From a virus (lineage: Duplodnaviria > Caudoviricetes): a DNA stretch of 64,000 bases. The notes under the pieces are model-generated. The model saw nothing but the letters and a program-made list of their open reading frames with translations, was not told the origin of the DNA and searched no databases. Position numbers and translations under genes: made by a program. This document shows positions 1 to 64,000 of this stretch, one piece after another. How positions within the stretch are numbered: position 1 is the stretch's first letter; every line of letters starts with the position of its first letter. The DNA lies in the IMG/VR virus record IMGVR_UViG_3300022723_000184, positions 137,947 to 201,946 of that record; one strand, given 5' to 3'.

Positions 1-297
1 GATGCCCCAGTACTTGGCGAAGTGATCAAGGCGTTGCTTGATGTGCGCCTGCTTCGTAGGATTGTACCCTGCCTTCTTATCGTGGAAGTACAGGTGGCTG
101 AGCCAGGTCGACGCGGAATTGTGGCAAGGGTACCGCCTGTTCAGCTCGTCGCCGTAGACCGTCGGCGGGAGGTCCTGGGGCCGCATGGTCTGATCCATGT
201 TGGCCTGTTTCACGAACCCGGGGATCGGGTAGAGTTTGGAGAGACGGTGAAGTTCTGCCCCGTTCGCGTCAGAGACGTGGTCGAAGGTCGTGCTCAT
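1..297 (-). CDS. Hypothetical protein, partial (runs off the window start)
   Basis: Manual translation from ATG 297: MSTTFDHVSDANGAELHRLSKLYPIPGFVKQ...RYPCHNSASTWLSHLYF...YWGI, open to position 1; GAGGTG RBS upstream; absent from the ORF track. Confidence 0.7.
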   Translation of the reverse strand, partial: MSTTFDHVSDANGAELHRLSKLYPIPGFVKQANMDQTMRPQDLPPTVYGDELNRRYPCHNSASTWLSHLYFHDKKAGYNPTKQAHIKQRLDHFAKYWGI

Positions 298-1960
298 GGC
301 TAAGGCACCTCGTAGTCTGAACATCCATGTTCCCTGGGCCGAGGTCGCCGAGGCTCTGGAGTTGCCCCTGAAGAGCCAGACACTCCCCGCTACGACCAGA
401 TGCCCATTGTGCGGCGGACGCCGCTTACGTATCTATCAGGATAGCACAAGCGGGGGGTCATGGCACTACTGCGGTGATTGTAAATCCCGCGGTGACATGA
501 TAACACTGGCCGGTTCCGTGTGGAAAACGGACGTCTACGAGACGCTCGACAGGCTGAGAGATGCTGGCATCGATCTGCCCGATACGCAGTTAGGGTCGCC
601 CCAGGTCGTCAGTTACGCCGATCGACAGAAGCGACAGGCCACGATCAGCGAACTTTGGAAGCTGGCGCAGCGTCAATTGTGTGCCGGCCGGATGGGGGGA
701 GTCGCTGACCTGCAGCGGAAGTACTATCTTCGGTTCAAAGGCGACCGTGAGCGGGTGGAGGACGGGCCGGCCAAGCTATACGGGGCCCTGACCGTCAAGC
801 AGGCGGAGCGGGCGTTGTACAGCCCGGGGTCGTTGAACAAGTACGGGCGGACGAAGAACGCGCACCTCGCCTTCAAGGGCCGCAACTGGGGCGATGTCCT
901 GGTCATGCCGTTCTACGACATGCCCCAGCGGATCTGTGCCCTCAGCTTTATGGGGCGCCGCGGCAATCCGAAGACCGACCAGGTGTTTTACACGACGCAC
1001 ACCAGCGCGATCGAGGCGGGCCTCGGCGGGCTGCCCTCGATCGAACTGGCTCATGACCCGGACACGGTGATTGCCGTAGACGACTGGCTGTTCTACTTGC
1101 GGGCCCAGATCCGCCACTTCCGCAGCTCGTACATCCCGATGCCCATGGTCGTATGGCGGGACGAGGGCAAGATCAGGACCCAGCGGGCGTGGAACGCGGT
1201 CAGTGACAAGAACATCGTGTTCTGGGGGTTTAACTTGGACGCCCGGATGATCCGGCACGCGATGGAGACCGACGGCATGATCTCGCTGCTCGGGCCCAAG
1301 GAGTTTGTCGACGACCAATCGGTCGGCCACTTCCTGCGGGACCACCGGGGCACCGACCTGCCCCGCGACGTCATCCGGGCCGCGAGGCCGTGGCGCAAGG
1401 CTCTGGCCCACTGGCTCTCGTGCAATAGGCCGGAGCACGGCCACAATCTGTTCAAGGCCCTCGAAGAGCTGGGCGAGGACGTCAGCCACATCCTGAACCA
1501 GATCGGCAAGGGCCCGACGACGATCGCCCGACCGGTCATGCGGAGGTCGGCCGAGGTCGGCCCCTACACGATCTCCGAGCGAGGCGGGTGCTGGTACCAC
1601 GACAGGTACAGGACCCGGCCCGAGCTGATCATGGATGCGGTTCTCAGGGTGACCCATGCGATCAACGACCTGCGGTCGGGTGACCTATGGTACCGCGGGT
1701 TCATCGAGTACCGCGGGCAGCGGATCTATTTTCTGGAGCCGGCCAAGACCATGGAGGGCCGGACCCTGTTCTGGATCCGGGACAAGGTCAGCGCCGCGGG
1801 TCTCGGGCTGCTGCGGTACAGCTCGATCTGGTCACGGGGTGGGAGGCACAATCTGTACCAGGTGGCCGTGACCTTCGACGAACCGCGGTTTGTGAATGAA
1901 GACCTGGCCTTGCACGTGCAGGAGATGCGTGAAGCCGGGCACCTGATCGATCCGATCTAG
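296..1960 (+). CDS. Protein with N-terminal primase-like zinc-binding domain
   Basis: 554-aa ORF from ATG 296; CPLCGG...HYCGDC zinc motif near the N terminus; remainder unassigned. Confidence 0.55.
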   Translation: MAKAPRSLNIHVPWAEVAEALELPLKSQTLPATTRCPLCGGRRLRIYQDSTSGGSWHYCGDCKSRGDMITLAGSVWKTDVYETLDRLRDAGIDLPDTQLGSPQVVSYADRQKRQATISELWKLAQRQLCAGRMGGVADLQRKYYLRFKGDRERVEDGPAKLYGALTVKQAERALYSPGSLNKYGRTKNAHLAFKGRNWGDVLVMPFYDMPQRICALSFMGRRGNPKTDQVFYTTHTSAIEAGLGGLPSIELAHDPDTVIAVDDWLFYLRAQIRHFRSSYIPMPMVVWRDEGKIRTQRAWNAVSDKNIVFWGFNLDARMIRHAMETDGMISLLGPKEFVDDQSVGHFLRDHRGTDLPRDVIRAARPWRKALAHWLSCNRPEHGHNLFKALEELGEDVSHILNQIGKGPTTIARPVMRRSAEVGPYTISERGGCWYHDRYRTRPELIMDAVLRVTHAINDLRSGDLWYRGFIEYRGQRIYFLEPAKTMEGRTLFWIRDKVSAAGLGLLRYSSIWSRGGRHNLYQVAVTFDEPRFVNEDLALHVQEMREAGHLIDPI

Positions 1961-4914
1961 TCGAGATCCCAGTTCGGGTTCTCGGGATTCAACGCATCCA
2001 TGATCGCACGGTCGATGCCGATGTTTTCGATCTCGGCAAGGTTCGGCCAGTTGCCAGTCGCCTGGTACAGTGTGATCAGGCCGAGGTTGGTGGCCTGGGC
2101 GAAGTCGTCGGACAGCGCAGGATCCCGGATGATCGTGTAGATGTCCTTACCCAGGCGGCTGTCGACCTTCTCCTCGACCAGGGCCAGGAACTCCCGGATG
2201 AGGCCGGGGTTCTCGGCGTCCTTGTAATCGTCTTGAAAGAACCGGAGCCAGCCGGTCTTGATCTGTTGGCAGGTGAGCTGCAGGGACCGGGGCTTGTCGA
2301 CCAGGTAGTAGTCGCGGGGGTGGCGGTCCGTCCGGGGCTTGGGAACGATGATGCCGCCGACGGCCGCACGCTGCAGCTGGCAGGCGATGATCCGGTTGTA
2401 GGGGAAGCCGGCCTGATTGATGAACGTCTCCCGCAAGGAGCCGGCACCCGTGTAGTCGTGAGCCATCAGGTGACACTTGAACCGGGTGAGAAGGGCAATG
2501 GCCAGCCGGGCTTCCCGGGCATGGTCGTGGGGCGTCAGCGAACGCAGGGCGTACAGGCAGTCCACCCGACCATCGGGCATCATGCCGAGGACCGAGTAGG
2601 TCGTGAAACTGATGCCCTGTTCGCCGCCGCCGCCCCAGTCCACGCCCAAACAGCGGAGGGTGTACTCGCCGATCTGTTTCTGGGCCTCTTCGACCTCGTT
2701 CTTCCACGGAAGGCACGCGGCCTTCATCAGGTCGGTGAGCGTCACGAGCTTCGAGCCGGTGTCGTAGCTCTCGCCGCAGACCTCGTTGTAGAACACATGG
2801 ATCGGGGTGTTGCCCCGGCCCTCACGCTTGCCGAGAAGGACGTCCCACTTCTCGGCGTTGCCGTAGTGCATCGGCATGATGATCTGCGGCACGTGGTACC
2901 CGGCGAACGTCCAACGCTTTTCCGGGTGGGCATGAACCCAACGGCCGTGCAGCTTCGGGTGGATGGGCCTCCGGCACTTGGCGCAGATTACGGCCGGATT
3001 GTTGAAGGAGATGTCGTCACGCAACGGGCCGATCATCTTGTCGAGATCGTGGGTCATCGCCGGTACGTTATGGTAATTGCAGCGGTGACATTTGATGACC
3101 CATTCGGCCATCGAACTGTCTCGCCAAAGAGTTTCGATCGTGTTTTCGAGGGTCTTTGGAGTGCCCGCAAACGACTCGATGCCTCCGTACTTCGATCCGG
3201 ACATCGTTTCCCGGATGATCGGGATGAAGTCTTTGTCGAGGTCCTGCACTTCGTCATAACAATTATGTGTCAGCACACCTTCAGCGAAGAAGCAGTGTTC
3301 TCGTTGCGTGTTGATGTCCCAAACCGGTTTGAGGTCAAGACGTTTTACGTGGACTACGTGTACAAACGATGTCTCACTTTTCGACACTCTGGCCCGCAGA
3401 CGGGATTCGATGCCGCAATCTGATGCTGCTTCGCTTCTATCGTTTTCCCGCACATCGAACAGGCAATTTCGGGGCGAGGTTTCGCGAGCTTGTAAGACAT
3501 CATCTTCGGGACGAACGCGGATACGTTTTCGGACAGTTTCCTGGAGTCCGCGGCCGGCAGGTAAACTAAGTGATAGAGCTTTCCTGTACGAGAGTTTATG
3601 GACGGGTGACGTTTGGCCGACAACAATTCTCGTCGCTGTAGGTCGGACGCGATGAGGTCCACTTCCCTTTCGGTGAACCCTTGCGTGTTGAAGTGGATAG
3701 TACTTCTTTGTCGTGCCCCGTCGTCCATGAGCTAGTAAGCGATTCCTCGCCAGTCGAGTCGTTCTAGCCAATCCTGACTGACGCGTTTCTTTCCTTCCGG
3801 ACAGGTCAGCGCATACAGCGGAGCCAGCTCCACGGCGCTTACGGTGTTGAACACGCAAGATACTTTGCCCCAGCCTTTGTTTTCTTTCACTCTTGGTGGT
3901 GTGGACACGTACTCGCCTAAGACTGCTGCCTTGTGTCGGCAGTACGCTTCTCGAGACCCGCCGTGGCGGAAGCATACCCGCGGGTTTGCTGTGTTGCTCG
4001 ATTTTGACAGGCAAGCATCCCCGAGCAAACAGCCGAGTAGAAGTTGTTCTTGCTCGCAGGTCAACGGAGGCACCTTCTTCGGTTTTCTCCCCGGGCGAGA
4101 AAAGGGTCGACAAGCGGATCCATTCGCCCTCGGCGGTTTTGAACCGAGAGTCTTTTGTACACCTAAGGACCGAGCCATTGGAAAACCGGACTTCGTAGAT
4201 CTGCTGGACGCCTTGGAAGATTTTTTCGGTAACGACATCGTCGACAACCTTTCCGTCGTTGTTGACGGCCGGCACGATGTCCCCAGTTCTGGCTTCGTCG
4301 ATCCGGATACCGCCGCGGTTCCTGGTTTCGATTATTGTATCGCCTACGAAGCAGTTCTGGTCAGCGGAAATACCACGAGTACGTTCGGCGTCGAGGAACG
4401 CGAACGAGAAGATCATCTGGCTGTTGTTGCGGAAGGTACGTTGCAGCACAGAGCCAATCGTGTTCGTGCCGGTGAACACGTTGACCACGGGCGACTGCTC
4501 GATGAACGGTCGGATGTAGTTCTGGCTGAATCGCCGGATCATTTCAAACAAGGGCGTGACGTACAGCGTCGAGAAGTACGGCAGGCAGTTCGACTGCACG
4601 ACGCCGCGACTTGCCAGGCTCGTCGACTTGGAGACTTGACGGCCTGTTTTGAGCAGCGACTTGCGGGCCATGCGAGTCCGGAAGAACGGCTCGAACGGGA
4701 AGTAGTTGTCGAGGCTGTACGGTTCGCCCTTGAGGTTGAGTAGCAGCGGGAGCAGGGGTTTCAAGGACGCCACCCTGCTTTTGCGCATGAGGTGGGCGGC
4801 CACCGTAAGTCGGCGGGTGTTGGCGTCCTCGAACCCCGATAGTTTTAGGCCGTCAAGGATCTTGGGCGAGACGTCGAGGCCCATTTCCTTGATGACGTCG
4901 GAGACAACTGACAT
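1957..4914 (-). CDS. terL: Terminase large subunit (GpA-like) containing an intein
   Basis: Walker A-like KTGRQVSKST; Walker B DQN|CYDEVQD restored after intein removal; FAGTPKT; C-terminal CHRC/CAKC, GRWVH, GYHVPQI and GVDWGG nuclease-domain motifs. Confidence 0.85.
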   Translation of the reverse strand: MSVVSDVIKEMGLDVSPKILDGLKLSGFEDANTRRLTVAAHLMRKSRVASLKPLLPLLLNLKGEPYSLDNYFPFEPFFRTRMARKSLLKTGRQVSKSTSLASRGVVQSNCLPYFSTLYVTPLFEMIRRFSQNYIRPFIEQSPVVNVFTGTNTIGSVLQRTFRNNSQMIFSFAFLDAERTRGISADQNCFVGDTIIETRNRGGIRIDEARTGDIVPAVNNDGKVVDDVVTEKIFQGVQQIYEVRFSNGSVLRCTKDSRFKTAEGEWIRLSTLFSPGEKTEEGASVDLRARTTSTRLFARGCLPVKIEQHSKPAGMLPPRRVSRSVLPTQGSSLRRVRVHTTKSERKQRLGQSILRVQHRKRRGAGSAVCADLSGRKETRQSGLARTTRLARNRLLAHGRRGTTKKYYPLQHARVHRKGSGPHRVRPTATRIVVGQTSPVHKLSYRKALSLSLPAGRGLQETVRKRIRVRPEDDVLQARETSPRNCLFDVRENDRSEAASDCGIESRLRARVSKSETSFVHVVHVKRLDLKPVWDINTQREHCFFAEGVLTHNCYDEVQDLDKDFIPIIRETMSGSKYGGIESFAGTPKTLENTIETLWRDSSMAEWVIKCHRCNYHNVPAMTHDLDKMIGPLRDDISFNNPAVICAKCRRPIHPKLHGRWVHAHPEKRWTFAGYHVPQIIMPMHYGNAEKWDVLLGKREGRGNTPIHVFYNEVCGESYDTGSKLVTLTDLMKAACLPWKNEVEEAQKQIGEYTLRCLGVDWGGGGEQGISFTTYSVLGMMPDGRVDCLYALRSLTPHDHAREARLAIALLTRFKCHLMAHDYTGAGSLRETFINQAGFPYNRIIACQLQRAAVGGIIVPKPRTDRHPRDYYLVDKPRSLQLTCQQIKTGWLRFFQDDYKDAENPGLIREFLALVEEKVDSRLGKDIYTIIRDPALSDDFAQATNLGLITLYQATGNWPNLAEIENIGIDRAIMDALNPENPNWDLD
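3262..4353 (-). mobile_element. Intein (364 aa) in terL
   Basis: Starts CFVGDT, ends VWDINTQREHCFFAEGVLTHN, +1 extein residue Cys; inserted just before the Walker B DE. Confidence 0.9.
3354..4073 (-). pseudogene. LAGLIDADG homing endonuclease nested in the +1 frame of the intein, interrupted by TAG
   Basis: ORFs 3732..4247 and 3354..3728 are in one frame and join as LLLGCLLGDACL...GIAY*LMDDG; C-terminal CSMC/CGPEC; candidate GTG start at 4073. Confidence 0.75.
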
Positions 4915-5083
4915 GAAAGATCAGTCCTATCATCAAGCAGACCGGGACGAGGGCGTGGATTGGCTCGCCAACCTGCTCGAAGTCCTGTTCTCCAGCCTCT
5001 GGGCAGTCGTGGTCGTCGTTGCCACGGGCCTCTGGGGCCTGTTATGCTGGGCACGTAAGATGTTGTCCAGCAAGAGCAAGTAG
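4913..5083 (+). CDS. Small membrane protein
   Basis: 56 aa from ATG 4913 with one hydrophobic stretch (LFSSLWAVVVVVATGLWGLLCW). Confidence 0.5.
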   Translation: MKDQSYHQADRDEGVDWLANLLEVLFSSLWAVVVVVATGLWGLLCWARKMLSSKSK

Positions 5084-5110
5084 GTTTCACTATAAGGTGC
5101 GGAGGCTAGG

Positions 5111-5359
5111 ATGGCTACACACTCTCGCAGTGCCCGTAACTTCCTGGAGCGGAACGGGGTTTACTCAACCCGCCGTTCACCGGTCACGCCGCGGCTCGAC
5201 ACCACGAAAGCCGGGCTCCGGGTGAACACCATCCCGTTACAGCAACCGTCGTTGAACCCAGATCTTTTGCTGGATAACAACGGTGCCCCTCCGACAGATA
5301 GGGGGATCACGGACCCCTGGCCTCCGCCGCAGGAGGTGTCTGATGAGTCAGAGGAATAA
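5111..5359 (+). CDS. Hypothetical protein
   Basis: 82-aa ORF, GGAGG upstream, overlaps the next gene. Confidence 0.5.
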   Translation: MATHSRSARNFLERNGVYSTRRSPVTPRLDTTKAGLRVNTIPLQQPSLNPDLLLDNNGAPPTDRGITDPWPPPQEVSDESEE

Positions 5360-5531
5360 CGGAGCTGACGTCGTATTTCAGTTCTTCCTCTGGATTGTCG
5401 TGGGCGGCATGGTTTTTACCTACGTCTGCGACATCTGGTTGCACTGGGTGCCGATCGGTCTAGCACTGCTTGTGTCCATGTGGACGGGGCAGTCGATGCA
5501 AAAGCAACGATCGGATACCCGAGACCCATAA
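5343..5531 (+). CDS. Small membrane protein
   Basis: GGAGGTG RBS, ATG 5343, two hydrophobic helices. Confidence 0.55.
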   Translation: MSQRNNGADVVFQFFLWIVVGGMVFTYVCDIWLHWVPIGLALLVSMWTGQSMQKQRSDTRDP

Positions 5532-5550
5532 CCGCACCAACCGAAACCTG

Positions 5551-5943
5551 ATGACCGCAACCACCGCAACCTTGATAGCCGCTCTGGCCGTGTGGGAGAT
5601 AGTCGAGATCTGGCACCACTCCCAGCTGTTCGCTGGGCGGCGTGCTTGGCTCGAAGCGCAGGACAACTGGCTGGCGGACCTATTGCTGTGTCCGTTTTGC
5701 CTGTCCGTATGGGTATCGCTCATCGTGCTCCTCACCGTGGGGACGAGCGTTCACCTGGAGCAACACTGGCCCCGGTGGCTTTGCGACCTGGTACTTCTCC
5801 CGGTACTTGTCTTTGCAGTCGCACGCCTGGCCAACCTCTTCAACGACCTGACTCGAAAATACTGCAGGACCCCCAAGGACTGGACCCTGGGGGACGACAA
5901 CGAGCATCAGGCGGAAGAAACCGAGCAAGGTGAAGAGCAGTAA
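5551..5943 (+). CDS. DUF1360-like membrane protein
   Basis: LLLCPFCLSVW motif plus hydrophobic helices. Confidence 0.55.
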   Translation: MTATTATLIAALAVWEIVEIWHHSQLFAGRRAWLEAQDNWLADLLLCPFCLSVWVSLIVLLTVGTSVHLEQHWPRWLCDLVLLPVLVFAVARLANLFNDLTRKYCRTPKDWTLGDDNEHQAEETEQGEEQ

Positions 5944-6152
5944 TCTGACGACGCCCTCGTGGCGTAGAGCAACGCGGTAAGGGGCCAGGGTTTCCGGGCC
6001 CCCTCTCTGCAGGCGGGAAAAAGCGTAAGCGGGGCGAGGCTGGCCCACAGCCGTTTGAGTCCTGGAGTGGCCACACCACTGGTCCTGGCAAGCCTGCCGT
6101 CGGATTTTTCTTTTGGTCGCCTTCATGGGCCTCCGTGCCCGTGGGCCGATCT

Positions 6153-6166
6153 AAAAAGTACTTTTT
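6153..6166. promoter_or_regulatory. Palindrome AAAAAGTACTTTTT (copy 1)
   Basis: Perfect 14-bp palindrome 12 nt upstream of ATG 6179; recurs across the window. Confidence 0.6.
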
Positions 6167-6178
6167 GAGAGGAGCGTC

Positions 6179-6574
6179 ATGGCCGAAGACCAGATGCCCG
6201 AGGAACAAGAGAAACGGCTGCCGTTCGACGAGGAGATCGCGGCCAGGTTCAAGGACACGATCCACCGCTGTCTGACCGACTTCCCGGAGCTGCGGTCGGT
6301 GATCGTGGCCTTCGACTGGGCGGGCAACCTGAACGATGCCCCGATCAAGGCGGGCGTCTGGCAGGGCGAGCGGGGAGGCGTCGACAGCGCGGCCGGCATC
6401 GTCGGCAGCATCCAGCAGACCATCAAGGTCATGGAGCAGCAGTTCCTGCGACTCCACAAGCTGGAGCAGGCGATGCGAGAAGAGCTGACCGTCATCGGTC
6501 AGGAGCTGGTCAGGAAGAAGGAAGAGCTGGCCAGGCTCAGCGAAGGAAGCAAGAACCCCGATGCCGAAGCCTGA
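6179..6574 (+). CDS. Hypothetical protein
   Basis: 131-aa ORF, GAGGAG RBS, coiled-coil-like C terminus. Confidence 0.7.
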   Translation: MAEDQMPEEQEKRLPFDEEIAARFKDTIHRCLTDFPELRSVIVAFDWAGNLNDAPIKAGVWQGERGGVDSAAGIVGSIQQTIKVMEQQFLRLHKLEQAMREELTVIGQELVRKKEELARLSEGSKNPDAEA

Positions 6575-7124
6575 GTTTTTTCAAGACGTCCTCGACCGGT
6601 TCAAGATCGATGAGTGGGACATGGTTCTGGTCGGGGACGGCAGCGGCTCCAAGTGGGGCTACCCCGTCGGCTGGGGCGTGACCGCCGTACTCAAGAAGCA
6701 GATGGATCGCCGGGTGTTTTACGGGGCTATGAACGATGGCACCGTGAACATCGCGGAGGTCATGGCCTACCTGCAACCACTGATGTGGTACATGGCGGAG
6801 GTCCGCAAACAGCGAAAACAGAAGGGCACCACTGCCCGCAAACACGTTGTCCACATCATCACGGACAGCGAGTACGCCCGGAAGGTGGGCGAAAAAGGTC
6901 ACCTCGACTTCAACACCAACCAGCCCCTGTGGGCGGTGTTCGAGTTCGTCAAGCGTCAGGCCATCGAGCTGCACTGGCACTGGGCCGAACGCGAGGAGAT
7001 CGCCCTCAACATCTACGCCGATGCCTTGAGCAAACGGGCACGGAAGCAGGTGAAAGAGAACGACCAGGTCCAGAGCCTGGCCGGAGACGGCTATTCGGCC
7101 GAGGAGTTCAATCCATGGGAGTAG
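6561..7124 (+). CDS. Ribonuclease HI-like protein
   Basis: Acidic RNase H motifs VGDGS, NIAEV, ITDSEY, YADALSK. Confidence 0.8.
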   Translation: MPKPEFFQDVLDRFKIDEWDMVLVGDGSGSKWGYPVGWGVTAVLKKQMDRRVFYGAMNDGTVNIAEVMAYLQPLMWYMAEVRKQRKQKGTTARKHVVHIITDSEYARKVGEKGHLDFNTNQPLWAVFEFVKRQAIELHWHWAEREEIALNIYADALSKRARKQVKENDQVQSLAGDGYSAEEFNPWE

Positions 7125-7507
7125 AGGAGGCCACCGTCCTCTCCAACCACGAGAACCGGCTGAGGCTGATCCTCGACAACTACAAGAACTGGTTCAAGGC
7201 AGAGCACGACACCGACGCGATGGTCGTGTTGATGTCCGACGTGTTCATGCGCCTTGACGCCCTGGATATCGGTGAGCAGGACATCATCGACCAGGCCGAC
7301 GCCGAGTCGCTGGCCCTGTACGAAGCCCTCAACGCCTTCTACGGAAAGAAAGGTCAGTTCGCGGCCGCGATCGACAACGACCACGTCCAGCTCGACCTCA
7401 AGCAGTCGCAGGTCGGAGATGCGTGCTCTCAAAGAGAAGATGCCGGCCAAGCCGGTAAAGCCGATGCTTCCAAAGAAGCGTCGCAAGAAGAGGAAAAGGA
7501 GTTCTAA
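7115..7507 (+). CDS. Hypothetical protein
   Basis: Probable ATG 7115, overlapping the previous stop; typical codon usage. Confidence 0.6.
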   Translation: MGVEEATVLSNHENRLRLILDNYKNWFKAEHDTDAMVVLMSDVFMRLDALDIGEQDIIDQADAESLALYEALNAFYGKKGQFAAAIDNDHVQLDLKQSQVGDACSQREDAGQAGKADASKEASQEEEKEF

Positions 7508-7509
7508 GC

Positions 7510-7728
7510 ATGGCAAACCCTAACCAAGGACATCTCGTTCTCAGTCGCCAGCGCGACGAGAAAATCATGATCGGAGATGACATCATCGTGCAGGTCGTGG
7601 ACATCCGGGGCGACAAGGTTCGCATCGGGATCTCGGCGCCGCCCAACGTCTCGATCGACCGCGAGGAGGTCTTCCTCGCGAAGAAGCGTGAGCAGGAGGC
7701 AAGGGCCGATGTCCGCAGCAACCACTGA
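7510..7728 (+). CDS. csrA: Carbon storage regulator CsrA/RsmA homologue
   Basis: LVLSRQRDEKIMIGDDIIVQVVDIRGDKVRIGISAPPNVSIDREEV matches the CsrA pattern. Confidence 0.92.
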   Translation: MANPNQGHLVLSRQRDEKIMIGDDIIVQVVDIRGDKVRIGISAPPNVSIDREEVFLAKKREQEARADVRSNH

Positions 7729-8545
7729 GGTCAAGGACGGCGACCCCCGGGTCCGGGTCATCCGCGACTCGGGCCCGGAATCGCCACGAGATTGGGACAA
7801 CCTTGGGACCATGGTCTGCTGGCACCGCAACTACAGTCTGGGCGACTTCGAGAAGACCGATAAGGGTCGTAGGGCGAAACCGAAGTATGAGACTTCGGCC
7901 TACATGTTCCTCGACATCCTGCGGGATGCCGAGGCGAGCCTGGAGGTGTTGCGTCCGGTCATCTTGCAGCTGATCAAGGACCCGGACAACCGCTGGCGAT
8001 ACAAGCAGTACTGGCTGGATGATGCTCGGGAGGACAAGCAGCAGGCTTGGCTCGACTTCATCGACGACCGGATCACGTACGGCTACAACAGCAAAGAGCA
8101 CCGAGCACTGGCCCAGGCCGCCTCGGAGGTGGCCTACATCCTGCCGCTGTACCTGTACGACCACAGCGGCATCACGATGAACACCAGCGGTTTTAACGAC
8201 CGCTGGGACAGCGGGATGGTCGGGTACATCTTCCTCACACACAAGCGGTTCGACGAGGAGACCAGCTGGAAGGACGAGACCCTTGAGGCCAAGAAGCAAC
8301 ACGCCGAACGGGTTCTCAAGGGCGAGGTCGAGACCTACGACCAGTATCTCCGCGGCGACATCTACGGGTTCGTCGCGGAGAAGGCATCGGTCTGCGAGTG
8401 TTGCAGTACCGTTGAATGGGAGGAGACCGATTCGTGCTGGGGCTTTTACGGCACGGACGAAGACAACGGGATGAAGGACCACCTGAGCCCCGAGTATCAT
8501 GAGGCTCTGAAGGCGGCTCTGGAGAACCCGGAGTACGGAAGGTAG
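7709..8545 (+). CDS. Conserved hypothetical protein of mobile elements
   Basis: SPRDWDNLGTM, PLYLYDHSGIT, WDSGMVG, EVETYDQYLRGDIYGF blocks. Confidence 0.7.
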   Translation: MSAATTEVKDGDPRVRVIRDSGPESPRDWDNLGTMVCWHRNYSLGDFEKTDKGRRAKPKYETSAYMFLDILRDAEASLEVLRPVILQLIKDPDNRWRYKQYWLDDAREDKQQAWLDFIDDRITYGYNSKEHRALAQAASEVAYILPLYLYDHSGITMNTSGFNDRWDSGMVGYIFLTHKRFDEETSWKDETLEAKKQHAERVLKGEVETYDQYLRGDIYGFVAEKASVCECCSTVEWEETDSCWGFYGTDEDNGMKDHLSPEYHEALKAALENPEYGR

Positions 8546-8548
8546 CGG

Positions 8549-8899
8549 ATGCTTTACAGCGTCGACAAAAAGCTGATGACAAAGGTCCCGCACGCGCAGG
8601 ACTACGAGACGATCCGCGGTCGGATCTCCGACCCGGAGCTGGCTGCCTTGGAATCGGCCATCAACATGGCCCTGAACACGGCCGACGTGTTCCGGGCCCG
8701 ACAACTGACACCCAATCCGATTCAGGGCTCGGTGTACGAGCCGGTCTACAACGCGGTCGGGCAGCTCGTTGAGCCGTCGTCCAAGTGGATCGGTCTGTTG
8801 ATCTGGCACGTCCTGATGGAGCGGGACGACAGCTGGATGTTCCAAAACGCGGACCCCGACGACCCGGAAGCGGGCAAGGTCTACTGGAGGATGTTCTGA
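8549..8899 (+). CDS. Hypothetical protein
   Basis: 116-aa ORF in operon context. Confidence 0.65.
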   Translation: MLYSVDKKLMTKVPHAQDYETIRGRISDPELAALESAINMALNTADVFRARQLTPNPIQGSVYEPVYNAVGQLVEPSSKWIGLLIWHVLMERDDSWMFQNADPDDPEAGKVYWRMF

Positions 8900-9447
8900 T
8901 GGGGATCGTGCTCAGCAACAAGTACGGGGGGAACCCTTCGATGAACCTGTGCTACTACTGCCAGAAGGAGGTCAGCGACATTCTTCTGATGGGCCGGATG
9001 CGGGACGACGCCGAAGCGCCTCGACAGATGACTTACCACATGGACCCCTGCAACAAGTGCAGGGAGTTCATGCAGCAGGGGGTCATACTGATCGAGGTCA
9101 CGAGCGAAGAGGAGATGGTGAAGGTCGAGCAGGAGCAGCGGGAGTGGCAGAACCAGTATGGTTACCTCCCCGACCGCAAGAAACCGTTCCCCGGCTACTT
9201 CATACCGAACCCGACGAGAGCGGGCGGCTGGTGGGTGGTCAAGGACGACCTCATCCGCCGCACCATCGGGCGGGAGATGGCCGACTACATCATCAAGCAC
9301 CGCTGGTGCTTCTTGCCGACGGAAGCGGCCAAGGCCCTAGGCCTGCGAGACGAGGAAGGAGTCATTACGACGTGTTCAAACGACTCTGGCGAAAATTCAC
9401 AGGAGCCGTCATCGGAGCCCGGCGAGTCTTCCTCGTCGACCGACTGA
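8899..9447 (+). CDS. Hypothetical protein with CxxC motifs
   Basis: ATG overlaps the previous TGA; CYYC and CNKC. Confidence 0.6.
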   Translation: MGIVLSNKYGGNPSMNLCYYCQKEVSDILLMGRMRDDAEAPRQMTYHMDPCNKCREFMQQGVILIEVTSEEEMVKVEQEQREWQNQYGYLPDRKKPFPGYFIPNPTRAGGWWVVKDDLIRRTIGREMADYIIKHRWCFLPTEAAKALGLRDEEGVITTCSNDSGENSQEPSSEPGESSSSTD

Positions 9448-9498
9448 TCGTCGTTAAAAACAACAAGGTTGTCTACGACGGGCCGTTAGGAGTGCAGG

Positions 9499-10194
9499 AT
9501 GCTTTCAGGTATTGAGATCCAGGAGGCGGTGGTCCGCCAGAACGAGTTCGAGATCGGAAAGGCCAGGCTCGACAAGGGCATTTGCCCGTTCACCGGCAAG
9601 AAGGTCGGTGAGTTCGTGCGCAGCGGTAGGGACCAAAGGCTGGACTTCCAAAACCAGGTGAAGAACCGGCCGAGGATCAAGATCGATCCGTTCAACGCCG
9701 GCCAGCTGAACCCCAACAGCTACAACGTGCGGCTGGCACCGGAACTCCTGGTGTACGACATTCCCCACCACAACCAGACGCTCGGCGGGTTTGAGGCCTA
9801 CGTCTACCCGCTCGACATGAAGCGGGCCAACCCGACCCGGGAACTGACCATCCCGCGGAGCGGGCTGATCCTGGAGCCCGGCGTGCTGTACCTGGGCAGC
9901 ACGATCGAATACACCGAGGCCCACAACGTGGTCCCCCAGCTCAACGGCCGGTCAAGCACCGGCCGCCTGGGTCTGGATGTCCATGCCACCGCGGGCTTCG
10001 GCGACGTGGGGTTCTGTGGGACTTGGACGCTGGAGATGAGCGTGATCCACCCGCTGCGTATCTACGCCGGCGTGGAGATCGCTCAGCTGGCCTACTTCGA
10101 GATCAGTCTCAGACACGAGACGTACAGGTCGAACAAGTACCAGGGCCAGCGAGAGACCCGCGCCAGCGGGATGCACAAGGACTTTGGTGGCTAA
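9499..10194 (+). CDS. dcd: dCTP deaminase (dUTPase fold)
   Basis: QLNPNSYNVRL, GRSSTGRLGL, AGFGDVGFCGTWTLE, IAQL motifs. Confidence 0.88.
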   Translation: MLSGIEIQEAVVRQNEFEIGKARLDKGICPFTGKKVGEFVRSGRDQRLDFQNQVKNRPRIKIDPFNAGQLNPNSYNVRLAPELLVYDIPHHNQTLGGFEAYVYPLDMKRANPTRELTIPRSGLILEPGVLYLGSTIEYTEAHNVVPQLNGRSSTGRLGLDVHATAGFGDVGFCGTWTLEMSVIHPLRIYAGVEIAQLAYFEISLRHETYRSNKYQGQRETRASGMHKDFGG

Positions 10195-10529
10195 TGGCTC
10201 ACTTCTATGGCACCGTCGATGGGCGGAGCCGGACGGAAGGGACCAGATGCGGGACCCGGTCATCGGGTCTCCGGACGGTGGCCGCCAGCTGGGCGGGCGC
10301 CGTACAGGTCAACCTTTACATCGACGAGAACGGGGCCGATTGCTGCGAGATCCGCTTCATCCGCTGGGAAGGTTGCGGAACCGACAAGCTGGTCTACGAC
10401 GGTCCGATCGACCCTGGTGATCAGATCTCCGACCTCCTCGACCAGATCAAGGAGGAGCGGACGCTGCATCACGAAGACATCAACAAGCCGGGTCCCCGGC
10501 GTAAGGTACGGAGAGGAGCGATCACATGA
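10194..10529 (+). CDS. Hypothetical phage protein
   Basis: MAHFYGTVDGRSRTEGTRCG; ATG overlaps the previous TAA. Confidence 0.65.
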   Translation: MAHFYGTVDGRSRTEGTRCGTRSSGLRTVAASWAGAVQVNLYIDENGADCCEIRFIRWEGCGTDKLVYDGPIDPGDQISDLLDQIKEERTLHHEDINKPGPRRKVRRGAIT

Positions 10530-10969
10530 GCGAGGACCACAACTGGAAAGTGTTGGAAGACGCGATCGACATTGCGGCGACCGGCCACCAGAAACAGATA
10601 AGGGCCGACGGTCGACCCTACATCGTCCATCCCGTAAGGATGGCGATGCGCCTGCTGCAGAAACACGGGCCGCTGCTGGCCGCGGTGGCCATGCTCCACG
10701 ACGTCGTGGAGGACACCGACTACACGCTCGACGACCTGGCCGGGCTGTTCCCGCAGCACGTGGTTAAGGCGGTCGACAACCTGACGCGGCGTGACGGCGA
10801 GACATACGATGACTTCGTCGAGCGGTGCGGGGCCAACCCCTGGTCCCGCCTAGTGAAAATGCACGACCTGCGAGACAACATGCGGGACGTGGACGAGTTC
10901 AAGCCGTCGCTCCGCAAGCGATACGACAAGGCCCTCGGCCGCCTGGAGGAGATCGATGCCCAAACATAA
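10526..10969 (+). CDS. HD-domain hydrolase, RelA/SpoT small alarmone hydrolase-like
   Basis: HQKQIRADGRPYIVHP, MLHDVVEDT, LVKMHDLRDNM. Confidence 0.8.
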   Translation: MSEDHNWKVLEDAIDIAATGHQKQIRADGRPYIVHPVRMAMRLLQKHGPLLAAVAMLHDVVEDTDYTLDDLAGLFPQHVVKAVDNLTRRDGETYDDFVERCGANPWSRLVKMHDLRDNMRDVDEFKPSLRKRYDKALGRLEEIDAQT

Positions 10970-11369
10970 GCCCGGGATCAACCCGGCCACCCTGCGGCCC
11001 TCCAAGACGGCGGCCGGCAACTTGCTGTGCCTGACGATCTCCAGGATGGTCATCGGGAACAAGGACCAGTTCGTGCGGCGAGTGCAGTTGTCGCTGTTCG
11101 ACGAGAAGACCGAGTTGTCCGTAGGCTTCGCCATGTTCCCGGAGGACCAGTTCATCGACGCCCTGGGACACCTGTTCCCTCGGGGCGAGTTGGACGGCGC
11201 CAACCTGGAAGACGGGCCGGAGGACGTCGAACAGCTCAACAAAGAGCTGGACGGCCTCAACGACCTGATCGATGGCAACGCCTTCAACAAGGACTCTGAG
11301 AGATACCGGGCCATGGCCCGGCAGGCCGAAATCCGCGAGATCCTGGCCGAACTAAGAGAAAACACATGA
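10956..11369 (+). CDS. Hypothetical protein
   Basis: 137-aa ORF in operon context. Confidence 0.6.
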   Translation: MPKHKPGINPATLRPSKTAAGNLLCLTISRMVIGNKDQFVRRVQLSLFDEKTELSVGFAMFPEDQFIDALGHLFPRGELDGANLEDGPEDVEQLNKELDGLNDLIDGNAFNKDSERYRAMARQAEIREILAELRENT

Positions 11370-11592
11370 GCCATTTTGTGGCTTTGGTGTTCACAGACCG
11401 TGAGCCCGACCAGCACAGGTTGCAGGAAAGCCGGTCGAGTTGGAGTTCGACGGCCACGGCGGCCCCGGGTCGGCCCTCGGGGGCTGGCGGATCCTGACCG
11501 AGGTCCTCTGATGACCCTGTTCTCGGAGCGGGCCACCCGAAGGGCCTACTGGGCCCTGGGTGGTCCGGAGAACAACCGCTGCTGGCGGCCGA

Positions 11593-11629
11593 GTCGCCAA
11601 CAGGCTGCTCATCGACAAGAGGATGAGAC
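11593..11629 (+). repeat. Degenerate CRISPR-repeat-like hairpin in the cas12 5' leader
   Basis: CTGCTCATCG-ACAAGAG-GATGAGAC versus array repeat CTGCTCATCG-GTTTAGAA-GATGAGAC; ends 20 nt before ATG 11650. Confidence 0.8.
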
Positions 11630-11649
11630 AAAAAAAAAAGGAATAGCGC

Positions 11650-13419
11650 ATGGGATTCAATAAGGACCCAGAGGCCCGCTGTGTGGTTTACCAGTACGGC
11701 GGCAAACATCCGACGGAAAACGAAGACGAAGCGATCAACCAGCTCGCCAAGGCGAACCGTTTTCGGAACCGGCTCGTTGAGTTGGAGCTACAACGACGTG
11801 AAGAATACCACGCTGCGTTCTCGGGTTACGGAGACCTGGCGGAGCCGTCAAATCAGCTTGAGACGCTCAACGAGCAGCTGACCGCTGCGGTGGCAGAACT
11901 TAAGGCGTGGAGACAATTGAACGGCACTCGAAGTCAACACCCGACGCTAACCCCGCAGATCGTTTCGCTACGGGCTCAGGCTCGCCAGCTACGGACACAG
12001 ATCAAGTCGATCAAGGAAGCGGCCAAAGGCGATCCTACGGTGCAGGCGGCAATCGAAAAAGCAAACCAGCAGCACCGAGATCAGACCAAAGCTGCGTACG
12101 GCGCTGTAAGAGAATCGAACCCGGAGGCCGAGGACGCCAGAGACCGGCATGGGTTGTTCTGGGGAACGGCCCTCCTAGTTCAAAGGGCAGCGACACAGTT
12201 CCAGAAGGGCCCTCCCCCGAGGTACAAACGTTTCGACGGGACGGGAACTATCGGCGTGCAGCTGCAGAACGGGATGTCTGTGGAGGATCTGTTCACTCCG
12301 GGCGGCAGCGTCTGGATTGACCCCGTTCCTCCGGAGGCCTGGGACCCGCAGACGCCGAGAGGTCAAAGGCGAAAACTCGCAAGAACGATGCTACACATGC
12401 GGATCGGCGGGAAGCCGCAGGCCTGGGTGATTCTAAAGCTACCTGTCACCGTGCACAGACCGCTGCCTGCAGGAAAACTTATCAAGTGGGTCACGGTCAC
12501 TCGGCGTAAGTACGGTTCACAGGCGCGGTGGTATGTAAACGTCACGACGGATATCAGGTCTGGTGGCACGCTTCACGATGATGTTGCGGCTGCCGGATTT
12601 GTGGGTGTCGACCTGGGTTTCAGGTTGTTCAAGCCCGCAGAAAGCAGCTCAGGCAAGCGATCGCTCCGAGTGGCTGTATGGGCCGGAGATGACGGGGAGA
12701 CAGGCGAACTTCGCCTCGACGCGAGGTTTATGTCCTACATCTCAAAGGCCGACGGTTTGAGGTCGATCCGGGACAAGCGGCTTGATCAGATCAGAGCGGC
12801 GCTGCTTCCGTTGTGTGACGAGGCGGGTACGCCGGAGTGGTGGAAAGACGACACTCAACACATGGCCAAATGGAGGTCTCCTCGAAAGCTGTATCACTTG
12901 CTCCACAAGTGGAAAGACAACAGGTGGGATGGCGACAAAACGCTGTTCGATCTGTTGGTTAAGTGGGTAGTTCAGGACCGTCACCTCCACGTGTGGGAAG
13001 CCAACAATCGCCGAAAAGTAGCGGCTCGTCGCCTGGACATGTACCGGAACCTGGCGGCCTCTTTGAGGCGCAAGTACGCGGTTATCGGGATCGAAGACAT
13101 CGATTGGCGGATCTGGAGCAAGTTGGCCCTGCCCGAAGAAGAGGAGACCAAGTCAAAGAAGTTCCGTGTTCAAAAGAAACATGCGGCGGTCGGTCTGCTT
13201 GCAGAGACGCTGTCGAATTGCGGGGCACAGGTTGTACGTTTGGATCCCGCTTACACGACGAAGCGGTGCAACGCCTGCGGCAAGATCACCGAATTTGACG
13301 CTGACCGGCACCTGCGACATACGTGCGAACATTGCCATGCGGAGTGGGACCAAGACTACAATGCGGCAAAGAACCTGCAAGACATGGCGAGCGGCAACGC
13401 CGTAACGCAAACCGCGTAG
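11650..13419 (+). CDS. cas12m: Compact type V CRISPR effector, Cas12m (V-M / V-U1)-like, 589 aa
   Basis: RuvC-I VGVD321LG, RuvC-II IGIE482D, RuvC-III DQD569YNAA; zinc finger C540/C543/C559/C562; blocks RFDGTGTIGVQLQ, LPVTVHRPLP, WRSPRKL recalled as Cas12m-like; adjacent CRISPR array. The subtype needs alignment to confirm. Confidence 0.8.
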   Translation: MGFNKDPEARCVVYQYGGKHPTENEDEAINQLAKANRFRNRLVELELQRREEYHAAFSGYGDLAEPSNQLETLNEQLTAAVAELKAWRQLNGTRSQHPTLTPQIVSLRAQARQLRTQIKSIKEAAKGDPTVQAAIEKANQQHRDQTKAAYGAVRESNPEAEDARDRHGLFWGTALLVQRAATQFQKGPPPRYKRFDGTGTIGVQLQNGMSVEDLFTPGGSVWIDPVPPEAWDPQTPRGQRRKLARTMLHMRIGGKPQAWVILKLPVTVHRPLPAGKLIKWVTVTRRKYGSQARWYVNVTTDIRSGGTLHDDVAAAGFVGVDLGFRLFKPAESSSGKRSLRVAVWAGDDGETGELRLDARFMSYISKADGLRSIRDKRLDQIRAALLPLCDEAGTPEWWKDDTQHMAKWRSPRKLYHLLHKWKDNRWDGDKTLFDLLVKWVVQDRHLHVWEANNRRKVAARRLDMYRNLAASLRRKYAVIGIEDIDWRIWSKLALPEEEETKSKKFRVQKKHAAVGLLAETLSNCGAQVVRLDPAYTTKRCNACGKITEFDADRHLRHTCEHCHAEWDQDYNAAKNLQDMASGNAVTQTA

Positions 13420-13543
13420 CCGATCGATCTGTAGTGTGTACAAGTAGTTGTGGCGGCTACGGAGGGCCGCTGCACTTCTGTCAAGGGTGCCGACGATCGA
13501 ACCGCTCGAAAACGGCCTGATAACCATGTACGCACGTGTAGGT

Positions 13544-13549
13544 TATAAT
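13544..13549 (+). promoter_or_regulatory. Sigma70-type -10 box for the CRISPR array
   Basis: TATAAT ending 7 nt before repeat 1; no clear -35. Confidence 0.55.
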
Positions 13550-13556
13550 GCCGCGG

Positions 13557-14301
13557 ATCGTAATACCTGCTCATCGGTTTAGAAGATGAGACGCGGCATT
13601 GATTGCCTTCTTGAGTTGCTGCTCCAACATCGTAATACCTGCTCATCGGTTTAGAAGATGAGACATCGCCGCATCGCTGGAAGCGGGCGTGGCGTCGGCG
13701 GATCGTAATACCTGCTCATCGGTTTAGAAGATGAGACCTTTCTCTGTGTCCGAGATAACGGGGTCACTAATGTCATCGTAATACCTGCTCATCGGTTTGG
13801 AAGATGAGACAAGCATCCGAGCAGCCGCTACAAGGACAAGATCGGCATCGTAATACCTGCTCATCGGTTTAGAAGATGAGACTAGTCGGGCAATTGCTCG
13901 AACGGCACAGAGATATCGTCATCGTAATACCTGCTCATCGGTTTAGAAGATGAGACGCTTACCGGTGGCCGAGGCCAAGGCGCGATGGAGAACATCGTAA
14001 TACCTGCTCATCGGTTTAGAAGATGAGACACGGTGGATCCGGTCGAGCGGCTGATCCTTCACATCATCGTAATACCTGCTCATCGGTTTAGAAGATGAGA
14101 CCCGGTGATCGACGCGGTCCTCGAGAACGCCGAGGACATCGTAATACCTGCTCATCGGTTTAGAAGATGAGACAAGTGGATCAGGTTCTTCTCATCGTAA
14201 TACCTGCTCATTGGTTTAGAAGATGAGACGCGGACTGCCCCGAGATGCGGCGCCGGCTGTGGGTAATCGTAATACCTGCTCATCGGTTTGGAAGATGAGA
14301 C
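13557..14301 (+). CRISPR. CRISPR array, 11 repeats of 36 nt (ATCGTAATACCTGCTCATCGGTTTAGAAGATGAGAC), 10 spacers
   Basis: Repeat starts 13557, 13629, 13702, 13775, 13847, 13921, 13994, 14066, 14138, 14194, 14266; spacers 36, 37, 37, 36, 38, 37, 36, 36, 20, 36 nt; CTCATC/GATGAG stem; 3' GAGAC end. Confidence 0.98.
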
Positions 14302-14356
14302 GAAGATGAAACAGAAGGCGAGACAACGACTTGATCGCTAAGGATGGAGAAAATAG

Positions 14357-14932
14357 ATGACGACAACCAAAAAGACCCCGCGAGACATGTTGCGGGAAAG
14401 TCTGGCCAACCACAGGCTGGTTGAGCTAGTCCGGACGACGGAGGCCGTGGTCTTCTCGCTCCAACGCGAAGGGACCAGAAACATGTCGACGATGATCACG
14501 TTCACCCGCGAGGGGATCGTGCTCCAAGGAGACCTGACGCCTCAGACCTACGGGTCGGTTAGCGCCAAAGGCTACGGCGAGCGGTGGTTCGCTAGCAAGC
14601 TCAGCGTCAGCTATCTCTGCGAGAAGTTCTTGCAGCGGAAGTTCCGCCTGGAGCTGTTCAAGCATGCTCTTGGAGATTCTGGGTGGCGGTGCGCCGCGGG
14701 GATCTCCGAGGAGAACGCCAACCAAATCGCCAGCGAGACCGAGCTGGAATGCGGGTGCGACGCCTACGGGAAGCTAATGGACCTCGGCCTCGACCCTGAT
14801 ACCGTTCCAGGCGTCGGCTACGATCCTCGGGAGGCCGACGTCCTGTGCGAGATACAACGGCGGTTCGCCGAGCTGCACCGAGAGATATACGGAGACCAGG
14901 TGCCCGAGATCCGGGTACCTGAACGATCATGA
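14357..14932 (+). CDS. Hypothetical protein
   Basis: 191-aa ORF, GGAG RBS. Confidence 0.7.
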   Translation: MTTTKKTPRDMLRESLANHRLVELVRTTEAVVFSLQREGTRNMSTMITFTREGIVLQGDLTPQTYGSVSAKGYGERWFASKLSVSYLCEKFLQRKFRLELFKHALGDSGWRCAAGISEENANQIASETELECGCDAYGKLMDLGLDPDTVPGVGYDPREADVLCEIQRRFAELHREIYGDQVPEIRVPERS

Positions 14933-15195
14933 ACCAAGAAAACCTGGCCCCATTCAGGGCCGTTATCGTGGCCGAGATCCGGACCACGCTTTCCGTTAAA
15001 GGTCTGAACGACCCACCAGAGGCCCTCGTCGACGAGCTGTTATCGCTTCCCAGGGTTGTCGAGACCAGTAACTACACGTCGCTCGACGTCGTGTTGAGCT
15101 ATGTGGGAATCGGGGAGCTGGAGCTGCGCCTGACCTCGGACAAGGTCGATATCATGAGGGTGATCCAGAAGCACGAATCTCGGGCCTCATCCTGA
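14929..15195 (+). CDS. Hypothetical protein
   Basis: 88 aa, ATGA overlap. Confidence 0.55.
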   Translation: MNQENLAPFRAVIVAEIRTTLSVKGLNDPPEALVDELLSLPRVVETSNYTSLDVVLSYVGIGELELRLTSDKVDIMRVIQKHESRASS

Positions 15196-15240
15196 CGGGT
15201 GCTCGGGGAGAAGAGATTCCACTACAGGTGCTCGGGGAAC

Positions 15241-15388
15241 ATGAAGGCGGTGTAGCGACGCCAGGGAGTGGTCGCGAAGCGACCACCGGCTTCATGTTTA
15301 TTTAGGACCTTAATACCAGCGCCCTGACGGGCTGGTGTTAGTATACTCTCTATCTAAGATAGAGAGTAGGTTTAATTAAACCTATAGG
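15241..15388. repeat. Cluster of contiguous palindromes in an AT-rich intergenic stretch
   Basis: GTGGTCGC-GAA-GCGACCAC (15268-15286); imperfect hairpin 15311-15340; TACTCTCTATCT-A-AGATAGAGAGTA (15344-15368); TAGGTTTAATTAAACCTA (15367-15384); CCTATAGG (15381-15388). Confidence 0.85.
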
Positions 15389-15394
15389 GAGATC

Positions 15395-16219
15395 ATGGTC
15401 GACACACCTTTCACCTATAAACCTATGCCATACGTCGGTCTGGAGGCTGCCAGGGAGGCGGTTCTCAAGCCGATCTTGAAGGGCATACGCAAGGAGAAGG
15501 CCCTCAAACGCCCGCTCGACGAGCAGCACGCGATGCTTCAAAAGCTGTGGCGCCTTCGGGCCTTGGTCCTTGGAGAACACAACTGGTCCCGGGCCGAGCA
15601 CGGCCGGGGCCTCCAGTACCTCCGCAACTGCCCGCCGTTCGGTGTCCACTACGGCGAGCGGAGCCGTGCCCGGCACTGTGGTGCGGTCAAGGTCTGCCCC
15701 AACTGCTTCGCGAGGCGCAATGTGATGGCCGCCTTCCGGTCAACCGAGTGGTTGTTCTATCTCAAGAACAACAAGCCGGTCATCGCCTACGACCTGGTGT
15801 GCATCCGCCGGACATGGGTTCGGGACGTGGAACTGAGCCAGGCCCTGGAGATGGGTCGGGCCAACCGGAACATGTACCTAGGCAAGTTCACGAAGCCGGC
15901 AGGGGGCATCACACTGACCACGCTGGAGCCGGCCAAGACCGGTTGGCAGCTGGCCCTGGCCACGATCGTCGCGGCCCGCGAAGAGGACCTGCCCGACCTG
16001 GGCCAGGCCGACGTCCAGCGTCTGGGTGTCGATCACATGACCAAACGCCGCATGGCCCGGATGATCGGATGGGCCATGCGCTACCCGCTGGGCATGATGT
16101 ACGGCTCTGAGGGCCGGGCAGCCCAAATGCTGACCGTGGCCGGCGAGGCCCGAACCCGTCAGCTGGTGTCTTCGGGCGCCATGCGGAACGAAGGAGTCCG
16201 GAAGATGTCTTTCCGGTGA
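15395..16219 (+). CDS. Hypothetical protein with a CxxxxxCPxC motif (Rep-like, tentative)
   Basis: RHCGAVKVCPNCFARR; GGAG RBS. Confidence 0.55.
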   Translation: MVDTPFTYKPMPYVGLEAAREAVLKPILKGIRKEKALKRPLDEQHAMLQKLWRLRALVLGEHNWSRAEHGRGLQYLRNCPPFGVHYGERSRARHCGAVKVCPNCFARRNVMAAFRSTEWLFYLKNNKPVIAYDLVCIRRTWVRDVELSQALEMGRANRNMYLGKFTKPAGGITLTTLEPAKTGWQLALATIVAAREEDLPDLGQADVQRLGVDHMTKRRMARMIGWAMRYPLGMMYGSEGRAAQMLTVAGEARTRQLVSSGAMRNEGVRKMSFR

Positions 16220-16223
16220 ATCC

Positions 16224-16237
16224 AAAAAGGACTTTTT
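16224..16237. promoter_or_regulatory. Palindrome variant AAAAAGGACTTTTT (copy 2)
   Basis: Intergenic, upstream of ORF 16271. Confidence 0.5.
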
Positions 16238-16270
16238 AGATGTCGAATCAATACAGTTGCCGGCCCGTCG

Positions 16271-16702
16271 ATGAAAGCGAGGCCCGAGATGGGTAAGCGG
16301 TCAAAATTGAAAAGACGAGTCGACGCTTGTCAAGGTGGCCAGACCTTGTTGATCTGGACCGAATCGTACAACCCGTTCCAGTTGGGTGGCTACGTTCATG
16401 GTCCGGTCGGGATCCATGTCAAGGTCGGCCAGCGACTGCCGTTGGGTAAGGGCTACTACGGTTACCTCGTGGTCAACCCGTTGAACGGTGAGACCCACGT
16501 GGCTGAGGAGCTGACCGGGGCCCTTATAGGTCCTAGCCTGGCGTCGGTCCGTAAAGACGTGGCCGCGGGTGACGGTAGGACCATGAAGAACCAGATCGAT
16601 GCGGCACTAGCTCGCAAGGCGGGGGTAGTAGTGGTCCAGGACGAAGAGGATTTTTGGCAGCGGCTGCAGCCGACTGTCGTCGACGAAAGTGAGGAGGAAT
16701 AG
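16271..16702 (+). CDS. Hypothetical protein
   Basis: 143-aa ORF. Confidence 0.6.
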   Translation: MKARPEMGKRSKLKRRVDACQGGQTLLIWTESYNPFQLGGYVHGPVGIHVKVGQRLPLGKGYYGYLVVNPLNGETHVAEELTGALIGPSLASVRKDVAAGDGRTMKNQIDAALARKAGVVVVQDEEDFWQRLQPTVVDESEEE

Positions 16703-17265
16703 TGGCCAACAACTATTGGGTCTTCAGCACCATGCTCCCGCTCGACAACAACGAGCAGAAGAATTGGTGGTTGGACCAAATGGAAGAAGTGTATTACACC
16801 GAGACCCGGGATGAGCAAGGGAAGCTCACGGAACTCGAACTGGTGGAGTGCGAGCAAGACGAGGTGCCTGAGCACGATACTGAGGTGCCCCGGATCGTTG
16901 GTGAAAGCGCACAGCGCGTTTTGACCGGCAACGGCGACGTCCACGACATCGACCTGATGGAGGCCCTGGAGTTCGGCCTCGACTTTCAGTGGAAAATGGA
17001 ACAGGACGGCGACAAGCCGGCGGTCTGGATCTATTCGGACGACGGTGGTAATGCCTACCACGCGGCCCTGGTGGTCCGTAAGATGTTCCAGCACTTTGAG
17101 CTGCCCCGCAGTTGGTGGATGACCTGGGCCACGTACTGCTCTAAGCCCCGTGTGGACGAGCAGAGCGGTGGCGCCGTCGTCGTGACCCGCGAGGGTATCC
17201 ATTGCATGGACGCCCAGACCTGGGCCAGGAACAAGGTCAAGGCCAGAGGAGAGTTCGATGGGTAG
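16702..17265 (+). CDS. Hypothetical protein
   Basis: 187 aa, GAGGAGG RBS, GTG overlapping the previous stop. Confidence 0.65.
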   Translation: MANNYWVFSTMLPLDNNEQKNWWLDQMEEVYYTETRDEQGKLTELELVECEQDEVPEHDTEVPRIVGESAQRVLTGNGDVHDIDLMEALEFGLDFQWKMEQDGDKPAVWIYSDDGGNAYHAALVVRKMFQHFELPRSWWMTWATYCSKPRVDEQSGGAVVVTREGIHCMDAQTWARNKVKARGEFDG

Positions 17266-17548
17266 ACTCAAGCCCCGTGGCCTCCCGCCGGAACCGGACG
17301 ACGACTGGAATGAGCCGGAGCTGAGCTGGGAGGACGCCGCCGAACAGTGCCAAACGATCTATGACAAGATCGAGGATGCCAGCCCAGGTCTGTGGGACCG
17401 GGCCTACGACTTTTTCGAGAGCATCCAGGAGAAGGTCAAGGACATGAAGGAGTCGATCGAAAGCCGGCGACGCGCTACGCCCAAGCAGAAGGCTGCGTTG
17501 GACAAGATGGAGGCGGGCGTCGATCGGTGGTTGGAAAACGATGAGTGA
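17258..17548 (+). CDS. Hypothetical protein
   Basis: 96 aa, overlapping operon arrangement. Confidence 0.6.
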   Translation: MGRLKPRGLPPEPDDDWNEPELSWEDAAEQCQTIYDKIEDASPGLWDRAYDFFESIQEKVKDMKESIESRRRATPKQKAALDKMEAGVDRWLENDE

Positions 17549-27293: not shown

Positions 27294-28055
27294 ATGCGAG
27301 ACCAGCAAGACACACCGCGAAGGCGCAGGAAGATGCGGACCGTTCCCGGCGAGGCCTACTCCGATGCCGAGCTTCGGGTGGCCACGATCCTGTACAACAC
27401 GTACACGATCGAACGGCAGCGGCACATCAACAGCCAACGGCTGAGGGCCAACGCCTACAACCCAGCCAAGTGGAAGAGCGAGATCCGGGAAGACGTCTCG
27501 GAGAACGTCGAGGACGGGCAGTCGGCGAAGAAGTCGGACGAGTGGATCAGGCTGGCAAGGGCCATCCTGGCCCGCCAGATGGATCCCGAGTTGTTCATCC
27601 GCCGGCAGTTCCAGGTCCTCGACGTGGGACACCGGCCGCCGTGGCCTCGGGAGCTTGGTACGGCCAAGGCCTTGGACAACTACACCCGGGGCCAGGACGT
27701 GTCCCGCGATGAGATCCGGATCAAGTTCAAGACGCAGCTGGACACGGCGACGACCAACATGATTGTCGCGCAGGCCGAGGGTGCCGAGGGTTCCGAGGCC
27801 TGGGACGATGTGCTCGGTGACGAGGACCTGTCGCTGTCGCCGCTGTTCCGATACTGCTTGTCCCGCAACATCGCGAAGAACAGCGGAGACGAAAACTTTA
27901 AGGCCCTGGCTCGCCGCTTCCGTGAGGGAGCGGCTTTGCAGTATCTGCGGGATCCAGCGGCTTACGAGGAAGTTTGGGGTCGGGATTGGATCCCGGCCGG
28001 GTTCCAGCGCCGAGCGCAAGAGATCTACGACAAGGTCTACGGCCGAGAAGGGTAA
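27294..28055 (+). CDS. Hypothetical protein in the replication cluster
   Basis: 253-aa ORF between two helicases. Confidence 0.7.
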   Translation: MRDQQDTPRRRRKMRTVPGEAYSDAELRVATILYNTYTIERQRHINSQRLRANAYNPAKWKSEIREDVSENVEDGQSAKKSDEWIRLARAILARQMDPELFIRRQFQVLDVGHRPPWPRELGTAKALDNYTRGQDVSRDEIRIKFKTQLDTATTNMIVAQAEGAEGSEAWDDVLGDEDLSLSPLFRYCLSRNIAKNSGDENFKALARRFREGAALQYLRDPAAYEEVWGRDWIPAGFQRRAQEIYDKVYGREG

Positions 28056-28058
28056 GGC

Positions 28059-29690
28059 ATGGCGAAGAAGAACAAGGAAGTGGCTAGGCGGGCAGCCGCA
28101 GACCCCGCCAAGAAAGAACGCATGATGGCGATCCTCATCCAGAACGATGAGGTGTACAACGCCGTGGCCGAGGCCCTCAAGCCGGAGCTGTTCCCGTCGC
28201 ACGACATGATGTATTCCGTGCTCTGGGGCGTGGTGAAGAAGTTCAAGGAGGAGCACGAGGATTTCCCCGACTACCAGCTGTTGCAGGCTGAGGTCTCGGA
28301 CGTGCTCGGCGACGACCCCGACCTGTTGAACGACACGGAGATCGACGAGCTGAACCAGTTCATCGACTTCGCGTTCGACAAGGACTCGTTTGACGACAAC
28401 CCGGCGACGTCCTCGAAGTACGCCAGGTGGGCCATCAAGCAATTTCGGGCCTTCCTGGAAGAGCGAATCGCTCACGAGGCGAGGGATCAGATCTACAAGG
28501 ACAACTCGGTGCCGGTGAACCTGCCCGACCTGCTGGACGACCTGCAGAACCGGGTCGAGCAGGTGCGGGCCGTGGCCGACGGTACTGTCAAGCCAGCGTT
28601 CCCCGAGGACTGGGACAAGAAGACGGCGCTGCAACTGTTCAGCACCGGAATCTCGTTCCTCGACCGGTTCCTGGGCGGCGGCCACGCCAACGGCGAACTG
28701 TACGGGATCCTCGGGCCGTACGGCAGCTGCAAGACCACGCTGGCCATCATGATCCTGGTCAACGCGGCCAAGGCCTTCCTCGCTCAGTCCAAGACCGGGG
28801 ATAACCCCAAGAAGAAGATCGCCTTCATGGTCAGCTACGAGGCCCGCCTGCCTGAGATGCGGGCTCGTTCCCTGGGCTACGCCGCGAAGGTCCAGCGGAG
28901 CACGATGGAGAGCATGACGTCGAAGGACGACCTGTCGACGTCCGGTAACCTCCGCCCCTACGAGAAGCGGCTGTTCAAGAAGAAGATCGCCCAGGGCAAG
29001 AAGGTCAAGGGCGAGCGGGAGCGGATCGACGCTGCGACCGGGTGGATGAACGAGCACATCTCGTTCATCGACATGACCGGGTACGACGACGATCACCGCA
29101 AGGCCGGTGGCGGCGGCATCAAGGAAATCGCCCGCCGCATAAACCAGGTGCTGCGGGCCAACCCTGGCACCGAGTGCGGCCTCGTGGTCATCGACTACGT
29201 GGGCGCCATGGTCAAGCGACAGATGGCTGCCGAGGACCTGGACGACGCCGCTCGCCGGCATCTGATCTCCGACACGCCCCTCCTCACCAAGGCACAGATC
29301 GCGGACCAGTTTGACTGCCCCATCTGGTTCATGCACCAGATGTCGGGTGAGGCCAACGCCCGCGGTGAAGGCGCGAAGATGCACCACACGGACTCGGCGG
29401 AGGCCAAGAACTTCGCCGAGAACCTGGACTTCGCTTTTGTGTTGGGTAACACCAACTCGGACAACCTGGCGACGCTGGCCTGCACCAAACGCAGACGCCA
29501 GCCGCCTAAGGACTCAACGATCATCAAGATCGATGGCGGCATGAACCGGGTGCTGGACATGGAGGACAGGTTCGTCCTCGACACCAGGACCAAGAAGATC
29601 ATGTCGCACGATGAGCAGCATAAGCTGCCGCACGCTCCGGGCGAGCAGGCCGCGGCCTCAGCCCCGAGCCCCGTAATGCTGGATGAGTGA
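28059..29690 (+). CDS. Replicative DNA helicase (DnaB-like)
   Basis: GELYGILGPYGSCKTT, LVVIDYVG, WFMHQ; directly upstream of the primase. Confidence 0.82.
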   Translation: MAKKNKEVARRAAADPAKKERMMAILIQNDEVYNAVAEALKPELFPSHDMMYSVLWGVVKKFKEEHEDFPDYQLLQAEVSDVLGDDPDLLNDTEIDELNQFIDFAFDKDSFDDNPATSSKYARWAIKQFRAFLEERIAHEARDQIYKDNSVPVNLPDLLDDLQNRVEQVRAVADGTVKPAFPEDWDKKTALQLFSTGISFLDRFLGGGHANGELYGILGPYGSCKTTLAIMILVNAAKAFLAQSKTGDNPKKKIAFMVSYEARLPEMRARSLGYAAKVQRSTMESMTSKDDLSTSGNLRPYEKRLFKKKIAQGKKVKGERERIDAATGWMNEHISFIDMTGYDDDHRKAGGGGIKEIARRINQVLRANPGTECGLVVIDYVGAMVKRQMAAEDLDDAARRHLISDTPLLTKAQIADQFDCPIWFMHQMSGEANARGEGAKMHHTDSAEAKNFAENLDFAFVLGNTNSDNLATLACTKRRRQPPKDSTIIKIDGGMNRVLDMEDRFVLDTRTKKIMSHDEQHKLPHAPGEQAAASAPSPVMLDE

Positions 29691-30760
29691 TGGCTGAGTA
29701 TTTGAATCCAAGTTTGCACCGCCGGCTCGTGCGGGACTTCGGGCACGTCAAGGTCTCCAACGAAGGGGAGAAGATGCTCGCTAAGTACAAGCGGGACTTC
29801 TTCTCAGGGGAAGACAAGCTCGACGTGATGTACCCGGGCGAGTACTACCAGGTGAACTGTCCCAAGTGCAGCGACACCCGGCACCGGCTTTACATCAACC
29901 ACATGTGGGGCGTCCGCGACGAGCGAGGCCGCCGGAACCTGTGGCTGATGGTCTGCTACAACGAGGGGTGCTTCTCCTCGTACCGCGACCGGGAGGACCT
30001 GTTCGACCGGCTGGAAGAGCGCGCTGGCGTCCTGGGCAAGGCCAGGATCCACGAGGGCAAAGAAGTCGACCTGGACTCGATCGAGATCGAGCCGCCGGGC
30101 CCGATTACGCGGCTGGACAAACTGCCGCCTGAGCACCCGGCCAACCGATACTTGGTCAGCAGGTTTTACGATCCGGAGCGGCTGGGGAGGTGCTACGGAG
30201 TCGGTTACTGCCAAGAGAGCCTGTATTACCTGGCTCGAAACCGCGTGTACGCACCGTTGTATTTCGGCGGAAAGCTGCGCGGTTGGCAGTGCCGGTACGT
30301 GGGCGAGATCGACAAGCGGAACGAAAACCCTCCGCCGAAGTGGTGGAGTTGTCCCAACATGAAGAAGTCCCACGTCATCTACAACTACGACCAGATGAAG
30401 AAGTGGCAGACCGGGGTGATCGTGGAGGGCCCCGGCGACGTCTGGGGCTTTGGTCCGATGGCCGGCGCTACGCTCGGCGCCACCATGTCTCCCCAGCAGC
30501 AGCGGCTGTTCACGGCCGCGTTCCGGAAGCAGGGCGGCGTGCTCCTCTACGACCCCGAGGCCATGGTGGCCAAGGACAAACACGGCAAGCTCAAGATGGA
30601 GCGGCTGGCTGAAAAGCTGTCGTCCGGCACCAAGCTGGGCGTGGCTCCGGTCACCCTTCCGTACGGAGATCCCGGAAGCCTGGACCGACGGTTCATGCGA
30701 GAGTTCGTGACAAAGGAGGCCGCGTCGATGGGCGTGAAGGTCTCCTGGAAGAAGCGGTGA
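29690..30760 (+). CDS. DNA primase (zinc ribbon + TOPRIM)
   Basis: CPKCSD...C zinc ribbon, GWQCRY, VIVEGPGDVW, YDPE, DPGSL. Confidence 0.85.
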   Translation: MAEYLNPSLHRRLVRDFGHVKVSNEGEKMLAKYKRDFFSGEDKLDVMYPGEYYQVNCPKCSDTRHRLYINHMWGVRDERGRRNLWLMVCYNEGCFSSYRDREDLFDRLEERAGVLGKARIHEGKEVDLDSIEIEPPGPITRLDKLPPEHPANRYLVSRFYDPERLGRCYGVGYCQESLYYLARNRVYAPLYFGGKLRGWQCRYVGEIDKRNENPPPKWWSCPNMKKSHVIYNYDQMKKWQTGVIVEGPGDVWGFGPMAGATLGATMSPQQQRLFTAAFRKQGGVLLYDPEAMVAKDKHGKLKMERLAEKLSSGTKLGVAPVTLPYGDPGSLDRRFMREFVTKEAASMGVKVSWKKR

Positions 30761-33700
30761 CGATGGCCAAGCAGAAACGACGCAAGGTGATCAAGGACCT
30801 GGATCGTCACCGCAGCCGCGGTAAGGCGAAGGAGGTCCAGGACGAGCTGGACGGGATCGGGATGTACCCGCTGGACGCTCCGGGTATGCCCATGCCGGGC
30901 CCGGATTTCCTGGAGAACGCTCGGAGGCTCGGGGACAAGAACAAGGAGCGGACCGACAAGGTCACGCTGCCCGATGGTCGGCGGAAGACCGTTAAGTCGA
31001 TCGAGCCCGGCGAGTGGCTGGAGGTGTTGCACGCTCGGGCCCTGCGGGATCCTAACTTCAACATGTCGATCCAGGTGAAGGCGGGCCTACGCAAGCAGGT
31101 CAATTTCGTGCCCGGTCACATCTGGGGCCAGCACCAGAAGGAGTACGCCCAGGGCATCGACCTGCCGGTGGACGGGCCGAGGCCGGCCGACATCATGGTC
31201 ATTGGCAAGATGCCGGGCCAGACCGAGGTCCAGGAGAAACGCAACTTCGTGGGCGAGTCCGGGGCCCTGCTCCTGGAGGTGCTCCGGGATCTCAAGATCA
31301 AGGGCATGGGCAAGTGGTACATCACGAACCTGTGCAAGTTCCACCCGCCTGACGGGCAGTCGACGCTCAAATCGGGCTGGATCAAAGACTGCATGCCGTT
31401 GCTCCACCAAGAGCTGCGGATCGTCAGGCCCAAGTACATCTTGTGCCTGGGTGCCGATGCCTCGAAGGAGCTGTTGGGCAAGAAGAACAACGTCCACTAC
31501 ATGGACGGCCGGGTCGTGGAGCTGGAGTACCCGATCAACGTGGATGGTGAGGAGGTGCTGCACAAGTCGCACGTGATGACCGTGGTCCATCCGGCCGCGG
31601 TAGCCCGGGCGCCGGAGCAGCGACGCATGTTGGAGCGAGGACTTTCCCGCTTCGACATGCTCACCAAGGGCATCCGCTGGGACCTGGAAGAGAAGGACAT
31701 CGACCACCGGGCCATCCGTACGCTGGAAGAACTCAAGTCGCTTCTCTGGGAGATCGAGAATGACCCAACCAAGAAAGACAGGGTCATCGCCGTCGACGCC
31801 GAGTGGCACGGCGAACACCCCGTCAATAAAGGAAGCTATGTACGAACGGTTCAATTTGCGTGGCAAGAGAAGAGAGCTTGTGCGGTCGTACTTCGAGGTC
31901 CTGGCGGAAAGGTTACGTTCGTCGACGAGGACGGAAAGCCCGCCATCAAGCGAGGACTCAGGCTCCTAAGCAAGTTCTTCAAAAACAAGCGGGTGGTCGG
32001 CCACTTCTTTGTGGCTGACCTTGAGTGGTTGGTCGACATCGGCCTGGATCTTGTCCCGAGCTACCGCGTGCCCCTCCGGGACAAGCGGGTGGACCAGTTC
32101 AGCGGCCGACTCAAGCGGCGGTACGAGAAGCTGGGCTTCAGCGACCGCGACTACGTTCCCGCTTGGCTCCGCACCAAGTACGAGGGCGGCGCCGACACCG
32201 GCCTCATGGCACACGCTATCGAGGAGACCGCCATGCTGGGCTTGGAAGGCCTGGCCATGCGGTACACGACCGTGCCCCGGTACGACATCCCGCTGCACGA
32301 GTGGCGGGAGCAGTTTTGCAAGGACCGCGGTCTCAAGTCGAAGGACTTGGAGGGGTACGGCGAGTGCCCCGACGAGATCCTGATCCCGTACGGCATCTAC
32401 GACGCCGACGCTACCCTGCGGCTCTTCTACGCGCTGAACAAGTTGCTCGACTACGACTACGAGGGCAACTGCTGCCGCGAGCCGTTCTGGGAGGCGATGA
32501 TCGCGTGCCCCGCGATCTTGGAGATGCACCAGACCGGCATCCCCGTCCACAAGCCACGCATCGACTACCTCACCGAGGTGTTCATGGAGGCCCGGACGGA
32601 GATGGAGGCCAAGATCCGCACCTGGGCCAAGTGGTCGGAGTTCAACGTTCGGTCGGTCCAGCAGGTGCGGGAGTTCCTGTTCGGCGAGCAGCTGAATGGG
32701 AAGGTGACCAAGGACGGCGGGACCGTGAGGATCCGCCCCAAGGGCGCCAAGAGCCTGTACGTTGAGCCCCTGCTAGACACGGGCAAGCCTCCCACCCAGT
32801 GGTGGCAGGTCAAAGAGAAGGGCCTGGAGGGCGAACGCAGCCCGTCCACCAACAAGGCGGTGCTCGCCATCTTGGCCCAGGAAAACGAGGAGGCATCGGA
32901 CCAGATCAACTGGCTCCGGGACTATCGCTTCCTCGACCAGGTGCTCAAGAGCCTTCTGAGACCGCCGGTCACCGATGACGACGGCAACTGGCTGATGGAG
33001 TCGGACGGCGATGGGCTGGGCGGCCTGCTGTTCGACGCCGGCCTGGCCAGCGTGGTCTGCAACGACGGTCGGGTCCGCACCCACCTCTATCCCACGACTG
33101 AAACGGGGCGGTGGCGTTCGGCTCGACCCAACCTGCAGAACATCAGCAAGCAGAGAGATGCCGACTACGTCCGGATGCTTGGCGAGAAGTACAAGCACAA
33201 GCTCCGCTCGATTCTCAAGGCCCCTCCCGGGTACCTGCTGATCGAGGCCGACTACATCGGGGCCGAGCTGTACGGCATGGCCACGATGTCCGGCGACGAG
33301 GTGATGATCGACCACTGTCAGCGAAACCAGCTGCCGGAGGACGACCCCAACTTCTATGACATCCACTCGAACGTGGCGGTGTTCGCGTTCAAGCTGGACT
33401 GTCCGCCCACGAAGGCGGGGCTCAAGGCGATCAACAAGGCCCACCTGCGGATCGTGGCCAAGAGCGTGATCTTCGGCATCGCGTACGGACGTGGTGCCAA
33501 GGCCATTGCGCTGGCGGCCAAGGAGCAGGGCGTGGAGATCACGGCCGACGAGGCCCAGCAGGTGATCGACACGATCTTCGACATGTACCCTGGCCTCCGT
33601 CCGTTTTTCGAGGAGTGCAAGAGCCGGGCTATCAACGACGGCTGGCTTTGCCACTGCTTCGGCCGGTTCCGCCGGTTCCCGCGGACGGACGACTACAAGC

Positions 33701-34098
33701 TCCAGGGCGAGTTCGAGCGGCAGGCGACCAACTTCCCGATCCAGGGGATGATCGCCAGCGCCGTGGACCGGGCGGTCGCCGAGATCTACGAGTACCGGCA
33801 CGAGGTCGGGGTGCCCGACATGTACAAGATGGTCCTGCAGATCCACGACGCCGTGGTCCTGCTGGTCCCGTACGAGCACGCCGAGCGGGTGGTGGACGAG
33901 GTGCTGCCTGTTTGCATGCAGCAGCGGGTCCCCATCTACCCGACCAACCTGGCTGGCGTCCCCACCGGAAAGGGCCCCTATACCCTTGGCATCGACACCG
34001 AGGTCATGGTCCACTGGGGCGAACACGTCACTAAGGAACAGGCCGCCAAGTGGGGCGTGCCTAGCGTCACCGCGGGCGGCACGAAGCTGGTCGCTTGA
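30757..34098 (+). CDS. polA: Family A DNA polymerase with an N-terminal uracil-DNA-glycosylase-like domain
   Basis: UDG family-4-like GKMPG/FVGESG/TNLCKFHPP/HPAA; exonuclease VDAEW; TETGRWRSARPNLQNI, ADYIGAEL, KSVIFGIAYG, NFPIQG, QIHD. Confidence 0.92.
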   Translation: MTMAKQKRRKVIKDLDRHRSRGKAKEVQDELDGIGMYPLDAPGMPMPGPDFLENARRLGDKNKERTDKVTLPDGRRKTVKSIEPGEWLEVLHARALRDPNFNMSIQVKAGLRKQVNFVPGHIWGQHQKEYAQGIDLPVDGPRPADIMVIGKMPGQTEVQEKRNFVGESGALLLEVLRDLKIKGMGKWYITNLCKFHPPDGQSTLKSGWIKDCMPLLHQELRIVRPKYILCLGADASKELLGKKNNVHYMDGRVVELEYPINVDGEEVLHKSHVMTVVHPAAVARAPEQRRMLERGLSRFDMLTKGIRWDLEEKDIDHRAIRTLEELKSLLWEIENDPTKKDRVIAVDAEWHGEHPVNKGSYVRTVQFAWQEKRACAVVLRGPGGKVTFVDEDGKPAIKRGLRLLSKFFKNKRVVGHFFVADLEWLVDIGLDLVPSYRVPLRDKRVDQFSGRLKRRYEKLGFSDRDYVPAWLRTKYEGGADTGLMAHAIEETAMLGLEGLAMRYTTVPRYDIPLHEWREQFCKDRGLKSKDLEGYGECPDEILIPYGIYDADATLRLFYALNKLLDYDYEGNCCREPFWEAMIACPAILEMHQTGIPVHKPRIDYLTEVFMEARTEMEAKIRTWAKWSEFNVRSVQQVREFLFGEQLNGKVTKDGGTVRIRPKGAKSLYVEPLLDTGKPPTQWWQVKEKGLEGERSPSTNKAVLAILAQENEEASDQINWLRDYRFLDQVLKSLLRPPVTDDDGNWLMESDGDGLGGLLFDAGLASVVCNDGRVRTHLYPTTETGRWRSARPNLQNISKQRDADYVRMLGEKYKHKLRSILKAPPGYLLIEADYIGAELYGMATMSGDEVMIDHCQRNQLPEDDPNFYDIHSNVAVFAFKLDCPPTKAGLKAINKAHLRIVAKSVIFGIAYGRGAKAIALAAKEQGVEITADEAQQVIDTIFDMYPGLRPFFEECKSRAINDGWLCHCFGRFRRFPRTDDYKLQGEFERQATNFPIQGMIASAVDRAVAEIYEYRHEVGVPDMYKMVLQIHDAVVLLVPYEHAERVVDEVLPVCMQQRVPIYPTNLAGVPTGKGPYTLGIDTEVMVHWGEHVTKEQAAKWGVPSVTAGGTKLVA

Positions 34099-34100
34099 CG

Positions 34101-34130
34101 TTGCAGAGAGGTAGGCCGCCGTGGTAAAAT
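34101..34130 (+). promoter_or_regulatory. Sigma70-like promoter with extended -10
   Basis: TTGCAG-18 nt-TAAAAT with a TG dinucleotide upstream of the -10. Confidence 0.45.
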
Positions 34131-34294
34131 CAGGACCGCCGAAAGGCACCGCAACCACCGTTGAACCGCACCCGAAGGCCGAGGATCTGATACCGCTCGC
34201 AAAGAAGGCAAGGTAGGCGTGCTCCGCATACCTGGCCGACTGCGAAGAGAAGTATCAGCGGCGAAGAAAATGGAGGAAAAGGAACAGGATCCCT

Positions 34295-34771
34295 GTGCTC
34301 GCACTCTGCGGGTACGGCCGAGCCGGCAAGGACTACTCAGCAAAATACCTGTGTTCCCTGACCGCGATGCAGTACGGAGGCAGCACGTCTTCCGTCGTAG
34401 CGCCGTTGATCGCCAACGCTCTGAACCAGCCGGTTGATCAGACGTTCGCCGAGCGGCACGACAACCGGATGTTTTGGTTCGAGTTCTGCAACGCACTCCG
34501 CCTCCACGACCCGTCGATGTTGGCCCGTATGAACCTGGGCAGTGGCGACATGGTGGTCGGGATCAGGAGTGAGGTCGAGCTTCACGCGTGTGTTTCGCAA
34601 GGCGTGGTCGACTACACGGTCTGGGTCGATAACCCAAGGGCAGAGTTGGATCCGACGGTTGAGTATGGCCAAGAAGACTGCCACCTCACCGTGAGTAACT
34701 GTGGGTCAAGGCTTCAGCTTTTCGAGAAGCTCGACAAGCTGTTGGACCTGATGAGCAAAACGTACTTTTGA
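34295..34771 (+). CDS. Deoxynucleoside monophosphate kinase-like P-loop protein (start uncertain)
   Basis: LALCGYGRAGKD P-loop; GIRSEVE. Confidence 0.7.
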   Translation: MLALCGYGRAGKDYSAKYLCSLTAMQYGGSTSSVVAPLIANALNQPVDQTFAERHDNRMFWFEFCNALRLHDPSMLARMNLGSGDMVVGIRSEVELHACVSQGVVDYTVWVDNPRAELDPTVEYGQEDCHLTVSNCGSRLQLFEKLDKLLDLMSKTYF

Positions 34772-34787
34772 CAGGAAGGAAGCCATC

Positions 34788-36575
34788 ATGGCAAAACAAC
34801 GAAAAGGAAGTCGGCTGAAGCCTCGCGGCGCCGGCCAGTACAGCAACAAGACACACGCCAAGGGCGACAGCTCGATGCCGCCCGACGACAGGTCGCTCAA
34901 GACCAACCTGGCCCGCGTCACCCTGGTCCGGCCCAAGTTCACCGGCGGCCCCCTGTGGTTCCGCCCGTGGCCGTGCCCGGACTTCGCCGATCCGGAGAAG
35001 CTGGTCCCCGGCCGCGAGTCCACCGAGGCCCGTGGCCAGAGCCAATGGATCGTCCGGGCCGAGATGGCCCCATACATCGGCCTCAACGATCCGGCCTGCG
35101 AGAAGGTGAGCTTCATCACCCGCTACCCGTGGGACCGTGAGGCCAAGCGGAACAACCCGTACCGCGTCCTCTACTTCGCGGCCAAGGACGCTCACGAGGC
35201 CGGCTCCTTCGGGCCCGGCCGCAAGTGGGACTCCTACTGGAACAAGATCCTCAGCGGCAAGAAGGGGCGTGGCGCCGAGCTGGGCTCCCCCTCGCCAAAG
35301 TGGTTCGTTCAGGGCGTGGTGTACGCTAACGGCGAGAAGGACTACACGGCCGATCGCGACCTGCCGCTGGGCATGGACCCGGCGGACGACCTGGTCGTCA
35401 TCCAGATGTCGTCGAGCGCCGGCGGCAAGCTCCTGGACCTCCTTGACATCCCGAAGAAGAACTTCGACGGGGATCCCGAGGAGACCCCTTGGGCGGCGTA
35501 CAAGTACGGCGACTCTTGCGGCATCGTGAACCCGAAGACCGGGGGCATCGATGGCGGCCTGATCATGGGCCTGTTCAACCCGGAGAAGACCAAGGACATC
35601 GTGAAGAACACGTCCTGGGATCCGGACGAGAAGGACCGTGACATCAAGGGCTACGAGGCGGCCATCAGGGCCAGCTTTAAGGGCGCGGACGGCGACGTCT
35701 ACAAGCCCTCGCTCGACGCCGCCCAGGTGCAGCACATCGGCGAGAAGATACAGTTCTGGTGGGACGACGTCGACGAGGCCGGCAACATCCAGTCTCCCGG
35801 CCTCCTGTGGGTCCCGTCGATCGAGGAGCAGTGCGTCCTGATCGCCAAGGCCTTCCGCACCGTCCCGCGGCTCCTGCAATACGCCTGGGCCGACTTCGAG
35901 GACGAGTTCCTCACCGACGACGTGCGTGGTGTGCTCAACGCCCGCAAGTCGGCGGTCATGCCGGGCACGGACGGCGACGAGGACGACGATGATGACGACG
36001 GCTTCGAGGATAAGAAGCCGCCGAAGCGTGGGGGCGCCAAGCAGGATCCCACACAGGCCTCGCAGGACGACGACGATGACGACGAGTTCGAGGACGAGGG
36101 TGAAGAGGAGTCCGAAGCCGAAGCCGAAGGCGACGAAGGCGAAGAGGAGGGTGACGACGATGGCGACGACACCTTCCCCGACGACACGGTCGACGACGGC
36201 GAGGGCGAGGAAGAGCCCGAGTCCGAGGACGGCGACGACGAGGGCCTCGAAGACGATGACGACGAGGACTTCGGCGAAGACGACGAAGACTTCGGCGAGG
36301 ACGCTGGCGAGGAGGAAGGGGAGGAAGAGCCCGAGGGCGACGACTCCGACGACTCTGAGGACGAGGACGGCGAAGAGGAGGAAGACTCTGAGAAGGCCAT
36401 GAGGGCCTCGCTCGACGCCGCCAAGGCCCGCCAGGCCAAGCGTGCCACGAAGGCCGCCCCGGCCAAGAAGTCGACGTCGAAGAAGACGACCGCCAAGAAG
36501 ACGGGCTCCAAGAAGGCCACGTCGAAGAAGACGACGAAGAAGACCTCGGCCAAGAAGACCAAGGCCAAGGGCTGA
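34788..36575 (+). CDS. Possible ssDNA-binding protein with a long acidic tract and a Lys-rich tail
   Basis: 595 aa between polA and the recA-like gene; about 140-aa D/E tract, then KKTTAKKT-type tail; function inferred from position and composition only. Confidence 0.45.
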   Translation: MAKQRKGSRLKPRGAGQYSNKTHAKGDSSMPPDDRSLKTNLARVTLVRPKFTGGPLWFRPWPCPDFADPEKLVPGRESTEARGQSQWIVRAEMAPYIGLNDPACEKVSFITRYPWDREAKRNNPYRVLYFAAKDAHEAGSFGPGRKWDSYWNKILSGKKGRGAELGSPSPKWFVQGVVYANGEKDYTADRDLPLGMDPADDLVVIQMSSSAGGKLLDLLDIPKKNFDGDPEETPWAAYKYGDSCGIVNPKTGGIDGGLIMGLFNPEKTKDIVKNTSWDPDEKDRDIKGYEAAIRASFKGADGDVYKPSLDAAQVQHIGEKIQFWWDDVDEAGNIQSPGLLWVPSIEEQCVLIAKAFRTVPRLLQYAWADFEDEFLTDDVRGVLNARKSAVMPGTDGDEDDDDDDGFEDKKPPKRGGAKQDPTQASQDDDDDDEFEDEGEEESEAEAEGDEGEEEGDDDGDDTFPDDTVDDGEGEEEPESEDGDDEGLEDDDDEDFGEDDEDFGEDAGEEEGEEEPEGDDSDDSEDEDGEEEEDSEKAMRASLDAAKARQAKRATKAAPAKKSTSKKTTAKKTGSKKATSKKTTKKTSAKKTKAKG

Positions 36576-36588
36576 TCGCAGTCGGTGG

Positions 36589-36623
36589 GGGGAGGGCCGA
36601 ACAACCGGCCCTCCCCTATTTTT
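36589..36623 (+). terminator. Rho-independent terminator
   Basis: GGGGAGGGCCG-AACAAC-CGGCCCTCCCC-TATTTTT. Confidence 0.8.
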
Positions 36624-36635
36624 GACCGCTGGGGA

Positions 36636-36671
36636 GTCGTAATGTCCGCTCACCGGCTTGGAAGATGAGAC
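36636..36671 (+). repeat. Solitary CRISPR repeat copy
   Basis: GTCGTAATGTCCGCTCACCGGCTTGGAAGATGAGAC, 30/36 ungapped identity to the R4/R11 repeat variant; ends 11 nt before ATG 36683. Confidence 0.9.
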
Positions 36672-36682
36672 GAAGGAACCCG

Positions 36683-38212
36683 ATGGCTAAAAGAAAACCC
36701 CGTAAGCCGACACCGAAGCCGGACGTTGAGGGCGACGACTTCGACGAGTTCCCGGACGAGGTTCGGGAGCAGTCGGAGCCCAGGGCGTCCAAGAAGGCGG
36801 CCGAGAAGAAGTCCGCCAAGAAGGCGGCGAGCAAGAAGCGGGTGGCCCGAAAGGATCCCCGCGATCAAGAGCAGAAGGGCGAGCAGCGTGGCGAGGTCTC
36901 CGACAAACGTGCGCCCAGACCCGCAAGACCCACGGTGAACCTCGACAAACGCAAGCTGACCAAGAAGCAGAAGGGGCAGCTCGAAGAGTGGCGGGGCAAC
37001 ACGAAGGGCAAGAAGCTCGACAGCTATTTCGCTGGCCAGGTGGAGCAGGCCCGCAAACAGTTCGGTCACCGAGCGGTCATGGCCGCGACCGAGGCCGCCA
37101 ACCTGGTCATCGTGATCCCGTGCCCGAGCCTTGCGTTCGAGTACCTGATCGCCCAGGACGGTTTCCCGCTTGGACTGGTGCTGCACCTGGCGGGTCCTCC
37201 TGGCTCGCTCAAGTCGTCGCTGCTCTTGGAGTTCATCCGCTGGTTCCGCATGGCGGGCGGCGGTGGCATCCTGATGGAGAACGAGACCAAGTACAGCCCG
37301 GACCTGCCCAAGTCGATCCTCGGCTACGAGGACGCCGAGGTGGGTTTGATCCTCAACCGGTGCGTTTCGGTCGAAGACTGGCAGGACAAGCTGACCTACT
37401 GGATCGACACCCAGAAGAAGGGCCTCATCGGCACGAAGGAAGAGCCCGGCCCCGGTCGCACGGTTCCGATTCTGTTCGGCGTCGACTCGATCATGGGCAA
37501 GGCCAGCTACGAGACCCAGGAGAAGGTGGCCAAGGAAGGTCACGCCGAGCGCAGCTTCCCCGTGGAAGCAATGAAGATGACCACCTACATGAAGTCGGTC
37601 CCGCAGTGGATCGACGAGTGGCCCTTTGCCCTCGTCCTCAACAACCATCTCAAGATCGGCAAGGATGACACCGGCCGCGAGGTGAAGAGGACGGCTGGCG
37701 GCGTGGGCGTCAACTTCCAGGAGTCCTGGGAGCTGGAGCCCAGCGTGGTCAAGAGCAAGATCGGCTCAGCGGACTGGGACGGCGTGCAGATCCGCATCCG
37801 TTGCCGCAAGAACTCCATGGGCCCCACGCACCGGCAGATCGAGACCCGGATGCTCTGGTGGGAAGAGGAGAACAAGGAAACGGGCGAGTGGGAGCAGATC
37901 ACCGTCTGGGACTGGGACTGGGCGACGATCAAGATGCTCAGCACCCTCAAGAGCCGCCCAGCGGCCCGGCTCAAGGACGCGGGCTTTCACCTGCAGACGC
38001 CCAAGGTCAGCGACGTGGAAAACACGGCCTGGTCCTCGAACCTCGGCATGAAGGCGAAAGACGCCAAGCCGTGGCAGGAGGTCGGCCGCATGATCCGTGA
38101 GGACGATCAGCTGATGGAGACGCTCCGCACGTGCCTGTCGATCAAGCGGCGGCCGTTGCTGGATGGCGATTACCTGGATCAACTTGAGAGCTTGAGGAAG
38201 GACTTGCCGTGA
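36683..38212 (+). CDS. RecA/UvsX-like recombinase
   Basis: GPPGSLKSS Walker A, MENE, FGVDSI Walker B, LNNHLK, basic N-terminal extension. Confidence 0.82.
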   Translation: MAKRKPRKPTPKPDVEGDDFDEFPDEVREQSEPRASKKAAEKKSAKKAASKKRVARKDPRDQEQKGEQRGEVSDKRAPRPARPTVNLDKRKLTKKQKGQLEEWRGNTKGKKLDSYFAGQVEQARKQFGHRAVMAATEAANLVIVIPCPSLAFEYLIAQDGFPLGLVLHLAGPPGSLKSSLLLEFIRWFRMAGGGGILMENETKYSPDLPKSILGYEDAEVGLILNRCVSVEDWQDKLTYWIDTQKKGLIGTKEEPGPGRTVPILFGVDSIMGKASYETQEKVAKEGHAERSFPVEAMKMTTYMKSVPQWIDEWPFALVLNNHLKIGKDDTGREVKRTAGGVGVNFQESWELEPSVVKSKIGSADWDGVQIRIRCRKNSMGPTHRQIETRMLWWEEENKETGEWEQITVWDWDWATIKMLSTLKSRPAARLKDAGFHLQTPKVSDVENTAWSSNLGMKAKDAKPWQEVGRMIREDDQLMETLRTCLSIKRRPLLDGDYLDQLESLRKDLP

Positions 38213-38775
38213 GCGATCCCTTTGCTGACCTCAACAAGAATCGGAGCCAGGAACAGATCCGGGCTGCGAACGAGGCTCAGTGGGAGGAGGCTGTCGTCAA
38301 GCGGACGCTTAAAGAGTTCAGTCTTGGTCCGTCAACCCGACGAGAGATGGCCAAGATCTGGCACGATGAGCACGGTTCCTTCGCGTTGAAGTTCTCGGTC
38401 TTTAACGCTATGTTCGCCGACTTCCCGTTCGTGCTGGGCACCACCAGGCTGGACGGGAAGCACGTACATCAGGACCCCAAGGCTACCGAGCCCGCAAGGT
38501 TCGAGCGTTTCTCACAGGTCCCCTTTGTCGAGGCTTACCGAGAGTTCTACCAGGACGTCTATTGCGAGGCCAATCTGCGTAAGGTGGGTCTGGTCTTTCC
38601 CCGCAAAGGCTTCCGCTACGGCATGGTGATCCACAACGACGACTCCGAGGACTACTGGTCCTCAGGCCTGTGCTGGGTTTACAAAGCGAAGCAAGGCGAC
38701 CGGCTGTACATTCAGCCGTTCAGCTCGCTACTCGAAGGAATCAAGAAGAGCCGCACATGGCGGCCCGAGACCTAA
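38209..38775 (+). CDS. Hypothetical protein
   Basis: 188 aa, GTGA overlap. Confidence 0.65.
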   Translation: MSDPFADLNKNRSQEQIRAANEAQWEEAVVKRTLKEFSLGPSTRREMAKIWHDEHGSFALKFSVFNAMFADFPFVLGTTRLDGKHVHQDPKATEPARFERFSQVPFVEAYREFYQDVYCEANLRKVGLVFPRKGFRYGMVIHNDDSEDYWSSGLCWVYKAKQGDRLYIQPFSSLLEGIKKSRTWRPET

Positions 38776-38790
38776 AAAGTACTTTTTAGG
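38771..38790. promoter_or_regulatory. Palindrome CCTAAAAAGTACTTTTTAGG (copy 4, extended to 20 bp)
   Basis: Perfect 20-bp palindrome over the TAA stop, upstream of GTG 38817. Confidence 0.65.
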
Positions 38791-38816
38791 TCATGGATGA
38801 GTGAAGGAGAACTGTC

Positions 38817-39710
38817 GTGGCAAAAAAGATACTCACCCCCGTTCAGAAGAAGCGTCAGCAGGTGCTTCAGGAGATGACCCCGGCCCTCAAGAAGGTCGCG
38901 GCCAACTTCGACACGAAGATGACCAAGGCGGCGGTCGGCAACCTGACGATCGCCTACAACATCGGCAAGATCGTCACGAACGTGCTCGCCAGCGAGACCA
39001 AGTACGGCGCCAACGCTGTCGAACAGCTCGCGGCCTACATGGGCCACGGCTGGTCGGCGACCAAGCTTTACGCGTACCGTGACCTGGCGTCCGAGTACAC
39101 GGAGGCCAAGATCAAGCAGCTGGCCAGGGCCAAGATGGCCGACGGCGGTCACGTCACCGTGAGCCACTGCCTGGCAATCATCAAGGTCAAGGGCAAGGCC
39201 GAGCGGCAGAAGCTCTGGAGGCGGGCCTTCGATGAGGGCCTGAGCGCCGAGAGCCTCAAGATGGAGATCGCGGCCACCGAGGAGAAGCGGAACACCCGCT
39301 CCGGCGGTCGCAAGCCCTCGGTGCCCAAGTCCGTGATGGGCGGCGCCCAGGAGATCTTCAACCTCGGCCAGAAGATCAACAACAAGTTCGAGATCTGGGA
39401 CGAGCACGTGACCGGCGAGGTGATGCAGAAGCCGGCCACGGAGATCAACGACGCCCTGGTCGAGAAGCTCAGTGCCGCCGAGTCGCAGCTGGAGTCCATG
39501 GAGGACAAGCTGATGACCTATCGGCCGAAGCTCCAGAAGGCGATCGATCGGGCCCAGAAGATCCTGGCCGAGAACAAGAAGGCCGCGGCCCAGGAGAAAG
39601 CGAGCCAGACGCGTGTGATGAACGCCGGCCCGTCTCAGACCAAGAAGAAGGTCACCAAGAAGAAGTCGACCAAGAAGAAGGTCGTCAAGAAGAAGACGAC
39701 TAAGAAGTAA
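38817..39710 (+). CDS. DUF1016 N-terminal-like DNA-binding protein with a Lys-rich tail (tentative)
   Basis: YNIGKIV...KYGANAVEQLA...GWSATKLYAYRDLASEY; KKKVTKKKSTKKK tail. Confidence 0.5.
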   Translation: MAKKILTPVQKKRQQVLQEMTPALKKVAANFDTKMTKAAVGNLTIAYNIGKIVTNVLASETKYGANAVEQLAAYMGHGWSATKLYAYRDLASEYTEAKIKQLARAKMADGGHVTVSHCLAIIKVKGKAERQKLWRRAFDEGLSAESLKMEIAATEEKRNTRSGGRKPSVPKSVMGGAQEIFNLGQKINNKFEIWDEHVTGEVMQKPATEINDALVEKLSAAESQLESMEDKLMTYRPKLQKAIDRAQKILAENKKAAAQEKASQTRVMNAGPSQTKKKVTKKKSTKKKVVKKKTTKK

Positions 39711-39739
39711 AGGGCGAAGGGGGAGCTGAGATCCCACAG

Positions 39740-39777
39740 CCGGCGGCGTTGGAATCATTCCGGCGCCGCCGGTTTTT
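39740..39777 (+). terminator. Rho-independent terminator
   Basis: CCGGCGGCG..GGAA/TTCC..CGCCGCCGG followed by T5. Confidence 0.75.
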
Positions 39778-39788
39778 AGGAGGCGGCC

Positions 39789-40571
39789 ATGCAAGTGCCT
39801 GGCTTCACGGTGTGCGTTCTTTGCTACGGGGACCACACGGACCTAGCCCAGCGATGCCTGGGCAGCATCAGCCGCACGCTCGACAAGCAGCACGTCGTCG
39901 ATCTGCGGGTGGGGCTCAACGACGTGTGTCCTGGGACCAGGGAGTACGTGTTCGACGTGCTCCGTTCAATGGATCTGCTTGACCCTCCCCTGATCTACGA
40001 GCCCGAGAGGAACGTCCACAAGTACCCGCTCATGCGGCGGATGTTCTACGACAAGCTGCGGCCCGTTCAATCGACCCACCTGATGTGGTTCGACGACGAC
40101 AGCTGCATCACCGACGGCCCCGACTGGTGGGCCAAGACCTGGGCGAAGGCCCAGCAGTACACGATGATCGGCGACATTTGGTACGTGCCGTACCGGGGTC
40201 ACACGGAGTGGGTCCGCCGCCAGTCTTGGTACACGGGCAAGCCGTTCCACAAGATCCGGGGCCGGGAGGCAATGAAGTTCGCGACTGGCGGCTGGTGGGC
40301 GGCGGAGTTCTTGCCGATCCGCAGGTGGAGCTACCCGTGGCAGGAGCTGAACCACCGGGGAGGCGACTGCAGCCTGGGCGAGATGCTCAACCAACAGGGC
40401 TACACTCTGGGGAAGCACAAGGACGGGCTCTGGATCAACGCGGACGACCGCGGCAAGAACTCCGGGGCCCCACGAAGGGGTTACGACGAGCGGCCCGTGT
40501 GGTACGATTACCGCCCAGAGCCGGACCTGAGCCATCACCGTTTTGATTACCAGGTCCACGAGGCGACATGA
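39789..40571 (+). CDS. Glycosyltransferase family 2-like protein
   Basis: CVLCYG, VGLND, WFDDDS (DxD) motifs. Confidence 0.65.
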   Translation: MQVPGFTVCVLCYGDHTDLAQRCLGSISRTLDKQHVVDLRVGLNDVCPGTREYVFDVLRSMDLLDPPLIYEPERNVHKYPLMRRMFYDKLRPVQSTHLMWFDDDSCITDGPDWWAKTWAKAQQYTMIGDIWYVPYRGHTEWVRRQSWYTGKPFHKIRGREAMKFATGGWWAAEFLPIRRWSYPWQELNHRGGDCSLGEMLNQQGYTLGKHKDGLWINADDRGKNSGAPRRGYDERPVWYDYRPEPDLSHHRFDYQVHEAT

Positions 40572-40619
40572 CGGGCCAGATCCCGGCCTGGCCCGCGGTC
40601 CAAAAGTCCTGGAGCACCG

Positions 40620-41063
40620 ATGGACTTCACAATTCGGTGGGTCGATGTCTCGGCCAATCTTCAGACGGGTAAGCAGCCCGTGCTGGTGTTGGAGAGGCCA
40701 CTTGCCCACGGCAACGACAAACGCGGTGGGCTGTTCTCTGCTGCCGAGGTAGCACGTGAGGGTACCTACTGGGTCCCCAGTAACCCGCTCGTCGGTAGCG
40801 GCGATCACGGTTGGACGGTGACCAAGAGCGGGCAGTACGTCCGCATCCCTATCCATGCCTATCTAACCGCTGAACGGGCCAAGGCCCAGCTTGTGGCGAC
40901 CGGCATCGAGATCGGGACCCGGGGCATCCTGGAATACACACAGAAAATCGGAAGCGCACCGAAGGAGTTGGTGTTGGCCCTGGGCACGCAGGTCGATGAC
41001 CTGGCGCCTGAGGGCAGGAGTCACTTTCGCTGCTACGTGGGTGTGGCGGCGAGGGTCGAATAG
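40620..41063 (+). CDS. Hypothetical protein
   Basis: 147 aa, GGAG RBS. Confidence 0.6.
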   Translation: MDFTIRWVDVSANLQTGKQPVLVLERPLAHGNDKRGGLFSAAEVAREGTYWVPSNPLVGSGDHGWTVTKSGQYVRIPIHAYLTAERAKAQLVATGIEIGTRGILEYTQKIGSAPKELVLALGTQVDDLAPEGRSHFRCYVGVAARVE

Positions 41064-41071
41064 GAGGCACC

Positions 41072-41416
41072 ATGAGCGACCAAGAAACTGTTGACGTGCC
41101 TGCCATGATCCAGCAGCTGTCGAATCGGGTGATCCACCTGCAGAAGCACGCGCTGGCCTACGGCGGCCTGATGAACGGGCACACACCGATCATGTCGTGG
41201 CCAGCCCAGCTGGGCGACAGCCCCGTCGAGATCATGACCGACCTGAGCCTGCTGCCTGAGCCCAACCGCGAGGCGATCCTCCAGAACATCGCCGCGGTCC
41301 ACGCTGACGGGATCAACCAGGCCCTGAACCAGGTCGAGGAACTGACGAAGACGCTCAAGGGCGTCATGCAACCCGGGAAGCAGGAGGCCCCTGCGGAGCC
41401 GGCCGGTGGATCCTGA
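41072..41416 (+). CDS. Hypothetical protein
   Basis: 114 aa, AGGAGG RBS. Confidence 0.65.
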   Translation: MSDQETVDVPAMIQQLSNRVIHLQKHALAYGGLMNGHTPIMSWPAQLGDSPVEIMTDLSLLPEPNREAILQNIAAVHADGINQALNQVEELTKTLKGVMQPGKQEAPAEPAGGS

Positions 41417-42002
41417 AGAACTCTTACAGGGCGTTGAGGCTACGGACGGCCTGCGTGTGGTCGAGGTCAACCTCGGTCAAGGGGCCAACGTGAGCCTGCA
41501 CTTCGCCTTCCGGCAGGGTGGCGAGTTGGTCAGCCCCAACCTGCTGGACACGGGCGAGAACAGGGACAGCGTCGAGTTCTGGGAAAGGCGAAACCTTGGC
41601 CCACGGCAGATGGGCGAGAAGACCAGGGTCCGGGAGCTTGCCGAGGCGGTGTGTCGATTCCTGAACACCGGCGGCCAGCTCCAAGAGTTGCAGGGCATTT
41701 CCAGCTTGCTGGGTTTGCTGCTGCAAGGTAACTGGTCGCTGTCGATCCCCGGCTACTACCTACTCGAAACGCACGTCAACGAGGACGGCGACTACGAGCA
41801 CCTGTTCGCCCCGGAGAGCGGGATCAAGGGCATCCGGTGGGTGGAGGGCTCGTTCATCGAGCCGGTGGACCTGACGGACGTCCTGAACGAGCTGCGTGCT
41901 GAAGAAGGAAAGGAGATAACTCTAGGTGTTGACAAGGTGGAAGCACTCCCTGCAGAAGGTGCTCGACCTTCGCAGGTCTCTGAGGGAGAACCTTCTCCCT
42001 GA
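41406..42002 (+). CDS. Hypothetical protein
   Basis: 198-aa ORF. Confidence 0.6.
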   Translation: MDPEELLQGVEATDGLRVVEVNLGQGANVSLHFAFRQGGELVSPNLLDTGENRDSVEFWERRNLGPRQMGEKTRVRELAEAVCRFLNTGGQLQELQGISSLLGLLLQGNWSLSIPGYYLLETHVNEDGDYEHLFAPESGIKGIRWVEGSFIEPVDLTDVLNELRAEEGKEITLGVDKVEALPAEGARPSQVSEGEPSP

Positions 42003-42816
42003 TTTCGTAGACAAGGTGAAGGAAGGCGAGGACTTCGAGATCTTCGTCGAAGAGGTACTACGGTGGTTACCCAAGTCGGTGTCAAAAGACTGTCTGTTCG
42101 AGTCGCTGCGGCACCTGGCCGGCGAGAAGCTGACCAGGGAACTGCTCGACGAGACGTGTTGGCGGATCGCCGGCAACCTGGACCGACTCAAGGGCAGGAT
42201 GGCGGTGTTCCCCTGGAGCCACCAGCCGGAAGAGGAGTGGGTGCCTGTCCAGATCCTCTCGGCCCGCCGCCGGCGCGGCGGTCGTGGGAAGCCGGGGTGG
42301 CAGTTCACGTTCCACATCCTGGCCGGGCTCAGCTGCACGCTGAAGATCCAGAAGTTCTGGTCGACCCGGTTCTGCAACTTCCTGGCCAGGGACATGGGGT
42401 TCAACACCCGGTACCCGAGCGATCGATCGTCGCGGGTCCCGGAGTACATGTACCTGCACCCCACCGAGTTCATCAACATGCGGTTGCTGGTCTTGATCGA
42501 CCCGAAGCAGTCGAAGACGGAACCTGTCTTCGCCCAGACGGGCATCACTCCCCAGTTACTGGAGTGGAACCGGGAACAGATGCGGTACCGGGACAGGATC
42601 AGGCCGGGCTACGTGTGCCCCAGGAACTACCCGGTCAACGTCAAGTGCTACAGGTGCCCTGCCGGCTACAAGTCGTGCAGGGCCGGCACCCACAAAGAGG
42701 ACTACCTCATCGACCACTGCGAGTACTGCGGGTTCGATGACGCGGCCTACGACCCAGACGTCTCCACGGAGATGTGTCTGAACTGCTACAACCATCGCGC
42801 CCTGAAGCGTGATTAG
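41926..42816 (+). CDS. Hypothetical protein with C-terminal Cys-rich motifs
   Basis: CP..CYRCP..C, CEYC, CLNC. Confidence 0.65.
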   Translation: MLTRWKHSLQKVLDLRRSLRENLLPDFVDKVKEGEDFEIFVEEVLRWLPKSVSKDCLFESLRHLAGEKLTRELLDETCWRIAGNLDRLKGRMAVFPWSHQPEEEWVPVQILSARRRRGGRGKPGWQFTFHILAGLSCTLKIQKFWSTRFCNFLARDMGFNTRYPSDRSSRVPEYMYLHPTEFINMRLLVLIDPKQSKTEPVFAQTGITPQLLEWNREQMRYRDRIRPGYVCPRNYPVNVKCYRCPAGYKSCRAGTHKEDYLIDHCEYCGFDDAAYDPDVSTEMCLNCYNHRALKRD

Positions 42817-42828
42817 AGAAAGGAAGCC

Positions 42829-43650
42829 ATGGGAACCCTAGTCAAACCCAGCGTCTACTTCGTGGGCGCCACCACCGTCGACGGCAACGAGATCGCCCGC
42901 TACCTCCAGGAGACCGGCCAGTCGGAGTTCCTCCAGGACTTCGAGCACGCGATCACCGTCGACAAGCTGCATCCGGGCGAGGCCCTCTGCAGCATGTTTG
43001 CCAAGATGTGCTACAAGAGTCTGGTCCTGGGCAAGAACGAGAACATCTCCAAGACCCGGGACATCAAATCCAACCTGGCCGGCTGCTTCGACCACGGCCA
43101 CGGCTCGGTCTTCGAGCACGTGCAGCTGAACTTCATCATCGCCAACTGCAGCCGCGTGTTCACGCACGAGCTGGTCCGCCACCGGGTGGGCACGGCCTTC
43201 AGCCAGACCTCCGGCCGCTACGTCAAGGGCAGCGAGGTCGACATCGTCTGGGACCCGATTCTCGACCCGGTGCTGGGGCGGGCCGGCAAGCTCGTCAAGC
43301 ACATCGAGGAGGAGTACGCGGCGATGTGCGAGGAGCTGGGCCTCAACAAGGAGGGCCTGGACTTCGCCAAGAAGAAGCAGATGACCAGCGCCCTCCGCCG
43401 GTTCCTGCCCAACGGCCAGAGCAACGAGATCGCCTTCTCGTGCAACTTGCGGATGATCCGCCACCTGGTGATGCTGCGGACCAGCCGCTTCGCCGAGTGG
43501 GAGATCCGACTGGTGTTCGAGCAGATCTACAGCCAGGTCAAGGACCACTTCCCGATGCTGTTCTACGGGGCTACCGAGGAAGTGGTCGAAGGTATCCTGG
43601 AGATCTCCGGGATGAAGATGCAGCCGTACGAGCACGCCGAGGAGAAGTAA
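42829..43650 (+). CDS. thyX: FAD-dependent thymidylate synthase
   Basis: GHGSVFEH, THELVRHR.7.SGRY signature, AEWEIR. Confidence 0.92.
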   Translation: MGTLVKPSVYFVGATTVDGNEIARYLQETGQSEFLQDFEHAITVDKLHPGEALCSMFAKMCYKSLVLGKNENISKTRDIKSNLAGCFDHGHGSVFEHVQLNFIIANCSRVFTHELVRHRVGTAFSQTSGRYVKGSEVDIVWDPILDPVLGRAGKLVKHIEEEYAAMCEELGLNKEGLDFAKKKQMTSALRRFLPNGQSNEIAFSCNLRMIRHLVMLRTSRFAEWEIRLVFEQIYSQVKDHFPMLFYGATEEVVEGILEISGMKMQPYEHAEEK

Positions 43651-43653
43651 GCC

Positions 43654-44163
43654 ATGCCCATCCAGGCTCGCCTATCGCAAGACGATCCGCGGTTCTACAA
43701 CGTGAACCGCGACGTCGCCCATTGTTTCGAGTCCATCGCCACCGAGGTGGCCGCCAGGCTCGAAGACGGCCGTTGGCCGGTGTTGAAACGGTACCTCGAC
43801 GAACACGGGGTCACCGACGAACAGCTGGGAGAGGTCTGCGTGGCCTTCTGCAAGTTCGTCCTGGGCACTTGCGACGACCCTGCCGAGGGGATGGGCGAGT
43901 TGCTGGAGCGGGTCGGATGGCACAACGTCCCGGAAGAGGCCCAGGTGGCTCTGTGCGCCATCCTGGGCACGGTCATGATGGGCGTGTTCTTCCGGGGAGC
44001 GAGGGACGTGACCATGGGGTTCGATGGACCCTGTGCGAACATGAAGCACCTCGCCGAAGCGGGCCGCCAGGCCCACAAGTGGCTGACGATGCCCCGGTGG
44101 AAACGCTGGGTGCTGAGGAAGCTATTGAGGAAGAAGGGCTCCGATGGAAGCAACGGCGACTGA
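43654..44163 (+). CDS. Hypothetical protein
   Basis: 169-aa ORF. Confidence 0.65.
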   Translation: MPIQARLSQDDPRFYNVNRDVAHCFESIATEVAARLEDGRWPVLKRYLDEHGVTDEQLGEVCVAFCKFVLGTCDDPAEGMGELLERVGWHNVPEEAQVALCAILGTVMMGVFFRGARDVTMGFDGPCANMKHLAEAGRQAHKWLTMPRWKRWVLRKLLRKKGSDGSNGD

Positions 44164-45082
44164 AACAGGATCGCTGCAGGGCACACGGATGATCATCAGC
44201 CACTGGTCTCAGGATTTTCGTAATCAGTACGGGGACAGGTTCCCCGTCGATTACACGTGCTTTGACACGGAGACCACCGGCTTCAGCCGGGACAGCGATC
44301 TGATCGTTGAGTGGGGCCACTGCATCGTGCGGGACAGGGAGGTCACGGACAGACTCAACGTCATCATCAACTGGTTCGGTGCGGGCCTGGTGCCCGACGA
44401 GTGGATCAGTACGGCGCTCAAACGGGTGGCCCGGAAGGTAAAGCTCAACACGGGCAACACGTTCCACGTCACCGAAGAGAAGATGAAGAAGAAGGGCGTG
44501 CCCGTCGACGAGGCGCTGCCTTGGATCCACGAACTGTTGACCACGGTCATCGACAACGGTGAGTTCCTGGTCTCGCACAACGGCTGGAACTACGACTTCG
44601 AGATGATCCATGCCCACTTCCGTGACTTCATGGAGGTGGAGTTCGACATCCCGCCCAACCAGATGATCGACACCGGGGCCGTCGAGAAGGCCTCGCAGAT
44701 GGTCGAGGATGACCGGATCCACCCAAAGCCGGGCGAGACGCTCAAGGCGTACTTTAAGCGGGTGGCGTACTTTCGGGCTCCGGGCGTTACCTGGAACCTG
44801 GGCGACTGGTGCTTCCACAAATACCGGCTCGGCGAGAAGTACGGCGCTGACCCGTCCAAGGCCCACCAGGCCGGCTACGACGCGTGGATGCTCCACCTGC
44901 TGATGGAGGAGTTCCGCGGCATGATCGAGATCCCGACGGAGCCCGAGGCCCCAAGGATCCAGCCGGCCCTGAAGACCAGGAACCCGAACGTCTCGAAGAC
45001 CAGGCGTGCGGTGAAGAGGGAGGCCCAGCAGGGCATCCAACAGGCGGGCAAGAAGCGCCGCCGCAGGCAAAGGAATCGCTGA
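44144..45082 (+). CDS. DEDDh 3'-5' exonuclease (DnaQ-like)
   Basis: FDTETTG, SHNGWNYD, AHQAGYD. Confidence 0.85.
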   Translation: MEATATETGSLQGTRMIISHWSQDFRNQYGDRFPVDYTCFDTETTGFSRDSDLIVEWGHCIVRDREVTDRLNVIINWFGAGLVPDEWISTALKRVARKVKLNTGNTFHVTEEKMKKKGVPVDEALPWIHELLTTVIDNGEFLVSHNGWNYDFEMIHAHFRDFMEVEFDIPPNQMIDTGAVEKASQMVEDDRIHPKPGETLKAYFKRVAYFRAPGVTWNLGDWCFHKYRLGEKYGADPSKAHQAGYDAWMLHLLMEEFRGMIEIPTEPEAPRIQPALKTRNPNVSKTRRAVKREAQQGIQQAGKKRRRRQRNR

Positions 45083-45705
45083 TGGGCAGAAGAAGGTTTC
45101 ACATCGAAGACCCCATCGAGCACCTGACCAAGGCGATCAAAAAGCTGGGGGACAACCAGCTGTTTATCGGGATCGACCCGGGCAAGGACGGGGCCATCGC
45201 GTTCCTCCCCGACACGAGCAAGATCGTGCCGTGGGTGCTCGACATCCCGACGGAAAAAGAAGTCAAGAAGTCTACGGTCAAGGACCCGAAGAACCCCGGC
45301 AAGAAGAAGCGTAAGACGTCGACCCGCCGGTTCTACGACTACCACATGATCAACCGCCTGTTCGACCCGATTATCGACCGGGTCCATGATGGCGACGGCC
45401 CCGTCCACGTGGCCCTGGAGCGCCAACAGCCCAGGGCCTCGGACTCGGGTGTCACCGCGTTCTCCGTGGGCGTGGGATTCGGCATGTGGCACTTGTTCTT
45501 CACGTCCTTCAACATCCCGTGGGAGGAACCGCTTCCGTCTGTGTGGAAGCGGAAGATGGGCCTGCTCAAGACCGACAAAGACGCGTCTCGACGAAAGGCA
45601 AAGCAGCTGTTCCCGAAGGCCGCTCAGTTCTTCGAGCTGGTGGGCGACCACAACCGTGCGGAGGCCGTACTGCTGGCCGAGTCTGTGCGGAGGGGCTTTA
45701 AGTGA
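45082..45705 (+). CDS. RuvC-like Holliday junction resolvase
   Basis: IGIDPGKDGAIA, ALERQ, HNRAEAVLLA. Confidence 0.8.
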   Translation: MGRRRFHIEDPIEHLTKAIKKLGDNQLFIGIDPGKDGAIAFLPDTSKIVPWVLDIPTEKEVKKSTVKDPKNPGKKKRKTSTRRFYDYHMINRLFDPIIDRVHDGDGPVHVALERQQPRASDSGVTAFSVGVGFGMWHLFFTSFNIPWEEPLPSVWKRKMGLLKTDKDASRRKAKQLFPKAAQFFELVGDHNRAEAVLLAESVRRGFK

Positions 45706-46235
45706 TCGGTACCGAAGAACGGCAACAGCTCCACGAGAAGGTCCGCAAGCGTGTCGTCGGCAGGATCGGCGAGCGGTCTGCGGACAGCTTGTGCCTCTAC
45801 TGGGCCCACTATGGGCTGCAGGTTTTGAAGGAGGCAGGGATCGAGGTGTGCCTCCAGGCGGGCTCGGCGTACTGGCCGAGAGTCGACAACCCGCGGGAGA
45901 CGCCCGAACACGTGATGACCCACTTCGGGTACAAGTGGGAGCCCGACAGCAACCTGAGCAGGCTGTCCGTCAGGCTCGGCCACTTGCCCGAGATGCACAT
46001 CTGGCTGGGCATCGTTGAGACCCAGGAGCTGGTGGACTTCTCCACCGGCACCTGGCCTCAGGCGTGCCGCGACCGGATCGGAGAGTGGGAGACGCAGGAC
46101 CCGCCGCCCTATTACTGGGGACCGCCCGGGAACCTGCCAGAGGACGTGGTCTACGAGCCGCACGCCAAGGCCACCATCCTGGCCGGTCACATCATCGACC
46201 GGCTGGAGGCTGTGCTGGGAGGAGTTGGAAAATGA
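45702..46235 (+). CDS. Hypothetical protein
   Basis: 177 aa, GTGA overlap. Confidence 0.6.
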   Translation: MIGTEERQQLHEKVRKRVVGRIGERSADSLCLYWAHYGLQVLKEAGIEVCLQAGSAYWPRVDNPRETPEHVMTHFGYKWEPDSNLSRLSVRLGHLPEMHIWLGIVETQELVDFSTGTWPQACRDRIGEWETQDPPPYYWGPPGNLPEDVVYEPHAKATILAGHIIDRLEAVLGGVGK

Positions 46236-47077
46236 CGGTGGAGGCGAAAACCTACAAGCAGGACTGCGTCCAGGGTCTGGCCCAGCGGGTGAAGGCCGGG
46301 ACTGCGAACTTCGTGTTCGCTGACCCGCCTTACAACATCGGCCAGGAGTACGACGCGTACGACGACAAGAAGGGGCGCAACGAGTACATCACCTGGTCCC
46401 GCATGTGGATCGACAAGGTGGCCGACGCCCTACACCCGCACGGGGCGTTCTGCCTGATGATCGGCGACGCGTTCGTGTCCGACATGGACATGCTTGCCCG
46501 CGAAAACAAGCTGTACAAGCGGCAGCACATCATCTGGCACTTCACGTTCGGCCAGCACAACGCGAACGGCCTGGCCCAGTCGCACGTCCACATCCTCTAC
46601 TACACCAAGCACAAGACCAAGAGGACGATGAACGTGGACGACCCTGAGGTGCGTGTGCCCTCGGCCCGCCAGCTCAAGTACAACGACAAGCGGGCTAACC
46701 CCAAAGGCAAGCCCCCGGCCTCGGTCTGGGCCCTGCTCCCTGAGCAGCTGCCCGAGGGTTTCGATCCCTGCAGCAACACTTGGCTGTTCAGCCGGATCTG
46801 TGGGACGTTCAAGGAAAAGAAGAAGGGGATGCCCAACCAGCTGCCGGTTCCGCTTGTCGAGCGGTGCGTGCGGCTGTTCAGCAATCCCGGGGATCTCGTG
46901 GTCGATCCGTTCCTGGGCACTGGGACGACGGCCGTCGCCTGCCTGAACTCGGGTCGCAACTTCGTTGGGTTCGATATCAGCGCCAAGTGTGTGAAGGTGG
47001 CAAGGGATCGGATCAAGGAAGCAGCCGGCCGGCAGGCCAGGAAGAAGGACGATGACAAAACTCTCTTTGACAGCTGA
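46232..47077 (+). CDS. N6-adenine/N4-cytosine DNA methyltransferase (beta class)
   Basis: FADPPYN precedes DPFLGTGTT. Confidence 0.9.
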   Translation: MTVEAKTYKQDCVQGLAQRVKAGTANFVFADPPYNIGQEYDAYDDKKGRNEYITWSRMWIDKVADALHPHGAFCLMIGDAFVSDMDMLARENKLYKRQHIIWHFTFGQHNANGLAQSHVHILYYTKHKTKRTMNVDDPEVRVPSARQLKYNDKRANPKGKPPASVWALLPEQLPEGFDPCSNTWLFSRICGTFKEKKKGMPNQLPVPLVERCVRLFSNPGDLVVDPFLGTGTTAVACLNSGRNFVGFDISAKCVKVARDRIKEAAGRQARKKDDDKTLFDS

Positions 47078-47381
47078 GGACTACAACAACCTGGTGGCGG
47101 GAAAGGTCGTCAAGAGGGACGGCGTTGAGATCGCTCTCCAGGACATCGGCTTTGCCAAGATGCGTTACGGCATCGACGCTGCCGAACAGTTCGCGAGCAC
47201 GGAAACCACGCGGTTCCAGACGATCGGCATCGACCACGGTGCTCCGGATGGCGAAAGGGGCGGCCGGATGGTCGCGTGCCCCTGCGGCCAGGTCACGGGG
47301 ATCGATCGACTGCACGCGCTGAACATGATCAACGGTCAGACCGTGACGTGTCCGGCTTGCGGCAAGACCGGCAGCATCTAA
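47052..47381 (+). CDS. Small zinc-ribbon protein
   Basis: CPCG and CPACG. Confidence 0.6.
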   Translation: MTKLSLTAEDYNNLVAGKVVKRDGVEIALQDIGFAKMRYGIDAAEQFASTETTRFQTIGIDHGAPDGERGGRMVACPCGQVTGIDRLHALNMINGQTVTCPACGKTGSI

Positions 47382-47393
47382 AAAGTACTTTTT
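47380..47393. promoter_or_regulatory. Palindrome AAAAAGTACTTTTT (copy 5)
   Basis: Overlaps the TAA stop; 13 nt before ATG 47407. Confidence 0.6.
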
Positions 47394-47406
47394 GAAAGGC
47401 AGGGCG

Positions 47407-48636
47407 ATGCAGTACGCCATTTACAACAAGGATCCCGACGGCAACCCCGTGGACCGCGTGGAGAACCCGGAGGGCGGCGAGCTGGTCTTCGACGAGTACG
47501 AGGCGGCAACGGCCTGGTTGGTCGAGGCCGCCCGGACCAAAAAGATCCCGCTCAAAGTCGCCGGTTACTCGATCCAGTGCGTCGACAGCGAGGGCAACCT
47601 TGTCGAGGCGGTGCCCGAGGGCGACGCCAAGGCCGCCGGGAACCAGGCCAACGAGCTGCTGGCCTCTAACAAGGACGTGCGGCAGGCAGTGGCCACCATG
47701 ATCGCCGGCCGCCAGATGTACGCCGTGGCCGTCACCGAGCTGGAGAGGGTGCTGGACAAGCTGGAGGACGTCCACCCGTTGGTGGCCGACGTCCTGGTCC
47801 AGACGGCGGCCCAGACCGCGTCCGAGCCCTTCGACGAGACGATCTTGTTCCAGGGCCTGGTCGAGACCGTGTTTCCCTGGATGCAGGAGGTTTGCAAGAA
47901 GCACACCGACGAAGAGGTCGAAGAGCGAAAGGCCGAGGCCCAGGTCAACGAGGACCGTCGCCGCAAGTGCAGAGTCCCGATCGGCGTGTACCTGGACCGA
48001 GGCCAAGACGAGTACTTGACCCGCGGCACGCACGTGGTGTTCGTCGGTTACGGCCCGGCCATCCGGGTGGTGCTCGACCACATCACGACCCGGACCCTTG
48101 CCGCGGTTTCCGACGAACACCCCAACGCCGTTTTTACCGTCCTACGCCTCGCCGACAAGGCGACCAAGGAAGACGCCCACGAGCGGCTGGTCCGGTTGGG
48201 TAAGGGCGACTGGGAGGACTGCGCCAAGAACGGCAAGTCGTTCCCCCGCCTCGTCGGTGAGAAGATCCTGCCGATGCTGCCGGCGATGCCCGACCTGTTG
48301 GTGTGCGACGACATGGCGCACGCTCACACCGGCATCCACAACTCCCGGGAAACGACCCGGGCCAACGAGACCCTTCGCCGCCTGGGCAAGTGGTCGAGCG
48401 ACGACGCCGGGTGTGCGTTCGTCGGGGCCATCCCGCTCAATAGCAAGGCCCCGCCCGTGCTTATGGGCTCTGAATGGGAGAGGCTTAAGGCCCATTCCGT
48501 CATCCGACCGGTCACCGTGACCACGGACGGCGTGGAGGAGGGCAAAGCCAAGATCACGATCGGCCGCGACGCTTTCGAGCTGGTGGTCGACCAAGAGCTG
48601 TTGCAGGGCAAGAACAAGATCGTTCTGTCCGACTAG
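47407..48636 (+). CDS. Hypothetical protein
   Basis: 409 aa; LLVCDD could be a degenerate Walker B. Confidence 0.65.
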   Translation: MQYAIYNKDPDGNPVDRVENPEGGELVFDEYEAATAWLVEAARTKKIPLKVAGYSIQCVDSEGNLVEAVPEGDAKAAGNQANELLASNKDVRQAVATMIAGRQMYAVAVTELERVLDKLEDVHPLVADVLVQTAAQTASEPFDETILFQGLVETVFPWMQEVCKKHTDEEVEERKAEAQVNEDRRRKCRVPIGVYLDRGQDEYLTRGTHVVFVGYGPAIRVVLDHITTRTLAAVSDEHPNAVFTVLRLADKATKEDAHERLVRLGKGDWEDCAKNGKSFPRLVGEKILPMLPAMPDLLVCDDMAHAHTGIHNSRETTRANETLRRLGKWSSDDAGCAFVGAIPLNSKAPPVLMGSEWERLKAHSVIRPVTVTTDGVEEGKAKITIGRDAFELVVDQELLQGKNKIVLSD

Positions 48637-48644
48637 GAGAGATC

Positions 48645-49313
48645 ATGCCTCAGAAGCTGATCATTGCTTACCGTACTCGACCGGCCGAGGTCGAGGTTCC
48701 GATGCCCACGTTCAAGGCCCCGTCCCAGTACAAGGCCCAGGACAAGATCGACGCGTACATCGCGGACAAAGAGGCGGCCTTCCTCGCCTCGCTGAAGGAC
48801 AAGCCGTACACCGGGACCTTCGACGAGGTGAAGATCTTCGACACGGGCCATGAGGAGATGGTGACCTACAAGTACCGGGCGCCGGACAGCGACAAGCCGC
48901 CGGTCTGCCTCGCCATCCGCGACTGGCTGCTCAAGCGGTACCCGAAGGCCTGGCCCAACTCCACCAACTTCAAGGGCCTGCCCGAGGCCGTGTTCATCGG
49001 GTTCAACCCCAGGCTGTTCGTGAAGATGTTGGGCATCGAGTGCAGCCTGCCCGAGAACCAGCCGATGAAGGAGGGCGAGCGGGACCCGTCGAAGACCAAC
49101 GCGCTGCCCCTGTCCATGTGGTACGGCCAGTCCGACTACCGGGACATCGAGGAGGCGGCCAAGCCCAAGGAGTTCGACCTGAGCTGGGAGATCGTGCTCG
49201 GCGCCCGCGGCCTGAGCTTCCCGGGCTGGGCGGGACCGGGCACGGACCCTGAGACGGATCTCAAGATCGCCATCGAACTGGCCAGCCAGCTGGGGATGCT
49301 GACGGAGGCCTGA
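48645..49313 (+). CDS. Hypothetical protein
   Basis: 222 aa, AGGAG RBS. Confidence 0.65.
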   Translation: MPQKLIIAYRTRPAEVEVPMPTFKAPSQYKAQDKIDAYIADKEAAFLASLKDKPYTGTFDEVKIFDTGHEEMVTYKYRAPDSDKPPVCLAIRDWLLKRYPKAWPNSTNFKGLPEAVFIGFNPRLFVKMLGIECSLPENQPMKEGERDPSKTNALPLSMWYGQSDYRDIEEAAKPKEFDLSWEIVLGARGLSFPGWAGPGTDPETDLKIAIELASQLGMLTEA

Positions 49314-49999
49314 TGGCGGACGACCCGCAACAAGAAGGGTTCTCGGGGCAGGCACGCCGGATCATTGGCGAGCCGATCGAGAAGTACGAGATGAAGTTCG
49401 GCGCCGCCGAGGGCCTTTACAGGTTCACGGACCAGGTGCGGTTCTTCACCCCGGCCCTTCTGTATTTGCACGGGCGGTTCACGGACGAACCGCTCGTGCA
49501 ATTTTGCGACGAGCAGGACATCGACCTGCAACTCATGCACCGCCGGTTCGAGCAGCCGATCTTCCAGGGCCTACACACCCCGGACGGCGACCCCGACTGG
49601 AACTACGTGCTGTGGGGTGTGGTCGATGAACACTACGAGCGGTTGGAGAACTACATGCTCTCCATTACGCTGACCGACGCCAACAGCGGCTGGGTGTCCC
49701 GGGTTGGTGCCGCTGACCTGGAGATCGTCGACCCGCTGTGGTTGGACAGAAACAGGCTGATCACGCCGACGGCCCCCCGCATCCCTGCGGTGGCCTGGGG
49801 CGTCGATAGCACGGCAGGTGCTCTGTCTCTGGAGGCTCCCCCCGGTGAGGTGTACGAACTACCTCGCCTCAAGCGGCATCCTCCACAGCCAGAGACCCTG
49901 GCGTTCGCCGAGGCCCTGAGGACAGGGCGTAACCCGTTGGCCGCGAGAGAAGCATCTCTCCGCGAGCAAGAAGGAGCAGACGATGCGAGTGATACTTGA
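49313..49999 (+). CDS. Hypothetical protein
   Basis: 228 aa, TGATG overlap. Confidence 0.65.
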   Translation: MADDPQQEGFSGQARRIIGEPIEKYEMKFGAAEGLYRFTDQVRFFTPALLYLHGRFTDEPLVQFCDEQDIDLQLMHRRFEQPIFQGLHTPDGDPDWNYVLWGVVDEHYERLENYMLSITLTDANSGWVSRVGAADLEIVDPLWLDRNRLITPTAPRIPAVAWGVDSTAGALSLEAPPGEVYELPRLKRHPPQPETLAFAEALRTGRNPLAAREASLREQEGADDASDT

Positions 50000-50270
50000 G
50001 CCGTGCCCCGGCGCCGTGATTACGGGGAAGGACAAAGAGGGCAACGAGGTTCAGTTGGAGAGCGTGGCGGTCACGCCGTTCTTCTCCAGCGCCCAGGGCC
50101 ATGGTGGCGTGGTGCTTGGAAAGGCCATAACCCAGCAGGGCAAGGCCGTCGACTCGTTCATGATCCGGGCCAGCGGGACTACGGGCAAGATTACGAAGGG
50201 CGAGCGGCCCAGCGGCAAGAGCGTGATTCCGGCGGTCGACAAGCCGAGCAGCAAGGACCCTGGCAAGTGA
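49983..50270 (+). CDS. Hypothetical protein
   Basis: 95 aa, AGGAG RBS. Confidence 0.6.
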   Translation: MRVILEPCPGAVITGKDKEGNEVQLESVAVTPFFSSAQGHGGVVLGKAITQQGKAVDSFMIRASGTTGKITKGERPSGKSVIPAVDKPSSKDPGK

Positions 50271-50677
50271 GCGGCATCGTTCCTTCCAGGCTATACCGCG
50301 TGAAGGTGTTCGAGTCCCGCGAGCGATTTTCGTGGGACGGCACGAACGAGGGCTGGATCAGGGACAAGCGGTCGGACGCTATCCTTGAGCACCAGATCAA
50401 CGAGTGGATCAGCGAGACCAAGGCCCTGGTCGTTGGAACCGGGCCCATGAATCTGGTTACGCACCCCACGGACAAACGGACTCGGTACGAGTTGAGATCA
50501 GTGGCTATCATTTACGTGCCACCAGTGGAGCAGGGCGATCATGTCTACGGAGAGCAACCGAAAAAGCAAGGACAGGGCCAGCAAGTTCGTCAGCAGCCTG
50601 AGCCCGGCAGCGCAATGCCAACTCGCCGGGTCAGCGACGGCCACCTCGGCGGCGGGGGACGGTCGGCGGGCGGCTGA
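50267..50677 (+). CDS. Hypothetical protein
   Basis: GTGA overlap start; MSGIVPSRLYRVKVFES. Confidence 0.45.
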   Translation: MSGIVPSRLYRVKVFESRERFSWDGTNEGWIRDKRSDAILEHQINEWISETKALVVGTGPMNLVTHPTDKRTRYELRSVAIIYVPPVEQGDHVYGEQPKKQGQGQQVRQQPEPGSAMPTRRVSDGHLGGGGRSAGG

Positions 50678-51167
50678 GAAGTTGATGGCCGGGCTCCCAG
50701 AGGCCACGAGGCTCGCCCTTGAGGCGGCAGAGCCCCAGGAGTTCGAGCTGCCCGAGGACACGGTGCCCGGTTTCTGTATGGTCGAGTGTCACGAGGGTGA
50801 GTTCCCGCTGCTCCGGATCTTCGCCACCCTCGAAGGCCTGGTCGCTCGCATGGCCAAGTTGGAGGGTCAGGACGTTACGGTCCATCCGTTTTGGGGAATT
50901 CCTCTACCCTTCAGCACGGCCCCTAACCGGGTGCTTCTGTTGCCCGGGGACAAGGCGATCGGCATCAACAAGTCGCAGAGGCCGGTGGACGTCAGTGAAA
51001 AGACCCTGGAGGTCCAGGAGGACTGTTTCCTGGGCATGCCCGAGCTTTCGATTGCACCGCCCAGCTATATCAAGGAAGATGCGGCCAGGGCGGAGGCCTT
51101 GGCCGCTGCTGCCGACGCGGACGATACGTTCGACGATGACGACGAAACTTTATCGTCACCTAAATAA
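50541..51167 (+). CDS. Hypothetical protein
   Basis: 208 aa, acidic C terminus. Confidence 0.6.
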   Translation: MSTESNRKSKDRASKFVSSLSPAAQCQLAGSATATSAAGDGRRAAEKLMAGLPEATRLALEAAEPQEFELPEDTVPGFCMVECHEGEFPLLRIFATLEGLVARMAKLEGQDVTVHPFWGIPLPFSTAPNRVLLLPGDKAIGINKSQRPVDVSEKTLEVQEDCFLGMPELSIAPPSYIKEDAARAEALAAAADADDTFDDDDETLSSPK

Positions 51168-51407
51168 CGGCTCAAAACGCGTCAAAATACATGCAGGCAA
51201 CTTAGCCTGCTCAATCAGGACCCCGGAAGGCTCCGTCGGGCATTTCTGCTCGGCGGGGTCTTTTTCTTTTCACATCCATGGAACAGACCCAGTACCAGAT
51301 GAGCCGACCTTCGGGTCACCTGAGACGGGACCGGTCTGTTCCCTGGATCTGAACCACGTGGCGGCCGGAGCCGCCGAAACAAGACACCTCTCAAGTAGGA
51401 GAACGTC

Positions 51408-53024
51408 ATGGGAAAACCTTTCATCCAACGCCGTCCGAAGACTCCGCGGCACCTGCAGTGGGACAAGCTCAAGAAGGCCCGTTCCAAGGTCCGCATGGAC
51501 GAGGTCCAGTTCTCGGGGTTCCTCGGGTTCTCGGCCATCCTCGATGACCCGACGACCAACCTCGACCGGCTCGTGCCTTCCGACCAGATCAGGTTCGCCT
51601 GCGTCCGGTACACGAAGGTGGGTGCCTTCCCCAACCTCGGCAAGCCTAAGGAAGGCCACCTGGCCTCCTACGGTCGTGCGCGGCTCGCCTACAACATGCC
51701 CCTCATCGATCTGACCGATGCCAGGAACCTCGTGAACTTCCGGGACCGCCCGGACAGTGAGCTGAGGGGCCACCCGGTTTCCCAGTACGACAACCTGCTG
51801 AACCACGAGCTGTACGATCGTGAGTTCGGTGTCTACAACGCCATGGTGGCCGACGTCGACCGCCGGGCCTTTTGCGGCGTGGACTCCAAGGGCAAGCCCA
51901 TTCGCCCTTCATGGTTTTACCGTCGTCCCAAAAACCTCAAGGACAAGATCAAGATCGAACATCGCCCCGAGGTCAACATCGAGGCGTTCGTCGGCGTGGA
52001 CCGTGACGATCTGGATCTGCTCTACAACATGGCGACCGAGAAGTCAGTGGACCGTCAGCTGCGGTATGCCTGCCCCAAGTGCAACGCCAAGCACCGGGCC
52101 GAGGAGTTCACCCGCCGCAAGTTCAAGACCCAGTGGTTCGAGGACGGCAACTTCGTGGCCACGTGCTCCAAGTGCCGGACGCGGCGGAAGTATTTCGTCG
52201 ACAACGCCCTGCCCGAGCGGGAGCACCGCTCGTTCAACATGGCGTTCAAAATCGGGTTCTGCGAGTGGGTGGCCGCCGGCGGCCCGTTCGTGATGCGCCA
52301 CTACGCCAAGTACGTCGAGTCATGTGACGTGCCGGGCGAGTGCTACGGGCCCGACCTCACGATGCACGGGTTCACCGACGGCGACCTGGAGTACGACATC
52401 TTCATGCCGCCCAAGATCGCACCCCACTTCGAGCCGGGGATGCTGATGCGGCCTGGCGACGTGTTCGCCAACGTCGTGACGCTCTCCAGCGAGAAGCTCA
52501 GGGCCTGGGCCAAGCAGTCGCTCAAGGACCGCTGGCTCAGCCTGCCCGATGTGTTCGGCGGTAAGGACATGCTCGGCTTCGTCCAGAAGCTGTGGTTCGA
52601 CAACCAGGCGACGCCTGTCGACACCGGCAGCGGCCGGCACGTTTACGCCTTCCCCACCTCGCTGATCGGTCAGGCCGCCGGTAAGATCCGGACCCACGGC
52701 CTGTGGTGGGATCTGAGCGCGGCCAAGAAACATCTGCGTCCGGAGCTGGGGGCGATCGTCTTCCCCTCGATTCGGATCAAGCAGTGGGACCAGTTCCAGG
52801 TGGACCTGCCCGGGCAGATCCGTCTGGATGCTCGGGTCGATGACCCGAGATTCGATCCGGAGTGCACCATGCTCGACGAGATCAAGAAGGAGCAGGCGCG
52901 TCGTCACCGCCCCAAGCGGGACCGCAACAAGCCCAACACCAAGGACAACGAGGTGGTGGGCTTGACCGACGACGGCACGCATGAAGTCGTGGAACTCGGC
53001 GGCGGTTACAAGAAGGCCGACTGA
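51408..53024 (+). CDS. Hypothetical protein with a zinc ribbon
   Basis: 538 aa, AGGAG RBS, CPKC...CSKC. Confidence 0.75.
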   Translation: MGKPFIQRRPKTPRHLQWDKLKKARSKVRMDEVQFSGFLGFSAILDDPTTNLDRLVPSDQIRFACVRYTKVGAFPNLGKPKEGHLASYGRARLAYNMPLIDLTDARNLVNFRDRPDSELRGHPVSQYDNLLNHELYDREFGVYNAMVADVDRRAFCGVDSKGKPIRPSWFYRRPKNLKDKIKIEHRPEVNIEAFVGVDRDDLDLLYNMATEKSVDRQLRYACPKCNAKHRAEEFTRRKFKTQWFEDGNFVATCSKCRTRRKYFVDNALPEREHRSFNMAFKIGFCEWVAAGGPFVMRHYAKYVESCDVPGECYGPDLTMHGFTDGDLEYDIFMPPKIAPHFEPGMLMRPGDVFANVVTLSSEKLRAWAKQSLKDRWLSLPDVFGGKDMLGFVQKLWFDNQATPVDTGSGRHVYAFPTSLIGQAAGKIRTHGLWWDLSAAKKHLRPELGAIVFPSIRIKQWDQFQVDLPGQIRLDARVDDPRFDPECTMLDEIKKEQARRHRPKRDRNKPNTKDNEVVGLTDDGTHEVVELGGGYKKAD

Positions 53025-53054
53025 ACGACAACGAATAACCCCTGGAGGAGGGGT

Positions 53055-53088
53055 GGGTAGGGGCCTTCGGGCCCCTACCCCTTTTTTT
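53055..53088 (+). terminator. Rho-independent terminator
   Basis: GGGTAGGGGCC-TTCG-GGCCCCTACCC-C-T7. Confidence 0.88.
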
Positions 53089-53139
53089 AGCTATCAAAAG
53101 CACTTATACTTCTTCAGACCTTTTTTGAAGGAAATTGTC

Positions 53140-54444
53140 ATGACTCAGGTTCCTGCTGTGCCCCCCGGCGCCGCCTCGTGGTGGAAAGGGGGAACTGGGG
53201 AACCGCCGACCGTTGCGCACACTCCCAACCCTGCTGCGTATCACATGGCTGATTCGCGACAGGTCGAGCGTGGCGGTACAGGCACGGTGATCCCGCGTGC
53301 CAGGAACGACGGCGGCTCCATGGGATTTGACGGGACGAAGCCGGGCATCGTGCATGTGGACCCGGACGCACCGGACGGCGGGGCCCGGGTCGACCTGACC
53401 AGGCTCCAGAAGGCCGACCTCCAGAAGGCCCTGTCCGAGTCCAGCGACCCTCACGAGGTTTATTACAAGATCAGCACGGGCCCCGCCCCGAAGCCGGTAG
53501 CCGCACCGCCCACGACACGGGCCGCCTCGCTCCCGGTCAACCCGGTAATGCCCGGCAGCTACGTGACGCCGGCGGCGAACACCGACGGCACGCAGATCGC
53601 CCCGCAGCCCGGCAACCAGACGCTGGGCTTCCAGGCTCCGGTCGCCTCGCCGGCCGTCGCCCCACTCCATCAGGAGGAACCCATGTCCCAGGCGCCGACC
53701 ACCCCGCAACCCGTACTCGAACCGGCGCCGGCCGTGGCCCCTCAGACCACAACGCTGCCCCCGGTCCAGAACACCTCGCCGCCGCCCCAGCCCGTGGCGT
53801 CGCCTGCCCCTGCCCCTGCCCCTGCCCCTGCCCCTGCCCCTGCCCCGCCGGTCGACTACGGCCTGATCGGTCATATGATCAAGCAGGCCGTGGCCGAGGC
53901 CGTGCCCGCGGCTCAGCCCATGACCCCGGCACCGCCCGTCCCGCCGCCCTCGGCCCCCGAGGGCCTGCCTTCGGCTGCCGCCCCGCCCACCGGGCCAGCC
54001 GTGCAACCGGTCGAGGACTGGCAGCGGTTCGGCCAGGAGCAGGAGCAACAGCAGCGGCCGGCACCGGCCAAGCCCGGACCACTGCTCGACCTGGCCGAGA
54101 TCCTCAAGATGCCGTTCCTCGGTGAACGGGCCAAGAAGCCAAGCGAACAGATCATTGTCGAGCTGGGCGGTTCGGCCGGAAGCATGAATACCCGGTACCA
54201 TGCCGTGGTCGATGGTGGCGGGTGCCTGGCCCTGGTCTACGACACGCGTTACGAGGAAGGGATGCAGTGGGCTCCGCCTGATCTGGGCGACCAGGCGATC
54301 AAAGTCCACTGCCCTTCGAGGGACAAATCCTTTACCATCTCGTCCATGGGCATGCAGTTCGCTCTCGGAGTGCTCGACATCATTGTCCTGATCAAGCACG
54401 ATGAGGCGGATCAGACGCTGCCGCCTCCGCCGCCCCAGATGTGA
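53140..54444 (+). CDS. Proline-rich protein with folded terminal domains
   Basis: ATG 53140 after GAAGGA; long P/A-rich linker. Confidence 0.65.
   Translation: MTQVPAVPPGAASWWKGGTGEPPTVAHTPNPAAYHMADSRQVERGGTGTVIPRARNDGGSMGFDGTKPGIVHVDPDAPDGGARVDLTRLQKADLQKALSESSDPHEVYYKISTGPAPKPVAAPPTTRAASLPVNPVMPGSYVTPAANTDGTQIAPQPGNQTLGFQAPVASPAVAPLHQEEPMSQAPTTPQPVLEPAPAVAPQTTTLPPVQNTSPPPQPVASPAPAPAPAPAPAPAPPVDYGLIGHMIKQAVAEAVPAAQPMTPAPPVPPPSAPEGLPSAAAPPTGPAVQPVEDWQRFGQEQEQQQRPAPAKPGPLLDLAEILKMPFLGERAKKPSEQIIVELGGSAGSMNTRYHAVVDGGGCLALVYDTRYEEGMQWAPPDLGDQAIKVHCPSRDKSFTISSMGMQFALGVLDIIVLIKHDEADQTLPPPPPQM
53803..53844 (+). repeat. (CCTGCC)7 microsatellite encoding (PA)7
   Basis: Seven exact hexamer copies. 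Confidence 0.9.
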
Positions 54445-54461
54445 CGAGCAAGGAGTCCGGC

Positions 54462-54641
54462 ATGATCGAGAAAACCGGTGACATCAGCTCCCAGACCCCT
54501 CATCCCGAGGAGCCTGGCGAGAAGCAGGGCCAGGACGCTGCGGCCAAGCAGGCCCCGTCCACGCCCGTGGAGGCGGATAAGATGGAGGACGGGGCCATGA
54601 CCCGGGTCTCCGACGCGGCTGCCAAGGCGTCCAAGGACTGA
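54462..54641 (+). CDS. Small hypothetical protein
   Basis: 59 aa, AAGGAG RBS. Confidence 0.5.
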   Translation: MIEKTGDISSQTPHPEEPGEKQGQDAAAKQAPSTPVEADKMEDGAMTRVSDAAAKASKD

Positions 54642-54673
54642 GCACGGAAGCACGCTGATTCAAGGACAATTGC

Positions 54674-56596
54674 ATGGCAAACGTAGGGCTCCGTCAGCAG
54701 TTTTCAAAGTTCTCGGGTTCCAGCAACGCCGAGCACTTTCCTGATCCCTTCGTCGACGTGGCCACCCTGGCCATGCCCCAGTCCCTGCGCAACGCGCTGC
54801 AGTGGGCAGAGTACATCTGGAACGTCAACGGCACGTACCGGATGGCGATGGAACGAATCATCTCCTACTTCCTGACGGACGTGGAGGTCGAGGACGCCAG
54901 CGACGAGGAACGCGACAAGTACAAAGAGTTCCTCGGCGACACGATGAACATCATGACGGAGTTGCAGAACGCGCTCCGCAACCGGCTATGCTACGGCAAC
55001 AACTTCACCAGCCTGCTCATCCCCTTCAAACGATTCCTTACCTGCCCGAAGTGCTACAGCAGCTTCCCGCTCAAGACGGTCCACAACACGCCGGTCTTCC
55101 GATTCAGGTGGGACGCCTTCAAGTTCTCGGCCAACTGCCCCAAGTGCCAGTACAGCGGGGCGTGGAAGGTCGACGACAAGCCGGGTGACGAAGAGAAAGA
55201 CCTGAAGATCAAGCACTGGTCTCCCCACGAGATCGAGATGCTGCACGATCACTACACCGACGAGGTCAGCTACCTGTGGCGGATCCCGGAGGACTACAAG
55301 CAGCAGGTGCGCAAGGGCAACCTGTTCCACCTGGAGCGGTCACCGCTGCCCGTGCTCGAAGCGATCAAGCACAACCAGATGTTCCGGTTCAACGACGACG
55401 TCATCTTCCACATGAAGGAGCCGATGCTCGCCGGCACCAGGAACCGCGGCTGGGGCCTGCCCCGGACGCTCACCAACTTCAGGCAGATCTGGTACGTGCA
55501 GGTCCTGCACCGGTACAACGAGGCCATCGCCCTCGACTATGTGATCCCGTTCCGCCTGATCACCCCGGCGCCCCGGGGCGGCAGCGGCATGGGCGGCGGC
55601 CAGGGCCAAGACCCGCTGATGACTTTCAACATGGGCGACATGCGTTCGCAGATCCAGTCGATGCTCCGTCGCCGCCGGCGTGACCCGGCCAGCTGGCAGA
55701 TGCTGCCGTTCCCCGTCCAGTACCAGATGCTGGGCGGCGACGCGAACCAACTGGCGCCCAAGGATCTAATGGACCAGGGCATGGAGCAGCTGCTCAACGA
55801 TGCGGGCACCCCCGTCGAACTGTACAAGGGCAGCCTCCAGCTCCAGTCGGCCCCGGTGGCCCTTCGGCTGTTCGAGAGCACGTGGCACCACCTGGTGCAC
55901 GAGGCCAACATGTTCCTTCAGTGGATCGGCCGTCAGGTCAGTCAGATCCTGAGCTGGGAGGACGTCTCGCTCAAGTTGCAGCGCGTGACGATCGCCGACG
56001 ACATGAACAAGCAGATGGCCGCCCTCCAGCTGATGATGGGTCAGCAGCTCTCGGGCACCAGCGGCCTGCGGGCCCTGGGCTTCGACTGGGATACCGAGCA
56101 ACAGCGGATGGCCGAAGAGGCCCGCCGCCAGCAGGAGCTGCAGGCCCGGATGCAGGAGGAGATGGAGCAGGCTGGCTTTGCCCAGCAACTGGCCAAGGGC
56201 ATGGCGGGCGGCGCACCGGCCGGTGGCGATCCCGCTGCAGCTGGCGGCGCTCCTCCGGCCGGCGGCGATCCGGCTGCTGCGGGCGGCGATCCGGCTGCTG
56301 CGGGCGGCGATCCGGCGATGGCCGGCATGGGCCAGGGCCCCGTCACCAGTTACCTGGAGCAGATGAGCCCAAGCACCCCGCAGACGCCCGAGGACATGAT
56401 GGCCGCGGCCGAGACCATCGCCCAACAGATGCTCGGGCTGCCCGAGGGTGTCAAGGACAGCGAGCTGCGGAAGCTCAAGCAGAAGAACGAGGTCCTCCAC
56501 TCGCTGGTCAGGTCGAAGATGGACCAGATCCGGAACAGCGCCCGCATGCAGGGCGGCGCCATGCTGATGGGTCAGGGTGGCGGAGCACCGATGTAA
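54674..56596 (+). CDS. Probable portal protein
   Basis: 640 aa, helical Met/Gln-rich C terminus with GGDPAAA repeats, size typical of large-phage portals; no diagnostic motif. Confidence 0.5.
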   Translation: MANVGLRQQFSKFSGSSNAEHFPDPFVDVATLAMPQSLRNALQWAEYIWNVNGTYRMAMERIISYFLTDVEVEDASDEERDKYKEFLGDTMNIMTELQNALRNRLCYGNNFTSLLIPFKRFLTCPKCYSSFPLKTVHNTPVFRFRWDAFKFSANCPKCQYSGAWKVDDKPGDEEKDLKIKHWSPHEIEMLHDHYTDEVSYLWRIPEDYKQQVRKGNLFHLERSPLPVLEAIKHNQMFRFNDDVIFHMKEPMLAGTRNRGWGLPRTLTNFRQIWYVQVLHRYNEAIALDYVIPFRLITPAPRGGSGMGGGQGQDPLMTFNMGDMRSQIQSMLRRRRRDPASWQMLPFPVQYQMLGGDANQLAPKDLMDQGMEQLLNDAGTPVELYKGSLQLQSAPVALRLFESTWHHLVHEANMFLQWIGRQVSQILSWEDVSLKLQRVTIADDMNKQMAALQLMMGQQLSGTSGLRALGFDWDTEQQRMAEEARRQQELQARMQEEMEQAGFAQQLAKGMAGGAPAGGDPAAAGGAPPAGGDPAAAGGDPAAAGGDPAMAGMGQGPVTSYLEQMSPSTPQTPEDMMAAAETIAQQMLGLPEGVKDSELRKLKQKNEVLHSLVRSKMDQIRNSARMQGGAMLMGQGGGAPM

Positions 56597-56650
56597 CGCT
56601 AGATTACATGGGCTTGCGATGCACGGAGGCAAAGCGGCAGGGAAAGACGA

Positions 56651-57445
56651 ATGTCGCACCCGAGTATCGCGGTTATTGTTCCTACGTTTAACGCACTTGC
56701 CTATTCCAGGCGGGTGCTTCTCTCTTTGTTCAAATACACGCCGGGGGCCAAGGCCATTGTGGTCGACGACTGTTCTCCGCAGTGGGACGACAAGTGGTAC
56801 AAAGGGACGGGCGGCGAGGTCGTCATCCACCGGTTCAAGAAGAACGGCGGTCTGACCCGTTCTTGGAACCACGGCCTGGACATGTGCCGCAGCCTCGACG
56901 TCGAATACGTGGTGTGCGGCAACAACGACATCCTGTTCAGCATGGGTTGGTGGCGAGGGATGCAGGGCATCATCGAGAACCACGGCATCGGCCTGGCCGG
57001 CCCCTTGTCCAACGCACCGGGGATCACCGCCAAGGGCCTGCAAGAGGTGCAGGCCTACGTCCACAACTACCAGCTGACGGACAGCGCCCGGTACAACAAT
57101 CAGCTCAGCCAGATGCTGTGGGAGTCGTACAAGGACCGGCCGGTCGTCTCGCCGGTCAACGGGTTCTTAATGTTTGCTCGCAAAGAACTGTGGTACTCGA
57201 ACCAGTACGACGACCGCCATGTGTTCTGTCCGGTCAACCGGTTCACGTCCAAGGGCAAGAAGAACCCCACGCCGTTCATGACCTGCAACGAGGATGAGTT
57301 CCAACGCCGGCTGCGTCGGAACAAGGTCAAGTCGGGCATCGCCCTGGGCAGCTACGTGTTCCACTACCGCTCGGTCAGTCGGGGCCAGAAGCGGTACGGC
57401 AAAGGCCAGTTCACCAAGCTCACCGATCCGAACAAGCCCGTATGA
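56651..57445 (+). CDS. Glycosyltransferase family 2
   Basis: AVIVPTFN, IVVDDCS, GLTRSWNHG, NNDIL, VFH. Confidence 0.85.
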   Translation: MSHPSIAVIVPTFNALAYSRRVLLSLFKYTPGAKAIVVDDCSPQWDDKWYKGTGGEVVIHRFKKNGGLTRSWNHGLDMCRSLDVEYVVCGNNDILFSMGWWRGMQGIIENHGIGLAGPLSNAPGITAKGLQEVQAYVHNYQLTDSARYNNQLSQMLWESYKDRPVVSPVNGFLMFARKELWYSNQYDDRHVFCPVNRFTSKGKKNPTPFMTCNEDEFQRRLRRNKVKSGIALGSYVFHYRSVSRGQKRYGKGQFTKLTDPNKPV

Positions 57446-58098
57446 AGATCGCCGTTTACACAGCCATCACGGGCAAGTTCAACAACAAACTTCGCCCACC
57501 GCTTAAGCCCGTGGGTCCTGACGTCGATCTCATCTGCTTCAGCGATTGCCTGTGGCAGGCCCCGGACCCTTGGCGGTTGCTGCCGCCGGCCTGGGAGCAC
57601 GCGACCAACTCCAGGCGGACGGCCCGATACCACAAGATGATGCCGCACCTCGTGCTGCCGGGGTACGACTACTGGATCTGGATGGACGGCAACCAGCAGC
57701 TGGCCGACGACCCGAAGGCCTTGGTCCAGACCTACCTGTCCGACGACGTGAACTTCGCCAGCTACCGGCACCCGCAACGCCGGTGCGTGTACGAGGAGCT
57801 GGAGGCCTGCGTCAAGCTGAAGAAGGACGACCCGAGCATAATGCGTGGCCAGGTCGCCCGGTACAAGGACGAAGGCTACCCGACGCTCAACGGGATGATC
57901 GAGACCACCGTGGTCATCCGTCGTCACTGTGCCGAGGTGGTCAAGCTCAACGCTGCATGGTGGGACGAGATCCGGCAGGGAAGCCTTCGGGATCAGTTGA
58001 GCTTGAGTTACGTGCTGTGGAAACAAAGGGTCAGGATCAACTACGTGAAGGGACAGCGGGACCGTCCGGTGCATTTCAAGTACCACCCGCACAGGTAA
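57442..58098 (+). CDS. DUF616-family glycosyltransferase-like protein
   Basis: VYTAITG, ARYHKMMPH, WIWMDGN, HPQRRCVYEE, RDQLSL. Confidence 0.8.
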   Translation: MKIAVYTAITGKFNNKLRPPLKPVGPDVDLICFSDCLWQAPDPWRLLPPAWEHATNSRRTARYHKMMPHLVLPGYDYWIWMDGNQQLADDPKALVQTYLSDDVNFASYRHPQRRCVYEELEACVKLKKDDPSIMRGQVARYKDEGYPTLNGMIETTVVIRRHCAEVVKLNAAWWDEIRQGSLRDQLSLSYVLWKQRVRINYVKGQRDRPVHFKYHPHR

Positions 58099-59159
58099 TG
58101 CAGATCGGTATTTACGCCAACTATGACAGAACCAACCAGACGGCGGGCGCCGTCAGGCTGGCGGGGCTCGCCCAGTCCCTGGCCTACTCGGTCAGCTACC
58201 TTTCGGCCGGCCGAAGCGACTCCGAGCTGCACCCTTACTGGGACGGCCGGGTGCTGAAAGCTAAAAAAGAGAACGTCAGGCGGTGGGTGAACCTGAGCAT
58301 GACCTGCGTCTGGTTCAAGCCCCACCTCAACCGCTACCGCGGTGTGATGGAGGGCTGCCAGAGCCGCAGGCATGTGTGGGTGCCCGGCTGGCACACGCTC
58401 AGCGAAAAGGACTTGGGGCACGCAGCGTACTACGACAGGATCGTCTGCCCTAGCCGGGAGATGGCCGACAACCTGGCCGACCGCCTGGAGGCCCGTGGCA
58501 CCAAGCTCACGCGGGGCATCGAGCACATCAACTGGACGTCTGGCGTCAGCCCGATGCGCAAGACCCAGGTCTGCCGCCCCGACCGGCTCAAGGTGTTTGT
58601 CCCGGTCGACAACTACACGATGCACCGCTTCGGCCGGCAGATGTTGGCGACGCTCGACGCCCTGCTAGATGCCCTGCCCCACGTTGACGTGACCCTGGCC
58701 ACCCAGCGACCAGGCACCCGCCTGGCCCGTGGTCGGATCGAGCAGATGTGTAGGGACTACTTCGGCCGCTTCTGGCACCGCTGCCGGCTTACGTCCGACG
58801 AGCAGCTGGGGCGCATGCACGAGCACGACTGGGTGTGGATACCCGACGTCCGCTCGGACAACGGCCTGCCCGCCCAGCAGGCGTTGGCCGTGGGCGTCCC
58901 GGTCATCGCCTGGGACATCAGCCCGCTCAGCGAGGTGATCCACGACGGGTGGACCGGTGTCCTGGTCCCGTGCAATAAGACCTACAACTGGCTGGGGGCG
59001 CCGACCGCCAACTGGAATGGCAAGGAGCTGGCCAGTGCCCTGCACGTGTCGCTTTCCAGTGAATACCCGCTGCACACGCTGCGTGCCCTGGACTGGCCGG
59101 TGGGTGTGGCCGAGGACAAGTTCGGTCGGTACTGGCGTGACGTGTTGGGTCAGATCTAA
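58098..59159 (+). CDS. Glycosyltransferase family 4-like (GT-B)
   Basis: QALAVGVPVIAWDISPLSEVIHDGWTGVLVP. Confidence 0.75.
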   Translation: MQIGIYANYDRTNQTAGAVRLAGLAQSLAYSVSYLSAGRSDSELHPYWDGRVLKAKKENVRRWVNLSMTCVWFKPHLNRYRGVMEGCQSRRHVWVPGWHTLSEKDLGHAAYYDRIVCPSREMADNLADRLEARGTKLTRGIEHINWTSGVSPMRKTQVCRPDRLKVFVPVDNYTMHRFGRQMLATLDALLDALPHVDVTLATQRPGTRLARGRIEQMCRDYFGRFWHRCRLTSDEQLGRMHEHDWVWIPDVRSDNGLPAQQALAVGVPVIAWDISPLSEVIHDGWTGVLVPCNKTYNWLGAPTANWNGKELASALHVSLSSEYPLHTLRALDWPVGVAEDKFGRYWRDVLGQI

Positions 59160-59197
59160 AAAGCACTTTTTGGATGTGGGCGAGGCCACCTGTATAC
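59158..59197 (+). promoter_or_regulatory. Palindrome AAAAAGCACTTTTT (copy 6) abutting a sigma70-like promoter
   Basis: Palindrome 59158-59171 overlapping TTGGAT-17 nt-TATACT, upstream of the tubulin-family gene. Confidence 0.55.
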
Positions 59198-59209
59198 TTC
59201 GAGGGAATT

Positions 59210-60487
59210 ATGAGCGACGAAAACACCCAGGACGCGATGCGGCAGTCGATCGAGAAGGCCAAGGGCGAGAAGCCCAAGGTCTCGGCACCCCGCCCGGTCT
59301 CCGGCCCCAAGCCCCCGACGCCCAAGAAGGGCGGCGCGGTGGGCAATCTGGCGGCCGGCCTCAGCCCCCGAAGCAGGCAGCGTGCGGAGAAAGACGTCGT
59401 GGTCAACGACGCCTTCGACTACGACGTGGCCATGCGCATGGCTTTTATCGGTGCGGGCCAGGGCGGCGGCCGGATGGCCGACGGCTTCTACCGGTTGGGT
59501 TACCGCCGGGTGTGTGCTTTTAACACCACGGACATGGACTTCGCCGAGCTGAGCCCTCAGATCAAGAAGCACAGCCTGGACGTGGGTGGTGCGGCCAAGG
59601 ACACGGAGCTGGCCCGGGAGGCCCTGACCGGTCGCGAGGAGGAGATCCGCGACCTGATGCAGCGGTCGTGGGGCAACGAGATCGATTGCGCCATGGTCTG
59701 CGTCAGTCTCGGCGGCGGCACCGGCAGCGGTACGGCGGCCAGCGTCGTGAAGATTGCCCGCCAGTACATGAAGGACAAGACGGGCCAGGCCCGTGTGGGA
59801 GCCCTGGTCTCCCTGCCCACGCTGACCGAGGGCTACCAGGTCAACCGCAACGCCGTGATCGGGTTCCGAGAGTTGTTGGACCTGGAGGTCAGCCCGCTGC
59901 TGATCATCGACAATGCCAAGATCCACCAACTCTACAAGCCGTCGATGAGCAAACTGCACGCGACGGCCAACGACACGATCAGCCAGCTGTTCCACCTGTT
60001 CAATCGGCTGGCAGCGACCCGCAGCGAGATCACCTTCGATCGCTCGGAGTTCGCCCAGCTCCTGGACGCCGGCATCGTGGTCATGGGTGCGGCCGACATC
60101 CAGAACATCGAGACGCCGGCCGACATCTCCACGGCGATCCGTGACGAGCTGGCGAACAACGTGTTGGCCGAGATCGATCTGCGGACCGGGAAGAAGGGTG
60201 CCTGCCTGTTTGTGGCGGGCCAAGAGGTGCTCGACGAGTTGAACGCCGACTTCTTCGACGCCGGATTCAGCCAGCTGGACAGGACGCTGGGGGCGGCCGA
60301 TGGCGACAGCCACACTGTCGTCCACCGAGGTCTGTACGTGGGCTCCGAGCCCGGCCTCCAGTGCTACACGATGATCGCCGAGCTGGATCTTCCCAAGTCC
60401 AGGCTCACCGAGATGGCGAAGAAAGGCGGCCTGACCAACAACGGAGGCGGGTCGTCCGTCGCCAGTTGGCTGGGCGTCGACGGATAA
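59210..60487 (+). CDS. Tubulin/FtsZ-family GTPase (PhuZ/TubZ-like)
   Basis: FIGAGQGGGRMA, FNTT, GGAAKD, GGGTGSG signature, IIDN. Confidence 0.88.
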   Translation: MSDENTQDAMRQSIEKAKGEKPKVSAPRPVSGPKPPTPKKGGAVGNLAAGLSPRSRQRAEKDVVVNDAFDYDVAMRMAFIGAGQGGGRMADGFYRLGYRRVCAFNTTDMDFAELSPQIKKHSLDVGGAAKDTELAREALTGREEEIRDLMQRSWGNEIDCAMVCVSLGGGTGSGTAASVVKIARQYMKDKTGQARVGALVSLPTLTEGYQVNRNAVIGFRELLDLEVSPLLIIDNAKIHQLYKPSMSKLHATANDTISQLFHLFNRLAATRSEITFDRSEFAQLLDAGIVVMGAADIQNIETPADISTAIRDELANNVLAEIDLRTGKKGACLFVAGQEVLDELNADFFDAGFSQLDRTLGAADGDSHTVVHRGLYVGSEPGLQCYTMIAELDLPKSRLTEMAKKGGLTNNGGGSSVASWLGVDG

Positions 60488-60504
60488 CTTTGAAGGAGAA
60501 GATC

Positions 60505-60861
60505 ATGTTCCAGAAGCAGAGCGGGGAGCTTCCCCATCTGATCCAGCACCTGCGTCGCGAGTACGCCCTGCACCTGGGCAAAGCGGCGACGGACCCGGGT
60601 GCCATGGATGGTGTGGGCGCCGATGCCTTCATCAGCTGGGCCGCCCAGTACCTGAGCGACAACCGCACGGTCGAGAACTGGCCGGCCGACGCCAACATCG
60701 GCCTGAGGCTCTCGAACAACAAGCGGGTCCTGGTCCACCCGGCGACCGGCGAGGGCACCGGGCAGATGCAGGAGAGTGGCGCCGTCCACGTGACCAAGGG
60801 TCAGACGCAGCCGGGCCAGGAGGGCGTGGTTCAGGTCACCGATCAGCAGCGTGTGATCTGA
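60505..60861 (+). CDS. Hypothetical protein
   Basis: 118 aa, AAGGAG RBS. Confidence 0.6.
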   Translation: MFQKQSGELPHLIQHLRREYALHLGKAATDPGAMDGVGADAFISWAAQYLSDNRTVENWPADANIGLRLSNNKRVLVHPATGEGTGQMQESGAVHVTKGQTQPGQEGVVQVTDQQRVI

Positions 60862-61683
60862 GTGCCCGACAAGCTCACAGCCAGCCACATCATCGGGTTG
60901 CTCGCGGCCAAGCACGGCGACGACGTGTTTGTTTCCGAGTGCAAGACCGGCAGGTCCACGTACGGCGAGTGTCCCAGGCTCGACGCTTGGGCCATGCGGA
61001 AGTCGTGGACCAAGCCACACACCTATGGGTACGAGGTGAAGGTCGACCGCGGGGATTTCCTGCGAGACGACAAATGGCGGAAGTATCTGGAATACTGCTC
61101 GGACTTCTACTTCGTGTGCCCGCACGGGTTGATTGCGCCCAACGAGTTGCCCGAGGAAGCCGGGCTGATGTGGGCGTCGAAGACCGGTACGAGGCTGTTC
61201 ACCAAGAAGAAGGCCGTGAGCCGGATCGACACGCCGATTCCTGAGGACATCTTCCGTTACATCCTTATGTGGCGTTGCCGGATTACTCGGGAGCATCACG
61301 GCGAAGACCTGACACCCGCCGAGTGGAAGCAGTGGGCATTGGACCGATCGGAGAAGTCACGGGTGGGTCAGCAGGTGGCCGTGATCGTCGAGAGGATGGT
61401 GGCCAAGAGGACCGGCAAGGTCATGGTCAGGAACAACGAGCTGGACGCGGAAAACAAGAGGCTGCAGGCGTTCAAGGAGATCGCCGAGCGTCTGGGGATC
61501 AGTCTGACGCAGAAGTGGGGTTTTCAGCGTACGGTTGAGGAAAAGCTGGAGGCGGCCCGCAGCTTGTTCAGCAAGATCGTGAGGTCGAGGATACGGGATG
61601 CCCGCGTGGCGCTCGAACATGTAGAGACAGAGATTGAGCAGATGCTCAGCGAGGAAAAAGATGAGTCAGTTGAAACCGAATGA
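60862..61683 (+). CDS. MmcB-like PD-(D/E)XK endonuclease
   Basis: RLDAWAM, YEVKVDRGDFLRDDKWRKYLEYCSDFYFVCP, ELPEEAGL. Confidence 0.75.
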   Translation: MPDKLTASHIIGLLAAKHGDDVFVSECKTGRSTYGECPRLDAWAMRKSWTKPHTYGYEVKVDRGDFLRDDKWRKYLEYCSDFYFVCPHGLIAPNELPEEAGLMWASKTGTRLFTKKKAVSRIDTPIPEDIFRYILMWRCRITREHHGEDLTPAEWKQWALDRSEKSRVGQQVAVIVERMVAKRTGKVMVRNNELDAENKRLQAFKEIAERLGISLTQKWGFQRTVEEKLEAARSLFSKIVRSRIRDARVALEHVETEIEQMLSEEKDESVETE

Positions 61684-62398
61684 CGTGGCAAAGGTCGCCA
61701 GGTACCTGTTCAAGCGGTACACCGAGGACAACGGGGTGCCGCCCGACAACCACCCGGACGTCACGCCCTACGATTTCCTAAGCTGGTTGCACGGGTACCA
61801 GAACCAGGTGAACCCCGGGACCATGGCCGAGGGTCTGGGTGTGGACACGGCGGCCGTCGTTTACATGTTGGGCATGGCCAACGAGCCGACCGGGCCCAAC
61901 AAGCTGATCGCGATGTGGCCCTACGTCATTCTCAGCCAGCGGGTGACCAAGAACCCGTTGCTCAGCATGCAGCTGTTCCTGGTCCTGACCTGGGAGGACC
62001 GGACGGTGGCGCCGCTCTCGATCTTCTTGCACCGGGACGTGACCGAGGGACCGCTCAACGATGCCGCCGTGTGTTCGACGGTCACCACCCACTCCCAGAG
62101 CCTGCTGCGTGAGGTGATGGAGCGGGGGCTTGATCACGTGCACGACAGTCGTCAGGGCAACGGGTTGTTCGGCAGCAGCCGGATCGTCCAGTTGATCCAG
62201 GGCCTGGTGAATGGGACGGTGGACAGGGCCGCGGTCCCCGACTCCGACATGGTGGCGGCCAACCAGTTGTTGCATTTCATGGCCCAGATGTTCATCGACC
62301 ACGTACCTCAGGAGGCGGCCGAGGAATTGAGGGCCAAGGCCCGTGGTGGTCAGCAGGCCGACGGCGAGCCCAGGGGCGGTTTCGATACCGGCGGCTGA
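61661..62398 (+). CDS. Hypothetical protein
   Basis: 245-aa ORF. Confidence 0.65.
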   Translation: MSQLKPNDVAKVARYLFKRYTEDNGVPPDNHPDVTPYDFLSWLHGYQNQVNPGTMAEGLGVDTAAVVYMLGMANEPTGPNKLIAMWPYVILSQRVTKNPLLSMQLFLVLTWEDRTVAPLSIFLHRDVTEGPLNDAAVCSTVTTHSQSLLREVMERGLDHVHDSRQGNGLFGSSRIVQLIQGLVNGTVDRAAVPDSDMVAANQLLHFMAQMFIDHVPQEAAEELRAKARGGQQADGEPRGGFDTGG

Positions 62399-62640
62399 CT
62401 GTTGACCTGACCCCTGGTTGCTGGGAAGATGTGGGTGTGGTAGTCGCACGGAGGCGGCGGACACCCGACCGGGTGTTTGCGCCCCCGCACTTTCAGGGAG
62501 GTGGCACGGATGCCCCGTTCAGCTCAACTTCTTAAAGCACCTGGTCCTGGCGCCACAGCTGCAGGCGCAAGGTTTGCCGTTGGGGTAGGTCGTTCGTCCC
62601 ATCCTCTTACCTTTAGGGCATAATTGCCGGGAGAACGATA

Positions 62641-63639
62641 GTGCCATTTACAAGTAAAAGACAAGCGAGACTCTGCTACGCGAAGGATCGCGGCGAGGCC
62701 GGCTCGTGGGATTGCCACGAGTTCTCGGCCGACACCGACTTCAGTAAAATTCCCGAGAAGGTCAAGGAGGCGGCCATCGGGTCTGCCGTTGGCCGCGGTC
62801 TGCGTGGTGCTGGGCGGTACCTGGGCGATTTAGCCCGTCGTCATCCGGTGGCCGCCGGTGTCGCCGGGGCCACTGTACCGCCGGCTGTCGCGGGCCTCGC
62901 GACTTACGGCTTGCTCCGCCGATCTCCCTCGGAGTCCAAGGGTCTAACGCCTCCCCCTTCGACTGCGGGCTGGGGCGCGGCTGGTACGGGGGCGGCCGTA
63001 GGTGGCCTGGGTCTGTTAGGGCTTTTGGCGTACAAGGCATACAAAGAACGCGAAGACCGTCGCAACCGTTACAAGTCTGGGAGCGATCAGATGAACCGGA
63101 TTCAGGTGATGGCCAAGGCCGCGGCCTACAGGGCGGCGATGGAAGAGATGACCGAGACCGAGAAGCGGGCTTTCCTCGGTGCCCTGGCCCGCGGCGTGGG
63201 GGGTGCGGCCAAGGCCTTCGGCCGTGGCATGAAAGGTGCCCCTGCCGCCCAGCGCCTGGGCGGGAGCATGAGGCTGACCCCGACCCTTGCCCAGCGTGGT
63301 GCTCACGCTGCGGGTGCCGGTGTCCGGAACCTCGGCCAGATGGCCGGGGGTGTCGGCGGCATGCTCGGGCGCAACTGGCCCAAGATCGGGCTGGGTGCTG
63401 GGACGGCCGGCGGCCTGGGGTGGTTGGCCAAGCTCCTGGCCCGGCCTGCGACCCAGCTGACGGGTGCGGCCGGTGCCCCCATGCGTGACCCGACGATCGA
63501 GGCCCACCGTGCCCAGCAGATGCCCCAGGGAGCAGTCGGCTGGTCGAAGGAAATTATCGACTCCCTGAGACGGGCGGGCGCCATGAGACAGGCCCACCGT
63601 GCCCAGCAGATGCCCCAGGCCCAAGGAGCCGGTCGATGA
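62641..63639 (+). CDS. Gly/Ala-rich protein with several hydrophobic helices (possibly virion-associated)
   Basis: GGAG RBS, GTG start, MPFTSKRQARLCYAK, GxxxG-rich segments. Confidence 0.6.
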   Translation: MPFTSKRQARLCYAKDRGEAGSWDCHEFSADTDFSKIPEKVKEAAIGSAVGRGLRGAGRYLGDLARRHPVAAGVAGATVPPAVAGLATYGLLRRSPSESKGLTPPPSTAGWGAAGTGAAVGGLGLLGLLAYKAYKEREDRRNRYKSGSDQMNRIQVMAKAAAYRAAMEEMTETEKRAFLGALARGVGGAAKAFGRGMKGAPAAQRLGGSMRLTPTLAQRGAHAAGAGVRNLGQMAGGVGGMLGRNWPKIGLGAGTAGGLGWLAKLLARPATQLTGAAGAPMRDPTIEAHRAQQMPQGAVGWSKEIIDSLRRAGAMRQAHRAQQMPQAQGAGR

Positions 63640-64000
63640 TTACCCTTAGCGCCCTGAGACGGGCGGCGACCCAAATGCGTCACCGCAAAACTACCCCGAC
63701 CTCCAACCTCAAGAGTCAGCTGGCGGGTATGCCCGGGGCCAAGATGGCCGGTGAGCTGGCGCTGCTCGACTATTTGGGCAAGAAGTACCCCGAAGGCCGG
63801 TTCTCGCCCAACGTCCTGCTGGGCCTGAAGCAGGGCCACGACAAGAAAGCGTTCGACATTCCCAATTGGGTCCGCGACAACCCGTATACCGTGGGCGCCA
63901 CCGGGGTCGGCCTGCTGGGAGGCGGCCTGCACGGGTACCTGGGTGCCGACGAGGACCGGGACGAGAACCCGTGGATGGAAGCCCTTAGCGGTGCCGGGAC
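63636..64000 (+). CDS. Hypothetical protein, partial (runs off the window end)
   Basis: ATGA overlap, MITLSALRRAATQMR..., open to the end, hydrophobic GVGLLGGGLHG. Confidence 0.55.
   Translation, partial: MITLSALRRAATQMRHRKTTPTSNLKSQLAGMPGAKMAGELALLDYLGKKYPEGRFSPNVLLGLKQGHDKKAFDIPNWVRDNPYTVGATGVGLLGGGLHGYLGADEDRDENPWMEALSGAG

Follow-up and report, generated by a model that had tools for sequence, protein, structure and literature searches.

The cas12m gene of a jumbo phage is preceded, 20 nt before its start codon, by a diverged solitary copy of the repeat that makes up the phage's own CRISPR array. This copy belongs to a set of at least 17 solitary repeats that lie outside the array in the 202-kb genome, as found by an ungapped scan, a covariance model and a structural scan, and seven members of the set stand in sense orientation shortly before start codons (Table 1). 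The reading that we prefer, tentatively and on sequence grounds, is that the copy before cas12m is a site at which Cas12m binds and processes its own mRNA leader, which would establish a translational feedback within a phage-wide regulon. The array and the effector are both carried by the jumbo phage, represented by a 202-kb viral contig; the window analysed here is the 64,000-nt stretch from base 137947 to base 201946 of this 201,946-bp contig (GC ~0.62).

Table 1. Coordinates, strands and contexts of the cas12m locus and of the solitary repeats.
Feature	Position	Strand	Context
Possible 50-aa upstream ORF	11511..11663	+	GAGG Shine-Dalgarno; reads through the repeat and stops 14 nt into cas12m
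GC-rich hairpin	11579..11603	+	directly 5' of the repeat hairpin; overlaps the solitary repeat where its 5' part is diverged
Diverged solitary CRISPR repeat, 37 nt	11593..11629	+	from alignment, covariance model and pattern scan
Repeat hairpin	11608..11629	+	arms 11608-11613 CTCATC and 11622-11627 GATGAG; from folds and family covariation
20-nt pseudo-guide A10-GGAATAGCGC	11630..11649	+	A10 at 11630-11639, AAGGAA at 11638-11643
cas12m, 589 aa (P0001)	11650..13419	+	D-E-D RuvC triad, C-terminal zinc ribbon
Leader -10 box TATAAT	13544-13549	+	upstream of the array, as TATAAT-GCCGCGG
CRISPR array, 11 repeats of 36 nt	13557-14301	+	starts 137 nt downstream of cas12m
Weaker repeat-like unit, 23.9 bits	25646..25681	-	followed by ~25 nt and an intrinsic-terminator-like hairpin
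Sense solitary repeat	36636..36671	+	11 nt before the ATG of the UvsX/RecA-like gene 36683-38212
Sense copies before ATG	window 11593 (cas12m), window 36636	+	end 20 and 11 nt upstream
Sense copies before ATG	genome 67857, 72751, 100873	sense to gene	end 16, 12 and 24 nt upstream
Sense copies before ATG	genome 101887, 125944	sense to gene	end 17 and 16 nt upstream
Promoter-bearing units	genome 5222, 7620, 46773, 53583, 105824, 124139/124039, 136027	-	antisense into the 3' end of a convergent gene
Promoter-bearing unit	genome 136826	+	runs antisense into a minus-strand gene, within its interior

The best solved relatives of the effector are Cas12m proteins (PDB 23vw_A, E = 5.9e-67; Cas12m2, E = 1.5e-26, over nearly the full length), and the protein matches Pfam PF07282, the Cas12f1-like TNB zinc ribbon, at 3e-13. 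With a length of about 600 aa, homology to Cas12m, a RuvC domain and the TNB zinc ribbon, P0001 has the characteristics of a type V-M effector. Its ATG at 11650 is the first start codon in frame and agrees with the N-terminus of the nearest homologue. The Cas12m2 structure recognises a 6-bp helix, the non-canonical G:A pair that flanks it and the terminal C(-1), with His269/Arg270 reading C(-1) and the G:A pair and stacking on the latter (PMC10442227). The corresponding His-Arg pair, aligned to the VHR motif of Cas12m2, is retained in P0001 and is invariant across 16 homologues. The preliminary description had spoken of a Cas12m-type effector, and this is borne out by the matches to 23vw_A, Cas12m2 and PF07282 together with the retained His-Arg pair. 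A scan for sigma-70 promoters between 10900 and 14500 gave no sites and no cas12m promoter was identified, so that transcription through the solitary repeat is assumed here from the orientation of the gene.

The array repeat, ATCGTAATACCTGCTCATCGGTTTAGAAGATGAGAC, carries a 3' hairpin ending in GAGAC, and repeats from six other V-M loci share the stem and the AC tail with it as well as a 3-nt pseudoknot stem that covaries. This short stem, formed between the 5' part of the repeat and the start of the loop, appears across Cas12m loci as ACC/GGT, GCT/AGC, CCC/GGG, AGA/TCT, GCC/GGC and GCG/CGC. The spacers are 36-38 nt long, with a single exception of 20 nt (14174-14193), and 20 nt is thus a typical length of a mature guide and not the spacer length of this array. 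Matching stretches of 20-22 nt from spacers 3, 5 and 9 exactly against IMG/VR recovered no protospacers. A first scan of IMG/VR with the repeat core returned 33 single matches, which is the number that chance predicts. With a tighter pattern there were no viral matches, 4 in metagenomes and 2 in genomes, the latter both single and from a scan of one genome per prokaryotic species; arrays were absent from all of these, and no bacterial array with this core was found.

Alignment and a pattern scan confirmed that the element before cas12m mimics the repeat, with both stem arms and the 3' end kept, as had been described for this place. Two blocks are identical to the array repeat, the 10 nt CTGCTCATCG and the 8 nt GATGAGAC, by which the 6-bp hairpin, the G:A pair and the 3' AC are retained. 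The 13 differences from the array repeat, three of which are gaps, are all confined to the remaining 20 columns, and none touches these 18 core positions (P ~1.4e-5, hypergeometric on the same alignment). The core region at 11605-11629 reads CTGCTCATCGACAAGAGGATGAGAC on the plus strand, and the pattern CTGCTCATC-N6-11-GATGAGAC occurs in the 64 kb in 10 of the 11 array repeats and at the cas12m site only, with 0 occurrences expected from 100 shuffles. The covariance model, whose training set included this copy, scored it at 33.3 bits (E = 2e-6).

Outside the core, the copy has diverged further than any other member of this phage's family of repeats: its loop and its 5' part differ from those of the array repeat, the 5' third being diverged, and its pseudoknot stem, GGC/GAC, has two of three pairs. 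With a 6-bp stem, the loop at 11614-11621 (GACAAGAG) has 8 nt, compared to 9 nt in the array repeat, and the 3' tail is AC; the different 7-nt loop that had been reported holds if the first G, which is shared, is left out of the count. By analogy to the contacts in Cas12m2 (PMC10442227), G11607 is placed to form the G:A pair with A11628. The features kept by the mimic are thus the RNA features read by the His-Arg pair of Cas12m2. Because the differences spare the core, the copy looks to be under selection rather than decaying; the shorter loop and the incomplete pseudoknot stem make it look like a weakened ligand.

In the predicted RNA folds the hairpin is present in both the minimum-energy and the centroid structure, and the A-tract and the Shine-Dalgarno are unpaired. 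The 20 nt that follow the repeat contain the Shine-Dalgarno and end at the ATG, as previously noted, with a 6-nt spacer between AAGGAA and the start codon. The A10 tract is the sole homopolymer of at least 8 bases in the 202-kb genome, in which 0.03 such A10 runs are expected. When the 36 nt after the repeat were compared with the whole genome (blastn-short), they returned the self match and one of 13/14 nt only, which covers guide positions 9-22, outside the seed, so that the phage DNA would offer no target to an effector loaded with this pseudo-guide. The covariance model found no second repeat downstream, between 11630 and 13556. The copy is therefore a solitary repeat unit, similar to the cognate repeat, intergenic, outside the array and without a second repeat. 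Coding by the upstream ORF that reads through the repeat is unsupported, its score being gene-like in the first 27 codons only and no homologue having been found, and a fusion of this ORF to cas12m by slippage on the A10 tract was discarded after a manual check, as neither +1 nor -1 joins the frames.

The solitary repeats form a structurally coherent family. Over 12 distinct sequences, the hairpin and the pseudoknot stem are 97% paired, with compensatory changes at four pairs, and the observed pairing and covariation were reached by 0 of 500 shuffles; examples of covaried arms are CATATC/GATATG, CGCACC/GGTGTG and CCCGCC/GGCGGG. The ORFs behind the seven sense copies have gene-like codon scores and include cas12m, the UvsX/RecA-like gene and a baseplate wedge-like gene, among others, and the ATG at genome position 125195 has an eighth, decayed sense copy that ends 14 nt upstream of it. 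The placement of the sense copies before start codons is non-random, with a joint P of ~2.5e-6 under uniform placement within each intergenic gap, for a range of distances that was picked once the data were known; the signal is strong all the same. The preliminary description had regarded the distance of exactly one guide length before cas12m as special. As the seven copies end at different distances, from 11 to 24 nt upstream, one guide length loses this significance, and the recurrent feature is a Shine-Dalgarno in the guide position, found in the sense copies always within guide positions 2-18.

Eight solitary repeats have a -10-like box, TATAMTRMC, which ends ~4 nt before repeat nucleotide 1, like that of the array, and they are directed antisense into genes. 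This -10 motif, located at eight sites in total, before the array and before seven other solitary repeats, is absent at the cas12m copy. The weaker unit on the minus strand that is followed by a terminator-like hairpin is possibly a stand-alone small guide RNA gene. Among the solitary repeats, a single spacer had a second match (genome 124103-124138 against 189125-189153), and it was rejected as a clean spacer-target pair because it lies in a longer paralogous terminator/promoter region.

The mechanism that we propose starts from the known behaviour of Cas12m, which itself processes pre-crRNA within the repeat (PMC11013384), cleaving upstream of the scaffold (PMC10442227). The solitary repeat would be transcribed as part of the cas12m mRNA leader, and Cas12m that is free of array crRNAs would bind it as it binds the handle of a crRNA, probably cutting just upstream of the repeat scaffold. 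The following 17-20 nt, which extend through the A10 tract and the Shine-Dalgarno as far as the start codon, would then occupy the guide position; in Cas12m2 the heteroduplex is formed by the first 17 guide nucleotides (PMC10442227). Access of the ribosome would be altered, most likely lowered, resulting in negative feedback on the effector level, and this autogenous control would be titrated by crRNAs and by the other solitary repeats. At least seven sense repeats precede start codons, the cas12m copy among them, and autoregulation would therefore form one branch of an RNA regulon that depends on Cas12m.

Autogenous translational control by RNA mimicry is established for T4 RegA, for ribosomal proteins L1 and S8 and for ThrRS, where the translation start of the protein's own mRNA carries a weaker mimic of its main RNA ligand, and RegA controls several phage mRNAs besides its own. 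The cas12m leader repeat is likewise a ligand mimic that abuts the translation initiation region of the protein's own gene, and a weakened copy followed by an inert A10 guide fits the logic of such control. As with RegA, several phage mRNAs and that of the regulator itself would be controlled. What would set it apart from the known autogenous operators is that a CRISPR effector acts as the regulator, with a CRISPR repeat as its operator.

The same design of repeat, Shine-Dalgarno and ATG before six other genes argues for an RNA-level role at translation starts, and the earlier suggestion that the effector captures its own leader as RNA gains from this recurrence, from the selection apparent on the core and from the missing second DNA target in the phage. 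We also count in favour of feedback that the ribosome-binding site is predicted to be open without protein while the hairpin is formed, and that a sense repeat stands before a gene in L084, an unrelated metagenome contig, where a full family member lies 33 nt before an ORF. On the other side, the crRNA of GoCas12m adopts a triplex-pseudoknot core fold (PMC11013384), and given the altered loop, the two of three pseudoknot pairs and the diverged 5' third of the cas12m copy, binding may be weak or lost. The possible upstream ORF, which runs through the hairpin, also counts against feedback, as does the absence of the element at other cas12m loci.

This absence also limits how far the suggestion of leader capture can be generalised. 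Recurrence upstream of other cas12m genes had been named as a check on it, and no repeat-like element was found upstream of cas12m in 10 other loci: in seven, the locus's own repeat was compared with the 400 nt upstream by local alignment (p 0.10-0.94), and three (L087, L088 and L089) were examined by eye. A weak case is L004, where a sequence 35 nt before cas12m faintly resembles the locus's own repeat-like hairpin (p ~0.016). The upstream mimic is thus not a general feature of Cas12m. In several of these 10 loci cas12m abuts or overlaps its upstream neighbour. Repeat-like elements occur before genes other than cas12m: the hairpin of L004 is family-like (16.4 bits) and stands before another gene, and Rctr197k, a jumbo phage bearing Cas12m, has a solitary repeat with exact arms 63 kb from its array and 22 nt before a tRNA-Met gene.

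The location of this last repeat, an RNA-processing context, would suit a role of the solitary repeats as processing or insulator elements, as would the position of the seven sense copies at gene 5' ends, baseplate and recombinase genes included, and the cleavage by Cas12m upstream of the scaffold (PMC10442227). The cas12m message would then be freed from an upstream polycistronic RNA by a cut at the repeat, made by Cas12m or by an RNase of the host, and the 5' hairpin, with or without bound protein, would stabilise the mRNA, with a neutral or positive effect on expression. We consider this unlikely; Cas12-type effectors normally hold the RNA that they have processed, which would leave the Shine-Dalgarno inside the protein. 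Control at the DNA level appears more improbable still. Here the repeat and its flank would direct Cas12m to a site with partial complementarity next to a PAM, either in the promoter of cas12m or elsewhere, and transcription would be blocked there. Cas12m does silence by binding DNA (PMC10442227, PMC11013384), about one third to one half of V-A loci have a solitary repeat upstream of cas12a (PMC10120712), and the degenerate mini-CRISPRs upstream of cas12a in type V-A systems act in this manner, with CreR using a pseudo-spacer to repress the cas12a promoter (Liu et al. 2023, bioRxiv 10.1101/2023.03.10.532045). The cas12m copy resembles CreR/CreA in being a degenerate repeat upstream of the effector that keeps the stem-loop of the handle, and in its proposed sensing of crRNA versus free effector. 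However, CreR acts on DNA, and it has three features of which none was found at the cas12m copy: a promoter of its own, a second degenerate repeat, and a pseudo-spacer with partial complementarity to a PAM-flanked site in the promoter. Moreover, the seed of its pseudo-guide would be the A10 tract, and the genome has no other run of A or T of at least 8 bases; the best second match in the 202-kb genome is the one of 13/14 nt at positions 9-22, and at the locus itself, just as in the array, GAC from the end of the repeat fills the PAM position. A CreR-style mode of action needs a PAM-flanked target, and none was found in the phage genome; the recurrent geometry points to RNA instead.

The units of TnpB, in which an omega-RNA/reRNA scaffold is followed by a guide of adjacent genomic sequence, offer another comparison. 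The solitary repeats are likewise scaffolds followed by adjacent genomic sequence in guide position, and they might make the neighbouring phage sequence a guide against co-infecting relatives without the insertion, serving exclusion or homing; in the phage itself the copy would be protected because the repeat occupies the PAM position, and the location before cas12m would have no regulatory meaning. The eight other units with their own -10 box, whose spacers are adjacent gene sequence, agree with this, as does the resemblance of the Cas12m crRNA core to the TnpB reRNA core (PMC11013384). Unlike TnpB units, however, the repeats have no transposon ends and no tnpA, and are dispersed without a protein gene. 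The cas12m copy has no promoter box, and a guide of A10 and Shine-Dalgarno is poor for specific targeting; neither a related phage nor a protospacer was found, searches for close relatives having used Cas12m as the single protein and the repeat core. We give this explanation only a slim chance, and it accounts neither for the tight spacing of 11-24 nt to start codons nor for the selection on the core. The same two observations are left unexplained if the cas12m copy is a non-functional remnant, decaying after recombination or after capture of a cas12m-array cassette, to which we also attach a small probability. In CRISPR loci, solitary repeats are in many cases considered spurious (PMC10120712), the cas12m copy is the most diverged of its family, and Cas12m cassettes move between unrelated phages, as the flanks of homologous cas12m genes are unrelated and not syntenic between phages. 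Against decay stand the avoidance of all 18 core positions by the differences, the compensatory changes in the family, the non-random placement before start codons and the fact that the genome's only A10 tract directly follows the copy.

Solitary repeat units upstream of cas12a are common in type V-A systems, where their function is debated (Shmakov et al. 2023, PMC10120712), and a role in down-regulating the effector through RNA has been proposed for them (PMC10120712). The unit before cas12m shares with them that it is a single repeat-like unit outside the array, immediately upstream of a type V effector, with modest identity to the repeat and no obvious spacer target. In contrast to the V-A units, it belongs to a type V-M system in a jumbo phage, it abuts the ribosome-binding site, and it is part of a genome-wide set with members before the start codons of other genes. 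Phage-encoded solitary repeats that mimic CRISPR repeats are also known as Racrs, which bind Cas proteins (Camara-Wilpert et al. 2023, PMC10651486). Racrs, however, mimic host repeats and so disable host immunity, whereas the copies described here match the phage's own array and some of them lie in presumed mRNA leaders.

Feedback through the cas12m leader may be one part of a wider use of the effector, and there is a substantial chance that the leader repeat belongs to something larger. The solitary repeats before phage genes suggest that the effector also controls mRNAs, its own included. In its broadest form, which we regard as rather doubtful, the jumbo phage would use Cas12m as an RNA-binding post-transcriptional regulator, with the leaders of at least seven genes serving as pseudo-crRNAs, the promoter-driven antisense units belonging to the same network and autoregulation being built in.

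To our knowledge, the Cas-level control by repeat-derived RNAs that has been described, as for tracr-L and CreR, works on promoter DNA. We found no report in the literature of solitary repeats in V-M systems, which are not mentioned in a 2026 preprint on a myxophage Cas12m either, nor of a Cas effector that controls translation through a repeat in an mRNA leader. If our proposal is correct, the repeat mimic over the ribosome-binding site of the effector gene would sense directly, at the level of RNA, whether the protein is free or loaded with crRNA, and tools based on Cas12m could gain from it a translational switch that is compact and orthogonal. Dispersed repeats would then also be worth looking for in other CRISPR systems carried by phages. 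As the design recurs before other genes, this would be a case of a virus that uses a CRISPR effector as a general regulator of mRNAs.

Each of eight single-repeat units in the phage genome carries a -10-like box about 4 nt 5' of the repeat. In all seven of those on the minus strand, the sequence directly 3' of the repeat is antisense to the 3' end of a convergent gene, and in three of the seven the stop codon of that gene lies inside the complement of the repeat. For the plus-strand unit, at genome position 136826, the downstream sequence is antisense to the interior of a minus-strand gene. The eight units look like promoter-driven guides, in which the 'spacer' would be the phage's own neighbouring sequence. 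A further repeat-like unit, located in the window, possibly constitutes a free-standing gene for a small guide RNA.

Coordinates of single-repeat and repeat-like units (genome, whole phage contig; subtracting 137946 gives window positions)
Feature	Coordinates	Strand	Remarks
Single-repeat unit	genome 5222-5257	minus	-10-like box TATAMTRMC upstream
Single-repeat unit	genome 7620-7655	minus	-10-like box TATAMTRMC upstream
Single-repeat unit	genome 46773-46808	minus	-10-like box TATAMTRMC upstream
Single-repeat unit	genome 53583-53618	minus	-10-like box TATAMTRMC upstream
Single-repeat unit	genome 105824-105859	minus	-10-like box TATAMTRMC upstream
Single-repeat unit	genome 124039-124174	minus	-10-like box TATAMTRMC upstream
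Single-repeat unit	genome 136027-136062	minus	-10-like box TATAMTRMC upstream
Single-repeat unit	genome 136826-136862	+	-10-like box TATAMTRMC upstream
Repeat-like unit, 23.9 bits	window 25646-25681	minus	~25 nt, then terminator-like hairpin with T-run (roughly 60 nt in all)

The sequence 3' of the solitary repeat at genome 124139 (124103-124138, minus) matches window 51179-51207 (genome 189125-189153) at 28 of 29 nt. A clean spacer-target pair is disfavoured here, since the likeness runs past both edges of the spacer, through an A-rich stretch, a terminator hairpin and a promoter-like TTGACG...TATTTAGGT, which points to paralogous intergenic regions. In the array, one spacer (window 14174-14193, AAGTGGATCAGGTTCTTCTC) is 20 nt long and the nine others 36-38 nt; an exact match to the short spacer was sought in IMG/VR and none was found. 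The 10-mer AAGGCGAGAC occurs 3' of three repeats (window 14325-14334, genome 100908-100917 and genome about 129520, minus), 23 nt past the last array repeat and immediately after two solitary repeats, and may be a truncated terminal repeat.

Repeat-like elements were also found in other contigs. In Virus Rctr197k (KX853510.1 174400-176400, minus), a solitary Cas12m repeat (locus 1043-1067) lies 22 nt 5' of tRNA-Met, and another repeat-like hairpin, of diverged sequence (GCTCAGT...ACTGGGAC, about 1205-1235), is found ~150 nt upstream of that repeat. The diverged hairpin adjoins an apparent tRNA T-arm. A contig encoding a Cas12m homologue (34% identity) has a family-like hairpin 43 nt 5' of a gene, and a weak copy of that hairpin overlaps the end of the gene that precedes cas12m, 35 nt 5' of the cas12m ATG (sites 2247-2274 and 3935-3965). 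A full repeat-family member (42 bits), at 2269-2305 of the locus from the unrelated metagenome contig SDBT01226636.1, sits 33 nt 5' of an ORF with an AGGAGG Shine-Dalgarno.

Just upstream of the phage cas12m, A10 (window 11630-11639) is the sole homopolymer run of at least 8 bases in the 202-kb genome, where 0.03 such A10 runs are expected. The gene itself (window 11650-13419) has a third-position GC of 0.67, against 0.83-0.92 in neighbouring phage genes, and a codon score of 0.08, against 0.4-0.6; both values fall below those of the neighbours, which is consistent with horizontal gain of the cassette with cas12m.

Follow-up and report, generated by a model that had tools for sequence, protein, structure and literature searches.

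Single CRISPR repeat mimics have been described in the intergenic regions of phage genomes as solitary repeat units (SRUs) and Racr (Faure 2019; Camara-Wilpert 2023, PMC10651486). Many of them lie 3' of a promoter, the secondary structure of the repeat is kept, and type V examples are known (PMC10651486). In crRNA-like regulatory RNAs (crlRNA/CreR), a degenerate repeat neighbours a cas gene, feedback on Cas expression has been proposed, and a type V-A example has been reported (10.1101/2023.03.03.530964, 10.1101/2023.03.10.532045). The third group comprises the type V-M systems (PMC11013384, PMC10442227) and the phage-borne Cas12m reported in myxophage MV-1 (10.64898/2026.09.14.751636). In the parts of these reports drawn on here, a compact Cas12m lies beside an array of 36-nt repeats, neither a tracrRNA nor adaptation genes are present, the repeat forms a pseudoknot scaffold, and dispersed solitary units are not mentioned. 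The two type V-M reports describe Cas12m as processing its own pre-crRNA without a tracrRNA, forming a 17-bp heteroduplex and binding DNA in a PAM-dependent manner (PMC11013384, PMC10442227).

We analysed a large phage whose genome of 201,946 bp includes the window discussed below, that is, the whole stretch of 64,000 nt, which holds the following features.

11593–11629, plus strand: sol1, a partial solitary repeat in the cas12m leader; only 11605–11629 matches the repeat model
11630–11649, plus strand: A10 tract and GGAA Shine-Dalgarno; these 20 nt separate sol1 from the cas12m ATG and correspond to the position that a crRNA guide would take
11650–13419, plus strand: cas12m (P0001), 589 aa
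13544–13549, plus strand: array-leader TATAAT box, separated from the first repeat by 7 nt
13557–14301, plus strand: CRISPR array, 11 repeats of 36 nt (ATCGTAATACCTGCTCATCGGTTTAGAAGATGAGAC)
25646–25681, minus strand: intergenic solitary repeat with the stem CTCGCC/GGCGAG
36588–36625, plus strand: intrinsic terminator after a gene for an acidic/basic protein of 595 aa; its position is conserved in relatives
36636–36671, plus strand: sol2, a full-length solitary repeat between this terminator and the recA-like Shine-Dalgarno
36672–38212, plus strand: GAAGGAACCCG leader and recA-like gene (P0002), ATG at 36683, 509 aa

The cas12m product matched the PDB entry 23vw_A ('Cas12m') over its full length (phmmer, residues 14–578, 5.9e-67) and also matched Cas12m2 (1.5e-26), and Pfam assigned it the Cas12f1-like_TNB domain (TNB). 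Its RuvC positions align as D321/E482/D569, which is a canonical DED triad, so that DNA cleavage is possible; published DED-type Cas12m proteins, too, bound DNA but did not cut it (PMC11013384). As in the type V-M and MV-1 loci, the 36-nt repeat array lies beside the effector gene, starting 137 nt downstream of cas12m on the same strand, and cas1 is absent from the phage genome. The spacers are 36–38 nt long, with one exception of 20 nt.

The initial annotation had noted the 8-mer GATGAGAC outside the array only twice, each time on the sense strand close to a start codon, and had proposed that Cas12m controls translation or processing of these mRNAs through repeat recognition alone. The positions and contexts were confirmed. 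The window contains 13 copies of GATGAGAC, all on the plus strand, 11 in the array (13585–14301) and two outside it, at 11622–11629 and 36664–36671, on the sense strand 20 nt before the cas12m ATG and 11 nt before the recA-like ATG, respectively. The sequences up to the start codon read GATGAGAC-A10-GGAATAGCGC-ATG for sol1 and GATGAGAC-GAAGGAACCCG-ATG for sol2, with AAGGA in both. Shuffled sequences are expected to hold 3.1 copies per window, and three further 8-mers elsewhere in the genome are unrelated. As two non-array copies are about the chance level, the 8-mer count alone is no evidence; the signal is the longer match. The count of two also applies only to the 8-mer in the window: a third repeat unit lies between the two copies, at 25646–25681 on the minus strand, where the different stem leaves no GATGAGAC, and about 15 more units lie upstream of the window.

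sol2 is 29/36 identical to the array repeat without gaps and scores 48–55 bits with the covariance models (E from ~1e-9 to 6.8e-12, lowest with model R3). One C.A mismatch in its pseudoknot stem is uncompensated, and the predicted minimum-energy fold lacks the hairpin. The protein encoded downstream has a weak RecA match (Pfam, 2.2e-6) and many phage homologues of ~500 aa, the nearest being 71% identical. In four closer relatives with the same gene order, terminator, Shine-Dalgarno and ATG follow one another with no repeat before the recA-like gene; sol2 is a lineage-specific insertion between a conserved terminator and Shine-Dalgarno. sol1 is the weakest member of the family. Its match is confined to the 3' 25 nt, CTGCTCATC-GACAAGAG-GATGAGAC, which retain the stem CTCATC/GATGAG, the flanking G..A and the AC tail, while the loop and the 5' part differ. 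When sol1 was left out of training, its genome-wide E value was 0.61 with model R2 and 0.083 with model R3; the hairpin is present in both the predicted minimum-energy and centroid folds. No handle-like element was found before cas12m in four other phage V-M loci. The minus-strand unit at 25646–25681 was found with model R1, for which it was not in training (30.4 bits, E=2.5e-5), but was not significant with the stricter R3 (E=1.9), and its 3-bp helix is broken.

A census of the whole genome by Hamming, nhmmer and covariance-model scans gave about 18 non-array units. Eight have at most 7 mismatches in 36, three more were recovered at E ≤2.4e-4 by a model built without those three, and iterated models added the rest. 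Two units differ from the phage's own array repeat at a single position (35/36 identical). Although 82% of the genome is coding (genes outside the window were called with a simple in-house caller), none of the 18 units extends more than 22 nt into a gene, and the overlaps are confined to gene ends. They are solitary by a criterion of ~100 bp, except for one close pair (genome 124139/124039, 64 nt apart).

The scaffold has two helices, a pseudoknot stem of 6 bp flanked by G..A and a second helix of 3 bp, and it ends in a GAC tail. This layout matches the G.A pair plus 6 bp described for the Cas12m2 crRNA (PMC10442227), and compensatory changes have preserved both helices. Within the phage, 97.8% of the stem cells pair. 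Compensatory changes occur in 4 of the 6 stem pairs, which was matched by 0 of 500 shuffles, although this covariation could reflect different source arrays instead of selection inside the phage. Several repeat subfamilies with differing stems are present, as between orthologous arrays. Once orthologous arrays are added, both helices pair at 97.5%, and pairing in the 3-bp helix is an independent check, since this helix is not part of the model. Outside the stem, A7, C11, G13, G20, A35 and C36 are invariant, and T8, G21, A27 and A28 are kept at ≥90%, also in copies whose stems have changed. In support of the initial reading, the copies are true derivatives of the Cas12m repeat and not chance 8-mers.

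The same model gave one match (E=0.067) in five relatives that lack cas12m (1.07 Mb), versus 18 non-array units in 0.2 Mb here; the family is specific to this cas12m-bearing phage. The annotation had named absence of solitary copies from relatives that keep cas12 as grounds for rejecting its model, and on this point the outcome is mixed: Rctr197k and G007 keep cas12m and have no solitary units, but their Cas12m is only 33% identical, and they are not true relatives of the phage. The closest Cas12m (46% identity) is on an 87-kb contig without solitary units in the 21.7 kb inspected. Other Cas12m phages mostly lack solitary units, and two unrelated elements carry dispersed sets. A strict repeat pattern had zero matches in IMG/VR and metagenomes, and a relaxed one gave only 33 single matches in 185,579 species genomes, where a rough chance estimate is ~35. 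IMG/VR searched with a single Cas12m or RecA-like protein as query returned nothing; an alignment query was needed.

The units fall into two architectures. Seven are co-directional with the downstream gene and lie in mRNA leaders, ending 11–24 nt before the start codon, and eleven are antisense or convergent; by strand, 10 are minus and 8 plus. A TATAAT-like hexamer (≤1 mismatch; background rate 0.43%) ends 5–7 nt before the repeat in 5 of the 10 minus-strand units and in none of the 8 on the plus strand. Other minus-strand units have looser −10 matches, and the array leader shares the spacing. This places the promoters where read-through cannot provide transcription and argues that expression is under selection.

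These observations fit a translational regulon for the seven leader copies, but not for the antisense and convergent majority (11/18), several with their own −10 box, which a model of leader translation cannot explain. Closeness of the sense copies to the Shine-Dalgarno was only weakly non-random against uniform insertion (Fisher p=0.066), and any tolerated insertion between terminator and RBS would show such proximity. Its further idea that CRISPR activity is coupled to recombination has no basis, as the downstream genes (baseplate J-like, cas12m, recA-like, small unknowns) share no theme, and no functional theme was found among the flanking genes. Nor is the arrangement, which the annotation did not know from characterised type V systems, wholly unknown, because solitary repeat units of phages are already described (PMC10651486). 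Like SRUs/Racr, the present units are single repeat mimics in intergenic phage DNA in which the secondary structure of the repeat is kept, and many have a putative promoter directly before them. However, this phage carries the cognate effector and array, so that the units are associated with cas, unlike SRUs as defined; there are ~18 per genome versus one or few; several stem subfamilies coexist; seven units sit in promoterless mRNA leaders; and the guide side abuts gene boundaries.

We tentatively favour the reading that the phage's own Cas12m binds the solitary units, with the leader copies lowering translation and the antisense units loading or titrating the protein, although we regard it as somewhat less than probable. 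Every unit is placed such that it would be transcribed in the repeat-sense direction. Cas12m would bind the unit RNAs like pre-crRNA, cut upstream of the scaffold, and hold the next ~17 nt, that is, adjacent phage sequence, as the 'guide'. Since the repeat occupies the PAM position at the home locus, the DNA there should not be bound. In the seven leader copies the 17-nt guide position covers the Shine-Dalgarno and start codon, and Cas12m on them would be expected to block ribosome access and lower translation. At the cas12m leader this would amount to negative feedback, eased when crRNAs or promoter-driven units soak up Cas12m. The eleven antisense or convergent units would each give a free-standing crRNA-like RNA with one repeat, by which Cas12m is loaded or titrated.

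The proposed feedback recalls crlRNA/CreR, in which, however, the effector is guided to a partly matching, PAM-flanked DNA site in the promoter of the cas gene, whereas the guide here is contiguous with the repeat, which takes the PAM position. The sol1 guide has no second match anywhere in the genome; it corresponds only to the contiguous locus itself, where the repeat flanks it. With no target in trans and a contiguous guide, any feedback would act at the RNA level. When the array spacers and the guides of all units were compared with the phage's own genome, no trans targets were found, with one exception. The guide at genome 124139 matches window 51174–51209 with 2 mismatches in 24; we read this as duplication and not as targeting, because the match is part of a promoter-like paralogous stretch of ~55 nt that is flanked by GAG.

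An alternative, which we consider rather unlikely, is that the units are one-repeat crRNA genes whose hard-wired guides, taken from flanking phage sequence, are directed against kin phages. The home PAM would be replaced by the repeat, making the phage self-immune, while a co-infecting kin without the insert would keep PAM and target, and Cas12m bound at its RBS or gene end would silence the gene or stall replication. TnpB and IscB, of which TnpB has Cas12m as a near descendant, use omega-RNAs whose guide is the DNA flanking the element and whose target is the empty site. The units would resemble these in having a scaffold followed by flanking DNA and in separating the target-adjacent motif from the target, which protects the element itself; unlike there, the analysis identified neither a transposase nor element ends nor a target-adjacent motif, and the comparison is an analogy of mechanism only. 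Such use would account for units on both strands, and the missing trans targets and the presence of a cognate effector are in its favour. It would also explain the geometry, in which the guide side is pressed against or into a gene and the other side is intergenic (Fisher ~2e-4, computed by hand): four minus-strand units have a gap of 0 or −22 nt to the gene upstream and two a gap of 8–35 nt, and the repeat supplies the stop codon of three upstream genes, as it does for an SNF2 gene in an unrelated element. All arrays found with this repeat family are on viral or metagenomic contigs and none in the 185,579 species genomes, which fits use by phage against phage. In the relatives, a T/C-rich terminator tail stands directly before the RBS, at the point of the sol2 insertion, and characterised Cas12m PAMs are T/C-rich (PMC11013384).

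On the other side, the nearest homologues are distant (71% for the RecA-like protein, 46% for Cas12m) and give no close comparison of empty sites or PAMs, and the one paralogous 'empty-like' site has its GAG in place of a T-rich flank. To our knowledge, self-identical guides have no precedent in a CRISPR system. The array spacers matched neither the INPHARED phage collection nor the five relatives above chance, so that no PAM could be derived, and sense copies would weigh on translation of the phage's own genes. The fuller form of this idea is that the set is a self-immunising weapon, in which each insertion removes the home PAM and at once makes a guide against the uninserted allele, so that kin are silenced or stalled; this we judge unlikely. 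If true, it would be a CRISPR-based, drive-like exclusion between viruses that follows the empty-site logic of the TnpB omega-RNA.

The units might instead be decoys similar to Racr, promoter-driven repeat mimics that occupy Cas12m proteins from the host, prophages or rival phages, with the different stems extending the range of orthologs covered. Viral solitary repeats just 3' of a promoter are dose-dependent inhibitors, type V-A being among the systems inhibited (PMC10651486), and the leader-type −10 box at many units, the subfamilies with different stems, and G009, an integrase-bearing element with 5 units and no cas12m within its 22-kb fragment, are consistent with such a role. However, the phage has its own cas12m and array, and decoys as close to its own repeat as the two 35/36 units would weaken its own system. 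The search of species genomes found no bacterial array of the family, decoys need no position at gene boundaries or in leaders, and a terminator follows soon after the repeat in one unit only (25646–25681, where, by eye, ~24 nt at 25645–25622 precede a terminator-like hairpin and T-run). We find this reading improbable.

Least of all do we expect the units to be mostly neutral remnants with no present role, either scars of recombination of this phage with CRISPR arrays at spacer/protospacer matches that let the phage escape by losing the PAM or leader-repeat cassettes hitch-hiking as promoters: the shared cassette has its right edge exactly at the repeat/guide junction and a left part resembling the array leader, some copies are decayed or partial (sol1; genome 125150 and 129550; window 25646), differing source arrays could have produced the covariation, and the relatives examined lack the units, but 18 independent illegitimate events would be required, promoter presence tracks the strand that needs one, non-stem positions are conserved in stem-changed copies, and the cassettes at genome 5222 and 7620, identical over 57 nt, suggest recent spread or conversion.

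Solitary repeats of phages have so far been seen as decoys of elements without Cas proteins. Here, a large phage combines an effector and an array with ~18 structured single-repeat units placed at gene boundaries. Should Cas12m bind these units, a CRISPR effector would act on the phage's own transcripts, and this could mean either translational feedback with titration or fixed guides against rival kin, either of which would be new for type V. Cas12m is a compact binder already in use for gene control, and natural handle-in-leader switches or PAM-replacing guide units could serve as design templates.

We observed 13 copies of GATGAGAC in the window, all on the plus strand, 11 of them each at the 3' end of a repeat in the array. 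The initial annotation had placed the two other copies, likewise on the plus strand, before the starts of cas12m and a recA-like gene, and reading of the sequence bore this out:

Window 11622-11629, plus strand: first non-array GATGAGAC, followed by A10, GGAATAGCGC and the ATG of the 589-aa ORF (the cas12m copy).
Window 36664-36671, plus strand: second non-array GATGAGAC, followed by GAAGGAACCCG and the ATG, at 36683, of the 509-aa ORF (the recA-like copy).

The 509-aa ORF is a weak RecA match having many phage homologues. Two non-array 8-mers are at the chance level: 3.1 per window are expected from shuffles, and the rest of the genome has three unrelated copies. The evidence rests in extended similarity, not in the 8-mer count. 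The recA-like copy is a complete ungapped 36-nt repeat (window 36636-36671; 29/36 identical), with an E of about 1e-11 in the covariance model. In the cas12m copy the match is limited to the 3' 25 nt, namely a CTG, the stem CTCATC/GATGAG that it precedes, and the AC tail, and upon leaving this copy out of model training its genome-wide E was 0.61 or 0.083.

The family was greatly extended by a whole-genome scan using Hamming distance, nhmmer and three covariance models, which yielded about 18 solitary repeats outside the array (units, named by genome position and strand). Tier 1 units have ≤7 mismatches in 36, tier 2 units have E ≤2.4e-4 with a model built from the array and tier 1 only, and tier 3 units were found through iteration or are marginal:

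Genome 5222, 7620, 46773, 53583, 124139 and 136027, minus strand: tier 1 units.
Genome 72751 and 174582 (the recA-like copy), plus strand: tier 1 units.
Genome 105824 (minus strand), 125944 and 136827 (both plus strand): tier 2 units.
Genome 67845, 100873, 101886 and 149539 (the cas12m copy), plus strand: tier 3 units.
Genome 163592 (window 25646-25681), minus strand: tier 3 unit, within the interval of the initial annotation.
Genome 124039 and 129550, minus strand: tier 3 units.
Genome 125150, plus strand: decayed 5' half of a unit.

As a control, the same model was run on five relatives lacking cas12m (1.07 Mb) and gave a single match (E=0.067); hence, at most about one marginal unit is expected to be false.

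Next, we compared the predicted structures of units and repeats, first within the phage. Of the cells of the 6-bp stem, 97.8% are paired, and compensatory double changes were observed in four of its six pairs (for example, CATATC/GATATG, CGCACC/GGTGCG and CTCGCC/GGCGAG), a level that 0/500 shuffles reached. After orthologous arrays of further viral contigs had been included, covariation (A-U to G-C, C-G to U-A) was seen as well in a second helix of 3 bp, in which the 5' ACC/GCC pairs with the initial bases of the loop. This helix provides an independent check because it lies outside the search model. A G before the stem and an A after it are invariant, matching the G.A pair that caps the 6-bp pseudoknot stem in the Cas12m2 crRNA, as described in PMC10442227. 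Several non-stem bases are also fixed in copies with altered stems. As helices, G..A and non-stem bases are all preserved, the units appear to keep all the known needs of a Cas12m handle. The variety of stems might reflect different source arrays instead of selection inside the phage.

The window is the final 64 kb (genome 137,947-201,946, plus strand) of a single 201,946-bp virus record that is 90% complete by CheckV; 179 of its 187 genes are on the plus strand and 82% of the genome is coding (in-house codon-usage gene caller). The 589-aa ORF is Cas12m, matching PDB 23vw_A ('Cas12m') at 5.9e-67 over its full length and Cas12m2 at 1.5e-26; Cas1 was not found in the phage genome. The RuvC triad (window 11650-13419) aligns as D321/E482/D569, a canonical Asp-Glu-Asp, whereas that of Cas12m2 is His-Asp-Asp, and the phage Cas12m may thus be capable of DNA cleavage. 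Array spacer 9 (window 14174-14193) has only 20 nt, the other spacers being 36-38 nt long. At the end of the array, GAAGATGAAAC-AGAAGGCGAGAC (window 14302-14324) adjoins the final repeat and doubles its 3' tail, and an extra AAGGCGAGAC occurs in units 100873 (genome 100908-100917) and 129550 (genome 129550-129594); these doubled tails look like slippage or duplication at the junction of the repeat and the adjacent 3' sequence (the guide).

No unit intrudes on a gene except at its end, where the overlap is ≤22 nt, and two architectures are seen. Seven units run in the direction of the genes, with a start codon 11-24 nt beyond their end:

Genome 67845, 72751, 100873, 101886, 125944, the cas12m copy and the recA-like copy, plus strand: co-directional leader units.

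A -10 box at the distance seen in the array leader is missing from all seven, and two of them, 67845 and the recA-like copy, stand directly 3' of terminators. The other 11 are antisense or convergent, with the guide side pressed against the upstream gene; the stop codon of a gene falls inside the repeat at three units and abuts it at one. A TATAAT-like hexamer (≤1 mismatch) ends 5-7 nt before the repeat at 5 of the 10 minus-strand units (background 0.43%; p about 4e-10), looser versions occur at other units, and the array leader has the identical hexamer-repeat spacing. Beyond the unit at window 25646-25681 come ∼24 nt and then a hairpin that has a T-run. These predicted promoters are placed where read-through from plus-strand genes cannot supply transcription, which points to selection for the expression of repeat-sense RNA.

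Two further intergenic features were observed in this genome of 60% GC. A palindromic AT-rich motif, AAAAAGTACTTTTT(G/A), identical on both strands, occurs in ∼14 mostly intergenic copies, often with a start codon 5-15 nt further on, and abuts three units (46773-, 53583- and 125944+); it is possibly a promoter or an operator of the phage.

Window 6156, 38777, 47383 and, inside a gene, 20553: AAAAAGTACTTTTT(G/A).
Genome 661, 10522, 46827, 103645, 125936 and others: AAAAAGTACTTTTT(G/A).

A paralogous stretch of ∼55 nt, GGCTAA-TTGCCTGCATGTATTTTGACGC...TTATTTAGGT, which looks like a minus-strand TTGACG-N17-TAGGTA promoter, is present twice:

Window 51150-51209, minus strand: copy without either of the units 124139 and 124039.
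Genome 124075-124138, minus strand: copy flanked by both these units.

The present phage is one of a large group, with genomes of ∼200 kb, that have in common the gene order DNA polymerase A, acidic protein, RecA-like. The protein in the middle (595 aa, window 34788-36575) has a long Asp/Glu-rich run, then a Lys-rich tail, with low-complexity repeats at 35976-36560, and a counterpart occupies this position in relatives. Four relatives of this gene order (RecA-like 59-71% identical) have the terminator, the Shine-Dalgarno and the ATG with no repeat among them, which marks the recA-like copy as an insertion specific to the lineage of the present phage. The collections searched held no closer relative, the nearest Cas12m being 46% identical. 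Dispersed units are mostly absent at four other phage V-M loci, Rctr197k (checked over its whole genome), G007 (a complete phage of 192 kb, in which one weak match occurred), L001 and G008 (both fragments), and none of the four has a handle-like element before cas12m. Rctr197k (KX853510.1; L002 19281-19535, 19773-21176) has, additional to its Cas12m-like locus, a second small CRISPR array of a different repeat adjoining a second 'transposase-like' gene.

Units recur in an unrelated 22-kb integrase-bearing fragment, G009 (IMGVR_UViG_3300037440_000881; L087), having five on both strands, one just upstream of an SNF2 gene and another overlapping its stop codon. At 17511-17598 two V-M-type units 16 nt apart stand in frame within a 1035-aa DNA polymerase A ORF, and this stretch of the ORF is similar, too, to a protein of 2,302 aa in the present phage. 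Two contigs of one metagenome combine a Cas12m-like gene and irregular array with separate units; on contig Ga0180732_1000630 some array repeats (L109 7259-8443) are 36-57 nt apart (spacers of 0-21 nt), and at L154 783-900 a repeat and a partial reverse-complement copy stand face to face, 42 nt apart. All the arrays of this repeat family that were found are on viral or metagenomic contigs; 185,579 species genomes yielded none.

According to two studies (PMC11013384, PMC10442227), Cas12m itself cuts pre-crRNA upstream of the scaffold, keeps a crRNA of 50-60 nt of which about 17 nt serve as guide, and binds DNA only beside a T/C-rich PAM. Given intact handles, the simplest expectation is that the phage Cas12m would bind unit transcripts. 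Binding to the DNA of the phage itself is not expected, since the repeat fills the PAM position at each home locus, and no trans target of the units was found in the phage genome. At the leader copies the held segment would include the Shine-Dalgarno and the start codon, so repressed translation is expected almost by geometry; at the cas12m copy this would be feedback on cas12m. It is our tentative reading, held at somewhat below even confidence, that the units are Cas12m-bound RNA modules acting by cis repression plus titration. However, cis repression gives no account of the antisense majority, and the SD-adjacent placement is only weakly non-random (p=0.066). Thus, of the regulon proposed in the initial annotation, the putative effect on translation at the leader copies survives and the antisense units stay unexplained; its coupling of CRISPR activity to recombination is not borne out, as the genes flanking the units have no common theme.

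That the units are fixed guides against insert-free kin best accounts for the guide-into-gene geometry on both strands, and we regard it as somewhat unlikely overall. Racr-like decoys, the sole experimentally established role for such units, fit poorly with the presence of a cognate effector and with the 35/36 identity of two units to the repeat of the phage itself, and we consider them unlikely here. Neutral recombination scars are an improbable origin of the units. The system belongs to the known class of solitary repeats, and is unusual in having its own effector and in its copy number.

What the first reader, a model, noticed from the sequence alone, without database searches (positions are those of the whole stretch)
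11650..13419. Phage-borne Cas12m-like effector with an apparently intact RuvC triad
Seen: 589 aa with D321, E482, D569 and a four-Cys zinc finger. Known: characterised Cas12m proteins, as I recall, have a degenerate RuvC (His at the first Asp) and silence rather than cut DNA. Inference: either a cleavage-competent relative bridging TnpB and Cas12m, or a binder despite the triad. It is small and apparently tracrRNA-free, so of tool interest. Codon usage looks less GC3-biased than flanking genes, suggesting acquisition.
Basis: partly seen in the sequence, partly recalled or inferred. Interest (0 to 1): 0.82.

Follow-up and report, generated by a model that had tools for sequence, protein, structure and literature searches.

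The report
Jumbo-phage Cas12m with scattered solo repeats
This is a genuine small CRISPR effector of the Cas12m family, with its own CRISPR array, in a 202-kb phage; its intact catalytic triad is normal for the family and probably does not mean DNA cutting, but the nine lone copies of its repeat elsewhere in the phage genome are unusual.

Summary
Window 11650-13419 (+) is a 589-aa ORF with D321, E482, D569 and a CxxC...CxxC zinc finger. An 11-repeat, 10-spacer CRISPR array follows at 13557-14301. The record is a 201,946-bp IMG/VR virus.

The protein belongs to Cas12m (type V-M), not TnpB. It matches solved Cas12m chains over its full length, and its AF2 model (pLDDT 92.9) superposes on Cas12m2 and GoCas12m at TM 0.76-0.79, against 0.2-0.4 (query-normalised) for Cas12f and TnpB.

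D-E-D is the majority state: 139 of the 163 family proteins aligned. Published D-E-D Cas12m orthologs bind DNA but do not cleave it. An RNA-guided, tracrRNA-free DNA binder is therefore the most likely reading (about 0.7). Cleavage is not excluded.

Phage carriage is not unique. A September 2026 preprint reports a myxophage Cas12m, and I found 21 more IMG/VR contigs encoding relatives.

What is unusual is nine solitary repeat units scattered over this phage genome. The eight well-preserved ones keep the crRNA hairpin and pseudoknot through compensatory changes. Six have their own -10 box and read antisense into the 3' ends of genes. Three lie 11-20 nt before start codons, including that of cas12m itself. 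Three other Cas12m phage records that I scanned in full have none. Other first-stage readers of this scan also noted these units.

The parts
11594..11629 (+). Degenerate repeat-like hairpin in the cas12m 5' leader. It has CTG, the stem CTCATC/GATGAG and the AC tail, with a different 8-nt loop. It is followed by A10-GGAATAGCGC and then the ATG at 11650.
Evidence: The 10-nt and 8-nt matches to the array repeat at the right spacing are far beyond chance (estimate ~1e-5, my own calculation).
11650..13419 (+). cas12m, 589 aa. RuvC-I D321 is codon 12610-12612, RuvC-II E482 is 13093-13095, and RuvC-III D569 is 13354-13356. The zinc finger C540/C543/C559/C562 spans 13267-13335.
13420..13556 (+). CRISPR leader. 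A TATAAT box lies at 13544-13549, exactly 7 nt before the first repeat.
   Evidence: The promoter is inferred from sequence. The generic sigma-70 scan, which needs both hexamers, found nothing.
13557..14301 (+). CRISPR array of 11 repeats of 36 nt (ATCGTAATACCTGCTCATCGGTTTAGAAGATGAGAC). There are 10 spacers of 36-38 nt, one of them only 20 nt. The variant repeats are the 4th, 10th and 11th.
   Evidence: structure
36636..36671 (+). Solitary repeat unit in the leader of the UvsX/RecA-like gene. It ends 11 nt before the ATG at 36683, which is preceded by GAAGGA. The mechanical ORF start at 36665 lies inside the repeat.
51179..51207 (-). Paralogous intergenic element, identical at 28 of 29 nt to the sequence just downstream of solitary unit 6 (genome 124139, minus strand) but lacking the promoter-repeat unit. 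It is an 'empty-site' counterpart.

Best explanation
The gene encodes a D-E-D-type member of the Cas12m (type V-M) family, carried with a leader and a 10-spacer array but no adaptation genes by a ~202-kb phage.

The array is probably transcribed from a -10 box 7 nt upstream of repeat 1. Cas12m binds the repeat-derived scaffold, a 6-bp hairpin plus a 3-bp pseudoknot helix, without a tracrRNA. It then uses roughly the first 17-20 nt of each spacer to bind PAM-flanked double-stranded DNA. As in the characterised relatives, it most likely silences by blocking transcription or replication rather than by cutting. The unidentified targets are probably competing mobile elements.

In this phage the same effector probably also loads RNAs from nine solitary repeat units. 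This suggests a second, regulatory use.

Shown here: family membership, the locus anatomy, the RNA structure, and the existence of the solitary units. Inferred: binding without cleavage, the promoters, the targets, and any regulatory role.
For: Sequence: phmmer against PDB chains gives 23vw_A 'DNA-binding protein Cas12m' at 5.9e-67 over residues 14-578, Cas12m2 (8hhl) at 1.5e-26 and GoCas12m (8pm4) at 2.5e-19, all full length. Cas12f and TnpB match only residues ~520-577. The Pfam Cas12f1-like TNB domain is the only domain hit. The NCBIfam TnpB models score far below their cut-offs (50.5 bits against a cut-off of 100).

Fold: the AF2 model has pLDDT 92.9 and pTM 0.88. Foldseek TM is 0.76 and 0.79 to Cas12m2 and GoCas12m, against 0.2-0.4 (query-normalised) for Cas12f and TnpB.

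Locus: the array adjoins the gene. No Cas1, Cas2 or Cas4 is found anywhere in the record. There is only one TnpB/Cas12-type gene and no anti-repeat. All of this matches what is described for V-M (PMC10691335).

crRNA: a hairpin (columns 14-19/29-34) plus a pseudoknot helix (9-11/20-22) is paired in 98.9% of cells. Eight of the nine pairs show compensatory changes, 0 of 500 shuffles reach this, and slid controls give 22-55%. The register equals the pairs reported for the PmCas12m crRNA structure.

No cleavage expected: D-E-D, H-D-D and N-D-D orthologs all bind but do not cut. Converting H-D-D back to D-E-D did not restore cutting.

The sister protein P0002 (47% identity, SH-like support 100) is also on a phage contig and has its own array.
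Against: Nothing about activity was measured for this protein. D321, E482 and D569 are all present, and the triad is strongly conserved across relatives that share only ~35% identity. That conservation argues for some catalytic use of the site. Omura et al. explicitly left cleavage by the D-E-D clades open.

No protospacer was found for any spacer, so neither the PAM nor the targets are known. The promoters are read from sequence only.
Confidence: 0.7

Rival explanations
1. The effector is an active RNA-guided DNA nuclease. Its intact D-E-D RuvC site cuts or nicks targets, as in Cas12f or TnpB, and the phage uses it to destroy competitors.
For: All three carboxylates and the zinc finger are intact. 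D-E-D is kept in 85% of relatives despite deep divergence, and non-D-E-D states arose at least 10 separate times on the tree, which points to purifying selection on the site. Omura et al. suggested that clades 3 and 4 might hydrolyse DNA.
Against: Four D-E-D orthologs tested by Bigelyte et al. showed no dsDNA cleavage, and MsCas12m showed no target or collateral DNA or RNA cleavage. An H-D-D to D-E-D reversion did not restore activity. The nearest solved homologue is D-E-D and was deposited as a DNA-binding protein. No Arg or Lys position between the zinc knuckles is conserved in the family. In Cas12a and Cas12f a catalytic Arg lies in that domain; that comparison rests on my own knowledge.
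Confidence: 0.17
2. The main job of this Cas12m is to regulate phage genes rather than to defend. Solitary repeat units make crRNA-like leaders or small RNAs that load Cas12m. The three sense units place the Shine-Dalgarno and AUG of cas12m, the UvsX-like gene and a 119-aa gene in the guide position, so Cas12m would mask or process these mRNAs (autoregulation). The six promoter-bearing units make guides antisense to the 3' ends of genes.
For: Nine units lie outside the array, against about 3 weak hairpins expected by chance. In the eight well-preserved units, changes in the scaffold are compensatory: A-U in the array type against G-C in the GC-rich type at pair 9-22. The cas12m-leader unit is degenerate and was not part of that alignment. 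Sense units end 12, 20 and 11 nt before an ATG. All six antisense units have a TATAAT-like box 7 nt upstream (within 1-2 nt), as in the array leader. Three other Cas12m phage records scanned end to end have repeats only in their arrays.
Against: There are no expression data. Cas12m is not known to act on RNA. No second genomic match with a consistent PAM exists for the guides, apart from one paralogous element. The sister phage has no hairpin in its cas12m leader. The genes next to the units share no obvious function.
Confidence: 0.4
3. [quoted passage not shown]
For: Viral solitary repeat units directly downstream of promoters are the known Racr anatomy, and type V-A Racrs work (PMC10651486).
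Against: Racr units are typically not associated with cas genes, whereas here they match the phage's own array and would titrate its own effector. No species-representative bacterial genome carries this repeat; the two pattern hits lack the scaffold. Only 1 of 401 genomes of the tentative host family encodes a Cas12m relative. Three units are embedded in mRNA leaders without a promoter of their own.
Confidence: 0.1
4. It is a transposon TnpB with an omega RNA rather than a CRISPR effector.
For: The C-terminal RuvC/TNB region matches TnpB models weakly.
Against: The full-length matches and the fold are to Cas12m. An 11-repeat array with distinct spacers follows the gene. There is no second copy in the genome.
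Confidence: 0.01

Closest known systems
D-E-D-type Cas12m orthologs (clades 3/4 of Wu et al. 2022 as cited in PMC10442227; the MsCas12m set in PMC11013384; PDB 23vw)
   Same: Size of about 580 aa, D-E-D triad, CxxC...CxxC zinc finger, an adjacent array of 36-nt repeats, no tracrRNA and no adaptation genes. 23vw_A aligns over residues 14-578 at 5.9e-67.
   Different: Similarity to 23vw_A is moderate (229.8 bits over the full length; identity not computed), and only 35-40% to the nearest metagenomic relatives other than P0002. It is carried by a jumbo phage. Solitary repeat units are scattered over the same genome. Activity is untested.
MmCas12m2 (8hhl) and GoCas12m (8pm4), the structurally characterised H-D-D Cas12m
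   Same: Same fold (TM 0.76-0.79), the long REC helices, the same crRNA layout, and DNA binding as the family's mode of interference.
   Different: They have His and Asp at the first two triad positions. This protein has the canonical D-E-D.
MvCas12m of myxophage MV-1 (bioRxiv 10.64898/2026.09.14.751636)
   Same: A phage-encoded Cas12m with a D-E-D triad, an adjacent array, no adaptation genes, no tracrRNA and no identifiable protospacers.
   Different: It is a different protein (610 aa; D305/E463/D555; 8 spacers). No solitary repeat units are reported there.
Viral solitary repeat units / RNA anti-CRISPRs (PMC10651486), and host crRNA-like regulatory RNAs (crlRNA, bioRxiv 10.1101/2024.12.27.630466)
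   Same: A single repeat directly behind a promoter, with the crRNA scaffold conserved.
   Different: Here the units sit in the same genome as the matching effector and array. A third of them lie in mRNA leaders over ribosome-binding sites. The 'guides' are simply the adjacent phage sequence.
TnpB / Cas12f
   Same: The RuvC and zinc-finger (TNB) core; the presumed ancestry of Cas12m.
   Different: Only the last ~60-130 residues match, and query-normalised TM is about 0.2-0.4. Those proteins use a long omega RNA or a tracrRNA. Here there is a CRISPR array with a short scaffold.

Membership tests
Cas12m (CRISPR-Cas type V-M) | Full-length sequence homology to characterised Cas12m proteins | tested here: met
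   23vw_A 5.9e-67 (residues 14-578), 8hhl 1.5e-26, 23vu 9.2e-22, 8pm4 2.5e-19, each as one stretch over nearly the whole protein
Cas12m (CRISPR-Cas type V-M) | Cas12m fold: WED, REC with long helices, and RuvC with a helical insertion and a zinc-finger/TNB domain | tested here: met
   model pLDDT 92.9; TM 0.76-0.79 to 8hhl and 8pm4; the next families have query-normalised TM of 0.2-0.4
Cas12m (CRISPR-Cas type V-M) | Adjacent CRISPR array and no other cas genes | tested here: met
   Array at 13557-14301. Cas1, Cas2 and Cas4 are not found in the 202-kb record.
Cas12m (CRISPR-Cas type V-M) | A single short crRNA whose repeat forms a hairpin plus pseudoknot; no tracrRNA | tested here: met
   Covariation, in the same register as the PmCas12m crRNA. 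No anti-repeat. RNA loading itself is not testable here.
Cas12m (CRISPR-Cas type V-M) | PAM-dependent dsDNA binding without target cleavage | not testable with these tools
   Inferred from tested D-E-D, H-D-D and N-D-D orthologs
Cas12m subgroup with a degenerate RuvC (H-D-D / N-D-D, such as MmCas12m2, GoCas12m, PmCas12m) | His or Asn at the first triad position and Asp at the second | tested here: not met
   D321 and E482. The protein belongs with the D-E-D majority (139/163).
Transposon-borne TnpB | Passes the TnpB family model; single omega RNA at the transposon end; no array | tested here: not met
   NF040570 scores 50.5 bits against a cut-off of 100, over the C-terminal part only. An array is present.
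RNA anti-CRISPR (Racr) solitary repeat units | A promoter-proximal solitary repeat that mimics a host CRISPR repeat, in an element without the cognate cas gene | tested here: inconclusive
   Six units show promoter plus repeat. However, the cognate cas gene is in the same genome, and no host genome with this repeat was found.

The most novel reading that the evidence does not exclude
This phage has turned a DNA-binding Cas12m into its own gene regulator. Nine solitary copies of the repeat, kept foldable by compensatory mutations, make crRNA-like leaders and small RNAs. Through these the effector would control translation or transcription of phage genes, including its own. That would be a natural phage-encoded CRISPRi-like regulon, possibly acting on RNA as well as DNA.
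Probability: 0.35. Interest if true: 0.85.

Novelty: new variant of a known kind. Interest (0 to 1): 0.55.

Why it matters
As an effector it is one more compact, tracrRNA-free Cas12m. It is only 35-47% identical to its nearest metagenomic relatives, so it could add PAM diversity for CRISPRi or base-editing scaffolds. The idea that its intact triad makes it special does not survive the literature.

What could matter is the context. This phage carries effector, array and nine structurally conserved solitary repeats, some lying on ribosome-binding sites. If they are functional, this would be a natural case of a virus using a binding-only CRISPR effector to run part of its own gene expression, with built-in autoregulation of the cas gene. 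It would also give a direct experimental handle on what viral solitary repeat units do when the cognate Cas protein is present.

The survey also shows that Cas12m is fairly common on large viral contigs, whereas the literature so far names a single case.

Tried and rejected
Spacer targets:
- No match within the phage itself beyond chance.
- None in 50,697 phage records.
- Only sub-significant hits in plasmids.
- The 20-mer prefixes of two spacers are absent from IMG/VR.
- Only chance-level 20-28-nt hits in 401 Pirellulaceae genomes. The best per-genome E was 5.8e-4, and hits clustered on GC-rich spacers.

Solitary-unit guides: 18-mers with up to 4 mismatches have no second site in the phage. 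The one exception is unit 6, and its 'target' proved to be a paralogous 29-nt intergenic element rather than a clear protospacer.

Scans for the repeat pattern:
- Nothing in IMG/VR.
- Two chance hits in species genomes.
- Four hits in metagenomes. Only L018 and L020 keep the pseudoknot, and neither lies next to a cas12m.

Close relatives of the phage: none were found in IMG/VR using the Cas12m or the UvsX-like protein as single queries, and megablast of 12 kb found no phage record.

Tools that did not help:
- The large alignment A1 was too divergent for a genome scan.
- The smaller alignment found only two bacterial loci, so the tested orthologs (Ms, Tf and others) could not be placed on my tree.
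- Rfam has no family for this RNA.

TnpB and 'bridge' readings: rejected.

Full report
**1. Observation**

Window 11650-13419 (+) is an uninterrupted 589-codon ORF.
- The start codon is supported by a conserved N-terminus in relatives.
- GC3 is 0.67, against 0.78-0.89 for most neighbouring genes.
- The window is the last 64 kb of a 201,946-bp IMG/VR virus record with 62.5% GC and CheckV completeness 90%.
- The record has a large terminase subunit, primase, SbcC-like protein, helicases, DnaB, DNA polymerase and a UvsX-like recombinase. 'Phage-borne' is therefore right, and by size it is a jumbo phage.

**2. What follows the gene**

A CRISPR array starts 137 nt after the stop codon.
- It has 11 repeats of 36 nt and 10 spacers of 36-38 nt, one of only 20 nt, at 13557-14301.
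- Single-base variants occur in the 4th, 10th and 11th repeats.
- A TATAAT box at 13544-13549 ends 7 nt before repeat 1.
- No Cas1, Cas2 or Cas4 exists anywhere in the record.
- There is only one Cas12/TnpB-type gene.
- No anti-repeat lies nearby.

**3. Family**

Sequence and fold both place the protein in Cas12m.
- phmmer against all PDB chains gives full-length matches to four different Cas12m proteins: 23vw_A at 5.9e-67, Cas12m2 8hhl at 1.5e-26, UnCas12m4a 23vu at 9.2e-22, and GoCas12m 8pm4 at 2.5e-19. Cas12f, TnpB and Fanzor match only the last ~55 residues.
- Pfam sees only the Cas12f1-like TNB domain, and the NCBIfam TnpB models are far below cut-off.
- An AF2 model built on 70 relatives has pLDDT 92.9. 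It superposes on Cas12m2 and GoCas12m at TM 0.76-0.79. The next families reach 0.2-0.4 (query-normalised).
- The protein is therefore a member of Cas12m, not an intermediate between it and TnpB.

**4. The triad**

The exhaustive representative search finds 3,560 cluster representatives, 1,654 of them at E <= 1e-30.
- In an alignment of the 163 family proteins retrieved by the two searches, the triad is D-E-D in 139. The rest are NDD, NGD, HDD and similar states.
- On a FastTree phylogeny the non-D-E-D states need at least 10 independent changes. D-E-D is therefore the ancestral and majority state.
- This agrees with the 'gradual inactivation' described for V-M (PMC10691335) and with the four clades defined by triad type (PMC10442227).
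- Bigelyte et al. deliberately tested four D-E-D, two H-D-D and two N-D-D orthologs. All bound dsDNA in a PAM-dependent way without cutting. MsCas12m showed no target or collateral cleavage, and its D274A mutant still processed pre-crRNA (PMC11013384).
- Back-mutating H-D-D to D-E-D in Cas12m2 did not restore cleavage.
- The nearest solved chain, 23vw_A, is D-E-D in the alignment and was named a DNA-binding protein by its depositors.
- No basic residue between the two zinc knuckles is conserved in the family.

My reading is that this protein most likely binds and silences (about 0.7). The strong conservation of the triad still asks for an explanation, which could be Mg-mediated holding of the non-target strand, RNA trimming, or conditional cutting. 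I leave about 0.17 for real nuclease activity.

**5. The guide RNA**

I aligned 21 repeat variants: the array, the solitary units, the sister phage L002 and a divergent array L008. I counted pairs for a hairpin (columns 14-19 with 29-34) and a 3-bp pseudoknot helix (9-11 with 20-22).
- 98.9% of cells pair.
- Eight of the nine pairs have changes on both sides.
- 0 of 500 shuffles reach this, and slid registers give 22-55%.
- These are the same positions as the pairs G(-28)-C(-26)/G(-15)-C(-17) and C(-23)-C(-20)/G(-3)-G(-6) reported for the PmCas12m crRNA.
- The hairpin alone is the minimum-free-energy fold.

**6. Phage carriage is not unique**

- A September 2026 preprint calls MvCas12m of myxophage MV-1 the first phage Cas12m. 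It is 610 aa, has D305/E463/D555 and sits next to 8 spacers. It is a different protein.
- The nearest relative of P0001 is P0002: 47% identity, sister with support 100. It lies on an 87-kb, 38%-GC contig with a virion protein (phrog_1645, 1e-101) and its own 10-repeat array. The two phages share nothing else apart from a weak HD-domain match.
- An alignment-based scan found 21 further IMG/VR contigs encoding relatives, many of 100-400 kb. Sixteen have a repeat array in the flank.

**7. The unusual part**

Searching the whole phage genome for the repeat revealed solitary copies far from the array. A structure-based scan lists nine, against about 3 weak hairpins expected by chance.

Six are on the minus strand, at genome positions 5222, 7620, 46773, 53583, 124139 and 136027.
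- Each has a TATAAT/TATACT/TACAAT-type box 7 nt upstream of the repeat (within 1-2 nt), exactly like the array leader.
- Five of the six read antisense into the 3' end of a plus-strand gene. For three of those genes the stop codon lies inside the repeat. The sixth (124139) is intergenic.

Three are on the sense strand without such a box. They end 12, 20 and 11 nt before start codons: a 119-aa gene, cas12m itself (window 11594-11629, degenerate loop) and the UvsX-like gene (window 36636-36671). The would-be guide therefore covers the Shine-Dalgarno and AUG.

Other points:
- The GC-rich unit type differs from the array repeat by compensatory changes in the pseudoknot, A-U to G-C. This argues that the RNA scaffold, and so Cas12m binding, is under selection.
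- Two pairs of units are identical over 46-58 nt, which suggests recent duplication.
- Three other Cas12m phage records that I fetched and scanned end to end (185, 117 and 63 kb) have repeats only in their arrays. The sister phage has no hairpin in its cas12m leader.
- The neighbouring genes are a sulfotransferase, an intein-rich helicase-primase, a short GHKL ATPase and others, with no common theme.
- Other first-stage readers of this scan noted these units independently. I found eight before reading their notes and took the cas12m-leader copy from note e1-5389194.

**8. What the solitary units may do**

The 'guides' are simply the adjacent phage sequence, and they have no second PAM-flanked site in the genome. 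One apparent target is a paralogous intergenic element without the unit, an empty-site counterpart.

The possible readings are these:
- Cis regulation at the RNA level, with Cas12m masking or processing leaders. This would include autoregulation.
- Guides against unit-free alleles in related phages.
- Racr-type decoys.

The decoy idea fits poorly for two reasons. The cognate effector is in the same genome. Also, only 1 of 401 genomes of the tentative host family has a Cas12m relative. That host guess, Pirellulaceae, rests only on the phage dCTP-deaminase-like gene having its best matches there at 40-49% identity. None of these readings is shown.

**9. Verdict**

The 'intact triad' is ordinary for the family and, on published evidence, not a sign of cutting.

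As an effector it is a new member of a known kind. The system as a whole, with its dispersed and structurally conserved solitary repeats, is a new variant worth an experiment.

Noticed in passing
Genome coordinates outside the window (G000:C1): 5222-5257(-), 7620-7655(-), 46773-46808(-), 53583-53618(-), 72751-72786(+), 124139-124174(-), 136027-136062(-); held as L010-L016: Seven of the nine solitary repeat units lie outside this window. Six have a -10 box 7 nt upstream (within 1-2 nt); five of them read antisense into gene 3' ends. For three genes the stop codon is supplied by the repeat in the same frame.
   Followed up: partly
L008:2390-3040 (Logan SRR22138399 contig, next to Cas12m homologue P0019 and conjugation-type genes); also L024 and L026: These are arrays in which every repeat differs in sequence, yet each keeps the 6-bp stem and the pseudoknot by compensatory changes. 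Such diversified repeats within one array are unusual.
   Followed up: partly
L021-L041 (IMG/VR): At least 21 viral contigs, many of 100-400 kb and one classed as a provirus, encode Cas12m relatives. Sixteen have a repeat array in the flank. Phage carriage of Cas12m therefore seems common, although only one case is in the literature searched.
   Followed up: partly
window 13550-13556, the equivalent positions before the solitary units, and L002:11916-11921: A CCGAG(G)/CCGCGG motif directly precedes the first repeat in this array, in most solitary units (including the cas12m-leader copy) and in the unrelated 38%-GC sister phage. It is not found before internal repeats.
   Followed up: no
window 14174-14193: Spacer 9 is only 20 nt, against 36-38 nt for the others. 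This is about the length Cas12m actually uses as a guide. It may be a deletion product.
   Followed up: no
G000:C1:46858-53604 (L065): A 2,248-aa helicase/primase-like ORF carries several intein signatures (LAGLIDADG_3 at 7e-43 in three stretches, plus Hint domains). A solitary repeat unit overlaps its stop codon.
   Followed up: no
window 9499-10194: The best genomic matches of the dCTP-deaminase-like gene (40-49% identity; 72 loci) are almost all Pirellulaceae or other Planctomycetota. This hints at a planctomycete host. Few phages of that phylum are known.
   Followed up: partly
L020:2275-2305 (metagenome contig SDBT01226636.1) and L018:6757-6780: These are single Cas12m-type repeat units with an intact hairpin and pseudoknot on unrelated short contigs. 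One lies 33 nt upstream of a small ORF with an AGGAGG site. No cas12m lies within the DNA held.
   Followed up: partly
window 36665 versus 36683: The mechanical start of the UvsX-like ORF (ATG at 36665) lies inside the solitary repeat. The in-frame ATG at 36683, preceded by GAAGGA, is the more plausible start.
   Followed up: no
window 10526-10969: An HD phosphohydrolase (phrog_990, 3e-37) lies upstream of cas12m. A weakly similar HD_4 protein lies 7 kb downstream of cas12m in the sister phage L002 (tblastn 6e-8).
   Followed up: no

Follow-up and report, generated by a model that had tools for sequence, protein, structure and literature searches.

Nucleotides 36636–36671 (+ strand) of the window, the 64-kb stretch of DNA analysed here, form a full-length copy of the 36-nt repeat from the phage's own type V-M (Cas12m) CRISPR array, inserted directly before the Shine-Dalgarno (SD) sequence of a UvsX/RecA-like recombinase gene. 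This lone copy, A6, belongs to a family of repeats dispersed through the genome, whose helix shows compensatory changes and whose sense members all end shortly before a start codon. We tentatively favour, at somewhat less than an even chance, the reading that A6 is a low-affinity site for Cas12m binding or processing in the recombinase mRNA leader, with the ribosome-binding site (RBS) in the position of the guide.

The phage encodes a Cas12m effector and its array

The window makes up the final 64 kb of one 201,946-bp contig (62.5% G+C) and carries phage replication and structural genes, including a PolA/UDG fusion, a UvsX-like recombinase and baseplate J, together with a cas12m gene and a CRISPR array (Table 1). 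The 589-aa product of this gene matches Cas12m structures (23vw, E 6e-67; Cas12m2 8hhl, E 1.5e-26) as well as the Pfam family Cas12f1-like_TNB, and no other Cas12/TnpB-like gene is present in the 202-kb genome. The array leader carries a TATAAT box 7 nt upstream of the first repeat. In published work, pre-crRNA processing by Cas12m orthologues takes place inside the repeat and the proteins retain crRNAs of 50–60 nt (PMC11013384); they bind PAM-flanked DNA without cutting it (PMC11013384; PMC10442227). In the structure of the Cas12m2 crRNA, a helix of 6 bp is accompanied by a G(-23).A(-2) pair (PMC10442227), and the PAMs of characterised Cas12m proteins are T- or C-rich, 5'-TTN in the case of Cas12m2 (PMC11013384; PMC10442227).

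Table 1. Features discussed in the text, in window coordinates.
Feature	Position	Strand	Description
Copy A5 (repeat-like hairpin, cas12m leader)	11595..11629	+	13.9 bits, E 0.15 with covariance model
cas12m	11650..13419	+	589 aa
CRISPR array	13557..14301	+	11 repeats of 36 nt, 10 spacers (one only 20 nt)
Copy B9 (free-standing unit)	25585..25681	-	repeat 25681-25646, 25-nt guide-like sequence 25645-25621, 11-bp hairpin, T-run
Upstream gene	34788..36575	+	595 aa, Lys-rich tail, no family match
Intrinsic terminator	36588..36623	+	12-bp G+C-rich stem 36588-36617, then ATTTTT; same place in 5/5 relatives
12-nt linker GACCGCTGGGGA	36624..36635	+	without -10 box; absent from relatives together with the repeat
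Copy A6 (lone Cas12m repeat)	36636..36671	+	36 nt; stem pair 18-30 broken (C.A), position 10 C>T
Shine-Dalgarno GAAGGA	36672..36677	+	directly 3' of lone repeat
UvsX/RecA-like recombinase gene	36683..38212	+	509 aa, start ATG 36683

A lone copy of the repeat precedes the recombinase gene

Against the array consensus, the lone copy is identical at 29 of 36 positions, and its seven mismatches (positions 1, 9, 10, 12, 18, 22 and 25) are all transitions. The score rises to 30/36, with six mismatches, against array repeats r4 and r11, because these already carry G25; it is in this comparison that the earlier sequence-only reading of a full-length, 30/36 identical copy differing by transitions alone is borne out. 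Its description of the 3' 14 nt as intact applies to the G25 variant, whereas against the consensus the match covers the last 11 nt. A covariance model built without the lone copy recovered it at 38.5 bits (E 1.2e-7). Its profile score is 38, and shuffled genomes never scored above 12; the 12-mer GGAAGATGAGAC, with at most one mismatch, occurs only in the array and in the lone copy, against 0.35 occurrences expected. A chance origin is excluded. The invariant scaffold positions C11, G13, C14, G34, A35 and C36 are all intact. No Rfam family matched the repeat or the leader, a weak hit to P31 being discarded as it covered the terminator hairpin only.

The layout runs from the T-tract of the terminator through 12 nt of linker and the lone repeat to GAAGGA-N5-ATG of the UvsX/RecA-like gene. 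The strong terminator 12 nt upstream and the RBS and ATG directly 3' are therefore where they had been placed from the letters; the span 36636–36685 originally assigned to the element takes in the RBS and the ATG, the repeat itself ending at 36671. By analogy with the Cas12m2 structure (PMC10442227), GAAGGA would occupy positions 1–6 of the guide, that is the seed, of a would-be crRNA. The recombinase starts at the ATG at 36683, where homologues begin with MAKK, and not at the in-frame ATG that lies within the repeat at 36665. The nearest other copies lie at 25646–25681 and 14266–14301, so that no repeat adjoins the lone copy; it is 22.3 kb from the end of the array at 14301, matching the 22 kb first estimated, and 23 kb from cas12m.

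A sigma-70-like promoter was sought between the terminator and the lone repeat, and none was found; TTGACC at 36622 was rejected as a -35 element, having no -10 at workable spacing. With no recognisable promoter, transcription of the recombinase leader would depend on read-through or on an unrecognised promoter. The lone copy also lacks a -10 box of the kind seen before other copies, and no promoter or terminator belongs to it alone. The 12-nt linker showed no convincing homology to the leaders of other copies.

The copy belongs to a genome-wide family with two classes of placement

The copy had been called solitary, which is correct locally but does not hold genome-wide. A mismatch-tolerant scan of the whole genome, to which profile and structure scans added more copies, located at least 14 dispersed copies in the 202-kb genome (final profile scores 22.7–41, next best site 11), and two further copies, A1 and A5, have 8-nt loops. 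Genes outside the window were called with a simple GC3-based script.

Class A comprises six sense copies, at genome positions 67849, 72751, 101887, 125944, 149541 (window 11595) and 174582 (the lone copy). All six end 11–20 nt before an ATG, with an SD sequence within the first 15 nt after the terminal GAC. It is because of this shared placement that, among the three readings offered from the sequence, a processing or repression site on the recA-like mRNA fits best, the broken stem of A6 counting against it. The genes 3' of the six copies encode two unknowns, a baseplate J-like protein, a 64-aa protein, Cas12m and the UvsX/RecA-like recombinase. Uniform placement of the copies within their own gaps gives a probability of roughly 1e-4 for this arrangement, a figure that is indicative only, the 11–20-nt range having been picked post hoc; moreover, short intergenic gaps force any inserted element near a start codon. 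Copy A1 has the same terminator-repeat-SD layout as A6. In A5, the stem CTCATC/GATGAG, the 5' CTG and the AC tail are those of the array repeat, the loop is 8 nt long, and A10-GGAATAGCGC-ATG of cas12m follows.

Class B consists of about ten copies, all antisense and reading into the 3' end of the neighbouring gene. Most of them have a TATAAT or TATACT box 3–7 nt upstream, in the same geometry as in the array leader; eight sites in the genome have the box TATA[AC]T[GA][AC]C, and six of these precede a repeat copy or the array. B9, recovered at 29.8 bits (E 1.7e-5) by a model built without it, resembles in sequence a small guide-RNA gene. Copies B3 and B4 flank a 2248-aa protein, for whose C-terminus no homologues were found.

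Compensatory changes and older sequence states mark the family

Across 17 distinct copies, 98% of the cells of helix 14-19/29-34 are paired, and at five of its six pairs both sides have changed in a compensatory way. Neither shuffles nor slid registers came near the observed covariation. The signal is partly circular, because A1, A3 and A5 came from a scan that required the stem; the copies at 125944 and 105859, found by sequence alone, also carry compensatory changes. Invariant positions G13, C14, G34, A35 and C36 fit the helix and the G(-23).A(-2) pair of the Cas12m2 crRNA. A putative second helix, 9-11/20-22, is 92% paired and includes a G-C to A-U switch, which is probably a single event. 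Judged from these comparisons between copies, the scaffold fold of the dispersed family is kept by selection.

The age of the copies was gauged with the repeat of the nearest Cas12m locus, L027 (46% identical), as outgroup. G1, C5, G9, C22 and G25 are common to this repeat and the dispersed copies, and it is at these five positions that the array repeat of the present genome differs from L027. Since the dispersed copies keep the outgroup states, they have retained the older sequence while the array repeat drifted, and they are not a recent spill-over from the array. For the same reason, the transitions-only pattern is a property of the whole family and not special to A6.

Five relatives lack the insertion

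No exact copy of the RecA-like protein was found elsewhere. Its homologues occur commonly on contigs of about 200 kb, and the closest one in a set of 5.8 billion proteins has 71% identity. In five relatives (71, 64, 59, 59 and 48% protein identity), the RecA-like gene directly follows the gene for the Lys-rich protein, and where the loci reach further upstream the PolA gene precedes this pair. The 595-aa gene upstream of the lone copy thus has the same place as in the relatives, between the PolA-like and RecA-like genes. All five junctions read stop, G+C-rich terminator, short T/C tract, SD and ATG within 56–82 nt, with neither a repeat copy nor a spacer trace at any of them, and a search of 67.6 kb from the five relatives returned no repeat copies. 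As the relatives lack the repeat, the roughly 48 nt of linker plus repeat are a lineage-specific insertion between the T-tract and the SD.

This comparison bears on two points of the sequence-only reading. Conservation of the repeat at this position, to which it had looked for a check, is not seen at these distances, 5/5 relatives (71–48% protein identity) having no copy. Its suggestion that the copy is a relic of an earlier array location finds no support either: the compact junctions of the five relatives hold no repeat or spacer traces, and the element is a one-repeat insertion that lies nearer to the dispersed subfamily (4 differences) than to the array (7).

The lone copy has a weakened hairpin

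The T18>C change in the lone copy produces a C18.A30 mismatch in the 6-bp stem and leaves five of the six pairs, in agreement with the one stem mismatch noticed from the sequence. Folding prediction gave -2.6 kcal/mol for its canonical hairpin, compared with -7.3 kcal/mol for that of the array repeat. In the free 36-mer of the lone copy, an alternative fold reaches -6.1 kcal/mol and canonical occupancy is predicted to be below 1%, against a predicted 85–98% for the array repeat. The lone copy is one of only two family members with a broken stem pair, and because the C.A mismatch destabilises the canonical hairpin we class it as a weak member of the family. It is nearest to the B1/B2 subfamily (4 differences) and differs from the array at 7 positions.

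Such weakening could also mean decay. We consider it rather unlikely that A6 is a dead insertion, derived from a family that is or once was functional and persisting because 48 nt are harmless between terminator and RBS. The broken pair and the predicted loss of the canonical hairpin are what decay would produce, and at the nearly invariant position 10 the lone copy has T where 15 of the 17 aligned copies have C; this T10, however, would still allow G.U pairing with G21 in the putative second helix. None of the six invariant or four nearly invariant positions of the 17-copy alignment is altered in the lone copy, which speaks against a dead element, as does its sharing the placement of the five other sense copies; its absence from all five relatives and the lack of the -10 box that accompanies most other copies point the other way. 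The 3–4 changes from the nearest subfamily are too few to separate decay from tuning.

Searches for a second target of the lone copy

The RBS at the guide position also admits a DNA-targeting use, which we judge to be quite unlikely. The cut leader would then be a crRNA of the repeat plus about 17–20 nt, directed against the same, PAM-adjacent RBS and start in co-infecting alleles without the repeat. The phage's own site would be spared because the repeat replaces the PAM, in a geometry like that of TnpB omega-RNA guides, and this refinement seems to us just as improbable. A single repeat 5' of the guide is all that type V crRNAs need, and about ten dispersed copies with their own -10 read into native flanks, B9 even having a 25-nt guide and a terminator. 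No second target was found in the genome for the guide of any lone repeat, however: searching the rest of the 202-kb genome with the sequence after the lone copy gave no seed-anchored match of at least 11 nt, and the guides of the other dispersed copies gave only chance-level matches.

One long match, of the flank after B6 to window 51179–51207 (29/31 nt), was considered as a self-target and rejected; we assign it to paralogous intergenic regions. The two places also share a -35/-10-like region and an upstream hairpin, into which the similarity continues, the seed has two mismatches, and a T/C-rich PAM is lacking.

With the 48-nt insert removed, the empty site would place the TTT of the terminator directly beside GAAGGAACCC, as would suit the T- or C-rich PAMs of characterised Cas12m proteins; this adjacency is nevertheless a by-product of the terminator, whose T-tract is there anyway. 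The available relatives differ in the seed region, and the weak hairpin argues against an efficient guide. Nor do the array spacers help to define a target or a PAM, no protospacers having been found: the spacers have no match within the genome, three of them have no exact match in viral contigs, and the array has no match in phage and plasmid record collections.

A model for Cas12m acting on the recombinase leader

According to the reading that we prefer, binding or processing of the recombinase leader by Cas12m, the transcribed leader would offer the effector a crRNA-like handle, with RBS and start codon as the 'guide'. Cas12m would trim the leader, stay bound and cover the RBS, blocking the ribosome, and translation of the recombinase would thereby be tied to the pool of free Cas12m. 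The sign might also be the opposite, with cutting and capping of the 5' end stabilising the message; transcription of the leader, Cas12m binding and repression rather than stabilisation are all steps that we infer. Given its broken stem, the lone copy would be the lowest-affinity operator of the set, responding only at high free Cas12m or not at all.

The same control over five other genes, cas12m included, would constitute a small regulon, and the copy before cas12m suggests homeostatic self-control. It is possible, though doubtful, that this extends to a phage Cas12m regulon in which repeats act as RBS operators on at least six mRNAs and as about ten promoter-driven antisense or guide units. 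The recombinase leader would be the weakest operator of such a regulon and the effector a general RNA-binding regulator of phage genes, a role we regard with the same doubt.

Titration in place of regulation, likewise raised in the sequence-only reading, appears to us very unlikely. The leader repeat would in this case soak up Cas12m as a decoy or sponge, whether that of the phage or that of a V-M system in the host, as an RNA anti-CRISPR (Racr) does. Phage-borne solitary repeats can function as Racrs (PMC10651486), viral RNAs resembling crRNAs compete for Cas proteins (10.1101/2024.10.29.618823), and so many copies in a single genome would add up to a considerable sink. The regular placement over RBSs would be unnecessary for a sink, though, and the lone copy, with the weakest hairpin and without a promoter or terminator of its own, would be an ill-suited part of it. 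The analogy to anti-CRISPRs is weak, since both the effector and the array that the repeat matches belong to the phage itself.

Comparison with known lone repeats and RNA-binding regulators

We found no paper on a phage's own Cas12m repeats spread through its mRNA leaders. The literature does cover standalone repeats beside cas genes, Racrs, viral crRNA-like RNAs and mini-arrays (10.1101/2023.03.03.530964; PMC10651486; 10.1101/2024.10.29.618823; PMC6858448). Lone CRISPR repeats known so far are either host-mimicking anti-CRISPR RNAs or promoter-targeting regulators beside cas genes. In the present genome, the repeats match the phage's own Cas12m, are scattered genome-wide and appear to be kept by compensatory evolution, and the sense copies have an RBS at the place of the guide. 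If Cas12m binds them, a CRISPR effector would be controlling viral genes through their translation or RNA processing. This would be a role not previously seen in nature for CRISPR components, and the arrangement would provide a ready design for RNA-level control with a miniature Cas12, with A6 as a natural weak allele.

Among cellular systems, standalone repeat-like elements lie upstream of cas12a in about half of V-A loci, and CreR acts on DNA, its spacer-like portion having partial complementarity to a PAM-flanked site within the cas promoter (10.1101/2023.03.03.530964; 10.1101/2023.03.10.532045). We propose a likeness in that a degenerate single repeat outside the array keeps its handle hairpin and would be put to regulatory rather than immune use by the cognate effector; A5, in the cas12m leader, sits where the V-A repeat-like elements sit. 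In contrast to CreR, no second DNA site was found here, the copies extend over 170 kb of phage genome, and A6 lies outside the cas locus, 23 kb from cas12m. The sense copies stand in mRNA leaders with the RBS as 'guide', a difference that points to action on RNA.

Racrs resemble the lone copy in being single CRISPR repeats in a phage genome, away from an array (PMC10651486). They differ in mimicking host repeats and in acting as small non-coding RNAs that poison host Cas complexes (PMC10651486), whereas the lone copy corresponds to the array and effector of the phage itself and forms part of an mRNA leader, without its own promoter. Viral crRNA-like RNAs (10.1101/2024.10.29.618823) and mini-arrays (PMC6858448) are promoter-driven units of one or two repeats, and class B looks alike. 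These units use host effectors, however, and their targets are host cas promoters or related viruses (10.1101/2024.10.29.618823; PMC6858448); here the effector is phage-encoded and no target was found. A6 further departs from a mini-array in having one repeat only, the sequence after it being the gene's own RBS and start.

A further likeness that we propose is to TnpB and its omega-RNA (PMC10278001), where a protein of the Cas12 lineage binds and cuts the mRNA that bears its scaffold and the adjacent native sequence is the guide. TldR proteins (PMC10705468) are comparable as nuclease-silent relatives acting as RNA-guided regulators. In both systems the scaffold lies at the 3' end of the protein's own gene, unlike the CRISPR repeats described here, which head several unrelated genes.

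T4 RegA and the MS2 coat protein are translational repressors with operators over the RBS, and RegA-like repression acts on sets of mRNAs. The principle that we propose is alike, a hairpin or operator abutting the SD and one protein acting on several mRNAs, its own included. The components differ, here a CRISPR effector and a CRISPR repeat, with no sequence or structural relation to RegA or MS2.

Lone repeats in other genomes

The repeat and Cas12m had no matches in viral contigs. A metagenome scan for the repeat core returned 54 loci, nearly all due to chance; the only real ones were L107, where a single copy precedes a gene, and the mini-array L093. The phage Rctr197k encodes a Cas12m that is 33% identical and has a 21-repeat array; it was rejected as a relative, as only its polymerase matches, and weakly. 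It has one clear lone repeat, which lies 63 kb from the array and 24 nt before a tRNA-Met gene. On a 2.5-kb metagenome contig, a lone copy of the present repeat family is followed by AGGAGG at a distance of 16 nt and by an ATG at 34 nt.

Lone repeats reading into gene ends

Besides the copies that precede gene starts, the genome carries about ten lone antisense copies of the Cas12m CRISPR repeat, each pointing into the 3' end of the gene it adjoins. Most are preceded, 3-7 nt upstream, by a TATAAT or TATACT box, as is the array in its leader. In three plus-strand genes, which end at genome positions 46794, 53604 and 136048, the reverse complement of the repeat contains the first in-frame stop codon.

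One of these copies, B9, is free-standing and looks like a one-guide crRNA gene: after the repeat come 25 nt (CACACCAAGG...), and these lead into an 11-bp hairpin with a T-run behind it. A search of the genome for a target of the 25 nt found none. Two others, B6 and B7, form a two-repeat unit whose 64-nt spacer holds one of a pair of related regions. These regions, at window 51179-51207 (minus) and genome 124103-124138 (minus), are identical at 29 of 31 nt (TTGCCTGCATGTATTTTGACGC...) and also have the downstream TATTTAGGT in common; they are paralogous promoter-like intergenic regions.

Lone repeats, arrays and palindromes in this and other genomes
Feature	Position	Strand	Remark
Free-standing unit B9	window 25585-25681	minus	repeat copy, 25 nt, 11-bp hairpin, T-run
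Lone repeats	genome 5222-5257, 7620-7655, 46773-46808, 53583-53618	minus	loci L032-L039
Lone repeats	genome 105824-105859, 124039-124074, 124139-124174, 136027-136062	minus	loci L032-L039
Lone repeat	genome 136827-136862	plus	loci L032-L039
Palindrome AAAAAGTACTTTTT	window 6155, 20552, 38776, 47382	plus	
Palindrome AAAAAGTACTTTTT	window 59169	minus	
Palindrome AAAAAGTACTTTTT	elsewhere in genome		about 8 further sites
Rctr197k lone repeat	L111 about 1141-1179 = KX853510.1 175443-175478	minus	63 kb from array
Lone copy of this genome's repeat family	L107 2270-2342	plus	metagenome contig SDBT01226636.1
10-repeat array at nearest Cas12m homologue	L027 11922-12614	plus	

The cas12m leader and a recurrent palindrome

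In the cas12m leader (window 11595-11649, plus), a repeat-like hairpin with a stem identical to that of the array is followed by A10-GGAATAGCGC and the ATG; it is a candidate element through which Cas12m could control its own translation. Within the array itself, spacer 9 (window 14174-14193) is only 20 nt long; the remaining spacers measure 36-38 nt.

The palindrome AAAAAGTACTTTTT, a putative phage promoter or operator, occurs about 13 times in the genome, in nearly all cases 10-40 nt 5' of plus-strand gene starts. It overlaps the 5' part of A4, a sense copy before a gene start; at the antisense copies B3 and B4 it is found immediately 5' of the -10 box.

Repeats in other genomes

The contig encoding the nearest Cas12m homologue (46% identity; 38% G+C) has a repeat that shares the older states G1, C5, G9, C22 and G25 with the dispersed copies of our phage, not with our phage's own array. 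On SDBT01226636.1, the lone repeat has AGGAGG 16 nt downstream and the ATG of a small ORF 34 nt downstream. The unrelated Cas12m phage Rctr197k carries a 21-repeat array at 110.8-112.3 kb, and its lone repeat is followed by 24 nt and a tRNA-Met, a natural repeat-guide-tRNA order in which RNase P could set the 3' end.

A 36-kb contig (JBDNFH010000093.1) encodes a RecA-like protein 48% identical to that of our phage, with the same terminator-RBS junction. Its binning in a Candidatus Nanopelagicales (actinobacterial) MAG gives a weak hint of the group's host range.
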